64,000 nucleotides of DNA from an uncultured Gammaproteobacteria bacterium (GTDB lineage Bacteria > Pseudomonadota > Gammaproteobacteria > Magnimaribacterales > D2472). Both the position numbers and the translations under genes were made by a program. The notes under the pieces are model-generated. The model was not told the DNA's origin, searched no databases, and was given only the letters and a program-made list of their open reading frames with translations. Of this stretch, positions 1 to 64,000 are shown one piece after another. Location of the stretch: positions 122 through 64,121 of the forward strand of contig CAZTGS010000004.1 of the NCBI GenBank assembly GCA_964613455.1. The letters are read 5' to 3'. Positions within the stretch are counted from its first letter, which is position 1, and every line of letters starts with the position of its first letter.

Positions 1-35
1 TGTTGAAGCAAAACTACCACCTCATAACTAAGTCT

Positions 36-1139
36 TTATATTTCCAGTCTTAATTCTGTTGAAGAGATGTCATCTCTGAAACTTCCCTCTTCAAAACCTG
101 TACACCTTTTTCTTATGCTGTCTGGTATAGCTATATCTTTTAGCGATATAAATGAATTATCTACCTTTCTTCCAAAGACAAGAAAATTGATGTTGTGATC
201 ATTAAATCTTTCTATATGATCGAGCATATCCTTTTTGTTTAAATAAAATTTTTCATCAAAAACTCTCACAAGAGTGTCGGCTCCAATTATAAAGACGCTA
301 TTTGGGAACATTTCAGCCTTTTCACTAAATCTTCCAGCAGAGGTCATAACCCAACTGTCATTATCAGTAAATTGATCAAGGGTTCTTTTGATTTCATGGA
401 ATGTAAGTGGTGGCTTATCAGCATTTCTTGCGCATATTTCAAAAGTTGCTCGCATTCCAGTCTTTTTCTCTGCTAACTCACGCATTTTCATATGGCCTTC
501 ATGAAGTGGATTAAATGAACCGGGAAATATTAATTCTGGAGTAGCTCTATCATTGGAAATATAGTTTACTTTATTATTAAGAAGGTTTTTCCATGACTTC
601 TCAGCCTTTGTTGTTAATAAAATAACTTCTTCATCATGATGTGGATTATTTTTCTCAATACCACAACATTCAGCAAGCAAGCTTAAAACGTATTCAGTTA
701 TAAGCTCTTCCTCTTGTTCTCTTGTTCTAGATCCTTTACTTAAAATACATTCAATCGACTTTGTATAGGATTCAGTCTGAACTGCGATATAAAACTTATG
801 ATCACCAATTTTGGTATATGTTGTGGCAAGACTAGCAGTTACTGAAACTCCTATTAAATACTTTGTTTCATAACTTGAATCTATCTGCATACATTTCTTA
901 TAAGCATTAGCTGCCATGCTTAAGCAGGTCCCTAATGAGCAGTAATGATCAGGCTTTCTATTTAGAAACAAATCCATAGATTTTTTAGAATAGGGTATGT
1001 AAGACTCAAGGATCGTATTACTGGCACCAGGAACCTTCAATAATGAAGAAATAGCATTAGTCCCACCACCACTTGATACAAAGGTAATTTTATATTTAGA
1101 TTCGTGTATTTTACGAATTAGCTTAGAGTTATCTTCCAA
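36..1139 (-). CDS. CinA/PncC-like N-terminal domain fused to NadD-like nucleotidyltransferase domain
   Basis: N-term FVSSGGGT..LLKVPGASNT..Y resembles the CinA C-terminal (PncC) fold; C-term IFPGSFNPLHEGH (HIGH-type motif), IGADT and ISSTELR are typical of NadD/cytidylyltransferases. Confidence 0.7.
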   Translation of the reverse strand: MEDNSKLIRKIHESKYKITFVSSGGGTNAISSLLKVPGASNTILESYIPYSKKSMDLFLNRKPDHYCSLGTCLSMAANAYKKCMQIDSSYETKYLIGVSVTASLATTYTKIGDHKFYIAVQTESYTKSIECILSKGSRTREQEEELITEYVLSLLAECCGIEKNNPHHDEEVILLTTKAEKSWKNLLNNKVNYISNDRATPELIFPGSFNPLHEGHMKMRELAEKKTGMRATFEICARNADKPPLTFHEIKRTLDQFTDNDSWVMTSAGRFSEKAEMFPNSVFIIGADTLVRVFDEKFYLNKKDMLDHIERFNDHNINFLVFGRKVDNSFISLKDIAIPDSIRKRCTGFEEGSFRDDISSTELRLEI

Positions 1140-1209
1140 TTTATATATATTGTTTTTGATTTTTTGTATTTTAACCCATTAACTAAATTTCATTGTTAGA
1201 ATATAAAAA

Positions 1210-2067
1210 ATGATACATAAAAAATTATATTTATTCATGCTCTTGATTCTTTCTTCACAGTTAGTAAAAGCTACCGATATTAAAACTACTACTTTTGCTT
1301 TTTGGGACAAACCAGATATTGAACTCTTATATGTGCTCCCTAAAGAGATAAATTCAGAAACCAAGGTTTTATTTATTATTCATGGTGCCAGTAGAGATGC
1401 AGAAGGCTATTTAAAATTATGGATAGAACCATCTAAGGATAAAAATGTTATTTTAGTGGCACCAAGTTTCACTAAAAAACAATTTCGTTATTATAGTACA
1501 TTGGGAATTTCTTCCTCTTCTGGAAAGCCTAGAGATAAAAGCGAATGGCTGACTGATTCAATTGGATCTTTTTTTACTTATTTCAAGTCTAAATATAATT
1601 TGCAATATGATAAGTATCTTATATATGGTTATTCTGGCGGCTCACAATTTGTTCATAGATATCTTATGTACGGAAAAGACTGGTCAATAGAAAAAGCAGC
1701 AATTGGTAGTGCGGGATGGTATACATTCTTGAATAATAAACCCTTCCCTTATGGACTAAAAGATATGACCATATCTCCAGGAAGGATTGAATGGCTCATG
1801 TCTAGGAAAGTTCTTTTTATTCTAAGTGATGAGGACAATGATAGAAATCATTCAAGTCTCAATACCACTCCAGGCTCTATGCAGCAGGGAGATAATAGAT
1901 TTGTTAGAGGAACAAGGTATTTCTCAAGTTTAATTAATATTGGAGAAAAATTTAAAACTCCTTTTAGGTGGCAGCTAAAAATTGTAAAAGGGGTCGCTCA
2001 CGATAAAGATGAAATATCTATAGAGGCAATGCCTTTTATGCTATCTGGGCTTGAATATAAAAATTAG
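1210..2067 (+). CDS. secreted alpha/beta hydrolase (esterase/peptidase; PahZ1/PHB-depolymerase-like)
   Basis: Sec-type signal peptide; HG oxyanion motif (IIHGAS); GYSGG nucleophile elbow; AGWYT; C-terminal VAHD His. Confidence 0.7.
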   Translation: MIHKKLYLFMLLILSSQLVKATDIKTTTFAFWDKPDIELLYVLPKEINSETKVLFIIHGASRDAEGYLKLWIEPSKDKNVILVAPSFTKKQFRYYSTLGISSSSGKPRDKSEWLTDSIGSFFTYFKSKYNLQYDKYLIYGYSGGSQFVHRYLMYGKDWSIEKAAIGSAGWYTFLNNKPFPYGLKDMTISPGRIEWLMSRKVLFILSDEDNDRNHSSLNTTPGSMQQGDNRFVRGTRYFSSLINIGEKFKTPFRWQLKIVKGVAHDKDEISIEAMPFMLSGLEYKN

Positions 2068-3560
2068 TTAGTATTTTCTTTAATAAAATCCGAAGCTTTA
2101 TCAAAAATTATTCTTTTTCTTTCCTTGTCTAATTTAGCCAAAGCTCTAGGCATTAGCGAGAGCCTAGGGTTTTTATCAAAGAACTTTATATTTCTTTCAA
2201 TAAAGCTCCAGTACAAACCATCGACAACATCGCACCACTCTCCCTTTTTATAATTTGACATTCTCAGCATGTAACTAGACCCACAAATGTATGGTTTTGT
2301 TGAAAAAATTCCACCGTCTGAGTAAGTTCCCATTCCATAAACATTTGGCACCATTACCCATTCAGCTGAGTCGATATACATTTCCATAAACCATTTATAT
2401 ATTTCGTTAGGGTGAATGCCTGATAAATTCATCAAATTTGATATTACCATCAACCTATTAATATGATGAGTATAGCCATAATCAATTGATTCTTTAATGG
2501 CATCATCTAGTGGAGGTATTCCTGTAGTTCCCTCATACCAACTATCTGAAAGAGATCTGCCGTGTGACCAGTAATTAAGATCTTTGTATTGAGGCATATT
2601 ATCCCAGTAAACACCCATAATGAACTCTCTCCAGCCCAGTACTTGTCTTATAAAGCCTTCAACACAATTTAATGGTATCTTTCCATTAGATTCATCATAT
2701 TTCTTTTCAGCAGCCTCAATACATTGAAGCGGATCAAGCAATCCAGCATTAAAATAGGGAGACAGCAGAGAATGGAACATAAATGAGTTATCTTTGTTTA
2801 TCGCATCTTGAAAGTTACCAAAATTAGGTAAAAATCTTTCTAGAAAATCAAGAAATGCTACCCATGCATCATCATGAGTTACACACCAATTAAAATTTTC
2901 TAAATTCCCAACCGATGAGGAGAATACATCTTCTATTTCTATCATTACTTCAATTGTAAGTTCATCAGACTTAGTTTTTTTTCTTTTAGGTATATCAATT
3001 TTTAATTTCGATACACCTTGTCTATTATCTTTATCAAAGTTCCACTTATCTCCAACAGGCTTCATATCCTCAGTCATGAGAATATTAGTCTTCTTTCTTA
3101 ACCATCTGTAATAAAATTCTTGAATAATGGACTTTTTACCTTCCTTCCATATATCAAAATCTTTGCTTGTGGTTATAAATTTTTTATCCTCAAGCACTTT
3201 TAAATCAATTTGATGCGATTGACAAAAGAACATCAAATCTCTCAGACACTTAAAGTCTGAAGGTTTAGAAACAAAAAGAGTGGAAAAGGGGATCTCTGCA
3301 TATAATTCTTTAAGATAATTTTCCATTTTCATGGAATAATTTTTTTCTATTTTTTTATGAAGAATCTTCTCGTGACTAATTTTTTTAATAAAATGTCTAA
3401 ACGAGCTAATTAAAAACACTAACTTATGTTTATGATGGGGAATGTCATAAAATGTATCTAATGGCTCATAAAATAGTAAGGTATCATCCTTCTCCATGTG
3501 ATCTAAAACCGGATTAGTTAAGGATAGTTGATCTGGAAATATTATTCCTAGTGATTTCAT
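2064..3560 (-). CDS. phrB: cryptochrome/photolyase family protein, prokaryotic (6-4) photolyase (PhrB/CryB) clade, lacking Fe-S cysteines
   Basis: N-term IFPDQL; FMFHSLLSPYFNAGLL; GWREF; HHINRLM; YIDSAEWVMVPN; KPY..S.Y..RMS.Y; LYW.F. Confidence 0.85.
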   Translation of the reverse strand: MKSLGIIFPDQLSLTNPVLDHMEKDDTLLFYEPLDTFYDIPHHKHKLVFLISSFRHFIKKISHEKILHKKIEKNYSMKMENYLKELYAEIPFSTLFVSKPSDFKCLRDLMFFCQSHQIDLKVLEDKKFITTSKDFDIWKEGKKSIIQEFYYRWLRKKTNILMTEDMKPVGDKWNFDKDNRQGVSKLKIDIPKRKKTKSDELTIEVMIEIEDVFSSSVGNLENFNWCVTHDDAWVAFLDFLERFLPNFGNFQDAINKDNSFMFHSLLSPYFNAGLLDPLQCIEAAEKKYDESNGKIPLNCVEGFIRQVLGWREFIMGVYWDNMPQYKDLNYWSHGRSLSDSWYEGTTGIPPLDDAIKESIDYGYTHHINRLMVISNLMNLSGIHPNEIYKWFMEMYIDSAEWVMVPNVYGMGTYSDGGIFSTKPYICGSSYMLRMSNYKKGEWCDVVDGLYWSFIERNIKFFDKNPRLSLMPRALAKLDKERKRIIFDKASDFIKENTN

Positions 3561-3581
3561 ATTATTGTTAATATATACCTC

Positions 3582-4577
3582 TTATAGACTTATAACACTT
3601 CTGTTGATTATTTTTCCCTTTATATCTTTGAGACTGACTGTAATAGTTCTTTTATCACTATTTATCGTTATAGTCCCATAATTTTCTTTATCAAAAGTAT
3701 CTCCTATCATCAGAGGATCTGTTTCTTTTGGTTGAATTGCTAGTTTCAGTGGTGCAATGGGCTTATTCAAAGAAGATGAAGTTATTTCATATAAATTATC
3801 TTTTTTATATAAAGCTCCTTTATGCCTATCTCCCGATACGATTAGTAGTGGTGTTTCAAGTTTGTCTATAATAGCCATTAACCTTTCTCTTTCTTTTGGA
3901 AATAGCTCCCACTTTTCGTATCCATGGCTTGTTGCTAGTATTTGAATTGACGAAACCAGCATAATTGCATCGGCTTTCTTAGTAATCGTATCCTCCAGCC
4001 ATTGCCATTGATCTGATCCTAAAATAGTCGCTTTATTAGAATTATCTTTTTCAAAAGAGGGATAAGGCCCTTTTAAATCTATCAAATCAGACCTAAAGTA
4101 TCTGGTATCAAGCATAATAAGATGAATACTCAGACCTTCGACCTCTATCATTCTATTAAAATAAATACCTTCCTGTTTTCGTCTTTGATCATTGACCGGG
4201 ACTTTCCAAAAATCTAAATATATTTTTTGTGATTCTTTTTTGTATATATAAGAGCCTCCACCATCATTTGATCCGTAATCATGATCATCCCAAGTTGGAT
4301 GAATAGTGATTTTATCAAGCCATTTAGGTAGGACTTCTTTTTGTTCCTGATAGGCATCGATTACAGTATCAAGTTTCCCTGAGGGCTGATCACCATAAAC
4401 GTTATCGCCTAAAAAAATGAAGGAATCAATATCATCATCTTTTATAGCAGACCAAATCGGTTGAGGGATTCTTTGATCGAGACATGAACCAAAGCCAATT
4501 TTATATTCATTTGCAGAAATAATATCTGTAGAAGACATTAATATTAAAAATAAAGCACTGTGAGTATATAATTTCAT
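3582..4577 (-). CDS. phoD: PhoD-like alkaline phosphatase/phosphodiesterase
   Basis: FGSC, GDNVYGD, WDDHD, LDTRYFR, LGSDQWQWL, SGDRH metal-binding motifs; start moved to ATG 4577 (MKLYTHSALF signal peptide) because the longer ORF overlaps the divergent gene. Confidence 0.85.
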   Translation of the reverse strand: MKLYTHSALFLILMSSTDIISANEYKIGFGSCLDQRIPQPIWSAIKDDDIDSFIFLGDNVYGDQPSGKLDTVIDAYQEQKEVLPKWLDKITIHPTWDDHDYGSNDGGGSYIYKKESQKIYLDFWKVPVNDQRRKQEGIYFNRMIEVEGLSIHLIMLDTRYFRSDLIDLKGPYPSFEKDNSNKATILGSDQWQWLEDTITKKADAIMLVSSIQILATSHGYEKWELFPKERERLMAIIDKLETPLLIVSGDRHKGALYKKDNLYEITSSSLNKPIAPLKLAIQPKETDPLMIGDTFDKENYGTITINSDKRTITVSLKDIKGKIINRSVISL

Positions 4578-4609
4578 TACTTTATTATAACTAAACCAAA
4601 AATAAATAA

Positions 4610-5344
4610 ATGCACAAAAATATCTTTTTTCTGACAGTTTTATTTCTAATAACTTCGTGTTCACAAAATAATTCACAAAGTGAGGAGTCACTCAGCTCTC
4701 TAATCAAACCTAGTTTTACTTACAAACAAGATTTTTTTAATTGCGCACTTAACGATACTTCATCGCTTATAACTCTTGAATCCTTCTTATCGGATGTTAT
4801 TCAAAAATCCTCAAAGACAGACTTATTAAAGCTTCAAATCTCTATTCTTTTTCCAGAAAATGTCGAAAAAGTTAAGGATTTTATTATTTCTTTTAAATCG
4901 CTTTCAGATCATCTTGCAACTTTAGAATTAGTTAATCTTATTAAAGAAATGGGCATGGAAGAAATCGCATTATGTAATTTTGCTATATACCAAAGGAGGG
5001 CTTTAGATTTTATAAGTTATGAAAATCTAAATCGAAATGATTTTTCTTATGTTGAAATATTAAGATGCAAATATAATGAAAACTATAACTTCGGCACTTT
5101 TAAAATAGCAATTGATCGATTTACCAATCAAATTAATTCTTTAGATTTAGCTTATTCTCTATCCTATATTAATAGTGCTGCTGACAATAACTTTATTTGG
5201 ATTAATGAATTTTATGACAAAGACTATCAAAATGTATTTTTAGAAAGATGGGTAAATATTAAAGATGCAACAGAAATCAAGAATGAATTTATTGAAAATG
5301 CATCCTGTTTGGATTCAAGATCTTATAAAAAGTATATCCTTTGA
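4610..5344 (+). CDS. hypothetical lipoprotein (two-repeat alpha/beta family, related to 5496-6215)
   Basis: lipobox LITSC; CKYNE and NFIWINEF motifs resemble those of the downstream lipoprotein. Confidence 0.6.
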   Translation: MHKNIFFLTVLFLITSCSQNNSQSEESLSSLIKPSFTYKQDFFNCALNDTSSLITLESFLSDVIQKSSKTDLLKLQISILFPENVEKVKDFIISFKSLSDHLATLELVNLIKEMGMEEIALCNFAIYQRRALDFISYENLNRNDFSYVEILRCKYNENYNFGTFKIAIDRFTNQINSLDLAYSLSYINSAADNNFIWINEFYDKDYQNVFLERWVNIKDATEIKNEFIENASCLDSRSYKKYIL

Positions 5345-5367
5345 AAGTTTTTTAGCTTTTTAAATAC

Positions 5368-5394
5368 AAAAGGGAGCATTTAGCTCCCTTTTTT
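5368..5394 (+). terminator. intrinsic terminator after lipoprotein gene
   Basis: AAAAGGGAGC-ATTTA-GCTCCCTTTTTT stem-loop with T tract. Confidence 0.8.
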
Positions 5395-5415
5395 ACTATA
5401 ATCATTTTCTTATTA

Positions 5416-5490
5416 GCGGGTATCGTATAATGGCTATTATAAGAGGTTTCCAACCTTTTGATGAGAGTTCGATCCTCTCTACCCGCTCCA
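5416..5490 (+). tRNA. tRNA-Gly (anticodon TCC)
   Basis: GCGGGTA acceptor stem pairs with TACCCGC; D-loop TATAATGGCTATTA; anticodon arm AGAGG-TTTCCAA-CCTTT; T-loop GTTCGATCC; encoded CCA. Confidence 0.95.
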
Positions 5491-5495
5491 ATTAT

Positions 5496-6215
5496 TTATC
5501 TGATAACTGTTCCATTAAAATCAGCCGTATTACAAGTGAACATTTCTAAATACATATTTGCATATTCACTATCCATAAATTTTCTTAATGCTATTTCTTT
5601 ATCTGTATCATCAGCCCATAAGTCGAGCCATACAAAATCTGGCTTTGGATCAGGATTAAATGTTGGGTTTAAGAGAACATTCCAATAGGTATCTGTCCAT
5701 AAGTTTGAATCAACTGCATCTTTGAAACTTTCTAATGACTCATCACCAAAACCTTCGTTATATGCACAAAAATGAAATCTATTTGAAAAAGATCCTGTAT
5801 TATTTTCAATTTTTGGAGAAGACATATTGCTAACCTCAAACGCATAAGCATTTACTGGATCAAAACTCATTATTCCATCAATGGATTTATCCCAGCCAGT
5901 CGAAGCATTATTCGTCCACCAATCCCATCCTGCATCTCTGGCAGCCATAGAAGGCCATCTCATTACCCAAATAAAATCATAACCATCATTAGCAACTTGA
6001 GGAGTTAAGATATTAGCTCCATTCATTTCCATACCCGAGCTAGTTATTATGTCATTCCACTCAATTATTAATTTAGCGAGGTTTTTAGAATTAAAGTCAG
6101 GGCCGGCTGAATGCCAAACATACTCAATAACTGGAACAGATGGTTCCTCACTGTTTGATTGTGAGCAAGATGCAACAAAAAAAATTGCAATAAAAGACAA
6201 AATTAGATTTTTCAT
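5496..6215 (-). CDS. hypothetical lipoprotein with internal two-fold repeat
   Basis: lipobox VASC; repeated motifs YDFIWVMRWPS / PDFVWLDLWAD. Confidence 0.65.
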   Translation of the reverse strand: MKNLILSFIAIFFVASCSQSNSEEPSVPVIEYVWHSAGPDFNSKNLAKLIIEWNDIITSSGMEMNGANILTPQVANDGYDFIWVMRWPSMAARDAGWDWWTNNASTGWDKSIDGIMSFDPVNAYAFEVSNMSSPKIENNTGSFSNRFHFCAYNEGFGDESLESFKDAVDSNLWTDTYWNVLLNPTFNPDPKPDFVWLDLWADDTDKEIALRKFMDSEYANMYLEMFTCNTADFNGTVIR

Positions 6216-6279
6216 GTATATATTTAATTAATTAATACTTAAGAGTATACATTTTTTTTTATAATTATTAATACCTTAC

Positions 6280-6309
6280 AAAAAAAAGCAGGCATTTAAG
6301 CCTGCTTTT
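6280..6309 (-). terminator. intrinsic (possibly bidirectional) terminator downstream of pilD
   Basis: AAAAGCAGGC-ATTTAA-GCCTGCTTTT preceded by an A run (U tract on the minus strand). Confidence 0.75.
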
Positions 6310-6355
6310 AAAGACCCAGGGGATATGAATTAAGAGGACATTCTAAGGTCTATAC

Positions 6356-7177
6356 TTATATGACAGCCGAAAGAAAAGAAAGTTCAAAAAAATTAAATAA
6401 ACTGTAAATAAAAAAACCTAAAATAATACCTGAACCCAAAGGTATTTCTTCAGAATATTTTTTTGAATTTATTACAGGAAGTAAAATAAGACATATAGAA
6501 CCAATTAATATCACTGGAGCTAAAGCCAAAGGACCTATAATCGAACCTATTCCTGCAAATAAAATAAAATCTCCGCCTCCAATTCCATCTTTGCCCCTAA
6601 TTAATTTATATATAAAATTTATTAGCCAAAGAGTTGAATAGCCAATAAATAAACCTATTAACGAAATTAATAAAGGTGACATTTTAAAAGAAAGATATAT
6701 GGAAGGAATATAGAGACCAAAATACCCATTTGAAATCACTCCTATTAAGCACACTAGAATATTAAGATAGAAAGGTAAATAAAAGTGTTTTATATCTAAA
6801 ATAAAAAGAGCATAGAGAATAAAAAATAAAGAATAATTAACAAAGAATATTAATGAAAAATTTAAATAGCTAAAAAGTATTATGCCAACAAGTAAATGAA
6901 TGATCTCATTAACTGGGTAATATGATGAAATGGCATTATTACAATTTCGACATTTGCCCATCTGTATTAAGTATCCAAATAAAGGAATTAAATCTATTAA
7001 CCTTATATTTTGTTTACATTTAATGCAGTGAGATCTTGGTAAAAATAAATTTATTCGATCCTGATTATCTTTTATCATTAAAGGAAGTCTATAAATTAAA
7101 ACTGAAGAGAGACTCCCAAAAGAAAGAAGGCCTATTAATAAAATAAAAAAATAAATGTTGTCAGTCGTTGGAAGCAA
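6356..7177 (-). CDS. pilD: prepilin peptidase/N-methyltransferase (A24)
   Basis: PRSHCxxC and KCRNC Zn motifs, GGGD catalytic Asp, IPLG; multiple TM segments. Confidence 0.9.
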   Translation of the reverse strand: MLPTTDNIYFFILLIGLLSFGSLSSVLIYRLPLMIKDNQDRINLFLPRSHCIKCKQNIRLIDLIPLFGYLIQMGKCRNCNNAISSYYPVNEIIHLLVGIILFSYLNFSLIFFVNYSLFFILYALFILDIKHFYLPFYLNILVCLIGVISNGYFGLYIPSIYLSFKMSPLLISLIGLFIGYSTLWLINFIYKLIRGKDGIGGGDFILFAGIGSIIGPLALAPVILIGSICLILLPVINSKKYSEEIPLGSGIILGFFIYSLFNFFELSFLSAVI

Positions 7178-7178
7178 T

Positions 7179-7268
7179 TTATCTTTTTCTAGTTATCCAG
7201 AAACAGAAGAAAAGTAATAATAATGCTGGAACAGCATATGCACCTATAACCATGAGTTTATCAATCAT
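7179..7268 (-). CDS. 29-aa single-TM small protein MIDKLMVIGAYAVPALLLLFFCFWITRKR (not in ORF track)
   Basis: ATG overlaps the ggt stop (ATGA); stop is 1 bp before the pilD start; hydrophobic core with basic C-terminus. Confidence 0.6.
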   Translation of the reverse strand: MIDKLMVIGAYAVPALLLLFFCFWITRKR

Positions 7269-8998
7269 TTTATATCTCCAGAGGCGAAGGCATCAGGCCT
7301 TCTATAATCGCCATATCCATAATATTTATTATCTCTATACATTATTGTTTGTAGACAAGTAGCGGGTTCAATTATTTGTATATTGTAATTTAGATCTAAA
7401 AGTTCAAGTCTAGTTTTTTCAGATAGCCTTGTTTCAATTTGCAAACGATCTGGCTGCCATTGATGATGTATTCTAATAACATTATTAGTTTCTTCAAGGT
7501 CCATATCAAAATCGACAATATTTAAAATTGATTGAAGTACAGCTGATATTATTCTTGATCCACCTGGACTGCCTGTACTAAAGAAAAACTGATCATCTTT
7601 CATTACTATAGTAGGGGTCATAGAGCTCAGGGGTCTTTTGAAAGGCTGAATCTCATTAGCCTTTGAACCCAAGAGACCAAATTGATTTGGAATTCCTGGG
7701 GCTGCAGAGAAGTCATCCATTTCATTATTCATCAAAATGCCTGTGCCTTCGATGACAACACCAGAGCCAAACGTAGAGTTTAAAGTGTATGTCGAGGAAA
7801 CAACGTTCCCATACTTATCAGCTATAGAAAAATGCGTTGTCTCAACACTTTCATTATCAAAACCTTCTCCTGGCTTTATTTTAGAGGATGGAGTTGATTG
7901 ACCAACTTTTATTTTTGAATATATTTTCTTTGCATAATCTTTATCTATTATCCTTGAAATCGGTACTTCATAAAAATCCGGATCACCTAAATACTTTGAT
8001 CTATCTGCATAAGCATATTTCATCGTTTCAGTTAATAGGTTTATATATTTAGAAGAATTATGTTTATATTTTGTTAAATCATGCAATTCAAGGATGTTTA
8101 GCATTTGAACAATATGAATACCACCTGAAGAAGGAGGCCCCATTGTTATTATTTCAACATCCTTATAAGTTGATTTAATTGGATCTCTCCAAACAGGCAT
8201 ATACAATTCAAGATCTTTTTTTGTAATAAGACCACCATTTTCCCTCATATATGTATCAATTTTTGTAGCTACGCTTCCTTTATAAAAGCCATCCCTTCCT
8301 TTTTTTGATATTTCTATTAGCGTTTTTGCTAGATCTTTTTGAACTAAGGTCTTATTTTTAAAATCTGGATAATGTTTTTGGAAAATATTTTTAGTTGAAC
8401 TAAATGCGGATAATTTATTTTTGTACTTAGTTAACATATCTGCGAGATATGGAGTTATCTCAAATCCATTTTCAGCATAAAAAATTGCATCTTTTAATAA
8501 TCTTTCCCATGGCAAAGAGCCAAACCTAGAATGTACTTCCCATAATCCTGCAACTGTTCCAGGCACTCCGCTAGATAAATTTCCAAAAGTTGATAATTGT
8601 TCAGAATTAAAAGAACCATTTTTGTCTAAATACATATCTTTATTTGATGCAGCAGGGGCCTTCTCTCTATAATCAATAGAATATTCCTTGTTCGTCTCTG
8701 AGTCATGCATAACCATAAACCCACCGCCACCAATATTACCAGCTCTTGGTAAGACAACAGCAAGCGTAAAGCTTATAGCAATTGCAGCATCATAAGAATT
8801 CCCACCTTCACTTAAAATATCTTTACCAACTTGTGTTGCTAAGAAATGTTGAGTAGTCACCATGCCCTCAAGGCCTTCAGCTATTTCTTTTTGTGCTGCA
8901 ACGTATGAATTAGGATTTATAGTTCCTATCGGTTGAAAGCTTTGGGAATGAAGATCAAAGCCAATAAAGCTAGCTATAAAAATTAAATATAATCTCAT
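7265..8998 (-). CDS. ggt: gamma-glutamyltransferase
   Basis: signal peptide; GNIGGGGF; autoprocessing site ET-THFS; NNEMDDF; PLSSMTP; GSPGGSRI. Confidence 0.95.
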   Translation of the reverse strand: MRLYLIFIASFIGFDLHSQSFQPIGTINPNSYVAAQKEIAEGLEGMVTTQHFLATQVGKDILSEGGNSYDAAIAISFTLAVVLPRAGNIGGGGFMVMHDSETNKEYSIDYREKAPAASNKDMYLDKNGSFNSEQLSTFGNLSSGVPGTVAGLWEVHSRFGSLPWERLLKDAIFYAENGFEITPYLADMLTKYKNKLSAFSSTKNIFQKHYPDFKNKTLVQKDLAKTLIEISKKGRDGFYKGSVATKIDTYMRENGGLITKKDLELYMPVWRDPIKSTYKDVEIITMGPPSSGGIHIVQMLNILELHDLTKYKHNSSKYINLLTETMKYAYADRSKYLGDPDFYEVPISRIIDKDYAKKIYSKIKVGQSTPSSKIKPGEGFDNESVETTHFSIADKYGNVVSSTYTLNSTFGSGVVIEGTGILMNNEMDDFSAAPGIPNQFGLLGSKANEIQPFKRPLSSMTPTIVMKDDQFFFSTGSPGGSRIISAVLQSILNIVDFDMDLEETNNVIRIHHQWQPDRLQIETRLSEKTRLELLDLNYNIQIIEPATCLQTIMYRDNKYYGYGDYRRPDAFASGDIK

Positions 8999-10656
8999 TT
9001 TGTTCTCACTTTATGTATGTTTTCATTTGCAACCATATTAGCCCATTTGTAGTCAGCTTTTCCATTTGGAGCTCTCTGAATTTTATCAACCAAGATAATA
9101 TGTTTTGGAAGCTTGTAACTTGATATATATTTTCTTGTATTTTCTATTATGTTTTCTGTTGTGATTTTAGTATCAATATTAAGTGAAACTACAGCAATTA
9201 CTTTCTGGCCAAATCGATCATCCTTAATTCCAACGACTAAACAGTCGTAAACAGATATATTTTTCTTAATTGCTTCTTCGACTTCTTCTGGATAAATTTT
9301 TTCTCCAGCAGAATTGATACAATTACTGCCTCTCCCTAGTAATGTTATGCTTCCATCTGATTCAATCAAAGCATAGTCACCAGGAAAGCTATATCTTGTT
9401 CCATTAACTTCTTTGAATGTTATAGCTGATTTTTCTGGATCTTTGAAGTATCCAAGAGGAACTAAGCCACTTGTGCCAATCATTCCTCTAATGCCTGATC
9501 CCGGTTGGACAAGGTCCCCATTATCACTTAGAACTATAACATTACTATTCATCTTAAATTTTGCAGTCTTTGCTGGAATACCCCTTGATGTTATTGATGA
9601 GCCCATACCACCTTCACTTGAACCCATTGAATCAAATAATTTCATATCATGATGTTCAAGCATTGCTGTTTTTACTTCTGCACTCCAAATGACACCACTC
9701 GAGATTAATATTTTCAAACTAGAAATATCATATGGATCATTCATTTTTTTGGTTCTATCTAATTCAGCTAAAATAGGTTTAGCAAATGCATCACCAACAA
9801 TCACCATACTCGTTGCTTTAGTTAGCTCCACCTGCTGTAAAAGGATTTTAGGATCAAGCCCTAAAGCAGGGACCGTTATAATTGTTCCACCAAGAATATG
9901 AGTTAAAAAGCCGCCCAAAAACATTCCTGTTCCATGCATTAGAGGGCATGCAATTAAACATTTATTTAAGGAGTTATTCGTATCCATTTCTAATATTACT
10001 GACTTCAGTTTTGATATATTCTCTCTATCTCTAACATCTGGAACTTTATAACCTTGAAGCTTCAAGGTTCCAAACATAGATACAGCAAATCCACCATGTG
10101 TATACATAACACCTTTAGGCATACCGGTAGTACCTCCGGTATAAATCATATATATATTTTCTTCCTTTCTTTTTATGCGAGGCATAGGTTCAAATGTATT
10201 AATAATTTCTTCATATTTAAATGCAAAATTAAGATCTGTTGAGTCTTGATCATCAACCTGAATCCAAGTTTTTATTTTTGGCAAATCTTTTGCAATTTTT
10301 TTGACCTGATCTGCATAATATCCATGAAAAAAAACAGCCTCAGAATCTGAATTATTTAATAAATATTTTAATTCTTCAGATTGATATCTGTAATTAACAT
10401 TAATAGGGACACCCATAACCTTAAATGTTGCAAACTGCGCCTCTAGATACTCATTGCAATTGTGAAGGTACAAACCAACCTTTGAATTTTCTTTAATCCC
10501 ACGTTCAATTAAAAAAGAAGCTAACTTTGCCGAGTCGCTTTCATAATCTTTCCAAGTCTTTTTATTGTTACCGCAAATAACAGCAATATTTTCTGGAACT
10601 ATGTCAGAGACATGCTCCCATATAGAAGCAAAATGAAGTTCTTTAGGATATGACAT
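8995..10656 (-). CDS. acyl-CoA synthetase (AMP-forming, FadD19-like)
   Basis: YTGGTTGMPKGV P-loop; PLMHGTG; GSSEG; PGD; GEKIYPEEVE; PNGKAD. Confidence 0.9.
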   Translation of the reverse strand: MSYPKELHFASIWEHVSDIVPENIAVICGNNKKTWKDYESDSAKLASFLIERGIKENSKVGLYLHNCNEYLEAQFATFKVMGVPINVNYRYQSEELKYLLNNSDSEAVFFHGYYADQVKKIAKDLPKIKTWIQVDDQDSTDLNFAFKYEEIINTFEPMPRIKRKEENIYMIYTGGTTGMPKGVMYTHGGFAVSMFGTLKLQGYKVPDVRDRENISKLKSVILEMDTNNSLNKCLIACPLMHGTGMFLGGFLTHILGGTIITVPALGLDPKILLQQVELTKATSMVIVGDAFAKPILAELDRTKKMNDPYDISSLKILISSGVIWSAEVKTAMLEHHDMKLFDSMGSSEGGMGSSITSRGIPAKTAKFKMNSNVIVLSDNGDLVQPGSGIRGMIGTSGLVPLGYFKDPEKSAITFKEVNGTRYSFPGDYALIESDGSITLLGRGSNCINSAGEKIYPEEVEEAIKKNISVYDCLVVGIKDDRFGQKVIAVVSLNIDTKITTENIIENTRKYISSYKLPKHIILVDKIQRAPNGKADYKWANMVANENIHKVRTK

Positions 10657-10740
10657 TTATTTTTTTATATTCGTTTAATAATACATTCGTTATAATAACT
10701 TGAAATTATAAAATAACTATCGCAAAAAAAGAGACTAATT

Positions 10741-12417
10741 ATGACAGACCTTTACCAAGAAATTTTATCTAAACATATTGCACCTGGTCAGATGTTTGAA
10801 ACCAAAGAAGTGGTTAATGATAAAGGTGTAACATTTAGAGAGTATGTTCATTTTCCAGATAGCCTAAGAGGTTTTTTAGACTTTGGTTTACTTCATGAAG
10901 AAAAGGACTGGTTGGTATATGAAGATGAGCGTTATAGTTATAAAGAAGTTTTTGAAAAGAGTGCTCAAACAGGGAACGCCTTACTAGAAGCCGGAATAGA
11001 AAAAGGTGATAGGGTTGCTATATGTATGCAAAATAATCCTGAATTTATTTTCGCATATCTCGGTATAGTTGGTGTTGGAGCTGTTTGTGTCCCTTTAAAC
11101 TCTTGGTGGGTGCCAACAGAAGTCATTTATGGACTTGAACACTCTGATGCAAAGCTTCTTTTTGCCGATACCAAAAGACTTCAAGGCCTGGATTCACTTC
11201 CTGATGTTAAAAAAATTGTAACAAGTTATACCCAAGATGATAGCTTCACCAGCTTTTCAGATTTCATAAAAGATCATGATAAAACTTTCCCAGAAATCTT
11301 AATTAATAGAAATGATAACGCTACCATCTATTACACATCTGGTTCAACTGGAAAACCAAAAGGTGTCCTTTCTTCACAAAAGGGTGTTATAAGTACTATT
11401 TTTAGTTGGGCTTGCTACTCCTCTGTTTTGAGTCAAATCGCTATATTAGATGACCCTGATGCAGAACCTTTAACTGGTCCAGACTTAGCCATACTTCATT
11501 GCGTGCCTTTATTTCATGTTACAGGAAGTCATGCAGGTCTTTTAATGTCGATTTTAGCTGGAAGAAAGATTGTTATGATGAAGAAATGGGATGCTGGTGA
11601 AGCCCTAAAATTAATAGAAAGTGAAAAAATTTCAGATATTACAGGAGTTCCAACTCAAACATGGGAGCTTCTTAATCATCCAGAAAGATTAAATTATGAC
11701 ACCTCATCTCTTAAAAGTTTAAGCGGAGGCGGGGGCCCAAGACCGGCTGAGCATGTAAAATTACTTGATCAAGAATTTGAAGGAAGGCCTAGCATTGGCT
11801 ACGGTTTATCTGAAACTAATGCAGTGGGAACACTATGCAACGGAGATGAGTATATAGCTCATCCATCTACAGCAGGAAGAGTTGTTCCTCCAATTACAGA
11901 TATTAGAATTATTGATGATAATTGGAAGGAGCTAGAAGAAGGTGAGCTAGGTGAAATAGCAATAAAATCTCCAGCTAATATGGTTGGGTATTGGAAGAAC
12001 ATAGATGCAACTGCCGAATGTACTAATGATGATGGATGGTTTAGGAGTGGTGATCTAGGGAAGTTCGAAGGGCCTTTTCTTTATATTGTTGATAGGGTAA
12101 AAGATATGGTAATTAGAGGTGGTGAAAATATCGCCTGTCCCGAAGTAGAAAGTGCAATTTATGAGCATTCAGATGTTCTTGAAGCCTGTGTTTTTGGAAT
12201 TCCAGATGAAAGATTGGGCGAAGTTTTATGTGCTTGCGTTTACCTTAAACCAAATAAAGACATGAGCTCAGAAAACCTTCAATCATTCTTAGCTGATAAA
12301 CTTGCTGCATTCAAAATACCTGTCGTTATTGAATTTAGTAAGGTAAATTTACCCAGAATTGCTTCTGGTAAATACGACAAACCATTATTAAGAAAAATGT
12401 TTTCAGAGAGTAATTAA
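10741..12417 (+). CDS. long-chain fatty-acid-CoA ligase (class I adenylate-forming)
   Basis: YTSGSTGKPKGV; PLFHVTG; YGLSET; WFRSGD; DRVKDMVIRGGENI; SGK. Confidence 0.9.
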   Translation: MTDLYQEILSKHIAPGQMFETKEVVNDKGVTFREYVHFPDSLRGFLDFGLLHEEKDWLVYEDERYSYKEVFEKSAQTGNALLEAGIEKGDRVAICMQNNPEFIFAYLGIVGVGAVCVPLNSWWVPTEVIYGLEHSDAKLLFADTKRLQGLDSLPDVKKIVTSYTQDDSFTSFSDFIKDHDKTFPEILINRNDNATIYYTSGSTGKPKGVLSSQKGVISTIFSWACYSSVLSQIAILDDPDAEPLTGPDLAILHCVPLFHVTGSHAGLLMSILAGRKIVMMKKWDAGEALKLIESEKISDITGVPTQTWELLNHPERLNYDTSSLKSLSGGGGPRPAEHVKLLDQEFEGRPSIGYGLSETNAVGTLCNGDEYIAHPSTAGRVVPPITDIRIIDDNWKELEEGELGEIAIKSPANMVGYWKNIDATAECTNDDGWFRSGDLGKFEGPFLYIVDRVKDMVIRGGENIACPEVESAIYEHSDVLEACVFGIPDERLGEVLCACVYLKPNKDMSSENLQSFLADKLAAFKIPVVIEFSKVNLPRIASGKYDKPLLRKMFSESN

Positions 12418-12497
12418 TTATTAAAATTTTCTATTAATTGTTTAATAAATATTAAAAAAAGAGTATAAATTGTTTCAATCATTTATTATTTTAAATT

Positions 12498-13193
12498 ATG
12501 TCTATTAAGATTCTTGTAATCGAAGACGAGCCAGATATTCGGAAAACCATTGAATATAATTTAACCAGAGAAGGTTTTGATGTTACTTCTGTAGGTTCGC
12601 TAGCTCATGCTAGAACAAATCTAGAATCTACTATTTTTTCTTTAATTGTTTTGGACTTAATGCTGCCGGATGGTTCTGGTTTAGACTTATGCCGTGAAGT
12701 AAAATCTGATACAAGATTATCTAATATCCCTATAGTTATCCTTACCGCCAAAGATGATGAGGTTGATAAGGTTGTTGGCTTCGAATTGGGTGCTGATGAC
12801 TATGTAACAAAGCCATTTAGTGTGAGAGAATTAATTTTAAGAATAAAAGCAATTCTTAAGAGAGGTATCTCAGAAAAATCAGATATTGTTGAAGTTGAGC
12901 GTTATTTTGGCGATCTTAAAATTGACATTGATTCTCATGAAGTTTTTGTTAATGATGGTCAGATAGCTCTTACTGCTCTTGAATTTAAGTTATTGCGTCA
13001 GCTTGTTGATAGAAGAGGCAGAGTGCAGTCTCGAGATCAACTGCTTTCAGATGTCTGGGGTTATAGCGCAGAAGTAACTACTAGAACTGTAGACACTCAT
13101 ATTAAAAGACTTAGAGAAAAATTAGGACCAATGGGTAAATATGTACAGACTATTAGAGGCGTTGGCTATAAATTTTCAAGAAACCCTGAATAA
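12498..13193 (+). CDS. phoB: OmpR/PhoB-family response regulator, likely PhoB/PhoP
   Basis: EDE..LDLMLP..TAK..GADDYVTKPF receiver; winged helix RTVDTHIKRLREKLG, TIRGVGY; phosphate-gene context. Confidence 0.75.
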   Translation: MSIKILVIEDEPDIRKTIEYNLTREGFDVTSVGSLAHARTNLESTIFSLIVLDLMLPDGSGLDLCREVKSDTRLSNIPIVILTAKDDEVDKVVGFELGADDYVTKPFSVRELILRIKAILKRGISEKSDIVEVERYFGDLKIDIDSHEVFVNDGQIALTALEFKLLRQLVDRRGRVQSRDQLLSDVWGYSAEVTTRTVDTHIKRLREKLGPMGKYVQTIRGVGYKFSRNPE

Positions 13194-13197
13194 TTAA

Positions 13198-14961
13198 ATG
13201 GGAATCAGATCCCGAATTTTTTTAATTGTATTTTTATTATTAAGTGCAAGCATTGCTATTGCTTACGTTGTTGCCGAAAGAGACCTCTCCAGAACATTTA
13301 AATTACAAATTGTTAACGAGCTTGAAAAACAAGCTAATTTATTAGTTGCGTCTGTAGGCAGTATCAGTAAGTTCAATAATATCAGCGAAGCTGATAAATC
13401 AGCTGATTATTTAGGTACTGCCTCTAATTCGCGAGTTACATTTATTACCAACACCGGCCAGGTCGTAGGTGATTCTGAATTAGACCTCAATCAACTGGAT
13501 TTAACTGATAATCATTCTAATAGAGTTGAGGTTATTGATGCCATTAGAGGTGGAACAGGATGGTCATCAAGATACAGCAATACCCTTAAACAAGATCTTT
13601 TGTATTTTGCTATTCGTGACAACCAAGAACCAAATCCAAATATAATTAGAATAGCTGTTCCATTAAATTATGTAGAAAATGCTACAGACACTCTTGGCTT
13701 GTCGGTAATTTTACTATTTGTTGTAGTTTTTATTGTTTCCATTATTGCAAGCGGCGTTGCAGCTAATTTTTTGTATTCAAATATCCAAGATCTTGCAAAT
13801 ATTGCAACAAATATTGCTGAGGGTGATTATAAAAAAGGTAATTTAAAAAGCTTACCCACTCAAAGAGTAGATGAATTTGGATCAGTCGCAAGATCAATTT
13901 CACAAATTTCTGAAGATTTAAAAAATCAAATAAAAATGATTGCAAAACAAAGAGATCAATTTGGTCTTGTTCTAGATGATTTGGGCGAGGGCATTATAGT
14001 TACTGATATTGAAGGCCAAGTAGTTTTTACTAATGAGCAGTCTTCAATAATATTAAATTCTGATAACTTATCTAGACAAAATATTACGAGTTTAGAAATC
14101 CCAGCACTTAACTATCTTTTTAAAAGAGTAAAAAATAAAAAAAGAGCTGACATAGAGTTTGAAATTGAATTAGAAGATAAGACGACTAGATGGGTTTTAG
14201 GATCTATGAATCAATCAAAAACAACTGGTGAGCTAATATTGGTTGTTCATGATATTACCCAACTGAGGCAATTAAACTCTATGAGGCGTGATTTCATATC
14301 AAACTTATCTCATGAACTCAGAACACCAGTAAGTGTTATTAGAGCAAACTCAGAAACACTCTTAGATGGGGCATTAGATAACAAGCAAGACGCAAGAACT
14401 TTTGCAAAAGCCATACTTCATAATTCAGAAAGATTATCTTCAATGGTTTCTAATCTGATAGATTTGTCTAGAATTGAATATGGAGACTTAAAGCTTAATA
14501 TATCTTCAGTTGACTTAGATGAATTTATAAAAGCATTTTTAGTATCAATGAAAAGTGTTACGAAGAAAAAAGATATAGAAATTAATTATAAATCTAATCA
14601 TAAAGGTCTTATTAAGGCTGATATTCAGGCATTAGAAAGAATAATGAATAATTTAATAGATAATGCTTTTAAATACTCTGAAAAAGGCTCATTTATTGAA
14701 ATTTCAACTATTACAGAAAAAAATCACATCAAAGTAATGGTAGCTGATAGTGGAATTGGTGTGGCCGATATCGATAAAGATCACATTTTTGATAGGTTTT
14801 ACAGAACAGCATCAGCCAGAGCTTCTGAAAATAAGGGAAGCGGCTTGGGTTTGGCTATTGTTAAAAATCTCACAAATAGCTTAAATGGAGAGGTTGGAGT
14901 TACCTCAAAAGAGCCAAATGGATCAATTTTTTGGTTTACTCTTCCTATAGACGTTGATTAA
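13198..14961 (+). CDS. phoR: sensor histidine kinase PhoR-like (2 TM, extracytoplasmic domain, HAMP, PAS, HisKA, HATPase)
   Basis: SHELRTP H-box; NLIDNAFKY; DSGIG; GSGLGLAIVK; PAS DDLGEGIIVTD; periplasmic RYSNTLKQDLLY. Confidence 0.75.
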   Translation: MGIRSRIFLIVFLLLSASIAIAYVVAERDLSRTFKLQIVNELEKQANLLVASVGSISKFNNISEADKSADYLGTASNSRVTFITNTGQVVGDSELDLNQLDLTDNHSNRVEVIDAIRGGTGWSSRYSNTLKQDLLYFAIRDNQEPNPNIIRIAVPLNYVENATDTLGLSVILLFVVVFIVSIIASGVAANFLYSNIQDLANIATNIAEGDYKKGNLKSLPTQRVDEFGSVARSISQISEDLKNQIKMIAKQRDQFGLVLDDLGEGIIVTDIEGQVVFTNEQSSIILNSDNLSRQNITSLEIPALNYLFKRVKNKKRADIEFEIELEDKTTRWVLGSMNQSKTTGELILVVHDITQLRQLNSMRRDFISNLSHELRTPVSVIRANSETLLDGALDNKQDARTFAKAILHNSERLSSMVSNLIDLSRIEYGDLKLNISSVDLDEFIKAFLVSMKSVTKKKDIEINYKSNHKGLIKADIQALERIMNNLIDNAFKYSEKGSFIEISTITEKNHIKVMVADSGIGVADIDKDHIFDRFYRTASARASENKGSGLGLAIVKNLTNSLNGEVGVTSKEPNGSIFWFTLPIDVD

Positions 14962-14982
14962 CATCTTTACAATATCTATGTA

Positions 14983-15031
14983 TTGTCGTATTCTGTCACA
15001 CAAATGACACATTAATGTTTCATTTTGTCAT
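14983..15031 (+). promoter_or_regulatory. Pho-box-like direct-repeat array
   Basis: heptamers TTGTCGT(14983), CTGTCAC(14993), ATGACAC(15004), ATGTTTC(15015), TTGTCAT(15025) at 10-11 bp spacing vs consensus CTGTCAT; directly after phoR. Confidence 0.55.
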
Positions 15032-15047
15032 AAACAAGGGAAATAGA

Positions 15048-15134
15048 ATGATTAAAACATTATGGAATAAATTTCATATTTTTATGAAGACTGGCAGGCT
15101 CAACAAAGTTATTAAAATATCTGGTTTAAAATAA
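15048..15134 (+). CDS. 28-aa basic peptide MIKTLWNKFHIFMKTGRLNKVIKISGLK (not in ORF track)
   Basis: AAGGGA RBS-like motif ~7 nt upstream of ATG; lies directly behind the Pho-box-like array. Confidence 0.5.
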   Translation: MIKTLWNKFHIFMKTGRLNKVIKISGLK

Positions 15135-15261
15135 ACCACTTATATCAAATTTAGCTTTTAAGATTTCTTATTTGCTCAAAGAACATTTCTTTAAGATTAA
15201 TAAATTTCTGCACCCTCAGATTGATTATTAAAATAAGTTACACTATTGGCTTGTAATTATT

Positions 15262-15666
15262 ATGATAAATTTTAAAAAAATAAAGAAAGTTCTCCTAGTG
15301 GTATTTATTACACCTGCCAGTTTGATGCTTATCATGGTTTTTTTAAATTTATCAGAAAGTCCAAATATTCAATTATTAAATTTAAAAGAAATATCTGATA
15401 TTACCGCTATTCAAAATATTGAAAATGACTTAGGTCCTGAGGTGGCACTTGAAAATTCATCATTTGATTATGAGCTAGTTGGATATAGGTCTGGCTCTAT
15501 AGATGCATCAGTTATTCTTAAAAAAAACAATAAGCAATATGTAGTTGCACTTGGTGAAAATCTTGAGGGGATATATAAATTAATTAAAATTGATCAAGAT
15601 GAAATAATTTTTCGAAATGGTGAAAAGTTATATAAAATTGAGAACCTAGTAGGAAAAGAGAATTGA
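15262..15666 (+). CDS. gspC: T2SS protein C-like (short, no PDZ)
   Basis: single N-terminal TM plus HR-like domain (YELVG...VILK...LGE.L.G.YKLIKI..D.I); first gene before gspD. Confidence 0.6.
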   Translation: MINFKKIKKVLLVVFITPASLMLIMVFLNLSESPNIQLLNLKEISDITAIQNIENDLGPEVALENSSFDYELVGYRSGSIDASVILKKNNKQYVVALGENLEGIYKLIKIDQDEIIFRNGEKLYKIENLVGKEN

Positions 15667-15667
15667 T

Positions 15668-17533
15668 ATGAAATTAAATAAATTACTTACTTTTACATTT
15701 TTAGTGTTTGCCATTAATGTTTTTTCTCAGAACAATATTTCTAATCAAGACTCATACATCTTAAATTACGAAGACGTTGATATAAAAAAAGTAACACAAG
15801 ATATTGCTCAGTTTGCCAAGAAGACTATTATCTTGGATCCTAGAGTTAAAGGTAAGATTACAATCTATTCAAACGCAAACCTTAACAGGGAGCAGGTTTG
15901 GAATGTTTATTTAAGAACCCTTCAGGTTAATGGTTTTACTATAATTGCAGAAAGTGGATTCGTTAGAATAGTTCCTGAAAATGAAGCAACGAGGGATTTA
16001 AGCATTTCTTCAAAAAATCTAGGCGATTTTGAAACTGTTGTCATACCACTTTTAAATAGATCTGTTGAAGAGGTATTGCCTATGATTAAGCCTATTACAG
16101 GTAGGCAATCCCACCTCTCTAGCATATCTTCAATAAATTCAATTCTCCTTGTGGATAGAGGCAGCAATATAAATAGAATAAAAGACTTATTATTAAATCT
16201 TGATAAAGATAATACTGCCAAAATATCTATTATAAAACTTGATAATCTCTCTTCACTTGAAGCTGTAAGGATATTAGATAAATTAAAAGCTCAAAATAAT
16301 CCTACTATAAATAAATTTATAGCAATTCCATTTAGCCCAACAAATTCTGTAATTATTTCTGCAAATGAGTTTATAACTAGTAATATAAAGCAGACGTTAG
16401 AGCTGCTTGACGAAGATGTCACATCTGATGATTCAGTAGACGTAATATATTTAAAATATGCTAAGTCTTCAGATATTTCAGCCATTTTAAATTCTGTTTC
16501 TGGTAGTTTTATAGCAGATGCGGATGGCATAAAAACAGTTATAACTCACCATGAAAAAACAAATTCATTAATTGTTTCCTCCGCTGAAGCAAATTTTGCT
16601 TCGATAAGAAATATTATTTCTAAACTTGATATTCGAAGAGCTCAGGTTTTAGTAGAAGCAATCATCGTAGAGCTCTCTGAAACTGCTGCAAAGAATCTTG
16701 GAATTGAAACTATTTATAATGGATCTGATGAAAATGGTATTCCAGTTGGAGTTACAAGATTTGGTGGTGCGGGTCCTGATTTGCTAGCAATTGCTGGAGC
16801 ATCTGCCAACGAGCAAGATGTAACTTTAACATCAGCTGCCATGACATCCTTACTTGGATCCCAAGGCTTGATAGCTGGATTTGGAGACCTTACGCCTGGA
16901 TCTGATAATTTTGCTGGAATTATTAATGCAATTGCTCAAGATACTAATTCAAACATACTATCCACACCATTTACGATTGCTATGGATAACGAAACTGCTA
17001 ATCTTGTTATTGGTCAAGAAATACCAATTACAACAGGGGAAAGCCTAGGAACCAGTAATGCTAATCCTTTCAGGACTACTTCAAGACAAGAGGTTGGTAT
17101 AAAGCTTGAGGTTACACCACAGATTAATGAAGGAAGCTCTGTTATTCTAAATATCAAACAAGAAGTTTCTGGTGTTGCTGGTGTTATAACCTCTGGAATT
17201 GACCTAATTACTAATAAGCGGGTGATAGAGACAACTGTTTTAGTTGATGATGGCCAAATTATAGTTTTAGGTGGTCTTATAGATGAAGATACTCAAGAAA
17301 CTATGTCTAGAGTGCCAATTCTTGGATCTATTCCGTTAATTGGTAGATTATTTCAATCCTCTTCTTCAACAACAGTTAAAAAAAACTTAATGGTTTTCCT
17401 CAGACCAACAATAATAGTTGATTCAGCTGTCTCCTCTGAGATTTCTGCTGAAAAATATAATTATATTAAAGTCCGTCAAGCTTTGTCTGGCCAAGAAACA
17501 AAATTAATAGATCTTACAGAATCTAAAGATTAA
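15668..17533 (+). CDS. gspD: T2SS secretin
   Basis: N0 (ILDPRVKGKITI), N1-N3 repeats, QVLVEAIIVE, ILSTP, VGIKLEVTPQIN, GQIIVLGGLI, VPILGSIPLIGRLF. Confidence 0.95.
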   Translation: MKLNKLLTFTFLVFAINVFSQNNISNQDSYILNYEDVDIKKVTQDIAQFAKKTIILDPRVKGKITIYSNANLNREQVWNVYLRTLQVNGFTIIAESGFVRIVPENEATRDLSISSKNLGDFETVVIPLLNRSVEEVLPMIKPITGRQSHLSSISSINSILLVDRGSNINRIKDLLLNLDKDNTAKISIIKLDNLSSLEAVRILDKLKAQNNPTINKFIAIPFSPTNSVIISANEFITSNIKQTLELLDEDVTSDDSVDVIYLKYAKSSDISAILNSVSGSFIADADGIKTVITHHEKTNSLIVSSAEANFASIRNIISKLDIRRAQVLVEAIIVELSETAAKNLGIETIYNGSDENGIPVGVTRFGGAGPDLLAIAGASANEQDVTLTSAAMTSLLGSQGLIAGFGDLTPGSDNFAGIINAIAQDTNSNILSTPFTIAMDNETANLVIGQEIPITTGESLGTSNANPFRTTSRQEVGIKLEVTPQINEGSSVILNIKQEVSGVAGVITSGIDLITNKRVIETTVLVDDGQIIVLGGLIDEDTQETMSRVPILGSIPLIGRLFQSSSSTTVKKNLMVFLRPTIIVDSAVSSEISAEKYNYIKVRQALSGQETKLIDLTESKD

Positions 17534-17537
17534 ATTT

Positions 17538-19040
17538 ATGATAGACGGTAAATCTCATCAAACAAATGTTTCTGACATATTTCCTTATGATTTCGTTAAA
17601 GAAAATGAGGTAATAGCTTCACTTAGTGAGAATGGCTATGAGGTAATTTCTACAAAGATGATTACTGAAAATCTTTATCATGAAATTGAAAGATTTCTTG
17701 AAACTGGGTTTGTCTTCAAAATATGTGATCCTTCTGAATTTAATGAGTTACTAACAAATAGTTTTTCTGTAAATAGCTCATCTGCTGATATTTCTGAAGA
17801 ACTAACTGATGAGTTTGATTTACAAACATTTGCCGGAAGTATATCTGCTACTGAGGATTTATTGAGTGGCAGCAATGACACTCCAATAATAAAACTTATT
17901 AATGGAATTATAAGTCAGGCAGTTAAGAATAGAGCTTCAGATATTCATTTTGAGCCATATGAAGATAAATTAGTTGTTCGTTTTAGAGTTGACGGAATCT
18001 TAAAAGAAATACTTCAACAAGATAGTAAAATTAGCTCAGTTTTGATTTCAAGAATTAAGATTATTTCAGGTTTAGATATTTCAGAAAGGAGATTGCCTCA
18101 GGACGGAAGAGTTTCTTTATCTCTTGGTGATAAAAATATTGATGTAAGAGTTTCAACACTTCCTTCGTCTTATGGAGAGAGGATAGTCCTGAGATTGCTC
18201 GACAAACAGGCAGCACAGATAAATATTGAAGACCTAGGCCTTCCTCTTCCTATCCTTAGTAACTATAAGTCATCCTTAAAAAATCCTGAAGGAATAATAC
18301 TTTTCACAGGACCAACTGGTTCAGGTAAGACAACCACCCTCTATTCAGGCTTAAGATACTTAAGCGATTCTTCTCAAAATATACTGACCGTAGAGGATCC
18401 TATTGAATATACTCTTGGTGGCATTGGACAAACTCAAGTGAACTCTAAAACAGGATATACATTTGCTAGAGGCCTAAGAGCAATATTAAGGCAAGATCCT
18501 GATGTTGTTATGGTGGGAGAGATGAGAGATGCAGAAACAGCTCAAATAGGTATTCAAGCTAGTCTTACAGGCCATTTAGTTCTTTCTACAGTTCATACAA
18601 ATAGTGCAATAGCAGCAATTACAAGATTAAGAGATATGGGTATAGAATCATTTTTATTAGCATCGAGCTTAAGAACGATAATCTCACAAAGATTGGTTAG
18701 AAGGCTATGTTTAGAATGTAAAGCTCAAGAAGAGGCCTCTAAAGAGGCAATCAATTTATTTAATTTAGATAAAAACCAAATTGTGTATAAATCGCAAGGC
18801 TGCCTGGCTTGCTCTAATACTGGCTATCAAGGAAGAATAGCGATTGCAGAGTGTATTCAAGTTGATAAAGTTCTCAAAGAGATGATACATAATAATGCTT
18901 CTGAAAATATAATTTCAGACTATGTCTTCAAAGATAATCAATCCATCGATCAAGCTTCAACTGATCTTATTAAAAATAGCATCACTTCATGTGAAGAGCT
19001 TATGAGAGTTAATAACCTCCAAGACGATGCCAGCTTATAG
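17538..19040 (+). CDS. gspE: T2SS ATPase
   Basis: ASDIHFEP; RLPQDG; GPTGSGKTTTLY Walker A; LRQDPD; GHLVLSTVH; CxxC...CxxC. Confidence 0.95.
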   Translation: MIDGKSHQTNVSDIFPYDFVKENEVIASLSENGYEVISTKMITENLYHEIERFLETGFVFKICDPSEFNELLTNSFSVNSSSADISEELTDEFDLQTFAGSISATEDLLSGSNDTPIIKLINGIISQAVKNRASDIHFEPYEDKLVVRFRVDGILKEILQQDSKISSVLISRIKIISGLDISERRLPQDGRVSLSLGDKNIDVRVSTLPSSYGERIVLRLLDKQAAQINIEDLGLPLPILSNYKSSLKNPEGIILFTGPTGSGKTTTLYSGLRYLSDSSQNILTVEDPIEYTLGGIGQTQVNSKTGYTFARGLRAILRQDPDVVMVGEMRDAETAQIGIQASLTGHLVLSTVHTNSAIAAITRLRDMGIESFLLASSLRTIISQRLVRRLCLECKAQEEASKEAINLFNLDKNQIVYKSQGCLACSNTGYQGRIAIAECIQVDKVLKEMIHNNASENIISDYVFKDNQSIDQASTDLIKNSITSCEELMRVNNLQDDASL

Positions 19041-20223
19041 CTATATAGCATTAGACAATATTGGCTCAAAAAAGAAAGGAGTCCTGAGTGCTCAGTCTGA
19101 GAGAGAGGCTCGAAGATTTATTAAAGATTTAAATCTCACACCAGTAGATGTAAAAGAAGCTAAAGGTGATGTATCTAAAATTGCAAAAGTAAAAACTAAA
19201 GACATTGTAATAATGACTAGACAGTTAGCTACATTATTAGAGGCAAATACCTCTATAATTGAAGCGTTAAAAATAACCGCAGATCAATGTAATAATAAGA
19301 ATTTAATTCATATTTTATATAATCTTCGAGAAGATATCATGCAAGGTAATCGTCTTGGATCGTCAATGAAAAAATATCCAGGCGTATTTACAGATACATA
19401 TACTTCACTTGTATCTGCTGGAGATTCATCTGGTAATTTAGATGTCATTTTTGATCGCCTTGCTGATTATCTTGAAGAAAGTGCATCAATCAAGCAAAAA
19501 GTAATGTCTGCTTTAACTTATCCATTTATATTGATGGGATTTTCTATTGTAGTGATTATTTCATTGCTAGCATTTGTTCTTCCTCAGGTCGTAGGCCAGT
19601 TTGTGAAAGCTGGTGCTGAACTACCATTTATAACAAAAGCTTTATTAGGAATCTCTAATAATATAGGGGTAATTTTAATTTTATTCTTAATACTATGTTT
19701 AGGAGTAACCTATCTTTATAAGCAATACATAAAAAATGAAGATAACCATATTAATGCCCATAGAATAATTCTTTCATCACCATTGATTGGAAATTTTCTT
19801 TTAAGTTCAGAAATAGAGAGATTCTCAAGCACAATGAGTCTTTTATTAGAATCTGGATCTAACCTTGATGTTGCTCTATCTGAATCATCCAAAATATTTA
19901 ATAATAAATTTTTATCAAAACTTATAAGCAATGTAAAAGATGATGTGGTTGAGGGAAAAGATTTTATTACCTCTCTGAATCAAACAAGTATTTTTCCAGA
20001 TATCTTTATACAACTTATCTCGAGTGGTTATAAATCAGGAAATTTGATCAAAATGTTTACTAAGGTTTCCCATTTCATGAAAAGTGAAATTGAATCTAAG
20101 CGATCTATATTTCTATCTCTTCTTGAACCCTTGGTAATTATATTAATGGGTGGTTTTATTATGTTAATAGTTCTGGCTATACTAATACCTATAATGCAAA
20201 TGAATACACTGGCTTTGGGATAG
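19027..20223 (+). CDS. gspF: T2SS inner-membrane platform protein
   Basis: RQLATLL, GDSSGNL, ALTYP, LLEP motifs; 3 TM. Confidence 0.93.
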   Translation: MPAYSYIALDNIGSKKKGVLSAQSEREARRFIKDLNLTPVDVKEAKGDVSKIAKVKTKDIVIMTRQLATLLEANTSIIEALKITADQCNNKNLIHILYNLREDIMQGNRLGSSMKKYPGVFTDTYTSLVSAGDSSGNLDVIFDRLADYLEESASIKQKVMSALTYPFILMGFSIVVIISLLAFVLPQVVGQFVKAGAELPFITKALLGISNNIGVILILFLILCLGVTYLYKQYIKNEDNHINAHRIILSSPLIGNFLLSSEIERFSSTMSLLLESGSNLDVALSESSKIFNNKFLSKLISNVKDDVVEGKDFITSLNQTSIFPDIFIQLISSGYKSGNLIKMFTKVSHFMKSEIESKRSIFLSLLEPLVIILMGGFIMLIVLAILIPIMQMNTLALG

Positions 20224-20226
20224 ATT

Positions 20227-20655
20227 ATGAAAAAAAATAAAAATGGCTTCACCCTAATAGAGTTAATGGCGGTCCTTGTAATCCTTGGGATACTAGCAAC
20301 CATTGTGGTTGTGAATGTTGCACCTGTATTTCAAAGAGCTAATTTAGAAAAAATTAAAGCTGATATGGCTCAAACTGATAAAGCTTTGCAACTTTATAAG
20401 TTTAATGAACTTTCTTATCCAAAAACATCCCAAGGGCTTCTTGCCCTTGTAATTCCTAGTTCTGAGTTAAGAAATCCATTCTTATATCCTGAAGATGGTT
20501 ATATTTCTGCGGTTCCATTAGACCCATGGGGAAGAGAATATATTTATGAAAATCCACCAAGAAGATCTAAGAAATATGATTTATATACATTGGGAGCGGA
20601 TGGTATGGAAGGTGGGACTGGTGAGGACACAGATATTGGAAACTGGATGCAATAA
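20227..20655 (+). CDS. gspG: T2SS major pseudopilin
   Basis: NGFTLIELMAV prepilin motif; YP.T.QGL.AL; DPWG.EY.Y; GADG..GG.GED.DIGNW. Confidence 0.95.
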   Translation: MKKNKNGFTLIELMAVLVILGILATIVVVNVAPVFQRANLEKIKADMAQTDKALQLYKFNELSYPKTSQGLLALVIPSSELRNPFLYPEDGYISAVPLDPWGREYIYENPPRRSKKYDLYTLGADGMEGGTGEDTDIGNWMQ

Positions 20656-21139
20656 TTCTCGAAAAGGTTTCACAATAGTAGAGATCTTAGTTGTTCTTAT
20701 AATTATAAGCATAGCCACATCTTTACTTATTATAAACTTGACCGCAGTTTCCTCTGTACAAAAACAAAAAACTTCATTCATGAAAACATTTAATTTTTTA
20801 ACTGAAGAAAGTATTGTTACCGGCAATATTATTGGATGGTATGCAAATGCTAGGAATGATGCTTCTTATTATCTTGATAAGAATAATACTCCCTCCCTGG
20901 AACCAATAGAAGGTCAACCATCCCACTGGAATCAACTTGGCGTATTCGAGAAGGTTTTTAAATCTTTTGATGGCTCTGTTTATAATTTTGATTTAGAAGA
21001 TGCTAACTTACCTTTAATAATTTTTTACCCATCTGGTGAAAATTCTGGAGGCATTATTAATATTTACTTTAATGATGAAATTCAAGAAATTACTATTAAC
21101 TACAATGGCACAATTGAAAATAAAATTATCAAAGACTAA
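20636..21139 (+). CDS. gspH: T2SS minor pseudopilin H
   Basis: RKGFTIVEILVVL prepilin motif; FYPSGE; start set at TTG 20636 behind GAGGA. Confidence 0.8.
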   Translation: METGCNNSRKGFTIVEILVVLIIISIATSLLIINLTAVSSVQKQKTSFMKTFNFLTEESIVTGNIIGWYANARNDASYYLDKNNTPSLEPIEGQPSHWNQLGVFEKVFKSFDGSVYNFDLEDANLPLIIFYPSGENSGGIINIYFNDEIQEITINYNGTIENKIIKD

Positions 21140-21491
21140 TAAAGGCTTTAGTCTAATAGAGGTTGTAGTAGCGCTTGTTATATTAAGTACATCAGTTCTT
21201 GTAATTTATAATCTTATTCTTTCTACAAGTGGTTCAATATATAAACTAGAAGATCAATATCTAGCAAAGGAAGTTGCAAATAATAGAATTGCTCTCATAA
21301 ATACACTAGAAACACCAAAAAACTCAATTAAAAGAAATGGTTTGATGAAGATGGGTGGAAAAAATTGGAGATGGGAGGAATCATTTTACAATGGATCAAC
21401 CAAAGAGTTCCTAGAATATGAAATCCTCGTTAGGGAAGAAAATGCTTCTGTATATAGCTACAGAACTAATGGCTATCTTATAAATGAATAG
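21105..21491 (+). CDS. gspI: T2SS minor pseudopilin I
   Basis: KGFSLIEVVVAL; LA.EVA.N; W.W motif; start approximate. Confidence 0.8.
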   Translation: MAQLKIKLSKTNKGFSLIEVVVALVILSTSVLVIYNLILSTSGSIYKLEDQYLAKEVANNRIALINTLETPKNSIKRNGLMKMGGKNWRWEESFYNGSTKEFLEYEILVREENASVYSYRTNGYLINE

Positions 21492-22077
21492 AAATGGATT
21501 TACGATAATAGAAGTTCTAGTTTCGCTTGTAATTCTTTCAATTATAGCTGTTATTTCTACTAATATTCTTCAGTCATCAATAGACACAGAAAGGCAAACA
21601 TCAAACCATCTGAATAATATAAAAGAATTAAATCTTTCATCAAGTATTGTAAAAAGAGATTTAAGACAAATAGTAAATATCTCATCAAGAGATTTTTATG
21701 GAAATCAAAATTTTGGAACCTTCCTCTCAGATGAGAGTTCTGAATCAATCATGTTTAATACAGCAATTAAATCATTATCTAATCAAGTTTCTCCAATTAA
21801 AAGAATTCAATACTTTTACGAGGATAATGCTCTTGTTAGAAGGCAGTATTTTTCCTCTAATCCATACGATCAAGATAAGTTTATAGAGTCAAAGATTATT
21901 AATAATCTTGATGAGTTAAGTTTTAAATTTTTTCATAAAAATAAATGGCATAGTCTTTGGCCCATAGGCCAAGCAACTTCTACAAATATACCAGTATTGA
22001 TAAAAATAGAGTTTGTTATTAAAAATAAAGAATTTACATGGCTAATAGAGCCAAACATATCTTATGCATCTAAATAA
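21484..22077 (+). CDS. gspJ: T2SS minor pseudopilin J
   Basis: NGFTIIEVLVSL; RDL.Q; RIQY..ED..L.R; W...WP. Confidence 0.85.
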   Translation: MNRNGFTIIEVLVSLVILSIIAVISTNILQSSIDTERQTSNHLNNIKELNLSSSIVKRDLRQIVNISSRDFYGNQNFGTFLSDESSESIMFNTAIKSLSNQVSPIKRIQYFYEDNALVRRQYFSSNPYDQDKFIESKIINNLDELSFKFFHKNKWHSLWPIGQATSTNIPVLIKIEFVIKNKEFTWLIEPNISYASK

Positions 22078-23038
22078 CAATAATAAAGGAGTTGTCCTCA
22101 TATCAGTTCTTTTGATAGTTTTATTACTATCTTCAATAGCTGTAATGATTGGTAATAACTTTTTGATATCACTCAAGAGAGCTAGCTATCTTGAATTTCA
22201 AACAAATTCTTTAAATATCTTTAGAAATGTTGAATCAATAGCCTTAAAGAAAATTGATATTGAGTTGAGATTTAATGCAAATAATTTAAATAAAATGAAT
22301 CCTCTTTTAACGAATGATTTGATATTCGAATCGGATAAAGGAATGATTATTGGAAAGATAACAGACTCATCATCATGTTTTAATATTAATACTTTAGTTA
22401 AGAAAAGTAATTCAAACTATATAGAGAATATGAATGCAACAGCAGCCTTTAGAAAAATAATGAATCTGTATGAGGTTGATAATAATACAATTGAGGAAAT
22501 TATTGATCAGATTATTGACTGGATAGATCTTGATTCAAACCCAAGAGCCTATGGGCTGGAGGACTATTTTTATTCAGGACCTCTGAATAATCCAAAAGAA
22601 TATTCAGGAATGAGATTATTTTTTTCTATAAATGAACTTAAGGGCATACCGGCAATTAGAAAAGTTGATTGGATGATATTTGAAGATAATTTTTGCGCTT
22701 CATACAATAACTCAAATATAACTTTTAATATTAATACTTTAGACTTAAGTGACTCTTTTTTATTAAGCTCTATTTTTCCAAACATTGTTAATGCTGATGC
22801 AGAATTTATTATTGATTCTTTGCCACAAGAGGGTATTCAAAGTATGGCTATGCTTGAAGAACTATTTCCAGGTATAGATTTTGCCTCTCCAAATGGAGAT
22901 ATCTCTTTTTCTTCAAAATCTTATAAGCTTCAAACAATTATTAATTACGAAGACTTTTCTTCAGAATCTATAAGTGAAATTTACTATGGAGCTAATAAAA
23001 ATAGCTATATTGTTTCAAGAATCTATAATGGTATCTAA
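22064..23038 (+). CDS. gspK: T2SS minor pseudopilin K
   Basis: KGVVLISVLL (no E5); CFNINTL; DWID.D; NINT. Confidence 0.85.
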   Translation: MHLNNNNKGVVLISVLLIVLLLSSIAVMIGNNFLISLKRASYLEFQTNSLNIFRNVESIALKKIDIELRFNANNLNKMNPLLTNDLIFESDKGMIIGKITDSSSCFNINTLVKKSNSNYIENMNATAAFRKIMNLYEVDNNTIEEIIDQIIDWIDLDSNPRAYGLEDYFYSGPLNNPKEYSGMRLFFSINELKGIPAIRKVDWMIFEDNFCASYNNSNITFNINTLDLSDSFLLSSIFPNIVNADAEFIIDSLPQEGIQSMAMLEELFPGIDFASPNGDISFSSKSYKLQTIINYEDFSSESISEIYYGANKNSYIVSRIYNGI

Positions 23039-24190
23039 ATGAACATATTTATAGCACATGCATTAAATAATTCTCTTGATTCTATAGATTTATACTTTCT
23101 TCAGAATAATAAGTCTCATATCAAGAAAATAAATGGCATAAATGACTTATCTGAATTAACAGAACAAGATCTCTTAATTTTTTTAGTTCCGTCATCATTA
23201 ATTACTTCCTATAGATTTACAAAAAATAAAGATTTATCCTCTCAGATAAATTTAGCTAATTTCATATCAAATGTAGATGAAAACTTGGTTGGGCAAGTTT
23301 CAGACAATAAATTTTTGTTTCATAACGATAATGGGTTTGTTATTAATAAATTTATCTTAGAATCTATTAATAAAAAACTAACATCACTAAGTGCAAACAT
23401 TCAATTAATGCCTGAGCATTGTCTCTTTAGTAATGGCGATGAGGATGAAATATTTGAAATAGGTTCAAAATTTATATTTTCTTTTGCAGATGGGACTGGC
23501 TTTAGCATTAATGAGGAATCATTGGAGCAATATAGTGAAGTCATTTTAAATAATAGACCTGACTTCAATCCTAAGATTTATAGTAACAATAACTTTCTAT
23601 CTTCTAAATTTGAAACATTAAACCTAAGTTCAAATAATACTATTGATAACCTTTTTAAGAAGAACTTTAAATTACTTCCCAATTTTTTTAATTTTACTTT
23701 TTCATTTAATGCTATTAAAAGTAAATTTGATTTTAGTAGAACGCAAATTTTGGCATGCATGGTATCTTTTGTAATTTTATTAAGTTCACCCAGTTTTCTT
23801 ATCTATAAAAATAATAATGATGCAGCTTTATACAGAGACTCAACATTTAATATTTTTAAATCTATTAATCAAGATATTAATCGGGTTGTAGCTCCAAGAG
23901 TTCAAATAGATGAAATATTGCAACAGGTCCCTAATCTAAGGACCTCTCAAAAAATAAATTTACCTAATTTAGATTTTTTAGATCAATTAGGCACGGCGTA
24001 TATTCAAAATGTAAAAATCGATGTTATCAACTCCACATCAGTATTAACTTTAAAAGATATGCCGTCTTTTCAATTTAACGTTATTAAAAAACTTTCCGCT
24101 CAATTCAATATTACGATTTTAAATGAAGATATTGTTTCATTAGATGGCATGGTAAACGGTAATATAACTATGGTTCTTGAAGATGAATAA
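23039..24190 (+). CDS. gspL: T2SS protein L (divergent)
   Basis: position between K and M; actin-like cytoplasmic domain, one TM near residue 240, periplasmic C-terminus. Confidence 0.6.
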   Translation: MNIFIAHALNNSLDSIDLYFLQNNKSHIKKINGINDLSELTEQDLLIFLVPSSLITSYRFTKNKDLSSQINLANFISNVDENLVGQVSDNKFLFHNDNGFVINKFILESINKKLTSLSANIQLMPEHCLFSNGDEDEIFEIGSKFIFSFADGTGFSINEESLEQYSEVILNNRPDFNPKIYSNNNFLSSKFETLNLSSNNTIDNLFKKNFKLLPNFFNFTFSFNAIKSKFDFSRTQILACMVSFVILLSSPSFLIYKNNNDAALYRDSTFNIFKSINQDINRVVAPRVQIDEILQQVPNLRTSQKINLPNLDFLDQLGTAYIQNVKIDVINSTSVLTLKDMPSFQFNVIKKLSAQFNITILNEDIVSLDGMVNGNITMVLEDE

Positions 24191-24626
24191 TTTTTTTAAT
24201 CGACTAGAATCTAGAGAAGCCAACTTAATTATATTAAGTATGTCTATATTATTTATCTTTCTTGTAGGTCTTGGCGCTTCAAATACATACAATAAATATA
24301 GTTTCTCAGTTAAGAACCTTGCGAAAGAAAAAGCAGACTATGATTATGTATATAGTAAAGCTTCGGCCTTAAATTATGAAGAAAGCTCTAAAGATATAAA
24401 TTTAAAATTGCTAGATTCTATAATTGCATTAAATCAGTTTAAGGATATAGAGGCTCTAGATTTAATAAATACTGAAATAGGTGTTGAGATAGTTTTTACA
24501 ACTTCTAATATTAGTACATCTATAAAGTTTATTGAGCAAGTCTCTAATAAGACAAATTTACAAGTTTCCAATATTGATTATCTAAATAAGAATCAAGCAA
24601 TCCAGGTCAAATTTAATTTAAAGTGA
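24177..24626 (+). CDS. gspM: T2SS protein M (divergent)
   Basis: N-term LESRE..LI followed by a single TM; last gene of the cluster. Confidence 0.6.
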   Translation: MKMNNFFNRLESREANLIILSMSILFIFLVGLGASNTYNKYSFSVKNLAKEKADYDYVYSKASALNYEESSKDINLKLLDSIIALNQFKDIEALDLINTEIGVEIVFTTSNISTSIKFIEQVSNKTNLQVSNIDYLNKNQAIQVKFNLK

Positions 24627-24630
24627 TTGT

Positions 24631-25893
24631 CTATAAGCCTACAGTCATGATGGTCTCAAAAAATCTCAACAAAGCATAAAAAAGAATAGTAAGTGATGCT
24701 CCTGCTGGGATTGTTACAACCCAAGAAAGCACAATCCTTCCTATTGAATTCATATCAAGATGGGAAATTCCTTTTGCCAAACCCACACCAATTACTGCTC
24801 CAACCAAGGTATGTGTAGTAGAAATAGGAAAGCCAATATACGTTGCAGCTACCACAGTTGATGCTGCTGCCATTTCAGCTGAAAAACCAAGACTTGGCGT
24901 CAGTGATGTTATTTTACTACCAACAGTTTTGATCACTCTTCCACCAAGCATAGCCAATCCAAAAACGATTCCAATACCGCCGATTAAAAGAACCCATGGA
25001 CTAACGGCTGACTTAGCGCCAATTGCTCCTTCTGAAGCAACACTAATTATTGCTGACATTGGTCCGATTGCATTAGCTACATCGTTCGAACCATGAGCAA
25101 AAGCCATTGCTGATGCAGTTACTATCATCAAGATGGCAAAAGCTGACTCAACTCCATGCTCTTTAATTTTTTCTTTATTTAAATTTAATAATATCGAAGT
25201 AACTATCGCAACTATTACACCAAAGCCAACAGTAACAAGAACAACTTCATTATCTGTAAGTGGAAGTCCTATATGCTTTAATCCCTTTCTTGCAGTTACC
25301 AAACCAATAACTACTGCAACAAAAAAACTATAGATTGGTATTAAAGATACGGCTGCTTGTGATGGATCTTTTCTATCAAGAATAAATTTTTTAGCACTTA
25401 GGAATAAACAAAATGCCATAGATCCGGATATCACTGGTGACACAACCCAGCTAGCAGCAATTGTTCCTACTTTGCCCCAAGAAACAGCTTGAAAACCCAT
25501 TGAAATAATTACAAAACCAACTATTGAACCAACAATTGAGTGGGTTGTTGAAACGGGCCATCCTTTAGAGCTAGCTATCAAGAGCCATGTACCGGCTGCA
25601 AGAAGTGCTGATAACATTCCTATGATAAATATATTTTCTTTTCCTATATACAGATCAGGATCAACAATACCTTTTCTTATAGTTGAAGTTACCTCACCAC
25701 CTGCTAGGTATGCCCCAAGAAATTCAAAAATAGCTGCTATAAATATAGCTTGTTTGAATGTAATAGCCTTACTACCCACAGATGTGCCCATAGCATTTGC
25801 AACATCATTCGCACCTATTCCAAAGGCCATGAAAAAACCTGCAAAGGCAGCTATAATCAATATTAAAGTTGGATCAAGAAATAAATTTTCCAT
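24631..25893 (-). CDS. pit: PiT-family inorganic phosphate transporter
   Basis: GANDVANAMG and HGSNDVANAIG signature motifs; PVSTTH / PISTTH. Confidence 0.95.
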   Translation of the reverse strand: MENLFLDPTLILIIAAFAGFFMAFGIGANDVANAMGTSVGSKAITFKQAIFIAAIFEFLGAYLAGGEVTSTIRKGIVDPDLYIGKENIFIIGMLSALLAAGTWLLIASSKGWPVSTTHSIVGSIVGFVIISMGFQAVSWGKVGTIAASWVVSPVISGSMAFCLFLSAKKFILDRKDPSQAAVSLIPIYSFFVAVVIGLVTARKGLKHIGLPLTDNEVVLVTVGFGVIVAIVTSILLNLNKEKIKEHGVESAFAILMIVTASAMAFAHGSNDVANAIGPMSAIISVASEGAIGAKSAVSPWVLLIGGIGIVFGLAMLGGRVIKTVGSKITSLTPSLGFSAEMAAASTVVAATYIGFPISTTHTLVGAVIGVGLAKGISHLDMNSIGRIVLSWVVTIPAGASLTILFYALLRFFETIMTVGL

Positions 25894-25940
25894 AATTTTT
25901 ATAATCTATTATTTATATGAACCTATTAAAGCTTTTACTT

Positions 25941-25980
25941 GTGACAATTGCGTGAATTTACATATACTTTTTAGTGAATT
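25941..25980 (-). promoter_or_regulatory. possible Pho-box-like repeats in the pit/ppk2 divergent promoter
   Basis: minus-strand AATTCAC (25974-80), AATTCAC (25952-58) and TTGTCAC (25941-47) lie on an exact 11-bp grid. Confidence 0.35.
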
Positions 25981-26016
25981 CATATTTAATTAAAAAATCT
26001 CTGTTATAAATGCTAT

Positions 26017-26856
26017 ATGAATTTAATTACTTTAGATCAAACTGAATACAAACGGCTTCATGATAAAGCTTACGCTCTCGAAAAAAGGCGTCTTCAGATT
26101 GAATTATTAAAACTTCAAGAAGACGTAATTAAAAATAAAAGAAAGATTTGTATAGTTTTTGAAGGTCGAGACACTGCTGGAAAAAGTTCAGCTATAAAAT
26201 TCTTTTCTGAATATCTCAGGCCTAATAATTTTAATTATATTCAGCTAGGAATTCCTACAAAATGGGAGTCTTCTCATTGGTTTCAGCGATGGCAAAAAGT
26301 TCTTCCTCAAGATGGTGAAATTTCTTTCCTAGATAGATCATGGTACACAAGGGCAATAACTGAACCAATAATGGGTTATTGCAATGAAAATCAATATAGA
26401 ACTTTCATGAAAAGAGTTAATGAATGGGAAAAAAATCATATCTCTAATGGAGTTGAAATAACTAAATTCTATTTTTCTCTCTCTAAAGATCAACAGCAAA
26501 GAAGGATGAATGCTCGAAAAAACTCACAACTTAAATATTGGAAGCTATCAAAAAATGATGAAAAAATTGTAACAAAATGGGATGCATTTACGCTTTATAA
26601 AGAGCAAATGTTTAACAAAACATCAACCGAATTTTCACCATGGATATCCATAAATTCCAATAATAAGATGATAGGGAGGCTTACAGCTCTTCGATATCTT
26701 CTTATCAAGACCGACTATGAAAACAAAAAAATATTAAAACCAGCGATATGGTCTAAAGGGCTTTCAAATTACTCAGCATCAATCGAAGGTGTTAGATTTG
26801 ATAATCTCACCTATGAGCAATTTATGATAATTACTAAATATAGTGATGATACCTGA
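26017..26856 (+). CDS. ppk2: polyphosphate kinase 2 (class I-like)
   Basis: FEGRDTAGKS Walker A; WFQRW; DRSWY Walker B; WKLS..D; lid region. Confidence 0.93.
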   Translation: MNLITLDQTEYKRLHDKAYALEKRRLQIELLKLQEDVIKNKRKICIVFEGRDTAGKSSAIKFFSEYLRPNNFNYIQLGIPTKWESSHWFQRWQKVLPQDGEISFLDRSWYTRAITEPIMGYCNENQYRTFMKRVNEWEKNHISNGVEITKFYFSLSKDQQQRRMNARKNSQLKYWKLSKNDEKIVTKWDAFTLYKEQMFNKTSTEFSPWISINSNNKMIGRLTALRYLLIKTDYENKKILKPAIWSKGLSNYSASIEGVRFDNLTYEQFMIITKYSDDT

Positions 26857-27716
26857 TGAAAATAGCATCCATAGATATAGGTACAAATGCAATAAAATCT
26901 AAAGTATTTAATACAAGCCCAACATCAATAGAGTTTATTGAAGGAATCAGGTCCCCCATAAGACTTGGTGCTGAGGTTTTTGAAACAGGCTTCTTATCAG
27001 AAAATAAGCTCAATGAATTAATTAAAACTTTAAAGAAATACCAAAATAATTTTATTAAAAATAATATTAAAATGTATGAAATTGTTGCAACCAGTGCCTT
27101 TAGAGATACAGATAATTCTGAAAAAGCCAGGCGATATGTTGAAAATAAAATTGAACACCCGATACGAATAATTTCAGGCCTCGAAGAGGCAAAGTTAATT
27201 CGTTTTCATCCAAAAGCTCAGTCTAAAGCAAATAAAATTTATGTTGATGTGGGAGGAGGGAGTACTGAGGTTTATATTTATAAAAATGATGAGCATATTA
27301 TTCAGTCTTTTCAACTTGGAGCAGTAAGATCTATGTTAAATAAAGATCATACCGATGAATGGAACAGATTAAATTTATGGTTAAAAAAACAATCAGATGT
27401 AGGGACCTTAATCGGTCTAGGGGGAAGTGTTAAATCTTTTTTAAATTTAAATAAACTTAAAATCATCTCGTCTGAAAAATTCATTAAAAAATCAGAAGAG
27501 TTGAGGGGTATGAATATCAATGAAAAAAAAGAAGCCTACAATTTAGCCGAAGATAGAGCAGATGTAATTGATTATGCTTTGGATATCTATAATAAAATTA
27601 TAAATGGCTTAAATATTAAAAGGATTAAATCAACAAAATGGGGAGTTTCAGACTCTATAGCGGTTAAAACTTTTCATGAACTTTACTCAAAAAAAATATC
27701 TATTTATAAAGATTAA
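26856..27716 (+). CDS. ppx: exopolyphosphatase Ppx/GppA (ASKHA domains only)
   Basis: SIDIGTN; ATSAFRD; ISGLEEA; DVGGGSTE; RADVI; TGATG coupling to ppk2. Confidence 0.9.
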   Translation: MKIASIDIGTNAIKSKVFNTSPTSIEFIEGIRSPIRLGAEVFETGFLSENKLNELIKTLKKYQNNFIKNNIKMYEIVATSAFRDTDNSEKARRYVENKIEHPIRIISGLEEAKLIRFHPKAQSKANKIYVDVGGGSTEVYIYKNDEHIIQSFQLGAVRSMLNKDHTDEWNRLNLWLKKQSDVGTLIGLGGSVKSFLNLNKLKIISSEKFIKKSEELRGMNINEKKEAYNLAEDRADVIDYALDIYNKIINGLNIKRIKSTKWGVSDSIAVKTFHELYSKKISIYKD

Positions 27717-28309
27717 TTATTTTGATTTACCCAATTTAATAAATAAGCGTGACTTGCTCTGTGGGCTTCAATTTTACCAACTTCGTTAAGACTCCCACTT
27801 TCCTTTGTATTTAACGCAAATATAGAGAGTATTATTTGAGTATTCACTCTAAATACACCCTCTTTATTAAACATTTCTGGCAAATTAATATTTAATTCAA
27901 TAAAAGATTGCATTTTTAAAGATAAGCCATGGATAGATTTAGAAGGAGTTGATGGAGTTATTGTATTTTTCAAAATCAATAACTGAGCTCCTTGAGATTG
28001 ATTAAAGAATTCATAAAGTATTTCTATTGATCTTAAGACTACGACTGATAGTTGTTTAGTTTTAATGTTGCTAGATTTAATAGCAAACTGATTTTCGCAT
28101 TCCTCGAGGTATCTTGAAACCATCAATAGTTTTAATGCATCTGTTGTTGGGAAGAATTTGTAAGTAGATGTTCTTTTTAAACCAGAATATTTTGATATAT
28201 TAGCAAACGTAATAGCATCTTGACCTTTTTCTAGAAGAATAGTTTCTGCAGTATCAAGTATCACCTCAATTCTTTTTTTACTTCTCTCTTGTTTGCCTAG
28301 TTGCTCCAT
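27713..28309 (-). CDS. TetR/AcrR-family regulator
   Basis: N-terminal HTH (ILDTA...G...IT...I...SGL.R.S.YKFF). Confidence 0.85.
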   Translation of the reverse strand: MEQLGKQERSKKRIEVILDTAETILLEKGQDAITFANISKYSGLKRTSTYKFFPTTDALKLLMVSRYLEECENQFAIKSSNIKTKQLSVVVLRSIEILYEFFNQSQGAQLLILKNTITPSTPSKSIHGLSLKMQSFIELNINLPEMFNKEGVFRVNTQIILSIFALNTKESGSLNEVGKIEAHRASHAYLLNWVNQNN

Positions 28310-28353
28310 AGATTAATTATGGACATATGTTACAAAAAGTAAATTAAATATTT

Positions 28354-29259
28354 TTAAAATTTTACCTCGAAGCCAATAGATAGAATTTTTTTATCCTCTG
28401 ACCTTAGTTCCTCATTTGTTCTTGAGAGTGATGTATATATTTTTAATATACTATTTAGGTCATGAGAGTACCCAATTGTGGTTTGCTTGCCATTTACAAT
28501 CTTCATATCAGATTTGGCATTTTGTATCATAAGGGTACCTTTTTTAGAAAGTTGGTGCTTAATACTAAAAACATGTCCCGATAGACTTCTATAAATTTTA
28601 TCCTCTTCAGAAGTTTGATACATCAATCCTATAGTGGTCTTTTGAAAAGGAATTAAAACAGTAAATCTTTTGCTCTCAAAATCCTTTGTGCCAGTATCAA
28701 TTCCAAGTGAAGTGGATATTTTTTTATTTTTATAATCAAAAGAATATGACTGATATGATTTTTTTGAAGTTTTAATATTATTTACTGTTACCTTTAACCC
28801 TTTAATGATTTCTGGAGAGCTATATCCAACGAGATCCTGCATTCTATTTTCACCAATAAATAACTTTTTTAAATCAGATTGGGTATTGTTGAATAGATCC
28901 ACCTTTAACTGGGATCTTTTAAAAGCGGTATCATGAGTTCCTATAAATAGTCTTCCAAAATTACCTGATAAACCTATATATGTATTTCTTTGCTTAAATA
29001 CTTTATTTTTGTCTGCTTTGCCATCTGTTGGATCAATTGCATTTTCAATCTGAACTAAAAAATTCAAATTATTTGATATTTGTAATTTTGATTTGAAACC
29101 AATTCTTGATGCATTACTTATTGTTTCAGTTTCTCTTTTGGAGCTTTGATCAACATCTATCAAACTCATATTAATCTTCGCATAAAAAGAGCTATTTGCA
29201 TCTGCAAAACAAGCAAACATCAATATAAGTGTTATAAAATAATTTTTAGTTCTTCTCAT
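28354..29259 (-). CDS. Gram-negative general porin (Porin_4-like)
   Basis: signal peptide; SRIGFK; QRNTYIGLSGNFG.L.IG.HDT; amphipathic strands; C-terminal F. Confidence 0.85.
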   Translation of the reverse strand: MRRTKNYFITLILMFACFADANSSFYAKINMSLIDVDQSSKRETETISNASRIGFKSKLQISNNLNFLVQIENAIDPTDGKADKNKVFKQRNTYIGLSGNFGRLFIGTHDTAFKRSQLKVDLFNNTQSDLKKLFIGENRMQDLVGYSSPEIIKGLKVTVNNIKTSKKSYQSYSFDYKNKKISTSLGIDTGTKDFESKRFTVLIPFQKTTIGLMYQTSEEDKIYRSLSGHVFSIKHQLSKKGTLMIQNAKSDMKIVNGKQTTIGYSHDLNSILKIYTSLSRTNEELRSEDKKILSIGFEVKF

Positions 29260-29464
29260 AAAATAATTGTTATCAATAAATATAATTTAATTAAATCATA
29301 CATATAATGACTTTATAGTTTATTGATACACTCTTAACTAAAAAATAACCAGTTAGACACAACTCTGTAACATATTTAATAAAAAGACAACCTAACGTAA
29401 AAATAATACAAATTAATTTTTCATACATATATATAATAAGCATTAATTTAAATAAACTACATAA

Positions 29465-30535
29465 ATGTTTCTTAGACCTTTCATAGCTTCAATATTTTTT
29501 TTACTTTTAGCTAATCCTGTTTCTTCTAGTAATATTAATTCTATTTCTGCTTCTTTTGAAACGCCACAAGTTCCAGAGGATGGCAACGCAGATGATCCAG
29601 CCATTTGGCTTAATAAAAAAGCCCCAGAATCATCAATTATTTTTGGAACTGATAAATATAGAGGCATATATACATATAATTTAAAGGGTCAGACAATAGG
29701 TTTTTCAGAATCTGGTAGAGTAAATAATATCGATTTAAGATCTCTTAAAGATTTAAATATAAACAAATTTAAAACTTTCATTTTTGGATCAAATGGAACA
29801 AATAACTCCCTTGATCTCTGGATTTATTCAGATGATGTAATTCATCAATCCTCTCTAAATAATAGCTTTAGTTTGTCACAGATGCCTCAAATTTCAGTCA
29901 AAACCAATTTTCTTTCATACGGGGTTTGTGCAGGGTATGACAAAAAATTAGGGCTTATTGCTTTTGTAACTGAAGCTATGGGTTCAAGAGTTCAACTATG
30001 GCAATATTCAGACAATGCTCTTGCACTTATAAGTACTTTTAATAATGGTAATGCTTATGAATCAGAGGGCTGCGTATATGACGATGAAAATAGAACCTTA
30101 TTTATCTCCGAAGAGAATGAGAGAGGAGTTGTGAGAGCCTACAAGCTGAACAATGAACTTAGTTTTAATAAACCTATAATCATTGATACCAGAGAAGGAA
30201 ATATAACAGGGGACCCTGAGGGCCTTGCAATACTAAAGATTAATAAAAAAGATGGATATTTAATAGCATCTTCTCAAGGTAGTAGTACCTTTAATATTTA
30301 TCAAAGACATGCTCCATACAACTTCATAAATAAATTTTCAGTTACATCAAATAAAATAATAGATGGGGTTAGTGATACTGATGGTATAGATATTCTTAAT
30401 ACGTACCTAAATAAAGATTTCCCAAATGGAATAATAGTTGTTCAAGATGGAGAGAATACTGGAGAACAATACATTAGCAAAGAGAACTTTAAATATCTGT
30501 CCTTAAAAGATTTAATTATAAAATTAGACCTCTAG
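29465..30535 (+). CDS. beta-propeller phytase (single domain)
   Basis: signal peptide; ADDPAIW; GTDK; GRVNNIDLR; EGCVYDDE; DPEGLAI; SSQG; TDGID; QDGEN; NFK. Confidence 0.92.
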   Translation: MFLRPFIASIFFLLLANPVSSSNINSISASFETPQVPEDGNADDPAIWLNKKAPESSIIFGTDKYRGIYTYNLKGQTIGFSESGRVNNIDLRSLKDLNINKFKTFIFGSNGTNNSLDLWIYSDDVIHQSSLNNSFSLSQMPQISVKTNFLSYGVCAGYDKKLGLIAFVTEAMGSRVQLWQYSDNALALISTFNNGNAYESEGCVYDDENRTLFISEENERGVVRAYKLNNELSFNKPIIIDTREGNITGDPEGLAILKINKKDGYLIASSQGSSTFNIYQRHAPYNFINKFSVTSNKIIDGVSDTDGIDILNTYLNKDFPNGIIVVQDGENTGEQYISKENFKYLSLKDLIIKLDL

Positions 30536-31648
30536 CTTACCAATAAAATTTATTATATCTTTAGCTAAGATTTCAGGCCGTTCCAACGCAGCAAAATGGC
30601 CGCCATCGTATTCATTCCATTGAACAACCTTATAAATTTTTTCAGCCCAAATTCTTGGAGGAAGCATAATATCTCTTTTAAATATTGCCCCAGCCATTGG
30701 TTGAGATATATTGTTAAAAGAAAAACCAAAATCACCATTTTCTTTGTATAGTCTTGTTGAAGAGGTTATTGACTCTGTAAACCAATACAGAGAAATAATG
30801 CTCAAAATTTCATCATTTGAGACTACGAGTTTATTTTCTTCACCATCAAACCAACCATAAAATTTTTCTGTAATCCATGCAGCAAGACCTATGGGAGAGT
30901 CATTTAGACCATATCCTAGAGTTTGAGGTTTAGTTTTTTGTATTTCATAGTAACCAAAGCCTTGTGTTTTATATTTCTCATAGTTATTAATTAACTTTAA
31001 TTCATTGTCTGTAACGCCCTCCATTGGATTTTCTCCAGAGGGTGGGAAGGCTATTACTAAATTAAGATGAATACCAATACAGTTTTCTGGATACAATTCA
31101 GCCATCCACTTGCTGACTGTTGCACCCCAGTCACCCCCTTGTACAACATATTTTTTATAACCTAATTCAATCATTAGTTCATGCTGTATCTTTGCAATTT
31201 CCTCTGAATTCATCCCACTTTTTGTTGGTTTATCTGAAAAACCAAAACCTGGAAGAGATGGACATACTATATTTAATGGAACTGGTGATTGATTTTGTAA
31301 AATTGGAATAATCTTTAGAAACTCTTGAATACTTCCTGGCCATCCATGAGTTAACAACAAGGGGGTGCCGTCAGTCTTGTTTGATTTTGAATGAAGAAAA
31401 TGTATTTTCAATCCTGATTTAGATTTAAATTTATAACTTCCAATATCATTAAGTTTTTGCTCATGATGGCGCCAATTGAAATCATTTAGCCAATGCTCAG
31501 AAAGTTTTTTTAAAAAAGATAGACTGGTTCCATGCGACCAATTTTTATCATTAATTTCATCAGGCCATCTTGTTAGCTCTATTTTTTTCCTTAAATAATC
31601 AACTTTTTCGTTAGATACATGAATCTTAAATTCTTCAATCATGGGCAT
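30524..31648 (-). CDS. epoxide hydrolase (EHN + alpha/beta hydrolase)
   Basis: L..TRWP; DFNWR; HGWPGS; PSLPGFGFS; QGGDWG; GGHFAALE. Confidence 0.92.
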   Translation of the reverse strand: MPMIEEFKIHVSNEKVDYLRKKIELTRWPDEINDKNWSHGTSLSFLKKLSEHWLNDFNWRHHEQKLNDIGSYKFKSKSGLKIHFLHSKSNKTDGTPLLLTHGWPGSIQEFLKIIPILQNQSPVPLNIVCPSLPGFGFSDKPTKSGMNSEEIAKIQHELMIELGYKKYVVQGGDWGATVSKWMAELYPENCIGIHLNLVIAFPPSGENPMEGVTDNELKLINNYEKYKTQGFGYYEIQKTKPQTLGYGLNDSPIGLAAWITEKFYGWFDGEENKLVVSNDEILSIISLYWFTESITSSTRLYKENGDFGFSFNNISQPMAGAIFKRDIMLPPRIWAEKIYKVVQWNEYDGGHFAALERPEILAKDIINFIGKLEV

Positions 31649-31726
31649 TTCAATAATTAATAGTGTCTAACTATATGACAATCTTATAAATAAAGTAAAA
31701 TACACATCTTTTAATTAAAATTATTT

Positions 31727-32227
31727 ATGTTCGAAAAAGTTGAATTATATTTAAATACTAATGCAGAATATGCTTGGGTGATTATTTTATTATTTGCCTT
31801 TCTTGAAGCTTTTGTTTTATCTGGAGTTATTCTATCTAGCGCCATTTTATTCTCTATTTGCATTCTTATTTACAACACAGAATTACTATCTATTGTTTAT
31901 ATTGTTCCAGTTGCAATTCTTGGTGCTCATTTGGGCGATATGAGTAGTTTCTTATTTGGTAAAACCATTGGCCCACAATTATTATCAACAAAAGTGATGA
32001 TTAAACGTCAAAAAATGATACTAAGGGCTCAAAAATTTTTAGATAAAACTGGTTCTTTTACTGTAATACTTGGAAGATTTATACCAGCACTTAGACCAAT
32101 AGTTCCATTTTTGCTTGGAATTTCTGATCTAAAGGTTGTAAGATTTTACATAGCCGACCTCATTGCATGTGTATGCTGGGGAATTGCATTAGGATTTTTA
32201 GTTACAGGAGTGGGCTCCTTATTTTAG
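31727..32227 (+). CDS. dedA: DedA/SNARE-associated membrane protein
   Basis: GA.LGD..SF..G; GRFIP.LR..VPF..G. Confidence 0.85.
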   Translation: MFEKVELYLNTNAEYAWVIILLFAFLEAFVLSGVILSSAILFSICILIYNTELLSIVYIVPVAILGAHLGDMSSFLFGKTIGPQLLSTKVMIKRQKMILRAQKFLDKTGSFTVILGRFIPALRPIVPFLLGISDLKVVRFYIADLIACVCWGIALGFLVTGVGSLF

Positions 32228-32238
32228 GATAATTTAGT

Positions 32239-32424
32239 ATGTTAAGCATTTTTATATTAGTAGTGAGCACAATTGCAGTAGCATATCTTTTGGCGCAACT
32301 TGTTAAGGCAGGAAGGCAGGGAAGGTTGTTACAAACTTTAAGAGATCTACTTATTGTTACATTAGCAATACTAATGACCGCAGCAATCTTTTATATTGGA
32401 TTTAGAGTTTTTCGATCTTTCTAA
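32239..32424 (+). CDS. small 2-TM membrane protein
   Basis: 61-aa hydrophobic ORF filling the gap between dedA and hinT. Confidence 0.55.
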   Translation: MLSIFILVVSTIAVAYLLAQLVKAGRQGRLLQTLRDLLIVTLAILMTAAIFYIGFRVFRSF

Positions 32425-32430
32425 GTATTT

Positions 32431-32772
32431 ATGACCGAAACATTATTTGAAAAAATTATAAATAGAGATATACCAGCAGATATTGTCTATGAAGATGATT
32501 TATCTATTGTAATAAAAGATATCCAGCCACAAGCTCCAACTCATTTATTGATTATCCCCAAAAAAGTACTTTCAAAACTATCGGACGCTACTATTGTTGA
32601 CGAAAAAGTTCTTGGTCATTTGATGTTGGTTGCAGGTAAGGTAGCTGATCAGCTAGGCCTAGACGACACCTTTAGAATTGTAATTAATAATGGAGCAAAA
32701 GCAGGTCAAAGCGTATTTCATCTTCACCTACATTTGCTCTCTGGCAGATCTCTTAGTTGGCCTCCAGGCTAG
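32431..32772 (+). CDS. hinT: histidine triad nucleotide-binding protein
   Basis: LFEKII..IPA; DIQPQAPTH.L.IPK; GQSVFHLHLH.L.GR. Confidence 0.93.
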   Translation: MTETLFEKIINRDIPADIVYEDDLSIVIKDIQPQAPTHLLIIPKKVLSKLSDATIVDEKVLGHLMLVAGKVADQLGLDDTFRIVINNGAKAGQSVFHLHLHLLSGRSLSWPPG

Positions 32773-32867
32773 TAAAATAAATAAGCCCCCAAGCCTAATA
32801 AAAATACTATTAATCCTATACCAACAACAAAGTATCCACCTTGTTTAATAGTTGTACTATCGTCCAT
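32769..32867 (-). CDS. 32-aa single-TM small protein MDDSTTIKQGGYFVVGIGLIVFLLGLGAYLFY (not in ORF track)
   Basis: strong GGAGG SD 7 nt upstream of ATG; stop overlaps the hinT stop (CTAG). Confidence 0.65.
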   Translation of the reverse strand: MDDSTTIKQGGYFVVGIGLIVFLLGLGAYLFY

Positions 32868-32961
32868 AATTTCTCCTCCCTATAAAAAATATATCAAAAA
32901 TTTATGCATTTACAAGACAATTTTTCATATAAACTGTCCAAAACCTAATTAAAATTTTTAA

Positions 32962-34230
32962 TTGAATACTTCAACTAACAAAACATTTACAAAAAATGTA
33001 AAGTCCTGGATTGCTTATGATGTTGGTAATTCAGCTTTTGCTACAACTGTAGTCGCTGGATTTTTTCCTGTTTTCTACCTTCAATATTGGGCCATCGATA
33101 GTGGTATTGATATGGCACAAGCTACCGTATATAAATCTTGGGCATTAGCACTTTGCAACACCCTTGTATTATTTACAGCACCATTAATTGGAGCTATAAC
33201 AGATATAAATAATTCAACAAAAAAATCTCTTGTTTTTTTTACTGTTGTTGCAGCCTTTTTTGTCTCTTTACTTTCAACTCTAAATTCAGGCTCATGGATA
33301 TATGCATTAGCCTTCTTTTGTATAGCTAATTATTGTTTTTCTGTTGCCCAAATACCTTATGATAAAATTCTAACCAAGATTACGTCTGAGGATAAATTAT
33401 CAATAGTCTCCAACCAAGGCTACGCTTGGGGTTACTTGGGTGGTGGGTTTCTATTTTTAGTTAACGCCAGCATGTTTTTATTTTGGGAGAAAATAGGTTT
33501 AAATTCATCCGAAGATGCTATAAAAATTTCATTTTTAATGGTCTCTATTTGGTGGTGTATCTTTACGTTACCAATTCAAAAGAATTTTTTAGAAAAAGTA
33601 AAACCATATAAAAAAACCTTACTAGTAAGAGATGCATTTAAAAATATAGTTCATACCATCAAATCAATATCAAGGTATAAGAATGCATCTATATTTCTCT
33701 TAGCTTTCTTTTTATATATAGATGGCGCCCATACTGTTATTTATCTTGCAGCTGACTTTGCACTCAATGTAAATCTAAAAGCTACAGATGTAATTCCAGC
33801 ATTGATCTTGGTTCAGTTTGTAGCTTTTCCAGCAACACTTTTATGGGGGTTTATTGCCGATAAATATGGAGATAAGTTAGTTTTATATATTACTATTGTT
33901 TCCTACATTTTTATTATTGGGTTTAGTACAACACTATCATCCGCTTTGGAGTTTTATATTATGGCTGCCATGGTAGGTAGTGTGCAAGGCGGCATACAAG
34001 GAAGTTCAAGAGGTTTATTTGGTAAATTAATTCCTGAAGAGAAAGCAGGTGAATTTTTCGGTCTATATAACGTTCTCGGAAGAGCTGGTGCAATCTTTGG
34101 TCCTTTAATTGTTGGAACATTGTTAACAATATATGGGGATGTAAGAATTGCTTTATTCCCATTAATAATTTTATTTATTCTCGGAGGACTTCTCTTAATG
34201 AAAGTTAAAGTTAATAATGAAACTTTTTAG
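32962..34230 (+). CDS. MFS transporter (UMF1/Atg22-like)
   Basis: W..YD.GNSAF; GAITD; S..GY..GY.GG; FLY.DG; EFFGLY; about 12 TM. Confidence 0.85.
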   Translation: MNTSTNKTFTKNVKSWIAYDVGNSAFATTVVAGFFPVFYLQYWAIDSGIDMAQATVYKSWALALCNTLVLFTAPLIGAITDINNSTKKSLVFFTVVAAFFVSLLSTLNSGSWIYALAFFCIANYCFSVAQIPYDKILTKITSEDKLSIVSNQGYAWGYLGGGFLFLVNASMFLFWEKIGLNSSEDAIKISFLMVSIWWCIFTLPIQKNFLEKVKPYKKTLLVRDAFKNIVHTIKSISRYKNASIFLLAFFLYIDGAHTVIYLAADFALNVNLKATDVIPALILVQFVAFPATLLWGFIADKYGDKLVLYITIVSYIFIIGFSTTLSSALEFYIMAAMVGSVQGGIQGSSRGLFGKLIPEEKAGEFFGLYNVLGRAGAIFGPLIVGTLLTIYGDVRIALFPLIILFILGGLLLMKVKVNNETF

Positions 34231-34408
34231 TAAAGAATCAATAATTTTTTATAGTATTTTAGGAGCAATAACTGGTTTATTTTTGGCTCCTTTTATAAGA
34301 AGCCTAATGGATTTATCTACCCCACTAGAGTTATTAATAACCACTTCGATTATTATTCCAATATATATTCTTGCAAAAAGAATTTTAATAAAATTTATTA
34401 TTAAATAA
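34217..34408 (+). CDS. small 2-TM membrane protein
   Basis: 63-aa hydrophobic ORF overlapping the MFS stop. Confidence 0.55.
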   Translation: MKLFSKESIIFYSILGAITGLFLAPFIRSLMDLSTPLELLITTSIIIPIYILAKRILIKFIIK

Positions 34409-35140
34409 CTAGCTCTCTAATAATTTAAAAAGTGATTTTGGCTTATCTGTAATTATTCCATCTACATTTAAATCGATTAGCTTTTCAAAAGTTTTAATGT
34501 CATTAATTGTCCAGACCATTATTTTTAGATTTTTACTGTGAATAAAATTAATAAATCTTTTAGTAACTACCTTAATACCATACCAATACATAGGAACTTG
34601 CAGGCAATCTCCTGATATTTCTTTTTTATAAAGACCAAAACTAGATAACAAAAGCTTAATAACTTCCATTGGACCCATCGATAAACAAATCTCAGGATAA
34701 TCAGAATTTACCTGTTTCAATCTCTCACTATTAAAGCTAGCAATACAAACCCTATGCGTAGCATTATTTTCCTTTATTACCTTTAATGCAGGTTTTGCAA
34801 CTAAATCAGTTTTAAGATCGATCTGAAAATATAAATCTGGAAATAAATTTAATACACTTTCAAGTGTTGGTATGTGGTGATTATCAAATAGTTTTAGTTC
34901 GTCTATCTCAGAAGAGCTCAGGGAGCTAAAGATAATATCACTGCCTAACAACCTTTTAATAGATTCATCATGAAATATATAAGGAATGCCATCAGCTGAA
35001 ACCTGAACATCAGTTTCAATAAATTTACAGCCTATAGATTGAGAATAGGTAAATGACTCAATTGTGTTTTCAAAGGATTCAAGTGATCCGCCTCTATGTG
35101 CAAGTACTGCCATCCCTGAATAGTCTAGATAAGTCTTCAT
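34409..35140 (-). CDS. glycerophosphodiester phosphodiesterase
   Basis: AHRGG; ENT..SF; IETDV..S.DG....FHD; WTIND; DGIITD.P. Confidence 0.93.
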   Translation of the reverse strand: MKTYLDYSGMAVLAHRGGSLESFENTIESFTYSQSIGCKFIETDVQVSADGIPYIFHDESIKRLLGSDIIFSSLSSSEIDELKLFDNHHIPTLESVLNLFPDLYFQIDLKTDLVAKPALKVIKENNATHRVCIASFNSERLKQVNSDYPEICLSMGPMEVIKLLLSSFGLYKKEISGDCLQVPMYWYGIKVVTKRFINFIHSKNLKIMVWTINDIKTFEKLIDLNVDGIITDKPKSLFKLLES

Positions 35141-35205
35141 GGGTCGTTATTGTATACATTATTGAGGTAAAATGAATCTTATCCAATTTAGAACTTTAAA
35201 AATTT

Positions 35206-36315
35206 GTGAATAAATTTGACTCTATAAGACCCTATAAAGACCATGAGGTTAATGAGGTATTAAAAAACCTTTGTCGCAATAAGGAGTTAATAAAAGTTCT
35301 TTTAGCATCAAACAAATATCCCTTTATCGCAAAACTACCTTTATCTAAAAAGATTATTTCATTAATTCTTATCAATAAAGTAAAAAATATCTCATCTATA
35401 TCTGAGTATCAAAATATATTTGAAGGCATTGTTTCCAATGTTGTAGATAACTCAATTGATAAATTTACTGTATCTGGTCTAGAAAACTTAAATAAAAATA
35501 AGTCTTATTTATTTATATCAAATCATAGAGATATAACTTTAGATTCAGCATTACTAAACCTCACACTTCATAGAAATAATTTTAAAACAACTAACAATGC
35601 TGTTGGCAACAATCTAATGAATGAAAAATGGGCATCAGATTTAATGAGGCTTAATAAAAGTTTTATTATTGATAGGAGTGATAAATCAAAAAAAGATATT
35701 TATAAAAGCCTTCATTTGGCTTCTGAATTTATATTCAATTGTATTTCCAATGAAAATGAATCCATATGGATTGCTCAAAAACAAGGAAGGTCTAAAGACG
35801 GTCTAGACTATACAGATCCATCAGTTCTTAAGATGATTCATTTAAATTCGCGTAAAACTTCGAAAGTTCATGAGTACTTTAATGAGCTTTCAGTCATACC
35901 AGTTTCAATTTCATATGAAAAAGATCCAAATGATCTCTTGAAAGCAAAGGAGCTATACCTAACTTCTCTAAATAATGTTTATGAAAAAGAACCAAGAGAG
36001 GATTTGCAGAGCATTGCAGATGGAATTTCTGGACAGAAAGGGAATGTTCATTTGTCTATAGGATCTGAAATCAACTTTATTAATGATAGCTATGAAGATG
36101 CTGCCATTGAAATTACAAATAAAATTAAGTTTTTGTATAAGATTCATGCAACAAATGAAGCAGCCTGTATTATGCAGGGAATTCCTATAAAGCAATCAGA
36201 ATTTGCTGATGAAGATATAGATCTAGCTATGGAGTATTTAAAAGAAAGAATGCATATCATTCAAGACGACATGCAGCCCTTCTTTTTAAATCAATATAGC
36301 AATCCAGTTTTATAG
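35206..36315 (+). CDS. glycerol-3-phosphate/lysophospholipid acyltransferase (PlsB/PlsC-like)
   Basis: ISNHRDITLD HX4D motif; WIAQ.QGRSKDG; IPVSISYE.DP.D. Confidence 0.85.
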   Translation: MNKFDSIRPYKDHEVNEVLKNLCRNKELIKVLLASNKYPFIAKLPLSKKIISLILINKVKNISSISEYQNIFEGIVSNVVDNSIDKFTVSGLENLNKNKSYLFISNHRDITLDSALLNLTLHRNNFKTTNNAVGNNLMNEKWASDLMRLNKSFIIDRSDKSKKDIYKSLHLASEFIFNCISNENESIWIAQKQGRSKDGLDYTDPSVLKMIHLNSRKTSKVHEYFNELSVIPVSISYEKDPNDLLKAKELYLTSLNNVYEKEPREDLQSIADGISGQKGNVHLSIGSEINFINDSYEDAAIEITNKIKFLYKIHATNEAACIMQGIPIKQSEFADEDIDLAMEYLKERMHIIQDDMQPFFLNQYSNPVL

Positions 36316-37590
36316 GCTATAGCCTTGTTCGTTATGCTCACTCATATCTAGTCCTATTTCTTCATCTTCGAGAGAAACTCTAATCTCTGTAAATATATTT
36401 ATTACTTTCAAAGTAATAAATGTAGCAATTGCTGTCCATGAACAAATTATAAATATGCCATAAATCTGAATTTTGAGTTGTGCTATTACACCATCTTCAG
36501 AAATTCCAGCAGATCCAGATCCCAAGAATCCATCTGGGCTTCCAACAAAACAAAGCATAATAATTCCAAGCATTCCGCCAACACCATGAACTGGGAATAC
36601 GTCTAAGGAATCGTCAATTTTAAAGTAAGATTTAAGAATCTGAGTAGCATAAAAGCAAACAATACCAGCCATAAATCCTATTAACATTGCTCCGGCCGGA
36701 CCGACTGTTCCAGAAGCTGGAGTAATAGTGGCTAAACCAGCCACCATTCCAGTAGCTATTCCAATAATCGTTGATCTTCCTGATTTAATCCATTCAATAG
36801 CCATCCAGGTCAAAGCTCCTGCAGCAGCACTAATATGAGTAACGAGCATAGCCATTCCAGCAGATCCGTCTGCAGCAACAGCACTTCCTGCATTAAAGCC
36901 AAACCAACCAACCCATAGCATTGAAGCGCCAATCATAACCATAGTTCTATTGTGAGGAGGCATTGGAGATTTCATAAAGTTATTTCTTTGTCCCAGATAA
37001 ATAGCTGTAACCAAAGCGCCAACTCCACATGTAGCATGAACGACTAGTCCTCCAGCAAAGTCAATAACTCCCATATCTGCTAGATAACCTCCACCCCAAA
37101 CCATATGGCATGCTGGTAAATACACTAAAGTGAACCAAATCACAGAAAAGAGGCACATAGCACCAAATTTCATTCGCTCAGCAAAGGCGCCAACAACTAA
37201 AGCGGGAGTAATAATTGCAAATGTCATTTGGAAGGTAATAAAAACAGTTTCAGGCAAAGTTCCACTTAAAGAATCTCTGCCAACACCGTTAAGAAATAGG
37301 GCGCTAAGGTCTCCAATAAATAATCCATCTCCCTTAAAGGCTAAACTGTATCCATAAATAACCCAGCAAATAGATATCAAGCATGCTATTGCAAAACATT
37401 GCATTAGAACTGAGAGTACATTTTTTGATCTTACAAGACCGCCATAAAAAAGGGCGAGTCCGGGTAGTGTCATAAATAGTACTAGTGCAGTAGCTGTAAG
37501 TATCCATGATGTATCACCTGAATTTAACTCACTTGCATATGCCTGAGGAATAAAAAATAAGAATCCACACAATAAAAATTTAAATAACAT
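36310..37590 (-). CDS. amtB: ammonium transporter Amt (AmtB-type)
   Basis: TLPGLALFYGG; FQMTFA; DFAGG.VVH; WFGFN; DDSLDVF.VHG; start moved to ATG 37590 (AGGGA RBS), downstream of the sigma-54 promoter. Confidence 0.95.
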   Translation of the reverse strand: MLFKFLLCGFLFFIPQAYASELNSGDTSWILTATALVLFMTLPGLALFYGGLVRSKNVLSVLMQCFAIACLISICWVIYGYSLAFKGDGLFIGDLSALFLNGVGRDSLSGTLPETVFITFQMTFAIITPALVVGAFAERMKFGAMCLFSVIWFTLVYLPACHMVWGGGYLADMGVIDFAGGLVVHATCGVGALVTAIYLGQRNNFMKSPMPPHNRTMVMIGASMLWVGWFGFNAGSAVAADGSAGMAMLVTHISAAAGALTWMAIEWIKSGRSTIIGIATGMVAGLATITPASGTVGPAGAMLIGFMAGIVCFYATQILKSYFKIDDSLDVFPVHGVGGMLGIIMLCFVGSPDGFLGSGSAGISEDGVIAQLKIQIYGIFIICSWTAIATFITLKVINIFTEIRVSLEDEEIGLDMSEHNEQGYSL

Positions 37591-37625
37591 AATATTTTTC
37601 CCTAATAGTTGTTTGTTTATATACA

Positions 37626-37642
37626 TGCAATTTATATGCCAA
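37626..37642 (-). promoter_or_regulatory. sigma-54 (-24/-12) promoter of first amt
   Basis: minus strand TTGGCATATAAATTGCA matches TGGCAC-N5-TTGCA spacing; NtrC-like half-site GGTGCA at 37700-37705. Confidence 0.75.
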
Positions 37643-37715
37643 AAAAAGTAGTAAAAAATTGGATTATATGAGTTAAAACGATATTAATTATTCAAAAAAG
37701 GTGCAAACAAAACAA

Positions 37716-37898
37716 TTAACAATCAGGATCTTTAAAAGGTTCTCTGAGCTCAGGGAATTCGCTGAGGTATCTTCTTATAATATGAATATTCTTATTATCC
37801 TTTATTAGTTCTTGAAAAAGTTCTTGTAAAGGTAAGATATTTGAGATCGAGATATCTCTTTTGATTTCAGCTACAACTTCATCGATTAAATTTTTCAT
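37716..37898 (-). CDS. hypothetical protein (60 aa)
   Basis: MKNLIDEVVAEIKRDIS...; ORF-track extension to 37991 runs through the hairpins and was discarded. Confidence 0.55.
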   Translation of the reverse strand: MKNLIDEVVAEIKRDISISNILPLQELFQELIKDNKNIHIIRRYLSEFPELREPFKDPDC

Positions 37899-37913
37899 TA
37901 TATTATTTACTAT

Positions 37914-38012
37914 AAAAAAAAGAGCTGCTTTAAAATATGGGGGGGGGAGAAGCAGCTCTTTTAGTTTAAAAAAGAAAGAGCTGTTTAACATTAGGGGGTA
38001 AACAGCTCTTTC
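37914..38012 (-). terminator. tandem pair of related stem-loops (double terminator) with C-rich loops
   Basis: 13-bp stem AAAAGAGCTGCTT/AAGCAGCTCTTTT (37918-37962) and 14-bp stem GAAAGAGCTGTTTA/TAAACAGCTCTTTC (37974-38012), each followed by a U tract on the minus strand. Confidence 0.75.
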
Positions 38013-38046
38013 GGTCTTTATAGATCACGCACACGTAATCTACAAA

Positions 38047-39285
38047 TTAAAATTCTGGATAAGCTTCAACTCCTATCTCAGAAACATCTAATCCAGCATA
38101 TTGTTCTTCGTCAGTTGCTCGTATTGGCATAAAGCTATTTATTACAGATATTGCAATGAAACTCGCAATGAATGTAAAACCAGCAATAGAAATTACACCT
38201 AATGCTTGCATACCAAACGAAGCATCAGAAGTTAACGGTACGACCATTACGCCAAGAATTCCAACAATACCATGGGCTGAAATTGCTCCAACAGGATCAT
38301 CTAACTTCAAATTTTTATCAAAGAATAAGATTGATAAATAGACCAAAGCACCACCTGCAGATCCTATCAAAACAGCAGCTCCGGCAGAAGGGGCACTTGG
38401 TCCTGCTGTTATAGCTACTAGTCCTGCTATTGCACCATTCATGGCCATAGTTACATCCATTTTTCCGGTCATAACTAGACTCATTAATATTGCCGCAACT
38501 ACACCACCACAAGCGGCCATATTTGTATTCATAAATACTTGACTAACTGCTATTGCAGCTGCTTCGTTGCTTACTATTAATTCAGATCCACCATTAAAAC
38601 CAAACCAACCTAGCCATAGAATCCAAACACCTAATGCAGCCATTGGAATGTTTGATCCTGGCATTGGCAAGGATGTTCCATCAGGGGAATATTTACCTTT
38701 TCTTGGCCCAAGAACCATTACTACAGCTAAAGCTGCAGCAGCACCACAAAGATGAACTGTTCCGGATCCTGCATAATCTGAATATCCCATTGAGCTTAAG
38801 AAACCACCACCCCAGTTCCAATAACCTTGGATAGGATAGATAACTCCAGTTAGGACAATTGCGAACAAGAAGAACGGTAATAACTTCATTCTTCCTGCTA
38901 CCGCACCAGAAACTATAGACATTGCTGTTGCAACAAACACTACTTGGAAAAAGAAATCAGCTTGTTGTGAATAATCCATTCCATAAGGCATTCCAATATC
39001 CTCATTAGCTAATGAGGTCGACAGTCCAAACGAGTTAGTTCCTAAAATTGACGGCAAATAACCTTCAATTATAGTTGAAGCTGGGTACATAATTACAAAG
39101 CCACAGGCTAAGTACATAATACAGGCTATTGAGTATAGCCCGATGTTTTTAGTTACAATTTCAGATACGTCTTTCTTTTGAACAAGTCCTGCTTCTAGCA
39201 TGGTAAAACCAGCTGCCATAAACATTACTAGAGCTCCAGCCATTACGGCATAAAACGTATCTAAAGCAAATGCTATTTCTTCCAT
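38047..39285 (-). CDS. ammonium transporter Amt (second paralog)
   Basis: MAAGFTMLEAG; FFFQ.VF; DYAGSG.VH; WFGFNGGS; DDPVGAI.AHG. Confidence 0.95.
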   Translation of the reverse strand: MEEIAFALDTFYAVMAGALVMFMAAGFTMLEAGLVQKKDVSEIVTKNIGLYSIACIMYLACGFVIMYPASTIIEGYLPSILGTNSFGLSTSLANEDIGMPYGMDYSQQADFFFQVVFVATAMSIVSGAVAGRMKLLPFFLFAIVLTGVIYPIQGYWNWGGGFLSSMGYSDYAGSGTVHLCGAAAALAVVMVLGPRKGKYSPDGTSLPMPGSNIPMAALGVWILWLGWFGFNGGSELIVSNEAAAIAVSQVFMNTNMAACGGVVAAILMSLVMTGKMDVTMAMNGAIAGLVAITAGPSAPSAGAAVLIGSAGGALVYLSILFFDKNLKLDDPVGAISAHGIVGILGVMVVPLTSDASFGMQALGVISIAGFTFIASFIAISVINSFMPIRATDEEQYAGLDVSEIGVEAYPEF

Positions 39286-39295
39286 TTTTTACTCC

Positions 39296-39643
<348 letters not shown>

Positions 39644-39654
39644 TTATTTAGAAA

Positions 39655-40248
39655 TTAAAGACTTGCTGATACTGAGAATACAAATGCGTCTTCATCTGCA
39701 CCATATCCATCATCAGAAAAATCTGAGTAAGCTAGACCGCAATCGTATGAGCCGCATGAGAAGCCATAAGAGATCCCAAAATTATCACCATAATCATCAT
39801 ATTCGCCATATGAGAATCCAAAGTCACCCAAAGCATATGAGATTTCAGTATAATCAGGGGCTGAATCTTGACCTAAAGCAAATGTAAGACCCAAGTCACC
39901 CATTGATAACCCAATAACAACTTCTTCAAAATCTAAACCAGTGTTATTTTCAGGATAGTCAAAAGCTACGTAACCTAAATCAACTCCAACTCCGCCAACT
40001 TCAAAACCATAGCCAAAGTAGTAATCTAATTCACTTCCAGCGCCATCATTAAAGTTCACATTTGAACCCCAAATACCAGCATAGAATCCACTTTCTGCTG
40101 CATAGTCAAAACCACCAGACATTGCAGGTCCATCGGTTTGTGTCATTCCTCTCCAGATGTAGTCTGAAGCAAAGCTAACATTCGCACTAACAGATGCAAA
40201 AGATGGTAAAGACACCAACAACCCAACCATTAATAATAATTTTTTCAT
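39655..40248 (-). CDS. TorF/Gcw_chp family outer-membrane protein
   Basis: ASDY.WRG.TQT..PA.SGG.D; G.W.SNV; ELD.Y.GY; start moved to ATG 40248 (AAGGAG RBS); conserved position before glnK-amt. Confidence 0.85.
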   Translation of the reverse strand: MKKLLLMVGLLVSLPSFASVSANVSFASDYIWRGMTQTDGPAMSGGFDYAAESGFYAGIWGSNVNFNDGAGSELDYYFGYGFEVGGVGVDLGYVAFDYPENNTGLDFEEVVIGLSMGDLGLTFALGQDSAPDYTEISYALGDFGFSYGEYDDYGDNFGISYGFSCGSYDCGLAYSDFSDDGYGADEDAFVFSVSASL

Positions 40249-40296
40249 TTTTTTCTCCTTTGTTATGAAAAATAATCTATGTTCACTTATACCTAA

Positions 40297-40313
40297 TGCA
40301 ATTTTCATGCCAA
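40297..40313 (-). promoter_or_regulatory. sigma-54 (-24/-12) promoter of TorF-glnK-amt operon
   Basis: minus strand TTGGCATGAAAATTGCA. Confidence 0.8.
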
Positions 40314-40379
40314 AAATATTTTTTGACGTTAAATATTTAATTATTGTTATAATTAAGTGAAATTTTTAAAGGAAATATT

Positions 40380-41150
40380 ATGGATTTAAGTAACAATGTG
40401 GCTTTAGTAACTGGTGGAGCTTCTGGACTTGGAAGAGGAGCAGTTGAGCATTTTGTTAAGAATGGAGCTAAAGTAGCCATTCTTGATATTAATGATGATA
40501 AGGCTAAAGAAGTTGTTGAGCTTTTAGGTGAAGATAATGTTACTTACTTTAATACCAATGTAATGGAAGAGGAGTCTGTTCAAAATGCTATAGCAGGAAT
40601 AAAAGAGACTTTTGGAAAACTTAATTTCGTTGTTAATTGTGCAGGCACAGGATACGGAGCTAGGATTCTTGGAAGAAAAGGGCCGCACCCCTTAGATATT
40701 TTTAAATTTATAATTGATCTCAATCTTGTTGGTACATTTAATGTAATGAGATTAGGTGCAGAGTTAATAGACAAAAATGAACCTGATGAAAAAGGAGAAA
40801 GGGGTGTGATTATAAATACTGCATCTATAGCAGGTTATGAAGGGCAGATTGGTCAAGCTGCTTACAGCGCTTCCAAGGCAGGGGTCATTGGGCTAACGTT
40901 AACAGCTGCAAGGGACTTGGCTAGACATAACATTAGAGTTTGTACAATTGCTCCAGGAATATTTGATACTCCTTTGATGAGTCTTGCTGCAGATGAAAGT
41001 AAAGAAACACTCTTAGCTTCTACGCAGTTTCCACATAGATTTGGCGATGTAAATGAGTTTGCTCAACTAGCTGAACATATCATTAATAACACCTATCTAA
41101 ATGGAGAGACTATTAGATTAGACTCTGCAATGAGAATGGGGGCCAAGTAG
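40380..41150 (+). CDS. SDR 3-hydroxyacyl-CoA dehydrogenase type II (HSD17B10-like)
   Basis: TGGASGLG; VNCAG; GTFNV; NTAS; GQIGQAAYSASK; IAPGIFDT; LNGETIRLD. Confidence 0.9.
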   Translation: MDLSNNVALVTGGASGLGRGAVEHFVKNGAKVAILDINDDKAKEVVELLGEDNVTYFNTNVMEEESVQNAIAGIKETFGKLNFVVNCAGTGYGARILGRKGPHPLDIFKFIIDLNLVGTFNVMRLGAELIDKNEPDEKGERGVIINTASIAGYEGQIGQAAYSASKAGVIGLTLTAARDLARHNIRVCTIAPGIFDTPLMSLAADESKETLLASTQFPHRFGDVNEFAQLAEHIINNTYLNGETIRLDSAMRMGAK

Positions 41151-41158
41151 ACTAGATA

Positions 41159-41293
41159 TTATTGACCTGCAACCCAATAGGTCATAGCAATCACAGCAAC
41201 AGTAACGAGTACTAAGATAACTTTAGTATCTGATTTGCTATTCTCATTTGCTTCTGTAGATTCGTAGTATTTTTCAAATTCATCTTTATTCAT
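41159..41293 (-). CDS. 44-aa small protein with C-terminal TM (not in ORF track)
   Basis: MNKDEFEKYYESTEANENSKSDTKVILVLVTVAVIAMTYWVAGQ; GGAG SD; starts 1 bp after the acuI-like stop. Confidence 0.65.
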   Translation of the reverse strand: MNKDEFEKYYESTEANENSKSDTKVILVLVTVAVIAMTYWVAGQ

Positions 41294-41294
41294 A

Positions 41295-42278
41295 TTATGC
41301 TCCGTGTTTAATTACAACTCTTCCAACTTGTTGGCCATTTAAAATTTTTGTTATCTCATCTCCGACTTCGTTCAAAGATATTGTTTTAGAGTATTTATTT
41401 AAATCTAAGGACCAATCATTTGACAATAATTGCCATATCTTTTTTTTGAATTCTAATGGCGACTCTGCATTATCTATTCCAATCAACGATACACCTCTTA
41501 ATATAAAAGGAAATACTGAAGATGTGAATTTCATTCCTGCAACATTACCGCAACAAGATACAGATCCCTCATTACTAACCATAGAAATTATTTTAGCTAA
41601 AATATCTCCACCTACTGTATCAACTGCTCCGCCATAAATACCTTTATCAAGAGCTTTAATAGGATCAGCCATAAAATCTTCTCTTAAAACAACCTCAGAT
41701 GCTCCCATATCTTTTAATGTTTGAACTTCTTCTGACTTTCCTGTGAGTGCATGAACCTCGTATCCTAAATTTGACAGAAGGTTTACAGCTACAGATCCAA
41801 CTCCACCCGTTGCTCCTGAAACAAGAACTGGAAGATTGTTTGAGAGTCCTGAATCAATTATTTTCTTTATAGATGCTGCTGCTGTTAATCCGGCAGTACC
41901 AATTTGCATTGATTGCTTAAGCGATAATCCATCTGGCAGATTTACTATAAACTCATTAGGCAGTTGAACCATTTCTCCAAAGCCTCCATAAAATGCCATG
42001 CCAATTTTATATCCTGAAGCTATTACCAAATCTCCAGCATTAAATTTATCATCATTAGATTCTATTACTTCGCCTGCTACATCTATGCCAGGCACAAAGG
42101 GATATTCTCGAACAACACCTTTAACTCCAGTTGAAGCTAATGCATCTTTATAATTTAAGGAAGAGTAATGTACCTTTATGGTAACCATTCCATTTTCTAG
42201 AACAGGGAGTTCTAATTCTTGGACTGAGCCTTCAAATACTCCATCTATCTCTTCTACTAAGTAAGCTTTATATTTCAT
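41295..42278 (-). CDS. acuI: YhdH/AcuI-family oxidoreductase (acryloyl-CoA reductase-like MDR)
   Basis: YSSLNYKDALA; PGID.AG; GTAGLTA; GATGGVGS; DTVGG; PFILRGV.L.GID. Confidence 0.85.
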   Translation of the reverse strand: MKYKAYLVEEIDGVFEGSVQELELPVLENGMVTIKVHYSSLNYKDALASTGVKGVVREYPFVPGIDVAGEVIESNDDKFNAGDLVIASGYKIGMAFYGGFGEMVQLPNEFIVNLPDGLSLKQSMQIGTAGLTAAASIKKIIDSGLSNNLPVLVSGATGGVGSVAVNLLSNLGYEVHALTGKSEEVQTLKDMGASEVVLREDFMADPIKALDKGIYGGAVDTVGGDILAKIISMVSNEGSVSCCGNVAGMKFTSSVFPFILRGVSLIGIDNAESPLEFKKKIWQLLSNDWSLDLNKYSKTISLNEVGDEITKILNGQQVGRVVIKHGA

Positions 42279-42293
42279 ACTTTCCTTTATTTA

Positions 42294-43271
<978 letters not shown>

Positions 43272-43332
43272 TTAAACAATTTGTGATTGATTGAACCTAT
43301 AATTTGCTAATAAATATTTATAAAGATTAAAA

Positions 43333-45636
43333 ATGCTTTCACCATATGTAAAAAATACATTACTAAACTTTTTTAGCTTTTTCTTAATTGCTTTCTCTCT
43401 TTATATATTTATTGCCCTTGTTTCATACGATCCTTCAGATCCGGCTTTTTTTAATAAATCTTCATCGACAACAATTCTTAATTTGGGCGGACCTTTAGGC
43501 GCCAATATATCTGATTTCTTATTTACAATAATTGGATTAGGCTCATTCCTTATTTTACTGATTGGTTGTGTTTGGGCACTTCAAATTATTTTTGATAATG
43601 ATCCCTACAATACTAATATTAAAATAATCGTTAGGTTTGTCAGTTCAATTATTTTATTAATTAGTTTTTGCTCTATTCTTGAATACTATTTTGATAATAA
43701 TAGCGGGGGATTTCTTGGAAATCTTATTTTTTTGAGCCTATCAAATGGATTAGGCTTTATAGGTAGTTTAATATTTTTAGTAATATTTATAATTCCAGCT
43801 TCCTCTTTGTCATTTAATTTTTCATGGCTTAAAACAATAGATTATATTGGTGAGTCTTTAATTAAAATCTATCACTTATTTTTACGCCTCTCAAAAAATC
43901 TATTTGATCAAGTTTCTAATAATTTTGAGAATACACTAAATAGAATAAAACATTACAAACAAGCTCAGCTTGCAAAGAAAGAAAAGATTGTAGCTTTGAA
44001 GCCAAAAGAAATACCTAAAGTTAAATTAGATGAGAAAGAATCATTTTCTAATAAAGTTATCTCTTCTGAGGCTAAGCAGCCTGATTTGCCAAACACTACA
44101 GAACCTAAATTTAAAGAAGTTGAAAAACCTATTTCTGATAAAGACGAAGAAGAAGTTATTAAAACCGTGATGCCAAGCACACAGCTCTTAGATAGAGCTT
44201 TGGATGATGGGTCATCTCTTACTGAAGACGAGTTAAATCAGATTGCAGCTTTGCTTGAGACTAAGCTTGAAGAGTTTGGCATTGAGGCAACTGTCGAATC
44301 TGTTCTCCCTGGTCCCGTTGTAACAAGATTTGAAATTCAGCCAGCTCCTGGAACTAAGGCAAGCAAAATAACAGGCATAGCTCAAGATATTGCCCGCTCA
44401 CTCTCAGTAAGCAGTGTAAGGGTTGTTGAAGTCATTGAAGGTAAATCATTTGTCGGTATTGAGATACCGAATACTAATAGAAAGATGGTTCGCCTTACCG
44501 AGATTCTTTCTTCATCAGCATTTAAAAATTCACCTTCAAATCTCACATTGGCATTAGGTCATGATATTGCAGGAAATCCGGTAGTTGTAGATCTCGCAAA
44601 AATGCCTCATTTACTTGTTGCAGGAACCACAGGCTCAGGTAAGTCCGTTGGGGTTAACGCTATGCTGCTTAGCCTTTTATTTAAATCTGACCCTAAGGAT
44701 GTTCGCTTGATACTCATAGACCCTAAGATGTTGGAGTTATCAGTTTATGACGGCATACCTCATTTATTAACACCGGTAATAACTGATATGACTGACGCGT
44801 CAAATGGACTCAGATGGTGTGTTGTTGAAATGGATAGACGCTACAAACTAATGTCTATGATGGGAGTAAGAAATTTAGCTGGCTTTAATAAAAAAATAGA
44901 AGATGCAGCTGCTAATGGTAAACAAATATTAAATCCAATAAATCCCGAAAACGAAGAATATTTAGAAACACTTCCCTCAATAGTTGTAGTTGTTGACGAA
45001 TTTGCTGACATGATGATGTTGGTTGGTAAAAAGGTAGAGCACCTCATTGCCAGAATTGCACAAAAAGCTAGAGCTGCTGGAATTCATTTAATTCTTGCTA
45101 CTCAAAGACCATCTGTCGATGTTATTACTGGCTTAATTAAAGCAAATATCCCAACAAGAATAGGATTTCAAGTTTCAACAAAAATAGATTCAAGAACTAT
45201 TTTAGATCAAGGTGGAGCAGAGCAGTTACTGGGTTACGGTGATATGTTGTACCTTCCTCCAGGAGTGGGTGTTCCTGTTAGAGTGCATGGAGCATTTGTT
45301 GGTGATGATGAAGTTCACAGGGTTGTGAATGATTGGAAATCTAGAGCTGATCCTGATTATTTAGAAGACATTGTTGCAGCATCTCAAGAAACCGGTCCAA
45401 TTCCAGGATGGTCTGGGTCTGAGACATCTTCTTCTGAAGACGCAGATGATATATATGATGAAGCTGTAGGTTTTGTAATTGAATCTAGAAGGGCCTCAAT
45501 ATCTGCTGTACAAAGAAAATTTAGAATAGGCTACAACAGAGCCGCACGATTAATTGAAACTATGGAAGAGGCAGGTCTTGTATCTGAAATGAGTTCAAAT
45601 GGATCTAGAGAAGTATTGGTGCCAAAAAATAATTAA
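43333..45636 (+). CDS. ftsK: DNA translocase FtsK
   Basis: N-terminal TMs; GPVVTRFE; [14 protein letters not shown]; DEFAD; ATQRPSVDV; gamma domain IGYNRAAR. Confidence 0.97.
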
Positions 45637-45637
45637 A

Positions 45638-46129
45638 TTGAAATTAATATATTTAATAGCATGCCTAATCTCATTTAATCTGTTTTCAGACTCTTCCATC
45701 AATACATTCAATAATCTTATTAAAGAGAATTTAATTTTTAATCAAAAATCTTTAAATCAAGTTTCTAATGAGTACTCTATTTCATCTGGCAATCTCATTC
45801 ATTCTGATAATTTAATTACTATTAATATAAACAAACCATTTAAAGAAAGGTATGAGATAAATGATAGCTATATTGATATTTATGATTATGATTTTGATCA
45901 GCATAAGAAAATTTATTTAGATGATATAGAAAGCAATATTATTAAATTTTTAATTGAAGGAATAACAGATGATGTAAGCATAATTAATTTATCTGATAAT
46001 TCTTTTACAATGGACAACGATTCTTATGAGATATATGTAGAGATCATTAATAGTGAAAATTTTTTTATGAAGTCCAAAGATAATATGGGCACTATTAATA
46101 TGATTACTTTTAAAGTTGATGCATTATGA
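45638..46129 (+). CDS. lolA: outer-membrane lipoprotein carrier LolA (divergent)
   Basis: canonical position after ftsK; F.Q...SG.L...I....PF...YD.DFDQ pattern; start set at TTG 45638. Confidence 0.6.
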   Translation: MKLIYLIACLISFNLFSDSSINTFNNLIKENLIFNQKSLNQVSNEYSISSGNLIHSDNLITININKPFKERYEINDSYIDIYDYDFDQHKKIYLDDIESNIIKFLIEGITDDVSIINLSDNSFTMDNDSYEIYVEIINSENFFMKSKDNMGTINMITFKVDAL

Positions 46130-46479
46130 ATATCTTACTTATAGGGTTTGGAGGAGGTCTTGGAGCAATATCAAGATTTTTAGTCAACGAAGCATCTTTT
46201 AAATATCTTTTAATAACATATCCTTTTGGAACACTTTTAGTAAATGTATTAGGTTGCTTTTTAATTGGTTTATTTTTAGGCTTGTCCATGCCAGAAAAAG
46301 ATTCTAGTTATTATTTTTTTATAATTGGTTTTTTGGGTTCATTTACTACTATGTCAGCTTTCACTCATCAAACATTATTAATGATGAATACTAATTTTCT
46401 TTTGGCTGCTTCATATATAATTGCTACTATTATGCTATCCATAGCTGCAACATACTTTGGAGCAATACTTTCTAGATAA
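46126..46479 (+). CDS. crcB: fluoride channel Fluc/CrcB
   Basis: GG.LGA.SR; GTL.VN.LGCF; GF.GSFTT.S.F. Confidence 0.93.
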   Translation: MNILLIGFGGGLGAISRFLVNEASFKYLLITYPFGTLLVNVLGCFLIGLFLGLSMPEKDSSYYFFIIGFLGSFTTMSAFTHQTLLMMNTNFLLAASYIIATIMLSIAATYFGAILSR

Positions 46480-47730
46480 ATGATTGATATAAAATTACTA
46501 AGAGATGACATAAATAATATATCTGCCACTTTGGCAAAAAAAGGTTATGCGCTTGATAAAGAGACATTTATAAAACTCGATGAAGACAGAAAAGTATTTC
46601 AAATTGATGTTGAGCAGCTGCAGTCGTTAAGGAAAACTTTATCTGCCGATTTTGGTAAAATAAAATCTAAAGGTGAGGATACCTCTGACCTTAAAATTCA
46701 AATAGATAAATTAAATGAAGATTTAAAAGCAAAAGATGGGCATCTTCAAAATGTTTTATCTTCTCTTGAAAAATTTCTATTAGATATACCTAACACACCT
46801 CACGACAATGTTCCTTTTGGCAAAGATGAGTCTGGCAATGTCGTTGTAAAAACATGTGGTGAGATTAAGTCTGCAAATACTTTGGATCATCTTGAGATAG
46901 CTGATGATATTGATACAGATCTAGCTGCCAAGTTAGCTGGTTCACGATTTGCTGTCCTTAAAGGTGATATTGCAAAACTACAAAGAGCACTTATTACGTT
47001 TATGCTCGATACAGCAATTAAAAATGGATACGAAGAATATTATGTTCCTTTTATGGCTAATGTTGATTCGCTCACTGGAACTGGGCAACTCCCAAAATTT
47101 GAAGAAGATCTATTTAAAGCATCTGAAAATCTTTATCTTATTCCGACTGCTGAGGTCCCTTTAACAAATATATATAGAGATATTGTGGTTAATCATAAAG
47201 ATGTCCCGATCAAGCTTACTTCACATACTCCATGCTTTAGATCAGAAGCAGGTAGCTATGGAAGAGACACCAAGGGATTGATAAGACAACATCAGTTTGA
47301 AAAAATTGAATTAGTTCAAATCGCAAATCCAGAAAGCTCTTTAGAAGATCTTAACGGCTTGCTGTCTAATGCAGAAGAGATATTAGAGTCTTTGGAGTTG
47401 CCATACCAAGTTATAGAACTATGTACAGGCGACTTAGGTTTCTCTGCCTGCAAAACATTTGATATAGAGGTATGGATGCCTAGTCAAAATAAATATCGTG
47501 AAATTTCATCATGCTCAAATTTTAGTGATTTTCAAGCAAGAAGAGCAAATATAAAAATTAAATTAGATCAACAAAAACAATTTGCGCACACTATAAACGG
47601 CTCAGCTTTAGCTGTAGGACGCACTCTGATAGCTCTTTTAGAAAATAGATACAACGGCAACAACTATATTGAATTACCTGATTGCCTTATCCCATATTTT
47701 GGTAAATCAAAACTAACACTTAGCTCTTAA
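46480..47730 (+). CDS. serS: seryl-tRNA synthetase
   Basis: PTAEVPL; FRSEAG; RQHQF.K.E; EISSCSN; TINGS. Confidence 0.97.
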   Translation: MIDIKLLRDDINNISATLAKKGYALDKETFIKLDEDRKVFQIDVEQLQSLRKTLSADFGKIKSKGEDTSDLKIQIDKLNEDLKAKDGHLQNVLSSLEKFLLDIPNTPHDNVPFGKDESGNVVVKTCGEIKSANTLDHLEIADDIDTDLAAKLAGSRFAVLKGDIAKLQRALITFMLDTAIKNGYEEYYVPFMANVDSLTGTGQLPKFEEDLFKASENLYLIPTAEVPLTNIYRDIVVNHKDVPIKLTSHTPCFRSEAGSYGRDTKGLIRQHQFEKIELVQIANPESSLEDLNGLLSNAEEILESLELPYQVIELCTGDLGFSACKTFDIEVWMPSQNKYREISSCSNFSDFQARRANIKIKLDQQKQFAHTINGSALAVGRTLIALLENRYNGNNYIELPDCLIPYFGKSKLTLSS

Positions 47731-47782
47731 GTAGAAAAATTTAAAGTTTTCATAATTGTTGCAATTTTTATAACAATTTCAC

Positions 47783-47810
47783 TTGCTCGATTATTTTAAA
47801 AGCATATAAT
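47783..47810 (+). promoter_or_regulatory. putative sigma-70 promoter of Oar-like TBDR
   Basis: TTGCTC-N16-TATAAT, AGAGGA RBS downstream; AATTGTT-N11-AACAATT inverted repeat just upstream (47754-47778). Confidence 0.4.
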
Positions 47811-47849
47811 TTTAAGTAATTTAACTTTCATTTAAAAAGAGGATAAATA

Positions 47850-50800
47850 ATGAAAAAATTTCTTTTAGCTTTTTTACCGCTAGTAATGTTTACTACATTA
47901 ATCTCTGCTAACGTTGACACGACTGCAAGAATTAAAGGTTCTGTAAATATACCCGGCGCATCAATCGAGGCCGTTCATACACCAACAAACTATAAAAAGT
48001 CTGTTGTTGCTTCTGAAACAGGTAATTTCAACATAAACTTTTTACCTATCGGTGGTCCATACAGGATCACAATTCGTAAAGCAGGTTTTGATACTCAACA
48101 AATTGAAGTTGCTTCATTATCAGTATCTGATCCTCTTAAAATAACAGTCGTTATGGCTCAATCAGATCTAGATAATGTCGAAGTAGTAGGCTCACGAGTT
48201 GCTAGATCAACGGTCAGTAGTGGTAGTGTCTTATCAAGAGACCAAATTGATGAAATACCAACTATCACAAGGAATATTGCTGATTATCTTAAGTTTGATC
48301 CAAGGGTAACTATAAATAATGGTAACGCTAGATCTACTGAAGTTTCAGTTATGGGTAAGAACTCTCGTTTAAATGATTTCACTATTGATGGTGTTAGTTT
48401 TAATGATGCTTTCGGTTTGAACGATAGTGGTTTCGCTACAATGAAAAACCCAATCAGTATAGATTTCGTTGACGAAATAACTGTTGATATAACACCTTAC
48501 GATGCTTCAAAAGGTAACGCGACCGGTGGAACAATCACAGCCATTACTAAAAGTGGTACTAATGAATTTCATGGTTCTGCATATTACACCTCTCGTGATA
48601 AAGGTAATATTGGAGATCTCCCAAATGGTGAAGAATACACAGACTTTGAAGAAGAAGCTATGGCATTTACTTTTTCAGGACCGATCATTAAAGATAGATT
48701 ATTCTTTTTTGTAGGTTATGAAGAAAGCGAAGATATTAGACCTTCTTTATGGGGAACGTCTGATTCTAATGCTACAAATAAATGGGAAATCACATCTGCT
48801 CAAATGGATGCTATTTCATCTCATATGTTAAGCACTTATGGATACACTGCTGGTTCATACAACAGCATTACATATCCTACAACTCAAGAACAATATATTA
48901 TTAAACTTAATGGAAGTATTAATGAAGATCATAGAGCTGAACTTGTTTATCAGGTAACAGAAGATTCATTCTGGTCTAATTATGACCGTGCCTCACAACC
49001 AGTTTTTTCCAATAACTATTACGACATACCTCCTGAAACTGAAAGAACTACATTCACTCTTTATTCAGATTGGACAGATAGGTTCTCAACAAGAATAAGA
49101 ATAAGTGATCGTATGTTCACTCAGGACGCCAATTCCCCTGATGGTGGTTACGGTGGGCTATTTCCAGAATTCCATATATATGAAGGAAATGAAATTATTT
49201 ATGTTGGGCCTGATAGATATAGAGGACACAACTTAATTGAAGTTGATCAGCAACTAACTTCTATAAAAGCTTCTTATGACTTAGATGATCATTATCTAAC
49301 ATTTGGATATGAAACAGATGAATCAAGTGTCTATAACTCTTTTATTAACCGATATAACGGTGAAATAAACTTTAGAAGTCTTGATGATTTTTATGCAAAT
49401 ACTCATAGCAGAGTAGAAACTTTTGCTGTTGCTACTGATTATGGTGGCCCATTTTCATTGGTTCGTGATGATCCAACTCTTCCTGCTGCAAGATTTGATG
49501 TTGAAGAGAAAATAATGTTTATCCAAGATGAATGGCAGGTAAGTGATGTGTTGTCATTAACAGCTGGTATTCGTCGTTACGAATTTGACATCCCACAGCA
49601 AGCTATATTAAACCAATCATATTTATCTAATATTGGTTATGCTAATAACGCAACTGTAAGTTATAGAGTATCTCAACCAAGATTCTCATTTGATTTAGAC
49701 GTTTCAGATATGTGGTTTGGTGGGAATGATAATATTGTTTCTGCAGACTTAACTGGTGGTATTGGAGTCTTTCATGGAAGGCTTCCTAAGGTATTCTTTA
49801 GTAACGGTTTCGGAAGATCTAGTGCAGACTCTTTCTACAGCAGATTCTTAAGCTGTGCTGGTCCTTTACCTAACCTTGGTTCAGCTGCCACAACCGGCGT
49901 AACGGATCCTAGATTCTTTTGGTATAGAAGTACTGCTTCAACATGTGCTCCAAAAGATAGTTCTTCAGCTTACTGGAAATATACACATAGTAGTGATCCA
50001 GGCTTTGAAGGTCCTTCTTCAACAAGAAGTAATATAAAGCTTGCCCTTCAAACTGCTAACGGTTACGACATTACTGTTGAATATAATAACGACCAAGTTA
50101 AGCAAGATGTAGCTTTCAAAGACGCCTCTTTTGAAATAGAAAGCACTTTGGCTGATGGAAGAGTTACTAGTGATAGTGGTGAAAATACTTATCTTACAAA
50201 TACCCAAGACGGTGGTGGACATGCATTTACATTAACTGCTTCTAAAGAGTTTGATAATGGTATTTCTATGTATACAGGTTATACAAACATGGAAACAAGA
50301 GATGTTTTCGCTATGACTTCTGCTCAGCATAGTTCATCCTATGGTTACCAGCCTAGAGGTAACGGTGAAAATGTTCCAGAAGCTAGATCATCCTTTATGG
50401 CTGAAGATAAGTTTGTTATAGCTCTTTCTTACACTGCTCAATTGATTGGTGATAATGATACTAAATTCTCATTACTTGGAATTAGAAAATCAGGAGAGCC
50501 ATATAGTATAACTTTTGATGGTGATGCATATAACGGCAAAGGTCAAGATGGTTATGACTTAGCTTATATACCAACTGGTCCCAATGATCCTAAAGTTGCA
50601 TTCTCTAGCGCAGCTGCTGCTACTGAAGTCATGAATTTTGTTAATTCATCATGTGCTTCTGGAGCTAAAGGTACAATTATTGCAAGAAATACATGTACTG
50701 CACCAACTCAAACTAGAATTGATATGAGGATTACTCAGAACTTTAATGTAATGGACGGTCATAAAGTTATTGTTTATTTAGATATTCAAAACTTAATGAA

Positions 50801-50993
50801 TCTTCTTGATGAAGATAAGGGCTGGGCTCAAGAAGTTGGAAGTAACGTAAGTAAAGCTATAATGATAGATGGTGCTGATGCACAAGGTCGTCATATTATG
50901 ACTGGAGCTGATTCAGATGATAACTTCTTCTACTCTACATCTAATGGTCAATCTATGTGGCAAATGAACTTAGGTGTTGCTTATAAATTCTAA
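47850..50993 (+). CDS. TonB-dependent receptor, Oar-like, with N-terminal carboxypeptidase-regulatory-like domain
   Basis: signal peptide; plug motif NDFTIDG...ND.FGL; ..GG.I.A.TKSGTNEFHGS; FFF.GYE; C-terminal LGVAYKF. Confidence 0.92.
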   Translation: MKKFLLAFLPLVMFTTLISANVDTTARIKGSVNIPGASIEAVHTPTNYKKSVVASETGNFNINFLPIGGPYRITIRKAGFDTQQIEVASLSVSDPLKITVVMAQSDLDNVEVVGSRVARSTVSSGSVLSRDQIDEIPTITRNIADYLKFDPRVTINNGNARSTEVSVMGKNSRLNDFTIDGVSFNDAFGLNDSGFATMKNPISIDFVDEITVDITPYDASKGNATGGTITAITKSGTNEFHGSAYYTSRDKGNIGDLPNGEEYTDFEEEAMAFTFSGPIIKDRLFFFVGYEESEDIRPSLWGTSDSNATNKWEITSAQMDAISSHMLSTYGYTAGSYNSITYPTTQEQYIIKLNGSINEDHRAELVYQVTEDSFWSNYDRASQPVFSNNYYDIPPETERTTFTLYSDWTDRFSTRIRISDRMFTQDANSPDGGYGGLFPEFHIYEGNEIIYVGPDRYRGHNLIEVDQQLTSIKASYDLDDHYLTFGYETDESSVYNSFINRYNGEINFRSLDDFYANTHSRVETFAVATDYGGPFSLVRDDPTLPAARFDVEEKIMFIQDEWQVSDVLSLTAGIRRYEFDIPQQAILNQSYLSNIGYANNATVSYRVSQPRFSFDLDVSDMWFGGNDNIVSADLTGGIGVFHGRLPKVFFSNGFGRSSADSFYSRFLSCAGPLPNLGSAATTGVTDPRFFWYRSTASTCAPKDSSSAYWKYTHSSDPGFEGPSSTRSNIKLALQTANGYDITVEYNNDQVKQDVAFKDASFEIESTLADGRVTSDSGENTYLTNTQDGGGHAFTLTASKEFDNGISMYTGYTNMETRDVFAMTSAQHSSSYGYQPRGNGENVPEARSSFMAEDKFVIALSYTAQLIGDNDTKFSLLGIRKSGEPYSITFDGDAYNGKGQDGYDLAYIPTGPNDPKVAFSSAAAATEVMNFVNSSCASGAKGTIIARNTCTAPTQTRIDMRITQNFNVMDGHKVIVYLDIQNLMNLLDEDKGWAQEVGSNVSKAIMIDGADAQGRHIMTGADSDDNFFYSTSNGQSMWQMNLGVAYKF

Positions 50994-51007
50994 GAAATAT
51001 CTATAAT

Positions 51008-51040
51008 AAAAAAGGGCAGTTTATTCTGCCCTTTTTTTTT
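51008..51040 (+). terminator. intrinsic terminator after Oar-like TBDR
   Basis: AAAAAAGGGCAG-TTTATT-CTGCCCTTTTTTTTT. Confidence 0.85.
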
Positions 51041-51053
51041 GTTAAAATTTAGT

Positions 51054-51956
51054 ATGTCTACAACAATCCCAGAATTATCATTTAAAGATATTGAAAAAGG
51101 TGATCCAAAGTCTATTGAGTTACTTTCATTGGCTCTAGAAGATCATGGATTCTTTTCTATTATCGATCACGGCCTATCATCTGAGTTATTAGATAAATGC
51201 TATAAATCGTCGATAGATTTTTTTAATTTAAATGATGAGCTTAAGCTTGCTTATCACAGCAGAGCATCGAAAGGTGCTAGAGGCTACACACCAACAGGAA
51301 TCGAAACTGCAGTTGGTGAAAAGATAGCTGATCAAAAAGAATTTTGGCATCATGGACCAATCATTGACGAAACCTTTGACAAAAGAATATCAGAAAATCT
51401 TGTTATTAATGAGATAGATGACTTTAATAAAAATTTTGATGATTTATATCTTGAACTTCATTCGATTGGCTTAAGAGTTATGTCTGTAATAGCTCTGTCA
51501 ATTGGTCTAGATAAGAATTATTTTTTTGATTGGATTAATAAAGGTAATTCCTTATTAAGATCTATCTACTATCCTCCAATTGATGATGTTTCAAATTTGC
51601 ATAGGGCTAGGGCTCATGAAGATATTAATTTAATAACTCTTTTGGTTGGAGCAGAAGAGGGCGGCCTTGAGGTGTTAAATAAATCTGATGAATGGATTAA
51701 AGTTCAACCAAGCACTAACTCTATAGTTTGCAATATGGGAGATATGATGCAGTTAGTTACTGATAAAAAACTAAAAAGCACAACGCATAGAGTTATTCAA
51801 TATCAAGATCAGAGATCCAAAGCTAGATATAGTATTCCTTTTTTTCTTCATCCCTCACCTGATGTAACACTTAAATCAGTGTTTAATAAAGATGATAAAG
51901 GCATACTTGCTGATGACTTTTTAAATGATAGATTAAAGGCTATTAAGTTATACTAA
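51054..51956 (+). CDS. 2-oxoglutarate/Fe(II) dioxygenase, IPNS/DIOX_N family
   Basis: GFF.I.DHG; RGY; HED (HxD), THRV (distal His), RYSIPFF (RxS); start moved to ATG 51054. Confidence 0.9.
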   Translation: MSTTIPELSFKDIEKGDPKSIELLSLALEDHGFFSIIDHGLSSELLDKCYKSSIDFFNLNDELKLAYHSRASKGARGYTPTGIETAVGEKIADQKEFWHHGPIIDETFDKRISENLVINEIDDFNKNFDDLYLELHSIGLRVMSVIALSIGLDKNYFFDWINKGNSLLRSIYYPPIDDVSNLHRARAHEDINLITLLVGAEEGGLEVLNKSDEWIKVQPSTNSIVCNMGDMMQLVTDKKLKSTTHRVIQYQDQRSKARYSIPFFLHPSPDVTLKSVFNKDDKGILADDFLNDRLKAIKLY

Positions 51957-51959
51957 ATC

Positions 51960-53207
51960 ATGAATATTCTTAGCTTTCTACAAATTGGGATAGGTTTTGT
52001 TGGACTAATTGCACTTGCAGTTCCATTTTCTGACAATCCAAAAATTATCAACTATAAATATATTTTTTATGCAATTGTTGCTCAGTTAGTACTTGCAGTA
52101 ATATTTATTAAGCTTCCATTTATTACTATCTTTTTTGAATTTTTAGCTGAAGGGGTTACAGTTCTTCAGGATGGTACCGAGCAGGGCGCACAATTTTTAT
52201 TTGGATATCCTGGAATCGAGCCTGGTGCCTACCCATCACTTTTATCAACGTTTGCTTTTGGAATTCTTCCATATGTAATTGTTATGTCTTGTGTGTCCGC
52301 TGTGATGTGGTATTGGGGAGTCCTTCCTTTTTTAGTTAATGTTTTCTCAAAAGTTTGCCAAAGACTATTTAATATTGGAGGACCTATAGGTCTTGGAGCT
52401 GCTGCAAATATTTTTGTAGGACAAGTTGAGGCCCCGCTTTTGATAAGACCTTATTTAAGCAAGTTATCAAAAAAAGAACTTTTAATACTTATGACTGCTG
52501 GGATGGCAACTGTTGCAGGTTCTGTAATGATCGCCTTAATAACAGTACTAGAACCAAAGTTCGTTGATATAAATCTAATACAACATTTTATTACAGCATC
52601 CATTCTCTCTATTCCTGCAGCAATAATGTATGCAAATATACTCCTACCTTCAAATGAAGTTACAGATTTCACAGATGAGGAGACTCCCAAGGTATATAAA
52701 AATACTATGGACGCTATCACAAGAGGTACTTCTGATGGGGCAACCATTGCAATAAGTGTTGGTTCAATTTTATTAGCATTTATAGCTTTGGTTTATTTTG
52801 CAAATTCTTTCTTGGGTATGGTGACTGGGTGGTTTGGTTATAGTTTGTCAATTGAAATGATATTAGGATATGCGTTTGCACCAATAGCATGGCTTATGGG
52901 AATTCCATGGAGTGAAGCTCTTGTTGCTGGTGAGCTGTTAGGAATAAAGACAACCCTTAACGAATTTGTTGCCTATTACAGTCTTGCTAATCTTGAAGAT
53001 GGGTTGTTATCAGAACGATCAAAATTAATTACACTTTATGGACTATGTGGTTTTGCAAACTTCTCATCTGTAGGAATATTAGTCTCTGGTATTAGTGCAA
53101 TGTCACCTGATAGAAAGGGTGATTTAATTGCCGTATCTTTCAAAGCTCTAATTGGCGCAACTCTTGCATCATGTATGACAGGCTTGGTGGTAGGATGTTT
53201 TATATAA
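51960..53207 (+). CDS. nupC: concentrative nucleoside transporter (NupC/CNT)
   Basis: NIFVGQVEAP; GMATVAGSV; NEFVAY; LCGFANFSS.GI. Confidence 0.93.
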   Translation: MNILSFLQIGIGFVGLIALAVPFSDNPKIINYKYIFYAIVAQLVLAVIFIKLPFITIFFEFLAEGVTVLQDGTEQGAQFLFGYPGIEPGAYPSLLSTFAFGILPYVIVMSCVSAVMWYWGVLPFLVNVFSKVCQRLFNIGGPIGLGAAANIFVGQVEAPLLIRPYLSKLSKKELLILMTAGMATVAGSVMIALITVLEPKFVDINLIQHFITASILSIPAAIMYANILLPSNEVTDFTDEETPKVYKNTMDAITRGTSDGATIAISVGSILLAFIALVYFANSFLGMVTGWFGYSLSIEMILGYAFAPIAWLMGIPWSEALVAGELLGIKTTLNEFVAYYSLANLEDGLLSERSKLITLYGLCGFANFSSVGILVSGISAMSPDRKGDLIAVSFKALIGATLASCMTGLVVGCFI

Positions 53208-53208
53208 G

Positions 53209-53652
53209 CTAATTATTCAGAACAATGAATAAGTTTAGATAGGAGGCAAATAATAACCATAATACATATGGTATATAAATGATTCCTGAAAATTTATCCG
53301 CCTTATACATAATTTTTGCGATTGCTGCATTTAAAAATATTAACAACCATATATTAAATAGTGCAATAACTGGCATTTGAAATGCAAAAAATAACCAAGA
53401 CCATGCAGTATTAAATATCAGCTGTATACAAAACAGTCGTTTAGTTAATTCAAAGGTTCTATATGCAGAAATACCCATTAATACATAAAGTATTGGCCAC
53501 ACTATTCCAAAGACATAACCAGGAGGATTTAAAGAAGATTTGGACAATGATTGATACCAAACATCCATAGAGGTATTAGAAGAAGCAAGCCCACCTAAAA
53601 TCAGTGCAGCTAAAACTAAAGGAAATATTGAGTATTTTGAGTTTAAAAACAA
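53209..53652 (-). CDS. tspO: TspO/MBR tryptophan-rich sensory protein
   Basis: WY..L.K..LNPP..VFG.VW..LY; N..WS.LFF; PY..W..FA..LN. Confidence 0.92.
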   Translation of the reverse strand: MFLNSKYSIFPLVLAALILGGLASSNTSMDVWYQSLSKSSLNPPGYVFGIVWPILYVLMGISAYRTFELTKRLFCIQLIFNTAWSWLFFAFQMPVIALFNIWLLIFLNAAIAKIMYKADKFSGIIYIPYVLWLLFASYLNLFIVLNN

Positions 53653-53654
53653 AC

Positions 53655-53798
53655 CTATCTTTTTCTAAAAAATCTAGAAATGGTGCCGGAAACATCTTTA
53701 AGGAAAGTCGATCCTTTGGGTCTAGCTTCAATGAAGATATAAAAGCCAACGAAAACTGTTGCTATTAAGAAAACCCATACTGCGTCATATTCACCCAT
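53655..53798 (-). CDS. 47-aa single-TM small protein (not in ORF track)
   Basis: MGEYDAVWVFLIATVFVGFYIFIEARPKGSTFLKDVSGTISRFFRKR; ends 2 bp before the tspO start. Confidence 0.55.
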   Translation of the reverse strand: MGEYDAVWVFLIATVFVGFYIFIEARPKGSTFLKDVSGTISRFFRKR

Positions 53799-53841
53799 AC
53801 TATAATTATAATTGTTTTATGTTTTTATTGTTTAGTTAAGT

Positions 53842-54957
53842 TTAAGTTTTTTCAACAAGAATTGAACAAACTGAATAACCTGCTCCAAAAGAACAAATCA
53901 CTCCTTTTTCACCTTTATTAAGATCATTGTCAGAGTTGAAAGCAACTAGTGAGCCTACTGAAGCTAAATTACCATATTTTATTATAGGCATTGGAATTAA
54001 GTCAGAATTGAAATCATCTGTTCCAAGAATTTTAGCAGCAATTAATCTAATCATTTTTCCATTTGCCTGATGCAACCAAAACTTAGAAATATCATTTGGA
54101 TTTATATCATTGTCTTTTAATTGTTCTAATATTAAAGATGCCACAAGAGGACAAACATCTTTAAAAACACTCCTTCCATTTTGGGTAAACAAAACTTCGT
54201 CACCATTCTTTTGATCATCTGCTGATCTGTTTAGATAACTAAAATCACTTCTTATATTATTTGAAAACTGTGTATGTAATTTTCTATCAAGTATTTTAAA
54301 GCTTTTTTTTGATTTGCTATTTTTTTGAACAATAGTAGCAGCACAAGCATCACCAAAAATAAAATGAATATCTTTTCTGGTGAAATCGACACATGGCGTT
54401 GAGATTTCTGGGTTTATTACTAGAATTGTATTAGCAAGACCAGAAGCTATATCGCTATATGCATTATTGATAGCAAACGTGGTTGATGAGCAACCAACCA
54501 GCATGTCATAGGCATAACCATTAATGCCAAGTTCAGTTTGAATTTCTATTGCAACAGATGGGTAATTTCTTGCGGCATGTGACGTCCCAAGAATGACTGC
54601 ATCAATATCAGAGGCAGTAACGTTAGCTTCTTTCATTGCTTTTTTTGCTGCAATGATCCCCATTTCAGCGTGAATTGATAGACAAGATTCATCCTCATTT
54701 CTTATATGAGGCATCATCCGACTTGTATCAAGAATTCCAGCTTTATCTATAACATATCTAGTTTTAATACCTGACGCCTTTTCAATAAAATCAGAAGATG
54801 AGTACGTCATTTCTTCTGCATCACCATTTTTAATAGCTTCATCATTTTTTTTATTAAAATCATCTACATAGGAATTAAAAGATGCAACTATCTCTTCATT
54901 AGTGATCTTGTCTTTAGGATGCCAAGTTCCTGTTCCAGCAATATGAATGTTATGCAT
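53842..54957 (-). CDS. fabH: beta-ketoacyl-ACP synthase III (long, PA3286-like FabH)
   Basis: Cys-His-Asn triad (VGCSS, WLHQAN, YGN); IFGD; CSFGAGYS; start moved to ATG 54957. Confidence 0.85.
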   Translation of the reverse strand: MHNIHIAGTGTWHPKDKITNEEIVASFNSYVDDFNKKNDEAIKNGDAEEMTYSSSDFIEKASGIKTRYVIDKAGILDTSRMMPHIRNEDESCLSIHAEMGIIAAKKAMKEANVTASDIDAVILGTSHAARNYPSVAIEIQTELGINGYAYDMLVGCSSTTFAINNAYSDIASGLANTILVINPEISTPCVDFTRKDIHFIFGDACAATIVQKNSKSKKSFKILDRKLHTQFSNNIRSDFSYLNRSADDQKNGDEVLFTQNGRSVFKDVCPLVASLILEQLKDNDINPNDISKFWLHQANGKMIRLIAAKILGTDDFNSDLIPMPIIKYGNLASVGSLVAFNSDNDLNKGEKGVICSFGAGYSVCSILVEKT

Positions 54958-54991
54958 AACTATATTTAAATTATTTGAGGTATTATAAATT

Positions 54992-55897
54992 ATGTTGTCG
55001 AATATCTCTAATAAGCTCGATGTTATTACCATTAATTTAACTCATAATAGTGAAGTTAATGGTCTTGTTTATATATGTCATGGAATGTCAGAGCATGTTC
55101 GAAGATATCATTGGTTTATAGAGCAACTAAACAAAGATGGTTTTCATGTTGTAGCTATTGATCACAGAGGTCATGGAAGATGGATTGAAAATGGTTTTCA
55201 GGAGGGTGTTTTTGCACAAAAGAATGGTTGGGATCTTGTAACCAATGATTTATTAAATCTAATCAGTTCTACAAATGCTGATTATCCAAATATTAATCAT
55301 TATTTATTTGCTCACAGCATGGGTTCTTTTATTGCACTATCAGCTATACAAAAAGAATTAAAACTTTCAGGCTTGATCCTGAGCGCTTCAACGAAAACAT
55401 CTTCATTGCTTTCTACCATTCAAGTCTTAGTTATTAAAATTATTACTTTAATAAATGGCAGAGCGTCTAAGAGTAAATTTTTTGATTCCCTAACTATGAG
55501 AACTTTTAATAATAAATTTTCGCCATCAAGAACACCAAATGACTGGATCTCCACTGATCCTGAAAATGTTGACGATTATACAAATGATCCTTTGTGTGGG
55601 TTTATTGCGTCTAATGGGGTATGGCTTGATATGGCAAATAGCTTTCAAACTATATTTAACAAAAAAATGTATCCTTCTTCTAATTTAAATATACCAATCT
55701 TAATTATCTCTGGTGACGAGGATCCTGTTGGAGAAAACGGAAAGGGCGTGGCTAGACTTTATAAGTTTTTAAAAAATATTTTCTATAATGTTGAATATAT
55801 TTTATTAAAAAATGAAAGGCATGAGATTCTTAGCGGAATTTCTAAACAATTGTCATATAATAACATCAAAGAATTTTTACTAAAAAATCAATTCTAA
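54992..55897 (+). CDS. lysophospholipase/monoacylglycerol lipase-like alpha/beta hydrolase
   Basis: HGMSEH..RY; DHRGHG; AHSMG; DP.CG; G..DPV; RHE. Confidence 0.88.
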   Translation: MLSNISNKLDVITINLTHNSEVNGLVYICHGMSEHVRRYHWFIEQLNKDGFHVVAIDHRGHGRWIENGFQEGVFAQKNGWDLVTNDLLNLISSTNADYPNINHYLFAHSMGSFIALSAIQKELKLSGLILSASTKTSSLLSTIQVLVIKIITLINGRASKSKFFDSLTMRTFNNKFSPSRTPNDWISTDPENVDDYTNDPLCGFIASNGVWLDMANSFQTIFNKKMYPSSNLNIPILIISGDEDPVGENGKGVARLYKFLKNIFYNVEYILLKNERHEILSGISKQLSYNNIKEFLLKNQF

Positions 55898-55902
55898 GAC
55901 CT

Positions 55903-56922
55903 ATGAAAAATTTATTCATCATTATAACTTGCCTTTCCTCGTGTCTAATTTCTCAAGAAATGAAACAGATAGATATTTCTTTTGAAGGAGAAGGCAGGAC
56001 ATACTTAATCTATAAACCTATTAATTTTATAAAATCCTCTCCAATTGACTTATTTATTGGTATTCATGGTTATGGAGGAACGGCATCTGGGTTTGAAAGA
56101 GAAACCACTGGAAATTTCAATAAAACTGCTGATAAATATAAGTTTTTAACTATATACCCTCAAGGCAAGATTTTTTATGAAAAAAAATTCTTAAGAAAAA
56201 CCTTCATTTCATCTTGGAACGACCTAGCAGGTTCAAAAACTATAACCTCTGTTGGCGAGACCTGTGCTGTAGACGCTGATATATATCCTCAGTATCCAAA
56301 CTGCAAATCTGGTGGAAGATGTTCATGGACAAGTTGTGTAAATGATTTAGGCTTCATAAAAGAAATTATAGATAGAACAAAAAATGAATTTAATATCAGA
56401 AACATATATGTTGCGGGAATGAGTAATGGTGGAATGATGGCTCAAGCACTCGCTTGTAAATATCCTGAATTATTTTCAGGTGTTATAAATGTTGTAGGTA
56501 TGCAGCATCAGGGGTTGAGTTGCAAACCAAATTCACCAGTTAATTTTATAATTTATGGCGGCGCTAAAGATACAACGGTTCCACCTGTAAATATAAGAGC
56601 TGCTGATGGTTACTTTTATGAGCCAATGGAGAATACTTTTGATGACTGGTCAAAACAATTTAATTGCAAGTCTCTTGTGAAATCTAAAAAAAACCAATTC
56701 GATAACATTAATGAAATATTGGCGTTCGACTGTGATAACAATGTAACTGTTACAAGTATTTTAAATAATGACAGTGGTCATCTTTGGCCAGGTGTTTCCG
56801 GCAGAGTGGGATACTGCAGAACTCCGGATCAAGATAAACTTAATTACGATAATTGCAAGGAAGCAAAAGTAAACCCTTGGGGTAATGATTATCTTATTTC
56901 TAAAATTCTAAGTTCTGATTAA
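55903..56922 (+). CDS. secreted Cys-rich esterase (PHB depolymerase/LpqC-like)
   Basis: signal peptide or lipobox LSSC; IHG.GG; YPQG; SWN; GMSNGG; D..VP; GH.WPG. Confidence 0.8.
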   Translation: MKNLFIIITCLSSCLISQEMKQIDISFEGEGRTYLIYKPINFIKSSPIDLFIGIHGYGGTASGFERETTGNFNKTADKYKFLTIYPQGKIFYEKKFLRKTFISSWNDLAGSKTITSVGETCAVDADIYPQYPNCKSGGRCSWTSCVNDLGFIKEIIDRTKNEFNIRNIYVAGMSNGGMMAQALACKYPELFSGVINVVGMQHQGLSCKPNSPVNFIIYGGAKDTTVPPVNIRAADGYFYEPMENTFDDWSKQFNCKSLVKSKKNQFDNINEILAFDCDNNVTVTSILNNDSGHLWPGVSGRVGYCRTPDQDKLNYDNCKEAKVNPWGNDYLISKILSSD

Positions 56923-57019
56923 TAAATATTGAACCTTTCAAAGCAATATACTAAAACTTGAGATTAATCCTGTTTTCAGTATTATGTAGGTACACATTTT
57001 TATTGGGAGAGTAAAAATC

Positions 57020-59350
57020 ATGTCGTCAATATACTTAAAACCACTTTTTGAAAAGAAATTAGACCCATTAACCTTGGTTCTTAGAGATATTTTTAAAGAT
57101 AATAATTATGCATTATCTTGTCTTGGAACTTTAACTCTAGGACTTGGGGTTGCTCAGGGATCAAATTTACAAGCACAAGAGCAAGTTGAAGAGATCATAG
57201 TCACAGCTTCTAAACGTGCTGAGAATATTCAAGATGTTGCAATGAGTGTCCAAGCAATTGGTGCTGCTGAATTAGATCTTAAAAACATTAAAGGGCTTGA
57301 TGACATTGCTAATTTATCTCCTGCAGTTACCTTAGATGCTGGCGGACCAGGTAATTCATCTTTTTATATTAGAGGAGTCTCTGATGGTGGTTTTGGTAAC
57401 CCTTCGGGAGCAGCATCAACAACTTCTTTATATCTAGATGATCAACCTCTAACTACTATTGGTCAAACTCCTGATCTTCATGTCTTCGATATAGAGAGAG
57501 TTGAGATTCTTAGTGGTCCACAAGGTACTTTATACGGATCAAGCTCAACTTCTGGAAACATAAAAATTATTACAAAAAAACCAGACATGGCTGGCATTGA
57601 CTATGGTTATGATGTTGATTTAGGCGTAATAAGAGATGGATCAAACGATCAATCTTTCGAAGCCTATATGAACATGCCTCTTGGAGAGAATGCTGCAGTT
57701 AGGCTTAGTGCATATGACTTAAAAGAGGGAGGTTGGATTGACAATAAACTCACATCTAAAACCTTTACTAATAGCGGATACACTATTGATAACAGTGAGT
57801 TTGCTCAAGATGATTACAACGAATTAAATAAAACTGGTTATAGACTTCGATTTGCATCACAAATTGGAGAGCATGATCTAGATTTATCTATACTCGATCA
57901 AAGCTCTACATTTGGAGGATCTTGGGAGTCAGATGAAGCAGTAGGACCAAGGGCTAATTCAAGATTTACCGATGAATATTTCAATGATGATTTTAGCCAA
58001 ACCTCACTTTCTTTGAGTGGTGATATTAATGACAACATGGAATATATCTTTACTACGTCCTCTTTCGATAGGGATGTTGAATATACATATGACTATTCTG
58101 AATATGTAGAATATTACAATTATGATGGACCAACTTATACATGTGATTACTATGATTATTATTATTATGGAACTATTTCTGGATGTCAGGATCCAAGAAT
58201 GTCCTATACACAAATTGATGATCATCAAAGAGATTCTTATGAATTGAGAGTCCAGTCAAAAGGTGATAGTGGCTTTCAGTGGGTTCTTGGGGCTTTCTCA
58301 GAATCATCTAAACGTGATTATCAAATAGCATATATGTGGCCAGGTATGAATCCTGGAAATCTTTCATTTCAACCAACAAATGGTCAGTGGTGGAATTTAG
58401 ATAATATTAGAGAAGAGGAAACAGAAGCTATTTTTGGAGAAGGTTATCTTGATTTAAATGATAAAACTAAACTAACGGTTGGCTTCAGATCATATGAGCA
58501 AGACACGACAGTTAATGCAAAAGATGGTTATTTTGGTGTATTTGATGGCGTAGATAAAATATTTAAATCTAATGATTCAGGAGTGGTGCCTAAAGTAAAT
58601 ATTGCTCATAATATTGACGATGACACTATGATTTATGGAACTTATTCTGAAGGTTTTAGAGCCAGTGGTATTAATAGGGTGAGGCCTGCACAAACGGCAT
58701 TCATTCCAGAAACTTATAAATCTGATTATTTAGAAAGTCTTGAATTTGGTTTTAAATCAACAATGGCTGATGGAAAACTAATTTTAAATGGAGCTTATTT
58801 CATGATGGATTGGAATGATTTTCAATCTACAACATATAACTTAGATTTTTCACCTGTTGCTTTTGTAGATAATGTTGGTAACGCTGAAATAGACGGTTTA
58901 GAGCTAGATGCTACTTATAAGGCAAGCGATTCCTTAACTTTATCAGCTTATCTTGTTTCTAATGACCCATCGCTATCACAAGATTATTTTGATGTATCTG
59001 GTGTTCTTCAGGCAAATGCGGGCAATAGATTAGCTTATGTTCCTGAATTATCCTATGTCTTAGGTGTTGATAAAATCTTAAGTTTATTTGGTAAACCTGG
59101 ATATTTCTCTCTAGATTATAGCCACACTGGAGACAGATACACCAGTCAAGCAAATGACTTGAAGTTACCATCATATGCTATAGCAAATATGAGATTGGGA
59201 CTTGAATCAGATAATAGATCCATAGAAATGTATATTACTAATGCAACTGATAAAAGTGGTTATCAATCAAGGTATAATGATTTTGGTGATATCAGAAGAA
59301 CTCAAAATAAACCAAGAGTTATTGGTTTAAGGTTTAGATACAGGTATTAG
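57020..59350 (+). CDS. TonB-dependent receptor
   Basis: TonB box EEIIVTA; IRG; Y.DD.P; DIERVE.L.GPQGTLYG; C-terminal GLRFRYRY. Confidence 0.93.
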   Translation: MSSIYLKPLFEKKLDPLTLVLRDIFKDNNYALSCLGTLTLGLGVAQGSNLQAQEQVEEIIVTASKRAENIQDVAMSVQAIGAAELDLKNIKGLDDIANLSPAVTLDAGGPGNSSFYIRGVSDGGFGNPSGAASTTSLYLDDQPLTTIGQTPDLHVFDIERVEILSGPQGTLYGSSSTSGNIKIITKKPDMAGIDYGYDVDLGVIRDGSNDQSFEAYMNMPLGENAAVRLSAYDLKEGGWIDNKLTSKTFTNSGYTIDNSEFAQDDYNELNKTGYRLRFASQIGEHDLDLSILDQSSTFGGSWESDEAVGPRANSRFTDEYFNDDFSQTSLSLSGDINDNMEYIFTTSSFDRDVEYTYDYSEYVEYYNYDGPTYTCDYYDYYYYGTISGCQDPRMSYTQIDDHQRDSYELRVQSKGDSGFQWVLGAFSESSKRDYQIAYMWPGMNPGNLSFQPTNGQWWNLDNIREEETEAIFGEGYLDLNDKTKLTVGFRSYEQDTTVNAKDGYFGVFDGVDKIFKSNDSGVVPKVNIAHNIDDDTMIYGTYSEGFRASGINRVRPAQTAFIPETYKSDYLESLEFGFKSTMADGKLILNGAYFMMDWNDFQSTTYNLDFSPVAFVDNVGNAEIDGLELDATYKASDSLTLSAYLVSNDPSLSQDYFDVSGVLQANAGNRLAYVPELSYVLGVDKILSLFGKPGYFSLDYSHTGDRYTSQANDLKLPSYAIANMRLGLESDNRSIEMYITNATDKSGYQSRYNDFGDIRRTQNKPRVIGLRFRYRY

Positions 59351-60209
59351 TAATAAGTTCTTCTAAAATTTTTGAAAGCTCTTTGGGGCTTTCAAAAAAT
59401 GGAAAATGCCCAGTATTATCCATTATCACTATATTCTTATCTACAGTATTTGCGTGAATATCATTCTCAGGATTAAATCTTGCTAACTTGTCCTTCTCGC
59501 CGTAAATGAATGAGGTATTTTTAATTTTACTTATATCTTCAGCTTTGTAGGCTGAACATGCTTTAAGATCATGAGACATTATTTCTTTTTGGGTTTGGTT
59601 GAATAGTCTCTTTAAGGGATATACATTTATTTCTCGTTGCGGATCGTTCTCTATATTCTTAGTTCCATATGGTGATTTTATAGTTCCTTTACTCCTTCCA
59701 TAAAAACCAGCTCCCATTGTGCCAAATGTTTTAGCTTGAACTTTCGTCTCAGGAACATTAAACACCCCATACTTTGTCATAAATTCGTTAGCTTGATCAA
59801 GGTTGCCTTTGGCATGCTGTAATAATATTTCACCAACCATAAGTGGGTAGCTAGTATTCATTAAAATACTTAATTTACAATCCAGTTTCAAACTCACATC
59901 TAAAGCAATTAATCCGCCCATAGAATGCCCAATAAGAATAGGATTCTCAATACTCATTTTTTTAAGAAGTTGGATTAAGAATTCAGACATCTCTTCAATA
60001 GAATAAAGAACTTCGCCTGTTGTAAATCCATGACCCGGAAAATCTAGTGAGAATACGTTTGAGGACGAGTAAAGCTGAGACATATCAATCATGGAACCAA
60101 TTCTATGATCCATTCCAGCACCGGGAAGTATAAATATATTAGACTTAGGATCTTCTATTTTGTTGTGTTCAAATACGTGTGCTTTATGATTTTTTAATTC
60201 TATAAACAT
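59334..60209 (-). CDS. alpha/beta hydrolase
   Basis: PGAG; D.PGHG; GHSMGG; GEKD; GHFP..E. Confidence 0.88.
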   Translation of the reverse strand: MFIELKNHKAHVFEHNKIEDPKSNIFILPGAGMDHRIGSMIDMSQLYSSSNVFSLDFPGHGFTTGEVLYSIEEMSEFLIQLLKKMSIENPILIGHSMGGLIALDVSLKLDCKLSILMNTSYPLMVGEILLQHAKGNLDQANEFMTKYGVFNVPETKVQAKTFGTMGAGFYGRSKGTIKSPYGTKNIENDPQREINVYPLKRLFNQTQKEIMSHDLKACSAYKAEDISKIKNTSFIYGEKDKLARFNPENDIHANTVDKNIVIMDNTGHFPFFESPKELSKILEELITNTCI

Positions 60210-61665
60210 TTTTTATAATCGATATTATTAATAGTAAATTTATAAGTAGCAATGGTACAGAAAAAATTACCATAATCCACTTAAAAGAATCAACTCCTCC
60301 AATAAACATTAGTAATGTAGGCTGAATTACTAATAAAAGAGCATATATCAGCCTTAAATTTGATGAACTTTCAGTTTCAGATGACTTCATTGAGGCATTA
60401 GCAAGTACATAAGATGACGAATCATATGTGGTGCATAAAAATATTATGCAAATAACACCAAAGCCTATTAATAAAAATTTGCTATATTCAAGAGAGCCAA
60501 TAGTCTCAACAATAAGCTCTTCCCTAGTCATTATTTTATTTTCTATAAGAAAGGGTGAATTTAGGATATTTGTCTCAAATAGACTTATTGATAAATTCGA
60601 AAGGATAGACATACTAAATATACAACCAAAACTGCCTATCAAAATAGTTCCCAGAATAACCTGTCTTAAACTTTTACCATTTGAGATGTTGACTATAAAA
60701 GCACCTACCATTGGAGCAAGTGCCATCCACCATGCCCAGTAAAAAACGCTCCAATCTTTACTAATGACTGTCCCTGTTTTAACACTAAGTTCTGGATATT
60801 TTGAAATAAGAAAACCAAAAGATTCATATGAGTTTATTAATATATATTTAGTAGGACCTAATATTAGAATAAGCACCAAAAAAAACATTACTAAAAAAAT
60901 ATTTAAATTACTGAGTTTTTTTATACCCTTATCTATCCCAAGATATGCACTAGTAGCAAAAATAGATAAGCAAAAAATAATCGTAATAATATCAAGCTGA
61001 GCAGTTCTCTCAATTAAAAAAATTTTTGAAATAATTGTAGATATTAACGGAAATGAGAGTCCTAAACCTACACCCGCTCCGCATAAAATCGCACCTATAA
61101 ATAACGTATCAAATACAATCTCACTAAATTTATTTTTAGAATTAAAGATTCCAGAAAATGTTAATTTTGTTTTTGGGTTTATTGTTAGAGCCAATGAAAA
61201 AGCTATTGCTGGGAGGCAGTAGATCGCCCAAGCTGTAAAAGACCAATGAAATAAAGGATAGGCTCTAGAATAACGTAAAACTTCAGCTTGATCAGAATCA
61301 TTAGTATTTAAAACATTATAGTAATCAATCCATTCCACTGTTGCCCAATATAACAAAGCTGCTCCAATACCAGCTGCAAAAAGCATAGATCCCCATGAGA
61401 AGAAAGAATAAATTTCTTTATTATTTATATCAACTTGAATAGATCCATATTTAGACAAGGAAATAAATATTAAAAATAAAAATACAAAAAGACTACCGTA
61501 CATATATGTACTCTCAAAAGTAGTAGAAAGTTGACCATAAATTTTACTAAGAGTTACAGCACTTCCTATTGGATCTGAAAGAACATATATTGAGAGAACT
61601 ATTGATAGTACAATTGTTATCGTAATTACAGTTTTATTCCATTCAGTACTTATTTTAGAAAACAT
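60184..61665 (-). CDS. BCCT-family transporter
   Basis: SW.SMLFAAGIG; FHWSF..W.IY; W.VFYWAWW; 12 TM. Confidence 0.92.
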   Translation of the reverse strand: MFSKISTEWNKTVITITIVLSIVLSIYVLSDPIGSAVTLSKIYGQLSTTFESTYMYGSLFVFLFLIFISLSKYGSIQVDINNKEIYSFFSWGSMLFAAGIGAALLYWATVEWIDYYNVLNTNDSDQAEVLRYSRAYPLFHWSFTAWAIYCLPAIAFSLALTINPKTKLTFSGIFNSKNKFSEIVFDTLFIGAILCGAGVGLGLSFPLISTIISKIFLIERTAQLDIITIIFCLSIFATSAYLGIDKGIKKLSNLNIFLVMFFLVLILILGPTKYILINSYESFGFLISKYPELSVKTGTVISKDWSVFYWAWWMALAPMVGAFIVNISNGKSLRQVILGTILIGSFGCIFSMSILSNLSISLFETNILNSPFLIENKIMTREELIVETIGSLEYSKFLLIGFGVICIIFLCTTYDSSSYVLANASMKSSETESSSNLRLIYALLLVIQPTLLMFIGGVDSFKWIMVIFSVPLLLINLLLIISIIKNVYRIKKS

Positions 61666-63633
61666 ATGTCAGAGAATATTTTTATTAAAAATGCGCTAAA
61701 AAAGGCGCTTGAATTGTTAAATAATAATAGTCTAAATGAGGCCGCTGAACAACTTAATACAATTCTTCAAAAAGATTCTCAAAATATTGAAGCATTGACT
61801 CTGTTAATTCAAATCTCTATTAAGCAAAGCAATCCTCGTGAAGCTTTAAAAATAAATAAATTATTGCTATCAGTTCTTCCAGAAAACAAAGAATATTTGG
61901 AACAGATTGTAAAAATATATAAATATCTTAGCGATAACTTAAATTATATTAAGTCTTTAGAGAATCTTCATAATATTCATCCCACAATTGAAACTGCAAG
62001 AGAGCTATCAAATCAGTATCTTAATAATAATGACGAAGAACAAGCTAACGAAATTATCCAGAGCTTTTTTGAAAAAAATAAAAATTATGCGGATTTATAT
62101 AAAGGGATAAGACATGCAAAATCTGGCAGATTAAAATTAGCAGAAGAATGTTATAAAAAAGTACTATCCAAAGATAAAAATAATGTAGATGCATTGAGAC
62201 TTCTAGGATTGGTTGCTTATCGATTGAAAAATTACAATGTTGCAGAAAAATTATTTATTAATTCACTTCAATTAAATCCTTACTTTTCACTTGCCTGGGA
62301 TAACCTAGCTAAACTTTATAGAATTCAAAATAAGTTATCTAAATCCATACCAGCATTTGAAAACCTAATTAAATTGGATTCTAATAATTTTGAAGCTCTT
62401 GTTTCTTTGGGAACAATTTATACAAAACTAGCCAGATATGATGATGGGATAGACTCCTACAAGAAAGCACTTTTAATAAATCCTAATAATGCACGAGTTT
62501 ATTTGAGTTTAGGGCATGTTCTCAAAACACTTGGTAGAAGAGATGAATGCGAAAAGGCTTATGAAGATGCAATCAAACACTTTTATTTGTCTGGAGAGGC
62601 ATATTGGAGTTTAGCTAATCTAAAAACTTATATGTTTTCTGATGATCAAATTAAAAATATGGAAAATGCTCTTCAGGAAGATATGCATCCTGATGAGTTA
62701 ATTCAAATGCACTTCGCCCTTGGTAAGGCATATGAATCGAGAAAAGACTACGCTGCCTCTTTTAATAATTATCAAAAAGGTAATTGGAATCAGCGAAAAA
62801 AAATTGATTACAATTCAGAAAATCAAAAAATATCAACCGACGAACAGATTGATTTTTTTACAACTAATAGAGATTTGTTGAATAAGCATGTTGGGCATTC
62901 TGCTTCAGACCCAATTTTTATCTTGGGTCTCCCAAGAGCAGGTTCCACTCTCATCGAACAAATTCTTTCATCCCATTCTCAGATCGAAGGTACCCAAGAG
63001 CTCCCAAACATACTAACAACTTCAAAAAAAATTAGAATGCAAAATGAAACAGTTGGTTATCCACAAAATATTTTAAATTTATCAAATAATGAGTTTATAA
63101 AATTAGGTAAAGACTACATAGAAGACACAAGATGGGCGAGATCATCAAAACCATTTTTTATCGACAAGATGCCCAATAACTTTTTTCATATAGGACTTAT
63201 AAAGCTTATTTTGCCTAATGCAAAAATTATTGACGCTAGAAGAAATCCTTTAGATGGTTGTTTTAGTTGCTTTAAACAATATTTTGCAAAAGGCCAGCAT
63301 TTTACCTACGACTTAGATGATATAGCTCGATACTATAAGGATTACCTGAGATTGATGGATTTTTGGAATAGTCTTTATCCCGATGCTATTTATACGGCTC
63401 AATATGAGCATATAATTAGCAATCCTGAGACTGAAATTAAGAGCTTGTTGAAGTACTGTAACGTTGATTTTGAAGATAGTTGCTTGGAATTTTATAAATC
63501 TAATAGGCCTGTAAAGACAGCTAGTTCCGAACAAGTAAGACAGCCTATATATAAATCTGGACTAGATTATTGGAAAAATTACTCAGATAATCTAACAATA
63601 CTTACAAACCATTTTCTGGACACAAATGAATAA
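61666..63633 (+). CDS. TPR-containing sulfotransferase (Sulfotransfer_3/TPST-like)
   Basis: many TPRs followed by PIFILGLPRAGSTL (5'-PSB), DKMPNNF, RNPLD (3'-PB), TAS..QVR.PIY. Confidence 0.9.
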   Translation: MSENIFIKNALKKALELLNNNSLNEAAEQLNTILQKDSQNIEALTLLIQISIKQSNPREALKINKLLLSVLPENKEYLEQIVKIYKYLSDNLNYIKSLENLHNIHPTIETARELSNQYLNNNDEEQANEIIQSFFEKNKNYADLYKGIRHAKSGRLKLAEECYKKVLSKDKNNVDALRLLGLVAYRLKNYNVAEKLFINSLQLNPYFSLAWDNLAKLYRIQNKLSKSIPAFENLIKLDSNNFEALVSLGTIYTKLARYDDGIDSYKKALLINPNNARVYLSLGHVLKTLGRRDECEKAYEDAIKHFYLSGEAYWSLANLKTYMFSDDQIKNMENALQEDMHPDELIQMHFALGKAYESRKDYAASFNNYQKGNWNQRKKIDYNSENQKISTDEQIDFFTTNRDLLNKHVGHSASDPIFILGLPRAGSTLIEQILSSHSQIEGTQELPNILTTSKKIRMQNETVGYPQNILNLSNNEFIKLGKDYIEDTRWARSSKPFFIDKMPNNFFHIGLIKLILPNAKIIDARRNPLDGCFSCFKQYFAKGQHFTYDLDDIARYYKDYLRLMDFWNSLYPDAIYTAQYEHIISNPETEIKSLLKYCNVDFEDSCLEFYKSNRPVKTASSEQVRQPIYKSGLDYWKNYSDNLTILTNHFLDTNE

Positions 63634-64000
63634 ATTTGATTACCCCAAACTTCAACGAGTAGATACTGATATTGGTAGGCATTATTTAGATTCAAACAAC
63701 AATCATGTTCCAAGTGTAACGACTGTTTTATCAGGTACCTCTCAAAGTAAAGTTGGTATTGATCAATGGAGGCAAAGAGTTGGAGATATAGAGGCTGATA
63801 GAGTTATCAAACAGAGTACGGATATCGGTACTGCTGTTCACGAGTCGATTGAAAAATACCTAAATGATGAAGAGTGGGATTTTTTTGGAGCTGATCCAGA
63901 TCAAATGATGGCAAAAAACATAACATGTAAGTTTATTTCAGATGGTCTTGAGGGCATTAACGAAGTTTGGGGCTTAGAAGTTGGATTGCTCCTAGATGGT
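63626..64000 (+). CDS. PD-(D/E)XK exonuclease, MGME1/T4-like-phage type (partial, runs off window)
   Basis: MNKFDYPKL...PSVTTVLS...WRQRVG..EA.R......GT.VHE.IE.YL; open for 125 codons to the window end. Confidence 0.75.
   Translation, partial: MNKFDYPKLQRVDTDIGRHYLDSNNNHVPSVTTVLSGTSQSKVGIDQWRQRVGDIEADRVIKQSTDIGTAVHESIEKYLNDEEWDFFGADPDQMMAKNITCKFISDGLEGINEVWGLEVGLLLDG

Follow-up and report, generated by a model that had tools for sequence, protein, structure and literature searches.

The 64,000-nucleotide stretch of DNA considered here (the window) is from a SAR86-clade bacterium, a member of an abundant marine group, and sets a Pho-type two-component gene pair, an array of Pho-box-like repeats and a type II secretion system (T2SS) operon in a row, which raises the question of what the repeated sites control. 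An earlier note had read the region as an integrated phosphate-scavenging module in which the array activates gspC; its gene set holds up and the adjacency is conserved, but activation of gspC by the array, storage of polyphosphate (polyP) and export of a glycerophosphodiesterase are not supported. The repeated regulator-binding sites probably do not switch on the secretion system. With a probability that we put a little above even, the locus is instead a phosphate neighbourhood in which the array represses the promoter of a small gene and the gsp operon is separately driven. Read in this way, the sequence describes a Pho-regulon cluster around a T2SS, including a previously overlooked gene for a 28-aa protein with an array in operator position.

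Gene content of the locus

The phosphate-related genes reported beside gsp are all present, and their open reading frames match exactly the coordinates given below. A PhoB-type response regulator (12498-13193, + strand) is followed by a sensor histidine kinase (13198-14961, +). The best NCBIfam model for the regulator is PhoB (TIGR02154; 238.7 bits, which does not reach the cutoff of 296), JGI names its orthologues PhoB, and its closest PDB entry is RegX3 (1.3e-51), which belongs to a phosphate-sensing system. The kinase is PnpS/WalK/PhoR-like, with every NCBIfam match under cutoff, and aligns over its full length to the Bacteroidota-type PhoR NF053855 (185.8 bits, cutoff 500); a TM segment (residues 7-25), an extracytoplasmic loop of ~140 aa and a second TM segment (166-184) precede HAMP, PAS, HisKA and HATPase domains. 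The PhoB model, the RegX3 structure and the JGI naming thus bear out the description of the pair as Pho-type, at scores below the cutoffs.

The T2SS operon gspC-M (15262-24626, +) opens with a minimal gspC (15262-15666; 134 aa) whose matches are weak (TIGR01713, E 1.8e-4; PF11356, E 0.028). Clear Pfam matches identify gspD (15668-17533), gspE (17538-19040), gspF (19027-20223), gspG (20227-20655), gspI (21036-21491), gspJ (21484-22077) and gspK (22064-23038), all on the + strand like the remaining members, of which gspH (~20546-21139) is assigned by a prepilin N-methyl motif only and gspL (23039-24190) and gspM (24177-24626), for which family searches gave no significant match, by position and topology. 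The signal peptide of GspD is of the ordinary Sec type and lacks a lipobox. A gene overlooked by the earlier note (6356-7177, - strand; PF06750 and PF01478, multiple TM segments) encodes a prepilin peptidase of the GspO/PilD type, which is needed for processing the pseudopilins GspG-K.

Beyond gspM lie pit, encoding a PiT/PHO4-family inorganic phosphate transporter (24631-25893, -; PF01384, 1.2e-112), and, divergent from it, ppk2 (26017-26856, +; PF03976, 1.5e-63; TIGR03707, 287.9 bits, under the 301.8 cutoff) and a short exopolyphosphatase gene, ppx (26856-27716, +; PF02541, 1.4e-27; TIGR03706). The single-domain PPK2 and short Ppx suggest, from what we take to be the properties of these families, polyP use rather than the storage previously claimed; the pair would provide polyP-linked nucleotide phosphorylation and polyP hydrolysis. 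A TetR-family regulator gene (27713-28309, -; PF00440, weak, E 2.4e-4) has the same orientation as the porin gene that lies upstream (28354-29259, -; PF13609, 1.4e-18), the product of which is a general porin (Porin_4) outside the OprP/OprO family. The beta-propeller phytase (29465-30535, +; PF02333, 1.3e-46, full length) carries a Sec signal peptide and could be T2SS cargo.

Two outlying genes belong to the locus less clearly than had been supposed. The PhoD-like phosphatase gene (3582-4691, -) does lie upstream, but its match is weak (PF09423, E 1.9e-14) and it is 8 kb off, separated from the locus by GGT and two acyl-CoA-ligase-type genes. Translation probably begins near 4577 (MKLYTHSALFLILMSS...), which gives a Sec-type signal peptide without a twin-arginine motif, and it is best treated as a distant neighbour with only putative module membership. 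The glycerophosphodiester phosphodiesterase (GDPD) gene (34409-35140, -; PF03009) is indeed downstream, but 4 kb away past unrelated genes; its product has no N-terminal signal peptide, hence is cytoplasmic and UgpQ-like, and is no secretion candidate.

Conservation across SAR86

Among 18 SAR86 species genomes, gspC-M gene order is conserved and ppx-ppk2-pit-TetR comes after gsp on every contig that extends far enough, so that the adjacency is not a peculiarity of this genome. The two-component pair lies upstream of gspC in nine of the 18, the window counted, and is replaced by a TonB-receptor-like gene in the others. In lineages without the upstream sensor pair, array and small gene the T2SS still stands beside ppx-ppk2-pit, and no phytase was found there within the fetched 21 kb. 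A TetR gene occurs near pit in every locus reaching that far and in three (L001, L008, L009) immediately precedes the phytase gene; in some sister lineages pit, porin, tetR and phytase follow one another in the same direction, an order that may put the phytase under the pit promoter. Since unrelated neighbours (acyl-CoA ligases, an epoxide hydrolase) are equally syntenic, synteny alone is no proof of functional integration. On balance, the locus is a conserved SAR86 phosphate-homeostasis neighbourhood flanking a T2SS operon; the T2SS itself has the look of general-purpose secretion machinery rather than of a system devoted to phosphate scavenging, and control of it by phosphate is putative.

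The Pho-box array and the promoter beneath it

The array that had been noted ahead of gspC exists and is conserved. It comprises three 11-bp direct repeats (TGTCACAcaaa TGACACAttaa TGTTTCAtttt; 14994-15026, +), extended to 15037 by a degenerate fourth unit, and is a predicted operator for phosphorylated PhoB. Its PWM dimer scores 29.9 bits, whereas 20 shuffles of the window never exceed 18.4, and no other site in the 64 kb reaches 14 bits once overlapping readings of the array itself are set aside. Dimers scoring 18 bits or more are present in 68 of 72 metagenomic loci, and strong Pho boxes (25-28 bits) adjoin pit/TetR in lineages outside the PWM training set, including ones that lack an adjacent sensor pair.

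Just ahead of the boxes a consensus scan predicts a sigma-70-type promoter (14966-14994, +) with a -35 of TTTACA (14966-14971), a 17-nt spacer and a -10 of TATTCT (14989-14994), which would start transcription at ~15001. It is near-invariant (TTTACw-N17-TAnnnT): across 57 distinct sequences the TTTAC of the -35 is kept at 95-96%, the T of the -10 at 98% and its A at 96%, with a fixed spacing of 17 nt. The -10 abuts box 1 directly, one base (14994) being common to both, and the array thus spans about -1 to +33, an operator layout pointing to repression. In several lineages a GGAG ribosome-binding site begins 8-11 nt past box 3, too close for a promoter to fit between the boxes and the gene. OmpR/PhoB regulators activate or repress, the position of the site relative to the promoter separating the two modes, and occlusion of the RNA polymerase site is a classic mode of repression (PMC11825685, PMC2691820). 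Boxes placed just downstream of a near-invariant promoter argue against the earlier view of the array as an activator site for gspC. The downstream position is no strict proof of repression, since full activation by Bacillus subtilis PhoP makes use of sites lying inside transcription units.

In the 64-kb PWM scan the phytase, porin, PhoD-like and GDPD genes were not preceded by a Pho box, none of at least 9 bits lay near the PhoD-like gene, and phoB has none ahead of it.

A small gene between the kinase gene and gspC

The promoter is followed by a conserved small ORF (15048-15134, +), unannotated and missed by the earlier note, for a basic protein of 28 aa (MIKTLWNKFHIFMKTGRLNKVIKISGLK; net charge +7). 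A GGGAAA ribosome-binding site precedes it, and a GGAG-type site is kept at the right distance across lineages. Its pN/pS of 0.17 indicates purifying selection at the protein level; variable columns at codon positions 1, 2 and 3 number 8, 2 and 17 of 22, and 14 residues are invariant. All 145 metagenomic matches lie between the kinase gene and gspC, and all 80 metagenomic loci found to carry it have the order phoR-array-small gene-gspC wherever the contig reaches, with the kinase gene upstream in 63/63 and gspC/D downstream in 62/62. The protein matched no Pfam family, DUF1127 included, and has no TM segment.

RNA contigs from six runs cover the small gene (15013-15201, 15017-15195, 15038-15233, 15046-15230, 15063-15212, 15087-15215); they are assembled contigs, strandless and of low depth, with DNA carry-over possible. 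The earliest 5' ends (15013, 15017) precede box 3, and all 3' ends fall short of gspC. In four of these runs, seawater libraries from two studies, no real contig other than this stretch of ~200 nt came from 12000-31000. The contigs show the small gene as a separate short transcript, and RNA ending ahead of gspC speaks against a single transcript of small gene and gspC. Some read-through exists, as a variant-strain contig (X17, 15144-15361) spans the spacer into gspC and contigs in X1, X2 and X16 lead from the 3' end of the kinase gene into the array. In the window no terminator-like site was predicted to separate the small gene from gspC, so that a Pho-controlled promoter could still feed gsp transcription there; in some lineages the gap is only 29-50 nt, and these short-spacer lineages have a terminator-like hairpin in it.

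Probable promoter elements of gsp and pit

A conserved element, AGTTACACT (15236-15244, +; -10-like TACACT), begins 26 nt ahead of the gspC ATG. A regular expression places the motif 20-35 nt ahead of this ATG in 42 of the 57 distinct spacers, with further variants seen by eye, and it is also kept in SAR86 loci without the sensor pair; it is probably the gsp-operon promoter. In other lineages the -10-like element falls within the terminator-like hairpin.

The pit promoter probably carries a weak Pho box in activating position. The candidate (ATTCACGcaatTGTCACAagta on the pit strand; 25936-25957, -) scores 4.6 bits by PWM, in the top 1.1% of random segments, and has a -10-like TTTAAT 9 nt further on, a spacing that makes the geometry an activating one; its second heptamer ends 44-49 nt ahead of the pit ATG in seven lineages. 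In a mesocosm study, pit transcripts, for the most part attributed to SAR86 and Pseudomonadales, rose under P limitation (PMC12981677).

Proposed regulation and alternative readings

We infer that phosphorylated PhoB binds the array and occludes the small-gene promoter, so that the small protein would be produced when phosphate is sufficient and switched off in phosphate starvation. By analogy to DUF1127-PhoR and MgrB-PhoQ, it may modulate the adjacent kinase. The gsp operon would start at its own -10-like element ~20 nt ahead of gspC, and pit would be activated through its weak box in the classical position.

It is unlikely that phosphorylated PhoB instead activates everything from the small ORF through gspC-M in starvation, with the T2SS then exporting the phytase and PhoD-like enzyme, pit and porin importing phosphate and ppk2-ppx buffering it, in a single co-induced module like that of Pseudomonas Hxc. 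The array does stand upstream of gspC on the same strand with no predicted terminator between them in the window, small gene and gspC come within 29-50 nt in some lineages, X17 crosses into gspC, the cluster holds together even where pit, porin, tetR and phytase have been locally inverted or reshuffled, and T2SSs induced by phosphate starvation have precedents in Hxc (PMC2225411, PMC2242829) and Caulobacter ElpS (PMC2996285). The boxes, however, lie downstream of the sigma-70 promoter and not at its -35, RNA begins at 15013 and 15017, ahead of box 3, and the only real contig of the locus in four runs stops before gspC, which has a conserved -10-like element of its own and, in short-spacer lineages, a terminator-like hairpin before it. 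Other SAR86 lineages moreover keep the T2SS without sensor pair, array or phytase, and the phytase, porin and PhoD-like genes of the window have no Pho boxes.

Less probable again is that the pair is a paralogous envelope or secretion system answering another signal, with the repeats as its private operator, and that the pit match and phosphate neighbours merely reflect synteny in a streamlined genome. Regulator and kinase fall below the curated PhoB/PhoR cutoffs, the kinase is best matched by the PnpS and WalK models and has a periplasmic domain unusual for proteobacterial PhoR, the pit site is weak and unrelated flanking genes are just as syntenic; a canonical PhoBR could also exist elsewhere, SAR86 transcripts of pstABCS and phoBRU having been reported in a 2026 mesocosm study (PMC12981677). 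Yet PnpS, RegX3 and Bacteroidota-type PhoR are themselves phosphate-sensing according to their NCBIfam descriptions, the unit, spacing and sequence of the repeats fit the PHO-box definition (PMC4415409), and the strong motif recurs at pit/TetR in lineages lacking an adjacent sensor pair. A reading of the 15013-15233 transcript as non-coding, either a small RNA or a regulatory leader, with an incidental 28-codon frame would suit a short, discrete and abundant RNA with a 3' tail of 65-100 nt past an ORF that has no Pfam match, but is very improbable given the pN/pS, the excess of variable third (17/22) over second (2/22) positions, the invariant residues and the well-placed ribosome-binding site; the RNA has no Rfam match, folds no more stably than shuffled sequence (z -0.65) and has a tail of unconserved length (29-245 nt).

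Comparison with known systems

The repressive arrangement favoured here shares with the classical Pho regulon an OmpR-family regulator with a cognate kinase. E. coli PhoR lacks a sizeable periplasmic domain, unlike the SAR86 kinase with its 140-aa extracytoplasmic domain. In phoA and pstS two repeats are followed by 9 nt to the -10, as at the SAR86 pit promoter. The SAR86 locus differs in having a PiT-type transporter only, without pstSCAB-phoU, in a phoB that lacks its own box and in a strongest array downstream of a sigma-70 promoter rather than at -35. The 11-bp direct repeats, of seven conserved and four variable nucleotides, are alike, with TGTCACA in SAR86 against CTGTCAT in E. coli (PMC4415409).

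HxcQ is a liposecretin, which SAR86 GspD is not. In Pseudomonas Hxc/LapA and Caulobacter ElpS, as here, a T2SS cluster adjoins Pho elements and has the gene of a phosphate-releasing enzyme close by (PMC2225411, PMC2242829, PMC2996285), whereas the SAR86 boxes are not in activating position for gsp, the substrate is only putative, and the T2SS is kept in lineages without the upstream sensor pair, where phytase was not found in the fetched region. The Pho response is dampened by DUF1127 proteins of <50 aa, which bind PhoR (PMC12501420); like these and MgrB, the SAR86 protein is encoded beside, and apparently controlled by, a two-component system, but it has neither a DUF1127 or other Pfam match nor, unlike MgrB, a TM segment, and the proposed negative control by PhoB would form a double-negative loop undescribed for DUF1127. 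There is also a regulatory likeness to PhoP of Streptomyces and Mycobacterium, for which the same direct-repeat boxes repress some promoters and activate others (PMC2691820, PMC11825685); that work is in Actinobacteria, and the predicted SAR86 layout is distinguished by a -10 overlapping box 1 and by boxes lying in the 5'UTR.

Sensor Pair and Predicted Pho-Box Operator

Two adjacent genes upstream of gspC encode an OmpR/PhoB-type response regulator (12498-13193) and a histidine kinase (13198-14961), both recognized by Pfam and NCBIfam. The best model for the regulator is PhoB (TIGR02154, 238.7 bits) and that for PhoR (TIGR02966, 232.3 bits) is the best or near-best for the kinase, both scores lying below the curated thresholds (296.2 and 334.2 bits, respectively). 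The solved structure nearest to the regulator is that of RegX3 (1.3e-51), the phosphate-starvation regulator of mycobacteria, and orthologues of the regulator carry the JGI name PhoB. Judged by its best model the regulator is of Pho type, and the earlier note's assignment of the pair as phoB-phoR agrees with this best model, with the kinship to RegX3, with the JGI naming and with the predicted PHO-box operator described below. A homologue search with the regulator returned only orthologues of ∼80% identity.

Proteobacterial PhoR proteins have no sizeable periplasmic domain and receive their signal via PstSCAB-PhoU. The kinase of the window differs from them in possessing an extracytoplasmic loop of ∼140 aa between transmembrane segments at residues 7-25 and 166-184. 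This domain (residues 26-165; 13198-13750) matched no Pfam family, and no pst or phoU genes are present within the window. SAR86 genomes have been reported to encode no more than two ABC importers of the substrate-binding-protein type (for oligopeptides and iron), and none for phosphate, the uptake of which was ascribed to major-facilitator-type transporters (Dupont et al., 2012; PMC3358033). The extracytoplasmic domain of the kinase could serve as a direct external sensor in such a clade.

Immediately after the kinase stop codon is an array of three 11-bp direct repeats (14994-15026; TGTCACAcaaa, TGACACAttaa, and TGTTTCAtttt), with a degenerate fourth unit directly 3′ of the third. PHO boxes have been defined as 11-bp direct repeats of seven conserved and four variable nucleotides, with CTGTCAT as the Escherichia coli heptamer (PMC4415409), and the array unit matches this definition (TGTCACAnnnn, 11-bp period, three to four repeats). 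Scored with a Pho-box weight matrix derived from seven of the genomes bearing the sensor pair, the best dimer of the array reaches 29.9 bits, against a maximum of 18.4 bits over 20 shuffles of the window, which bears out the Pho-box-like array of the earlier note; apart from overlapping reads of the array itself, no other site of at least 14 bits was found in the 64 kb. The matrix also recovers strong sites (25-28 bits) in the pit-TetR gap of lineages outside the set from which it was derived, which argues that the TGTCACA motif is a real SAR86 regulon signal. As a conserved mark of a PhoB-type regulon, the TGTCACA-repeat signature can now be searched for genome-wide in SAR86.

By its position, this strongest of the predicted PhoB sites appears to belong to a 28-codon gene, apparently unannotated and overlooked by the earlier note (15048-15134), and not to the secretion system. 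In an alignment of 57 distinct upstream sequences, anchored on box 1, the sequence cTTTAC(w) is 95-96% conserved at -29 to -23 relative to the box and is separated by exactly 17 nt from TAnnnT at -5 to +1 (T 98%, A 96%), the final T of which is the first T of box 1. The alignment and a consensus scan place the corresponding sigma-70-type promoter of the window at 14966-14971 (-35, TTTACA) and 14989-14994 (-10, TATTCT). The predicted transcription start lies near 15001, so that the three boxes would span about -1 to +33.

At PhoB-activated promoters the boxes occupy the -35 region and the -10 hexamer lies 9 nt past the last heptamer. No conserved hexamer was found 9 nt after box 2 or box 3 in the 57 sequences, and in several lineages only 8-11 nt separate box 3 from the ribosome-binding site, too little for a promoter downstream of the boxes; a PhoB-activated promoter in that position was rejected on both grounds. 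The repeats can also be read as a CRP-like inverted repeat (TGTCA-N6-TGACA), a reading that was rejected because many lineages carry pure direct repeats and because the third unit keeps the 11-bp period. Regulators of the OmpR/PhoB family activate or repress, and the position of the site relative to the promoter tells the two modes apart (PMC11825685, PMC2691820). The geometry of the boxes suggests a repression arrangement on the promoter of the small gene, which is at odds with an activating site for gspC.

The Small Gene and Its Transcript

The small gene begins 10-22 nt after the array, is preceded by a GGAG-type ribosome-binding site and encodes the 28-aa product MIKTLWNKFHIFMKTGRLNKVIKISGLK. 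It is found in exactly the nine genomes that carry the sensor pair, among which it has a pN/pS of 0.17, 14 invariant residues, and variable columns numbering 8, 2, and 17 of 22 at codon positions one, two, and three, respectively. A peptide-alignment scan of metagenomes yielded 145 relatives, and the analysis covered the best 80 loci. Among the 74 of these that matched a simple pattern, the kinase gene is directly upstream in 63/63 and gspC/D directly downstream in 62/62 where the sequence allows, and a Pho-box dimer of at least 18 bits occurs within 140 nt upstream in 68/72. The six remaining loci encode a variant peptide behind the same promoter and boxes.

The peptide has a net charge of +7 and a moderately amphipathic N-terminal helix, with no transmembrane segment. 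Searched against Pfam, including DUF1127, at E-values up to 10, it matched no family, although the HMMER filters drop most matches above ∼0.1. The RNA of 15001-15261 folds no more stably than shuffled sequence.

Locus sequence was detected in metatranscriptomes, as assembled contigs that are unstranded and of low depth, from samples of unknown conditions and with DNA carry-over possible. In four deeper runs the whole locus is present at low depth, with contigs running from the 3′ end of the kinase gene into the small ORF and others starting inside gspC, and none covering 15104-15256. In each of six shallower runs a 1.2-kb test stretch yielded just one contig, which is short and lies over the small gene (15013-15201, 15017-15195, 15038-15233, 15046-15230, 15063-15212, and 15087-15215), in each case 100% identical to the window, and in four of the six, from two studies, it is the only real contig over 12000-31000. 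The 5′ ends of the small-gene contigs reach upstream of box 3, which fits the sigma-70 promoter and not a start downstream of the boxes, and their 3′ ends stop short of gspC. On these unstranded contigs the small gene appears to form a separate, abundant transcript. A 97%-identical variant contig spans the spacer into gspC (15144-15361), so that some read-through or a start further upstream must exist. RNA contigs of a co-occurring strain (X2 and X3) match the window from 15189 onward and carry unrelated sequence upstream of that position, which points to a variant in the population that has another junction upstream of gspC.

Small DUF1127 proteins have been shown to bind PhoR and restrain the Pho response (PMC12501420); the 28-aa protein resembles them only in its position and its proposed function. 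It is conceivable, if rather doubtful, that the protein is a PhoU-like or DUF1127-like anti-kinase, which would be made from a strong promoter when phosphate is sufficient, would hold the adjacent PhoR-type kinase off and would be silenced by phosphorylated PhoB on the three boxes. Were this so, the double-negative loop would form a sharp, self-locking phosphate switch in a clade for whose first genomes (SAR86A/B) no phosphate ABC importer was reported, and the RNA of the small gene would provide a simple in situ marker of SAR86 phosphate sufficiency in metatranscriptomes. A small protein that modulates the kinase would also add a member to an emerging class of small-protein regulators of phosphate sensing. 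SAR86 is among the most abundant heterotrophic clades of the surface ocean and is rarely cultured, for which reason its phosphate physiology is almost wholly genome-inferred. Within the locus, the small gene and its predicted operator are of greatest interest and lend themselves best to testing.

The Type II Secretion System

Pfam hits identify gspD, E, F, G, I, J, and K as the core of the secretion system, and gspH was assigned from its prepilin N-methyl motif and position. GspC is a protein of 134 aa (132-143 aa in orthologues across all SAR86 loci) with one transmembrane segment, and weak matches to the HR domain (E-values of 1.8e-4 and 0.028), and it lacks PDZ and coiled-coil domains. GspL and GspM have the expected position and single-transmembrane topologies; neither gave a significant Pfam hit (best GspL_C, E-value of 0.16), and profiles of their orthologues found no meaningful match among PDB sequences. 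A prepilin peptidase that the earlier note did not mention is encoded at 6356-7177 (profile match).

The spacer between the small gene and gspC ranges from 29 to 245 nt and contains one conserved element, A(G/A)(C/T)TA(A/C/T)A(A/C/T)T, that resembles a -10 hexamer (TACACT, TACAAT, or TAAAAT) and mostly starts 20-27 nt ahead of the start codon of gspC (window coordinates 15236-15244). In lineages with short spacers the element lies within a hairpin followed by a T-run, terminator-like for the small gene, the clearest of which is an 11-bp stem in a metagenomic locus (L082). Since the element is conserved, and also precedes gspC in lineages without the sensor pair, a promoter of its own is most likely for the secretion operon in every lineage.

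A self-piloting lipoprotein secretin is characteristic of the Hxc system (HxcQ). Compared with Hxc, the N-terminus of GspD in the window (MKLNKLLTFTFLVFAINVFSQ) has no lipobox cysteine, and no PHO box stands in an activating position before the secretion operon, as it would in a Pho-induced system of the Hxc type. Use of type II secretion in phosphate starvation has been described for Hxc of Pseudomonas (PMC2225411, PMC2242829) and ElpS of Caulobacter (PMC2996285); a search of the literature found no paper that ties SAR86 to a type II secretion system or a phytase locus. The phytase carries a Sec signal peptide and is a candidate cargo of the secretion system.

The earlier note placed the secretion system at the heart of an integrated, PhoB-induced module that would sense, secrete, hydrolyze, import, and store. 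This proposal is only partly borne out. There is a real sensor pair with real boxes, and activation of pit is plausible; the strong array sits on the small gene in a repression geometry. The secretion system has a promoter-like element of its own and is retained by lineages that lack sensor pair, array, or phytase.

Gene Content and Synteny across SAR86

The ORF coordinates claimed for 12498-30535 agree exactly with our ORF calls in this stretch of ∼32% G+C (the value for the window as a whole), and the gene content named by the earlier note (sensor pair, gsp genes other than gspL and gspM, pit, ppk2, ppx, TetR, porin, and phytase) is supported by Pfam and NCBIfam. Beyond gspM are a PHO4/PiT transporter gene (pit; 24631-25893, minus strand), a single-domain PPK2 gene (ppk2; 26017-26856) and a short ppx (26856-27716), then a TetR-family gene and a Porin_4 porin gene between ppx and a full-length beta-propeller phytase gene (29465-30535). 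The PPK2 scores 287.9 bits against the TIGR03707 equivalog (PPK2_P_aer type), slightly under its cutoff of 301.8, and its PF03976 domain is clear (214.9 bits). The phytase matches PF02333 with 159.8 bits (gathering cutoff 21), residues 19-349 aligning to positions 25-352 of the 375 in the model, and an exact-protein database look-up returned zero records. An Rfam search over 12000-36500, at E-values up to 1, had a eukaryotic lncRNA family as its only match, which falls within the phytase gene and is attributed to chance.

Two flanking genes had been counted as part of the module. The PhoD-like phosphatase gene (3582-4691) exists as a weak match only, and lies 8 kb off, past a gamma-glutamyltranspeptidase gene and two acyl-CoA-ligase-type genes. 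The glycerophosphodiesterase (GDPD; 34409-35140) has no signal peptide and is hence cytoplasmic, which removes it from the secreted set. Between the PhoD-like gene and the prepilin peptidase gene are two ORFs (4610-5344, plus strand; 5496-6215, minus strand) with lipoprotein-type signal peptides (..LITSC and ..FVASC, respectively) and no Pfam matches.

Scanning with GspF, one genome per species, detected 18 SAR86-clade loci (68-82% identity), which were compared by tblastn with all proteins of the window. Wherever a locus extends far enough, ppx, ppk2, pit, and the TetR gene come after gspC-M, so that the adjacency recurs across the clade; it is not unique to this genome, which the earlier note would have counted against its reading. 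In the window the pit/ppk2-ppx block (24631-27716) has the opposite orientation to that in all 14 other SAR86 loci containing it; pit adjoins gspM here, whereas ppx does so in the 14 others. The TetR, porin, and phytase genes vary in order and orientation between lineages, always near pit, and several loci (L004 and the L006 group) showed no phytase in the region fetched. The sensor pair is directly upstream of gspC in eight loci, as in the window, and is replaced in six (L006, L007, L014, L015, L017, and L018) by a gene with a TonB-receptor-like C-terminus. Judged by synteny, the locus is a conserved feature of SAR86 with gsp, ppx/ppk2, pit, and TetR as its core association, the remaining genes being accessory. 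As a control, the comparison took in unrelated genes, namely those for acyl-CoA ligases on the upstream side and for an epoxide hydrolase downstream; they are equally syntenic, and conserved adjacency in streamlined genomes such as these is therefore weak evidence of shared function and calls for caution.

pit, Porin and Phytase

The transporter linked to the Pho signature at the locus is pit, not pst. In the pit-ppk2 gap, on the pit strand, are two heptamers at an 11-bp period (ATTCACG caat TGTCACA; 25936-25957, minus strand), with a -10-like hexamer 9 nt past them in the classical activating geometry. The site is weak by the matrix (4.6 bits for the window, 13.0 for L009, each within the top 0.5-6% of random 110-nt segments), and the distance from the end of the second heptamer to the pit ATG is 44-49 nt in seven lineages. 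In a mesocosm study, transcripts of pit, assigned for the most part to SAR86 and Pseudomonadales, were more abundant when P was limiting than once it had been added (PMC12981677). It is plausible that pit is an activated target. The genes pit, porin, tetR, and phytase all point the same way in L008 and L009, separated by 43, 79, and 20 nt, and the tetR-phytase gap is 7 nt in L001, so that the phytase may be read from the pit promoter in some lineages. No Pho site of at least 9 bits was found near the phytase, porin, PhoD-like, or GDPD genes of the window.

The porin-phytase spacer contains the motif TGTTACA-N6-TGTC, shared with L002 and L003, which was rejected as a Pho box for its 13-bp period and a score below 9 bits. 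The same intergenic region (29268-29321, 29352-29372) carries an inverted repeat, TTATCAATAAA ... TTTATTGATA[c], with arms ∼30 nt apart; this repeat or the TGTTACA-N6-TGTC motif could be a TetR operator. Between the pit Pho box and ppk2, the element TTCACTAAAAAGTA (pit strand, ∼25963-25976), which contains the palindrome ACT-N5-AGT, is conserved in most lineages and may serve as the promoter of ppk2 or be bound by a different regulator, for instance the TetR protein. In five loci without the sensor pair before gspC (L006, at 19303-19810, and L007, L013, L014, and L018), the 25-28-bit Pho boxes of the pit-TetR gap can be read on both strands and directly precede a gene for a 142-aa signal-peptide protein that is absent from the window; Pfam searches at E-values up to 10 returned nothing usable for this protein or for the unknown ORFs. 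Just downstream of the phosphate genes of the window, two genes for ammonium transporters are found near each other (36310-37626 and 38047-39285, both minus strand), next to which is a small ORF (39296-39634).

What the first reader, a model, noticed from the sequence alone, without database searches (positions are those of the whole stretch)
57020..63633. Tyr-rich acidic TBDR loop next to a TPST-like TPR-sulfotransferase: possible bacterial protein tyrosine-sulfation system
Seen: at 58082-58168 the receptor encodes YTYDYSEYVEYYNYDGPTYTCDYYDYYYY, 14 Tyr and 6 Asp/Glu in 29 residues with no basic residue, continuing into a C-x13-C loop and including an in-frame (TAT)4 run. About 2.3 kb past the receptor's end lies a cytoplasmic TPR + Sulfotransfer_3 enzyme. 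Known: TPSTs and Xanthomonas RaxST sulfate Tyr in acidic (DY/EY) contexts, and some outer-membrane proteins are modified in the cytoplasm before Sec export (HMW1/HMW1C). Inference: the sulfotransferase may sulfate this loop (phage evasion, ligand tuning). Alternative: the Tyr cluster is an aromatic cage for quaternary amines. Caveat: two opposite-strand genes separate the pair.
Basis: inference. Interest (0 to 1): 0.7.

Follow-up and report, generated by a model that had tools for sequence, protein, structure and literature searches.

The report
Conserved sulfotransferase–TonB receptor gene pair
A marine SAR86 bacterium's outer-membrane transporter with a very tyrosine-rich surface loop belongs to a large family that is almost always encoded beside a tyrosine-sulfotransferase-like enzyme, which suggests, but does not prove, that these bacteria sulfate a surface loop of their own transporter.

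Summary
Window 57020-59350 encodes a 776-aa TonB-dependent transporter (TBDT). Residues 355-383 hold 14 Tyr and 6 Asp/Glu with no basic residue. Window 61666-63633 encodes a cytoplasmic TPR + Sulfotransfer_3 enzyme (ST).

The main new result is genomic. Of 80 loci picked only by TBDT similarity, 72 carry the ST within 10 kb, and 67 of those are directly adjacent and co-oriented. These loci span SAR86, Steroidobacteraceae, Lysobacterales, Caulobacterales and Sphingomonadales. Of 80 loci picked only by the ST domain, 57 carry the TBDT, and just 1 of those with room on both sides lacks it. No third gene is conserved.

All 128 ST-linked TBDTs share [DE]-Y-[ST]-[DE]-Y-x3-Y (Y359 98%, Y362 99%). The AlphaFold model places this motif at the top of strand β7 and the start of extracellular loop L4. 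A profile of the ST domain hits protein-tyrosine sulfotransferases best in the PDB (1e-14), with all four catalytic positions invariant. Its TPR array resembles those of OGT and SPINDLY.

Best reading (about 40%): the ST sulfates the transporter's loop before export. This is unproven. PAPS supply in SAR86 is doubtful, and a small-molecule substrate remains possible. I found no literature on the pair.

The parts
57020..59350 (+). TonB-dependent transporter gene (776 aa): plug plus 22-strand barrel
   Evidence: Pfam Plug and TonB_dep_Rec_b-barrel. AF2 model has pLDDT 77 and pTM 0.80. Foldseek top hits are FyuA 4epa (6e-36) and FhuA. The C-terminus is ...RFRYRY.
57020..57175 (+). Signal region with an unusual 30-residue conserved extension (LKPLFEKKxDPLT..DIFKDNN) ahead of the hydrophobic core
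   Evidence: Conserved in SAR86 homologues. AF2 predicts a helix at residues 16-26. The extension is not universal in the wider family.
57188..57208 (+). TonB-box-like segment EEIIVTA
   Evidence: Read directly from the sequence. It aligns as xxIxVTAxK in all 128 family members.
58091..58117 (+). Family signature D358-Y-S-E-Y362-V-E-Y-Y366, consensus [DE]-Y-[ST]-[DE]-Y-x3-Y
   Evidence: In 128 ST-linked TBDTs: D358 116/128 (plus 5 E), Y359 126/128, Y362 127/128, Y366 120/128. Y359 and Y362 are among the 40 most conserved barrel positions.
58082..58207 (+). Tyr-rich acidic segment (residues 355-396): top of strand β7 plus extracellular loop L4
   Evidence: AF2 strands are 340-359 and 394-413, and the loop 362-390 has pLDDT below 50. 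Periplasmic turns in the model are only 2-5 residues, so this lies on the long-loop, extracellular side.
58142..58186 (+). C375-x13-C389 sub-loop inside L4, a possible disulfide
   Evidence: Seen in the sequence. Both Cys are lost together in one SAR86 subclade. Many marine members carry a similar Cys pair.
59334..60209 (-). Alpha/beta hydrolase, part of the SAR86-specific insert between the pair
   Evidence: Pfam Abhydrolase_6/1. Syntenic in SAR86 orthologous loci. Absent from most non-SAR86 loci.
60184..61665 (-). BCCT (betaine/carnitine/choline) transporter, inserted between the pair in SAR86
   Evidence: Pfam BCCT 1.3e-92. A BCCT homologue also lies near the pair in 7 of the 80 TBDT-picked loci and in about 25 of the 80 ST-picked loci, so in other marine lineages too.
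61666..62865 (+). TPR superhelix of the sulfotransferase (about 11 repeats, residues 1-400)
   Evidence: Pfam TPR families. AF2 predicts helix pairs over residues 3-400 with pLDDT 75-97. Foldseek top hits are the OGT TPR domain 1w3b (8e-14) and SPINDLY 7y4i.
62893..63630 (+). TPST-like sulfotransferase domain (residues 410-655)
   Evidence: Sulfotransfer_3 2.8e-44. Profile A4 against the PDB: TPST 8w5z 6e-15, TPST1 5wrj 1e-14, TPST2 3ap1 4e-11, CurM ST 9e-13.
62920..62952 (+). 5'-phosphosulfate-binding loop ILGLPRAGSTL, containing R424
   Evidence: P423, R424, G426, S427 and T428 are invariant or nearly invariant across 25 diverse STs. The loop aligns with TPST GVPRSGTTL.
62998..63000 (+). E445, candidate catalytic base (GTxEL)
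   Evidence: Invariant. It aligns with the second Glu of TPST1 'GEE' and with the Glu of CurM ST 'PPEL'.
63220..63267 (+). 3'-phosphate-binding motif AKIIDARRNPLDGCFS (R525, R526, S534)
   Evidence: R525 and R526 are invariant and S534 is at least 90% conserved. The motif aligns with TPST LLMVRDGRASVHS.
63505..63573 (+). C-terminal motif RPVKTASSEQVRQPIY..W, containing S620
   Evidence: T618, S620, Q623, V624, R625, P627 and W636 are invariant. The motif aligns with TPST 'ERSTDQVIKPV..W'.
56958..56985 (+). Promoter-like site TTGAGA-16-TATTAT, 35 nt upstream of the TBDT start (weak)
   Evidence: Consensus scan. The number of such sites in the region does not exceed the shuffled expectation.

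Best explanation
The window holds the SAR86 version of a widespread two-gene module.

Shown:
- One gene encodes a cytoplasmic enzyme. It combines an OGT-like TPR superhelix with a C-terminal PAPS-type sulfotransferase domain whose nearest solved relatives are protein-tyrosine sulfotransferases.
- The other gene encodes a TonB-dependent outer-membrane transporter. Its family signature is an acidic tyrosine motif, [DE]-Y-[ST]-[DE]-Y-x3-Y, at the top of strand β7 and the start of extracellular loop L4.
- In most lineages the two genes are adjacent and co-oriented, about 50-100 nt apart.
- In SAR86 the loop has been expanded to 14-18 Tyr.

Inferred mechanism:
- The TPR array captures the still-unfolded transporter precursor in the cytoplasm.
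- The sulfotransferase domain transfers sulfate from PAPS to one or more Tyr of the motif.
- The modified precursor is exported by Sec and inserted by BAM. Sulfotyrosines then sit on the ligand-facing extracellular loop.
- There they add fixed negative charge beside an aromatic surface and help capture the transported ligand.

Weak inference on the ligand: it may be a cationic nitrogen compound. This rests on recurrent BCCT, basic amino acid/polyamine antiporter, GbcA-like oxygenase and aminotransferase neighbours.
For: 1. Forward linkage. 80 loci were chosen only by TBDT similarity (27-85% identity, several orders of Alpha- and Gammaproteobacteria). 72 of them have a full ST homologue (35-68% identity) within 10 kb. 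In 61 it is immediately upstream and co-oriented, in 6 immediately downstream and co-oriented, and in 4 SAR86 loci downstream with an insert.
2. Reverse linkage. 80 loci were chosen only by ST-domain patterns. 50 have the TBDT directly adjacent and 7 have it within 10 kb. Of the other 23, 22 are truncated by a contig end on one or both sides, and only 1 (L128) has room on both sides without a TBDT.
3. Clustering of all ORFs across the loci finds no third conserved gene and no conserved small ORF.
4. Pairwise identities of the ST and its TBDT correlate at r = 0.90 over 112 pairs (Mantel p = 0.001).
5. The motif is nearly invariant. Y362 and Y366 are the only near-invariant aromatic residues in any extracellular loop. 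Where one ST has two flanking TBDT paralogues, both carry the motif.
6. The AF2 model puts the motif at the β7/L4 junction. The rest of the loop has low confidence, consistent with flexibility.
7. The ST-domain profile hits TPSTs best (6e-15 to 4e-11). R424, E445, K501 and S620 align with TPST2 R78, E99, K158 and S285 (residue roles recalled from Teramoto 2013) and are invariant.
8. The TPR array is closest to those of OGT and SPINDLY, which use TPRs to select protein substrates.
9. Both genes are covered by contigs from seawater metatranscriptomes.
10. Precedent, from my own knowledge: aah-aidA, tibC-tibA and hmw1C-hmw1A are modifier and surface-protein gene pairs in which the modification happens in the cytoplasm before Sec export. 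RaxST sulfates RaxX in the cytoplasm.
Against: - No direct evidence of sulfation exists, and the acceptor is not identified.
- Dupont et al. 2012 report that SAR86 assemblies lack sulfate uptake and assimilatory reduction enzymes. No cysDNC genes lie in this 64-kb window. The PAPS donor is therefore unverified in this organism.
- CurM/OLS-type sulfotransferases, which act on acyl-ACP hydroxyls, score nearly as well as TPSTs (9e-13 against 1e-14). In the single-sequence search CurM ST scored better.
- TPST2's peptide-contacting Arg101 falls in an insertion that this family lacks.
- Six TBDT loci with full 10-kb flanks keep the motif but have no ST nearby.
- In SAR86 the two genes are not co-transcribed, and the ST is covered far less than the TBDT in RNA contigs.
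- The AF2 model of the ST domain is poor, and no complex model could be made.
- Gene linkage alone fits equally well with an enzyme that acts on the imported substrate.
Confidence: 0.4

Rival explanations
1. This is a substrate-processing operon. The transporter imports a phenolic or hydroxylated, possibly cationic, small molecule or peptide. The cytoplasmic sulfotransferase sulfates that molecule or a metabolite of it, for storage, detoxification or osmolyte synthesis. Under this reading the conserved DY-x-DY motif is an unmodified ligand-binding or gating element.
For: - TBDT genes commonly sit beside enzymes that act on their cargo (general knowledge).
- CurM/OLS small-molecule-type sulfotransferases score almost as well as TPSTs.
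- Variable inner-membrane transporters and amine-catabolic genes recur near the pair: BCCT, an APA-family antiporter, a GbcA-like Rieske oxygenase, a class-III aminotransferase and an aldehyde dehydrogenase.
- Six TBDTs keep the motif without an adjacent ST.
Against: - It does not explain a conserved array of 6-11 TPRs of the OGT/SPINDLY type.
- No inner-membrane transporter or further pathway enzyme is conserved with the pair.
- Cytosolic small-molecule SULTs match only weakly, at 1e-4 or worse.
- The ST is more conserved than the TBDT (median identity 47% against 34%), and the two co-diverge tightly.
Confidence: 0.3
2. The sulfotransferase modifies a different protein or peptide. This could be an unlinked secreted peptide of the RaxX type, or Tyr-rich surface proteins in general. 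The transporter would then be the receptor or uptake route for that sulfated product, or merely co-regulated with it.
For: - RaxST/RaxX shows that bacteria can sulfate a secreted peptide.
- L128 is the one ST locus with room on both sides and no TBDT. There the divergent neighbour is a secreted DUF5122/Calx-beta protein with a run of seven Tyr.
Against: - No conserved small ORF and no peptide exporter accompany the pair.
- The near-obligate one-to-one adjacency with a single TBDT family is hard to explain if the substrate is encoded elsewhere.
Confidence: 0.12
3. The Tyr cluster is simply an unmodified aromatic cage for quaternary amines, and the sulfotransferase's proximity in this window has no functional meaning.
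For: - A BCCT transporter is embedded between the two genes in SAR86 and lies near the pair in other marine lineages.
- Tyr-rich sites can bind quaternary ammonium groups by cation-pi contacts (general knowledge).
Against: - The 'no functional meaning' part is contradicted by the two-way linkage over 160 loci and by the co-divergence.
- The extreme Tyr richness is specific to SAR86. The conserved core is two acid-flanked Tyr, which does not make a cage.
- A general porin is also encoded in the window (28354-29259), so small amines may not need a TBDT.
Confidence: 0.08

Closest known systems
Animal and plant protein-tyrosine sulfotransferases (TPST1/TPST2; PDB 5wrj, 3ap1, 8w5z)
   Same: - These are the best solved-structure matches of the ST-domain profile (6e-15 to 4e-11), aligned over nearly the whole domain.
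- The 5'-PSB loop, catalytic Glu, Lys, 3'-PB motif and C-terminal S-[ST]-[DE]-Q-V-x-x-P..W motif are all conserved.
- TPSTs prefer Tyr flanked by acidic residues in unfolded segments. The TBDT motif fits that description.
   Different: - TPSTs are Golgi-lumen type II membrane proteins without TPRs, and they act on proteins already in the secretory pathway.
- This enzyme is cytoplasmic, carries 6-11 N-terminal TPRs, and lacks the TPST insertion that holds Arg101.
- Its activity is untested.
Xanthomonas RaxST-RaxX (raxX-raxSTAB)
   Same: - It is a bacterial, cytoplasmic, PAPS-dependent sulfation of a Tyr next to Asp in a product destined for export.
- The enzyme and substrate genes are adjacent.
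   Different: - RaxST has no TPR domain.
- Its substrate is a 60-residue RiPP-like precursor, processed and secreted by the RaxB/RaxA system.
- The cluster is confined to Xanthomonas.
- Here no small precursor and no peptide exporter are conserved. The only conserved partner is a 22-strand outer-membrane transporter, and the family is very large (10,239 clusters at E<=1e-30).
O-GlcNAc transferase (OGT) and SPINDLY
   Same: - They share the domain logic: a long N-terminal TPR superhelix followed by a C-terminal transferase that modifies proteins.
- They are the closest structural and sequence matches for the TPR part.
   Different: - Their catalytic domain is a GT41 glycosyltransferase that uses nucleotide sugars, not a sulfotransferase.
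- They are eukaryotic nucleocytoplasmic enzymes with many substrates.
Modifier and surface-protein gene pairs: aah-aidA, tibC-tibA, hmw1C-hmw1A (own knowledge)
   Same: - The modifier gene lies next to the gene of its outer-membrane or secreted protein substrate.
- Modification occurs in the cytoplasm before Sec export.
   Different: - Those enzymes glycosylate (heptose or hexose) autotransporter or two-partner-secretion adhesins.
- No sulfation is involved, no TBDT is the substrate, and the enzymes have no TPRs.
CurM/OLS polyketide sulfotransferases (PDB 4gbm, 4gox)
   Same: They are the second-best sequence relatives of the ST domain (about 1e-12). CurM ST is the best hit in the single-sequence search. 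The catalytic Glu aligns.
   Different: - They are embedded in PKS modules and sulfate a beta-hydroxyacyl-ACP.
- They have no TPRs and no TBDT partner.
Siderophore-type TonB-dependent transporters (FyuA 4epa, FhuA 1by3)
   Same: - They share the plug plus 22-strand barrel fold (Foldseek 6e-36 and 1e-32).
- In FhuA, L4 is a ligand- and phage-binding loop (own knowledge).
   Different: - Sequence identity is only 15-18%.
- No solved TBDT aligns over the L4 motif region.
- None is known to be post-translationally sulfated or paired with a sulfotransferase.

Membership tests
TonB-dependent transporter (TBDT) | N-terminal plug domain | tested here: met
   Pfam Plug PF07715, 7.7e-16, residues 70-179.
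TonB-dependent transporter (TBDT) | 22-strand beta-barrel enclosing the plug | tested here: met
   PF00593 3.5e-30. The AF2 strand pattern is consistent with 22 strands. Foldseek to FyuA and FhuA gives TM-score (target-normalised) 0.78-0.88.
TonB-dependent transporter (TBDT) | TonB box near the mature N-terminus and a C-terminal aromatic residue | tested here: met
   EEIIVTA at residues 57-63. The C-terminus is ...RFRYRY.
TonB-dependent transporter (TBDT) | TonB-dependent active uptake of a defined ligand | not testable with these tools
   No riboswitch or other ligand clue is present. NCBIfam matches only generic siderophore-receptor models, below their cut-offs.
PAPS-dependent sulfotransferase (Sulfotransfer_3 / TPST-like) | 5'-phosphosulfate-binding loop with a conserved basic residue | tested here: met
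   GLPRAGST with R424 invariant in 25 diverse members. Feature definition as quoted in PMC6637879.
PAPS-dependent sulfotransferase (Sulfotransfer_3 / TPST-like) | 3'-phosphate-binding motif with a conserved Ser | tested here: met
   IIDARRxP...FS, with R525 and R526 invariant and S534 at least 90% conserved.
PAPS-dependent sulfotransferase (Sulfotransfer_3 / TPST-like) | Catalytic base (Glu or His) between the two PAPS motifs | tested here: met
   E445 is invariant. It aligns with the TPST1 catalytic Glu and the CurM ST Glu.
PAPS-dependent sulfotransferase (Sulfotransfer_3 / TPST-like) | Availability of the donor PAPS in the same organism | not testable with these tools
   No cysDNC genes lie in the 64-kb window. 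Dupont 2012 reports SAR86 lacks sulfate uptake and assimilatory reduction enzymes.
Protein-tyrosine sulfotransferase (functional class) | Closest relatives are TPSTs, and TPST-specific catalytic residues (TPST2 R78, E99, K158, S285) are conserved | tested here: met
   Profile A4: TPSTs at 6e-15 to 4e-11. R424, E445, K501 and S620 align to those residues and are invariant. Residue roles are from my own knowledge of Teramoto 2013. CurM-type STs score almost as well.
Protein-tyrosine sulfotransferase (functional class) | Transfers sulfate to Tyr of a protein substrate | not testable with these tools
   This needs a biochemical assay or mass spectrometry.
Protein-tyrosine sulfotransferase (functional class) | A candidate acceptor: accessible, unfolded, acid-flanked Tyr with few basic residues | tested here: met
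   D358-Y359, E361-Y362, E364-Y365, D376-Y377 and D379-Y380. No basic residue lies in residues 355-383. The loop has pLDDT below 50 and is extracellular in the model.
RaxST-RaxX-type sulfated RiPP system | Adjacent small precursor peptide gene | tested here: not met
   No conserved ORF of 25-95 aa lies next to the pair. The recurrent hits are antisense shadows of the ST, TBDT and BCCT genes.
RaxST-RaxX-type sulfated RiPP system | Linked peptidase-containing ABC exporter and periplasmic adaptor (RaxB/RaxA) | tested here: not met
   Only the TBDT and the ST are conserved across 80 loci.
Conserved ST+TBDT two-gene module (defined here) | ST and TBDT adjacent in unrelated lineages, tested from both sides | tested here: met
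   72 of 80 loci from the TBDT side. From the ST side, 57 of 58 loci that either show a TBDT or have at least 3 kb on both sides.
Conserved ST+TBDT two-gene module (defined here) | TBDT carries [DE]-Y-[ST]-[DE]-Y-x3-Y at the β7/L4 junction | tested here: met
   Y359 98%, Y362 99%, Y366 94% and D/E358 95% of 128 sequences. The window sequence is DYSEYVEYY.

The most novel reading that the evidence does not exclude
Proteobacteria post-translationally sulfate tyrosines on an extracellular loop of a dedicated TonB-dependent transporter. They do so with a cytoplasmic TPR-guided TPST-like enzyme encoded beside the transporter gene. This would be the first sulfated outer-membrane transporter and the first widespread bacterial protein-tyrosine sulfation system. 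The ST-domain family comprises about 10,000 clusters at 50% identity. It spans Alpha- and Gammaproteobacteria from soil and sea, including SAR86, which is reported to be among the most abundant uncultivated bacteria of the surface ocean.
Probability: 0.4. Interest if true: 0.9.

Novelty: new variant of a known kind. Interest (0 to 1): 0.8.

Why it matters
- To my knowledge, bacterial protein tyrosine sulfation is known from a single narrow case, RaxST-RaxX in Xanthomonas.
- TonB-dependent transporters are among the best-studied outer-membrane proteins. As far as I know and could find, none is reported to be sulfated or otherwise enzymatically modified on a ligand-binding loop.
- If the pair works as proposed, a common post-translational modification would have been overlooked in thousands of soil and marine bacteria. 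That would affect how nutrient capture is understood in SAR86, a major surface-ocean heterotroph whose genomes hold a disproportionate number of TBDTs.
- Structural and binding studies of this TBDT family made with unmodified recombinant protein would be missing a key feature.
- Even if the enzyme acts on the cargo instead, the result defines a large, uncharacterised, tightly linked enzyme-transporter module.
- The module is directly testable in culturable Caulobacterales, Sphingomonadales or Lysobacterales.

Tried and rejected
- **Riboswitch or other RNA clue to the ligand.** An Rfam scan of the whole window found only one tRNA.
- **Promoter and terminator scan.** Sites were no more frequent than in shuffled sequence. 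Only one weak promoter-like site lies upstream of the TBDT.
- **RaxX-like precursor.** Small ORFs of 25-95 aa around the pair were clustered. All recurrent families are out-of-frame or antisense shadows of the ST, TBDT or BCCT genes.
- **A third conserved gene.** None was found. The next real families occur in at most 15 of 80 loci.
- **N-terminal extension as a universal recognition 'leader'.** Rejected. It is conserved in SAR86, and long basic n-regions occur in Steroidobacteraceae-type members. Many marine members have ordinary signal peptides.
- **Structure of the ST.** The TPR part is confident, but the catalytic domain is poor (pLDDT 40-80, pTM 0.51) because only 63-69%-identical sequences were allowed in the alignment. 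Foldseek therefore reports only TPR proteins.
- **Complex prediction.** No multimer prediction is available, so none could be run.
- **PAPS pathway.**
  - It is not in the window.
  - Literature searches for SAR86 plus PAPS or cysC found nothing relevant.
- **Literature on the pair.** Five searches combining sulfotransferase, TonB-dependent receptor, tyrosine sulfation, TPR and SAR86 returned nothing relevant.
- **Phage-evasion reading.** Judged unlikely, because the motif is nearly invariant rather than diversifying.

Full report
**The observation.**

The ORF at 57020-59350 (+) encodes a 776-aa protein with Plug and TonB_dep_Rec_b-barrel domains. The 29 residues hold 14 Tyr, 6 Asp/Glu and no basic residue. 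They are followed by C375-x13-C389, and codons 380-383 are TAT x4.

The rest of the protein is 5.5% Tyr. The chance of such a window is therefore about 8e-11, or 6e-8 after correcting for all positions in the protein. No other ORF in the 64-kb window exceeds 7 Tyr in 29 residues.

The ORF at 61666-63633 (+) encodes 655 aa with many TPR hits and Sulfotransfer_3 (2.8e-44), and it has no signal peptide. Between the two genes lie two minus-strand genes, an alpha/beta hydrolase and a BCCT transporter.

The window is 32% G+C. Its closest relatives are SAR86 genomes.

**The Tyr-rich segment is a family feature.**

Homologues from 84% down to 40% identity keep Y355, D358, Y359, Y362, V363, Y365/366, Y373, Y378, Y380 and Y382/383. 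In more distant relatives the extreme Tyr richness fades to 6-13 Tyr, but a core remains, typically SDYSDYSYFYD.

I aligned 128 transporters from the two independent samplings described below. The core positions are conserved as follows:

| Position | Residue | Count of 128 |
|---|---|---|
| 358 | D (plus E) | 116 (plus 5) |
| 359 | Y | 126 |
| 360 | S or T | 103 |
| 361 | D or E | 100 |
| 362 | Y | 127 |
| 366 | Y | 120 |

Y359 and Y362 are among the 40 most conserved positions of the whole barrel. Y362 and Y366 are the only near-invariant aromatic residues in any extracellular loop.

**Where the segment sits.**

An AlphaFold2 model built on 71 homologues has pLDDT 77 and pTM 0.80. It shows the usual plug and barrel, and its best structural matches are FyuA and FhuA.

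I counted strands from the end of the plug. Strand β7 is residues 340-359 and β8 is 394-413. All connections on the periplasmic side are 2-5 residues long, so the 34-residue connection 360-393 lies on the extracellular side and is loop L4. The loop has pLDDT below 50.

The conserved D-Y-x-E-Y therefore sits at the top of β7 and the start of L4. No solved TBDT aligns over this region.

**The gene pair: the main result.**

I scanned one genome per GTDB species with patterns taken only from the transporter and kept the 80 best loci. They span SAR86, Halieaceae, Porticoccaceae, Steroidobacteraceae, Lysobacterales, Caulobacterales, Sphingomonadales, Nitrospirillum and Marinicauda, at 27-85% identity.

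A tblastn search with the window's sulfotransferase found a full-length homologue (35-68% identity) in 72 of the 80 loci:

- 61 immediately upstream of the transporter on the same strand, with about 50-100 nt between the genes;
- 6 immediately downstream on the same strand;
- 4 SAR86 loci downstream, with the BCCT, with or without the hydrolase, inserted between;
- 1 downstream on the opposite strand.

Two of the eight loci without an ST are contigs shorter than 4.5 kb.

All-against-all clustering of every ORF in these loci found only two conserved families, the transporter (79 loci) and the sulfotransferase (71 loci). Everything else with a high count was an antisense shadow.

For the reverse test I scanned metagenome contigs with patterns taken only from the sulfotransferase domain. 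The 80 loci break down as follows:

- 50 have a family transporter directly adjacent, 48 of them co-oriented.
- 7 have one within 10 kb, mostly the SAR86 arrangement.
- 12 have no room on the contig.
- 10 have room on one side only.
- 1 (L128) has at least 3 kb on both sides and no transporter.

Further observations fit a unit that is inherited together:

- Where one enzyme gene is flanked by two transporter paralogues, both carry the motif.
- Pairwise identities of enzyme and transporter correlate at r = 0.90 over 112 pairs (Mantel p = 0.001).
- SAR86 orthologues at 50-54% identity keep exactly the window's arrangement. The two intervening genes are thus an old SAR86-specific insertion into the pair.

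**What the enzyme looks like.**

Twenty-five diverse members share long invariant blocks:

- PIFIVGLPRAGSTLxEQILSSHSxVEGTxELP
- FIDKMPNNFxHIGLIxLILPNAKIIDARRHP
- FKQxFARGQxFTY
- RAVRTASSEQVRQPIY..W

A profile of the catalytic domain alone matches protein-tyrosine sulfotransferases best in the PDB: 8w5z at 6e-15, TPST1 5wrj at 1e-14 and TPST2 3ap1 at 4e-11. The alignment runs over almost the whole domain and includes the C-terminal S-[ST]-[DE]-Q-V-x-x-P..W motif.

CurM/OLS polyketide sulfotransferases follow closely at about 1e-12. Cytosolic SULTs are far behind, at 1e-4. With the single sequence, CurM ST scored best.

Window residues R424, E445, K501 and S620 align with the TPST2 catalytic residues R78, E99, K158 and S285 and are invariant. 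The roles of those TPST2 residues are recalled from Teramoto et al. 2013. The general requirement for a basic residue, a Ser and a Glu/His base is quoted in PMC6637879.

The N-terminal 400 residues are a confident TPR superhelix. Its closest sequence and structural matches are the substrate-selecting TPR domains of OGT and SPINDLY. Shorter family members begin at about residue 154, so the number of TPRs varies.

The family is large. 10,239 clusters at 50% identity match the catalytic domain at E<=1e-30.

**Most likely mechanism.**

Shown:
- a near-obligate two-gene module;
- a TPST-like catalytic domain with an intact active site;
- a protein-recognition-type TPR array;
- a nearly invariant acid-flanked Tyr pair on a flexible extracellular loop of the only conserved partner.

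Inferred:
- The enzyme binds the unfolded transporter precursor in the cytoplasm through its TPRs and sulfates Tyr of the motif from PAPS.
- The precursor is then exported by Sec and inserted into the outer membrane.
- The sulfotyrosines end up on the ligand-facing loop.

The gene layout, with the modifier directly upstream of an outer-membrane protein, matches aah-aidA, tibC-tibA and hmw1C-hmw1A. In those pairs the modification happens before Sec export (own knowledge).

Because the motif is invariant, a role in ligand capture or gating is more plausible than phage evasion.

The ligand is unknown. Recurrent but non-universal neighbours hint at cationic nitrogen compounds. A BCCT lies near the pair in 7 of the 80 TBDT-picked and about 25 of the 80 ST-picked loci. 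In 8-15 of the 80 TBDT-picked loci there is a basic amino acid/polyamine antiporter, a Rieske oxygenase nearest GbcA, a class-III aminotransferase or an aldehyde dehydrogenase. An anionic and aromatic loop would suit such ligands.

**What argues against it.**

- Nothing here shows sulfation.
- PAPS supply in SAR86 is doubtful. Dupont et al. 2012 say SAR86 assemblies lack the enzymes for sulfate uptake and assimilatory reduction. The window has no cysDNC genes, and I could not search whole SAR86 genomes. Against that, the SAR86 enzymes keep every PAPS-binding and catalytic residue.
- Small-molecule-type sulfotransferases score nearly as well as TPSTs.
- Six transporters keep the motif without a nearby enzyme gene.
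- In SAR86 the genes are on separate transcripts. The BCCT start at 61665 abuts the ST start at 61666. Contigs from four metatranscriptomes cover the transporter at depths up to 12-38 and the enzyme at 0-7, with none across 61554-61827.
- Linkage alone is equally compatible with an enzyme that acts on the imported cargo. I give that rival about 30%.

**Comparison with known systems.**

- The catalytic domain works like a TPST, but the protein is not a TPST. It is cytoplasmic, carries TPRs and lacks one TPST substrate-contact insertion.
- The system is not of the RaxST-RaxX type. There is no small precursor gene and no peptide exporter.
- The architecture parallels OGT/SPINDLY with a different catalytic domain.
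- Neither NCBIfam nor Pfam has a specific model for either partner.
- Five literature searches found no description of the pair.

**Verdict.**

- The proposed chemistry is plausible and now directly testable, but it is unproven.

Noticed in passing
window 57020-57109: The transporter has a conserved extension of about 30 residues (LKPLFEKKxDPLT..DIFKDNN, AF2 helix 16-26) ahead of the hydrophobic signal core. Steroidobacteraceae-type relatives instead have long basic n-regions (MTRSRKRKLxR...). Many marine relatives have ordinary signal peptides.
   Followed up: partly
window 61665/61666: The BCCT (-) start codon and the sulfotransferase (+) start codon abut with no intergenic base, so each promoter must lie inside the other gene. 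Contigs from four metatranscriptomes leave 61554-61827 uncovered.
   Followed up: partly
window 59334-59350: The 3' ends of the transporter (+) and the alpha/beta hydrolase (-) overlap convergently by 17 nt.
   Followed up: no
L128:6340-8442 (-): L128 is the only ST locus with room on both sides and no TBDT. Its divergent neighbour is a secreted DUF5122 beta-propeller plus Calx-beta protein that carries a run of seven tyrosines (LNYYYYYYYAFD). It is a possible alternative substrate.
   Followed up: partly
proteins P0241, P0242, P0246, P0251: Some giant proteins (1,650-2,800 aa) carry 3-5 copies of this sulfotransferase domain. Their context and function are unknown.
   Followed up: no
L146 6689-11473; L150; L106; L058; L069: Some loci have one sulfotransferase followed by two tandem transporter paralogues, both with the motif. 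Others have two sulfotransferase paralogues beside one transporter.
   Followed up: partly
window 53842-56922: Upstream of the transporter lie a KASIII-like gene (-), a Hydrolase_4 lipase-like gene and a secreted PHB-depolymerase-like esterase. Together with the downstream alpha/beta hydrolase, they are syntenic across SAR86 lineages that are 50% diverged.
   Followed up: partly
window 47850-53207: A second TBDT-like outer-membrane protein (CarboxypepD_reg + Plug + OMP_b-brl_4, 1047 aa) is followed by a 2OG-Fe(II) oxygenase and a Na+/nucleoside transporter. This trio is also syntenic in other SAR86 contigs.
   Followed up: no
window 3582-4691 and 12498-35140: Phosphate-scavenging genes are scattered over this stretch, around the type II secretion cluster listed separately: a PhoD-like phosphatase, a PhoB/PhoR-like two-component pair, a PHO4 transporter, PPK2, Ppx/GppA, a phytase and a glycerophosphodiester phosphodiesterase. 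A Porin_4 porin lies at 28354-29259.
   Followed up: no
window 15668-24190: A type II secretion gene cluster is present: secretin GspD, GspE, GspF and the pseudopilins J and K.
   Followed up: no
window 36310-39285: Two ammonium transporter genes lie side by side on the minus strand.
   Followed up: no
alignment A1, columns 430-460: Both Cys of the L4 C-x13-C pair are lost together in one SAR86 subclade (P0060, P0067, P0087). This fits a disulfide that is dispensable as a unit.
   Followed up: no
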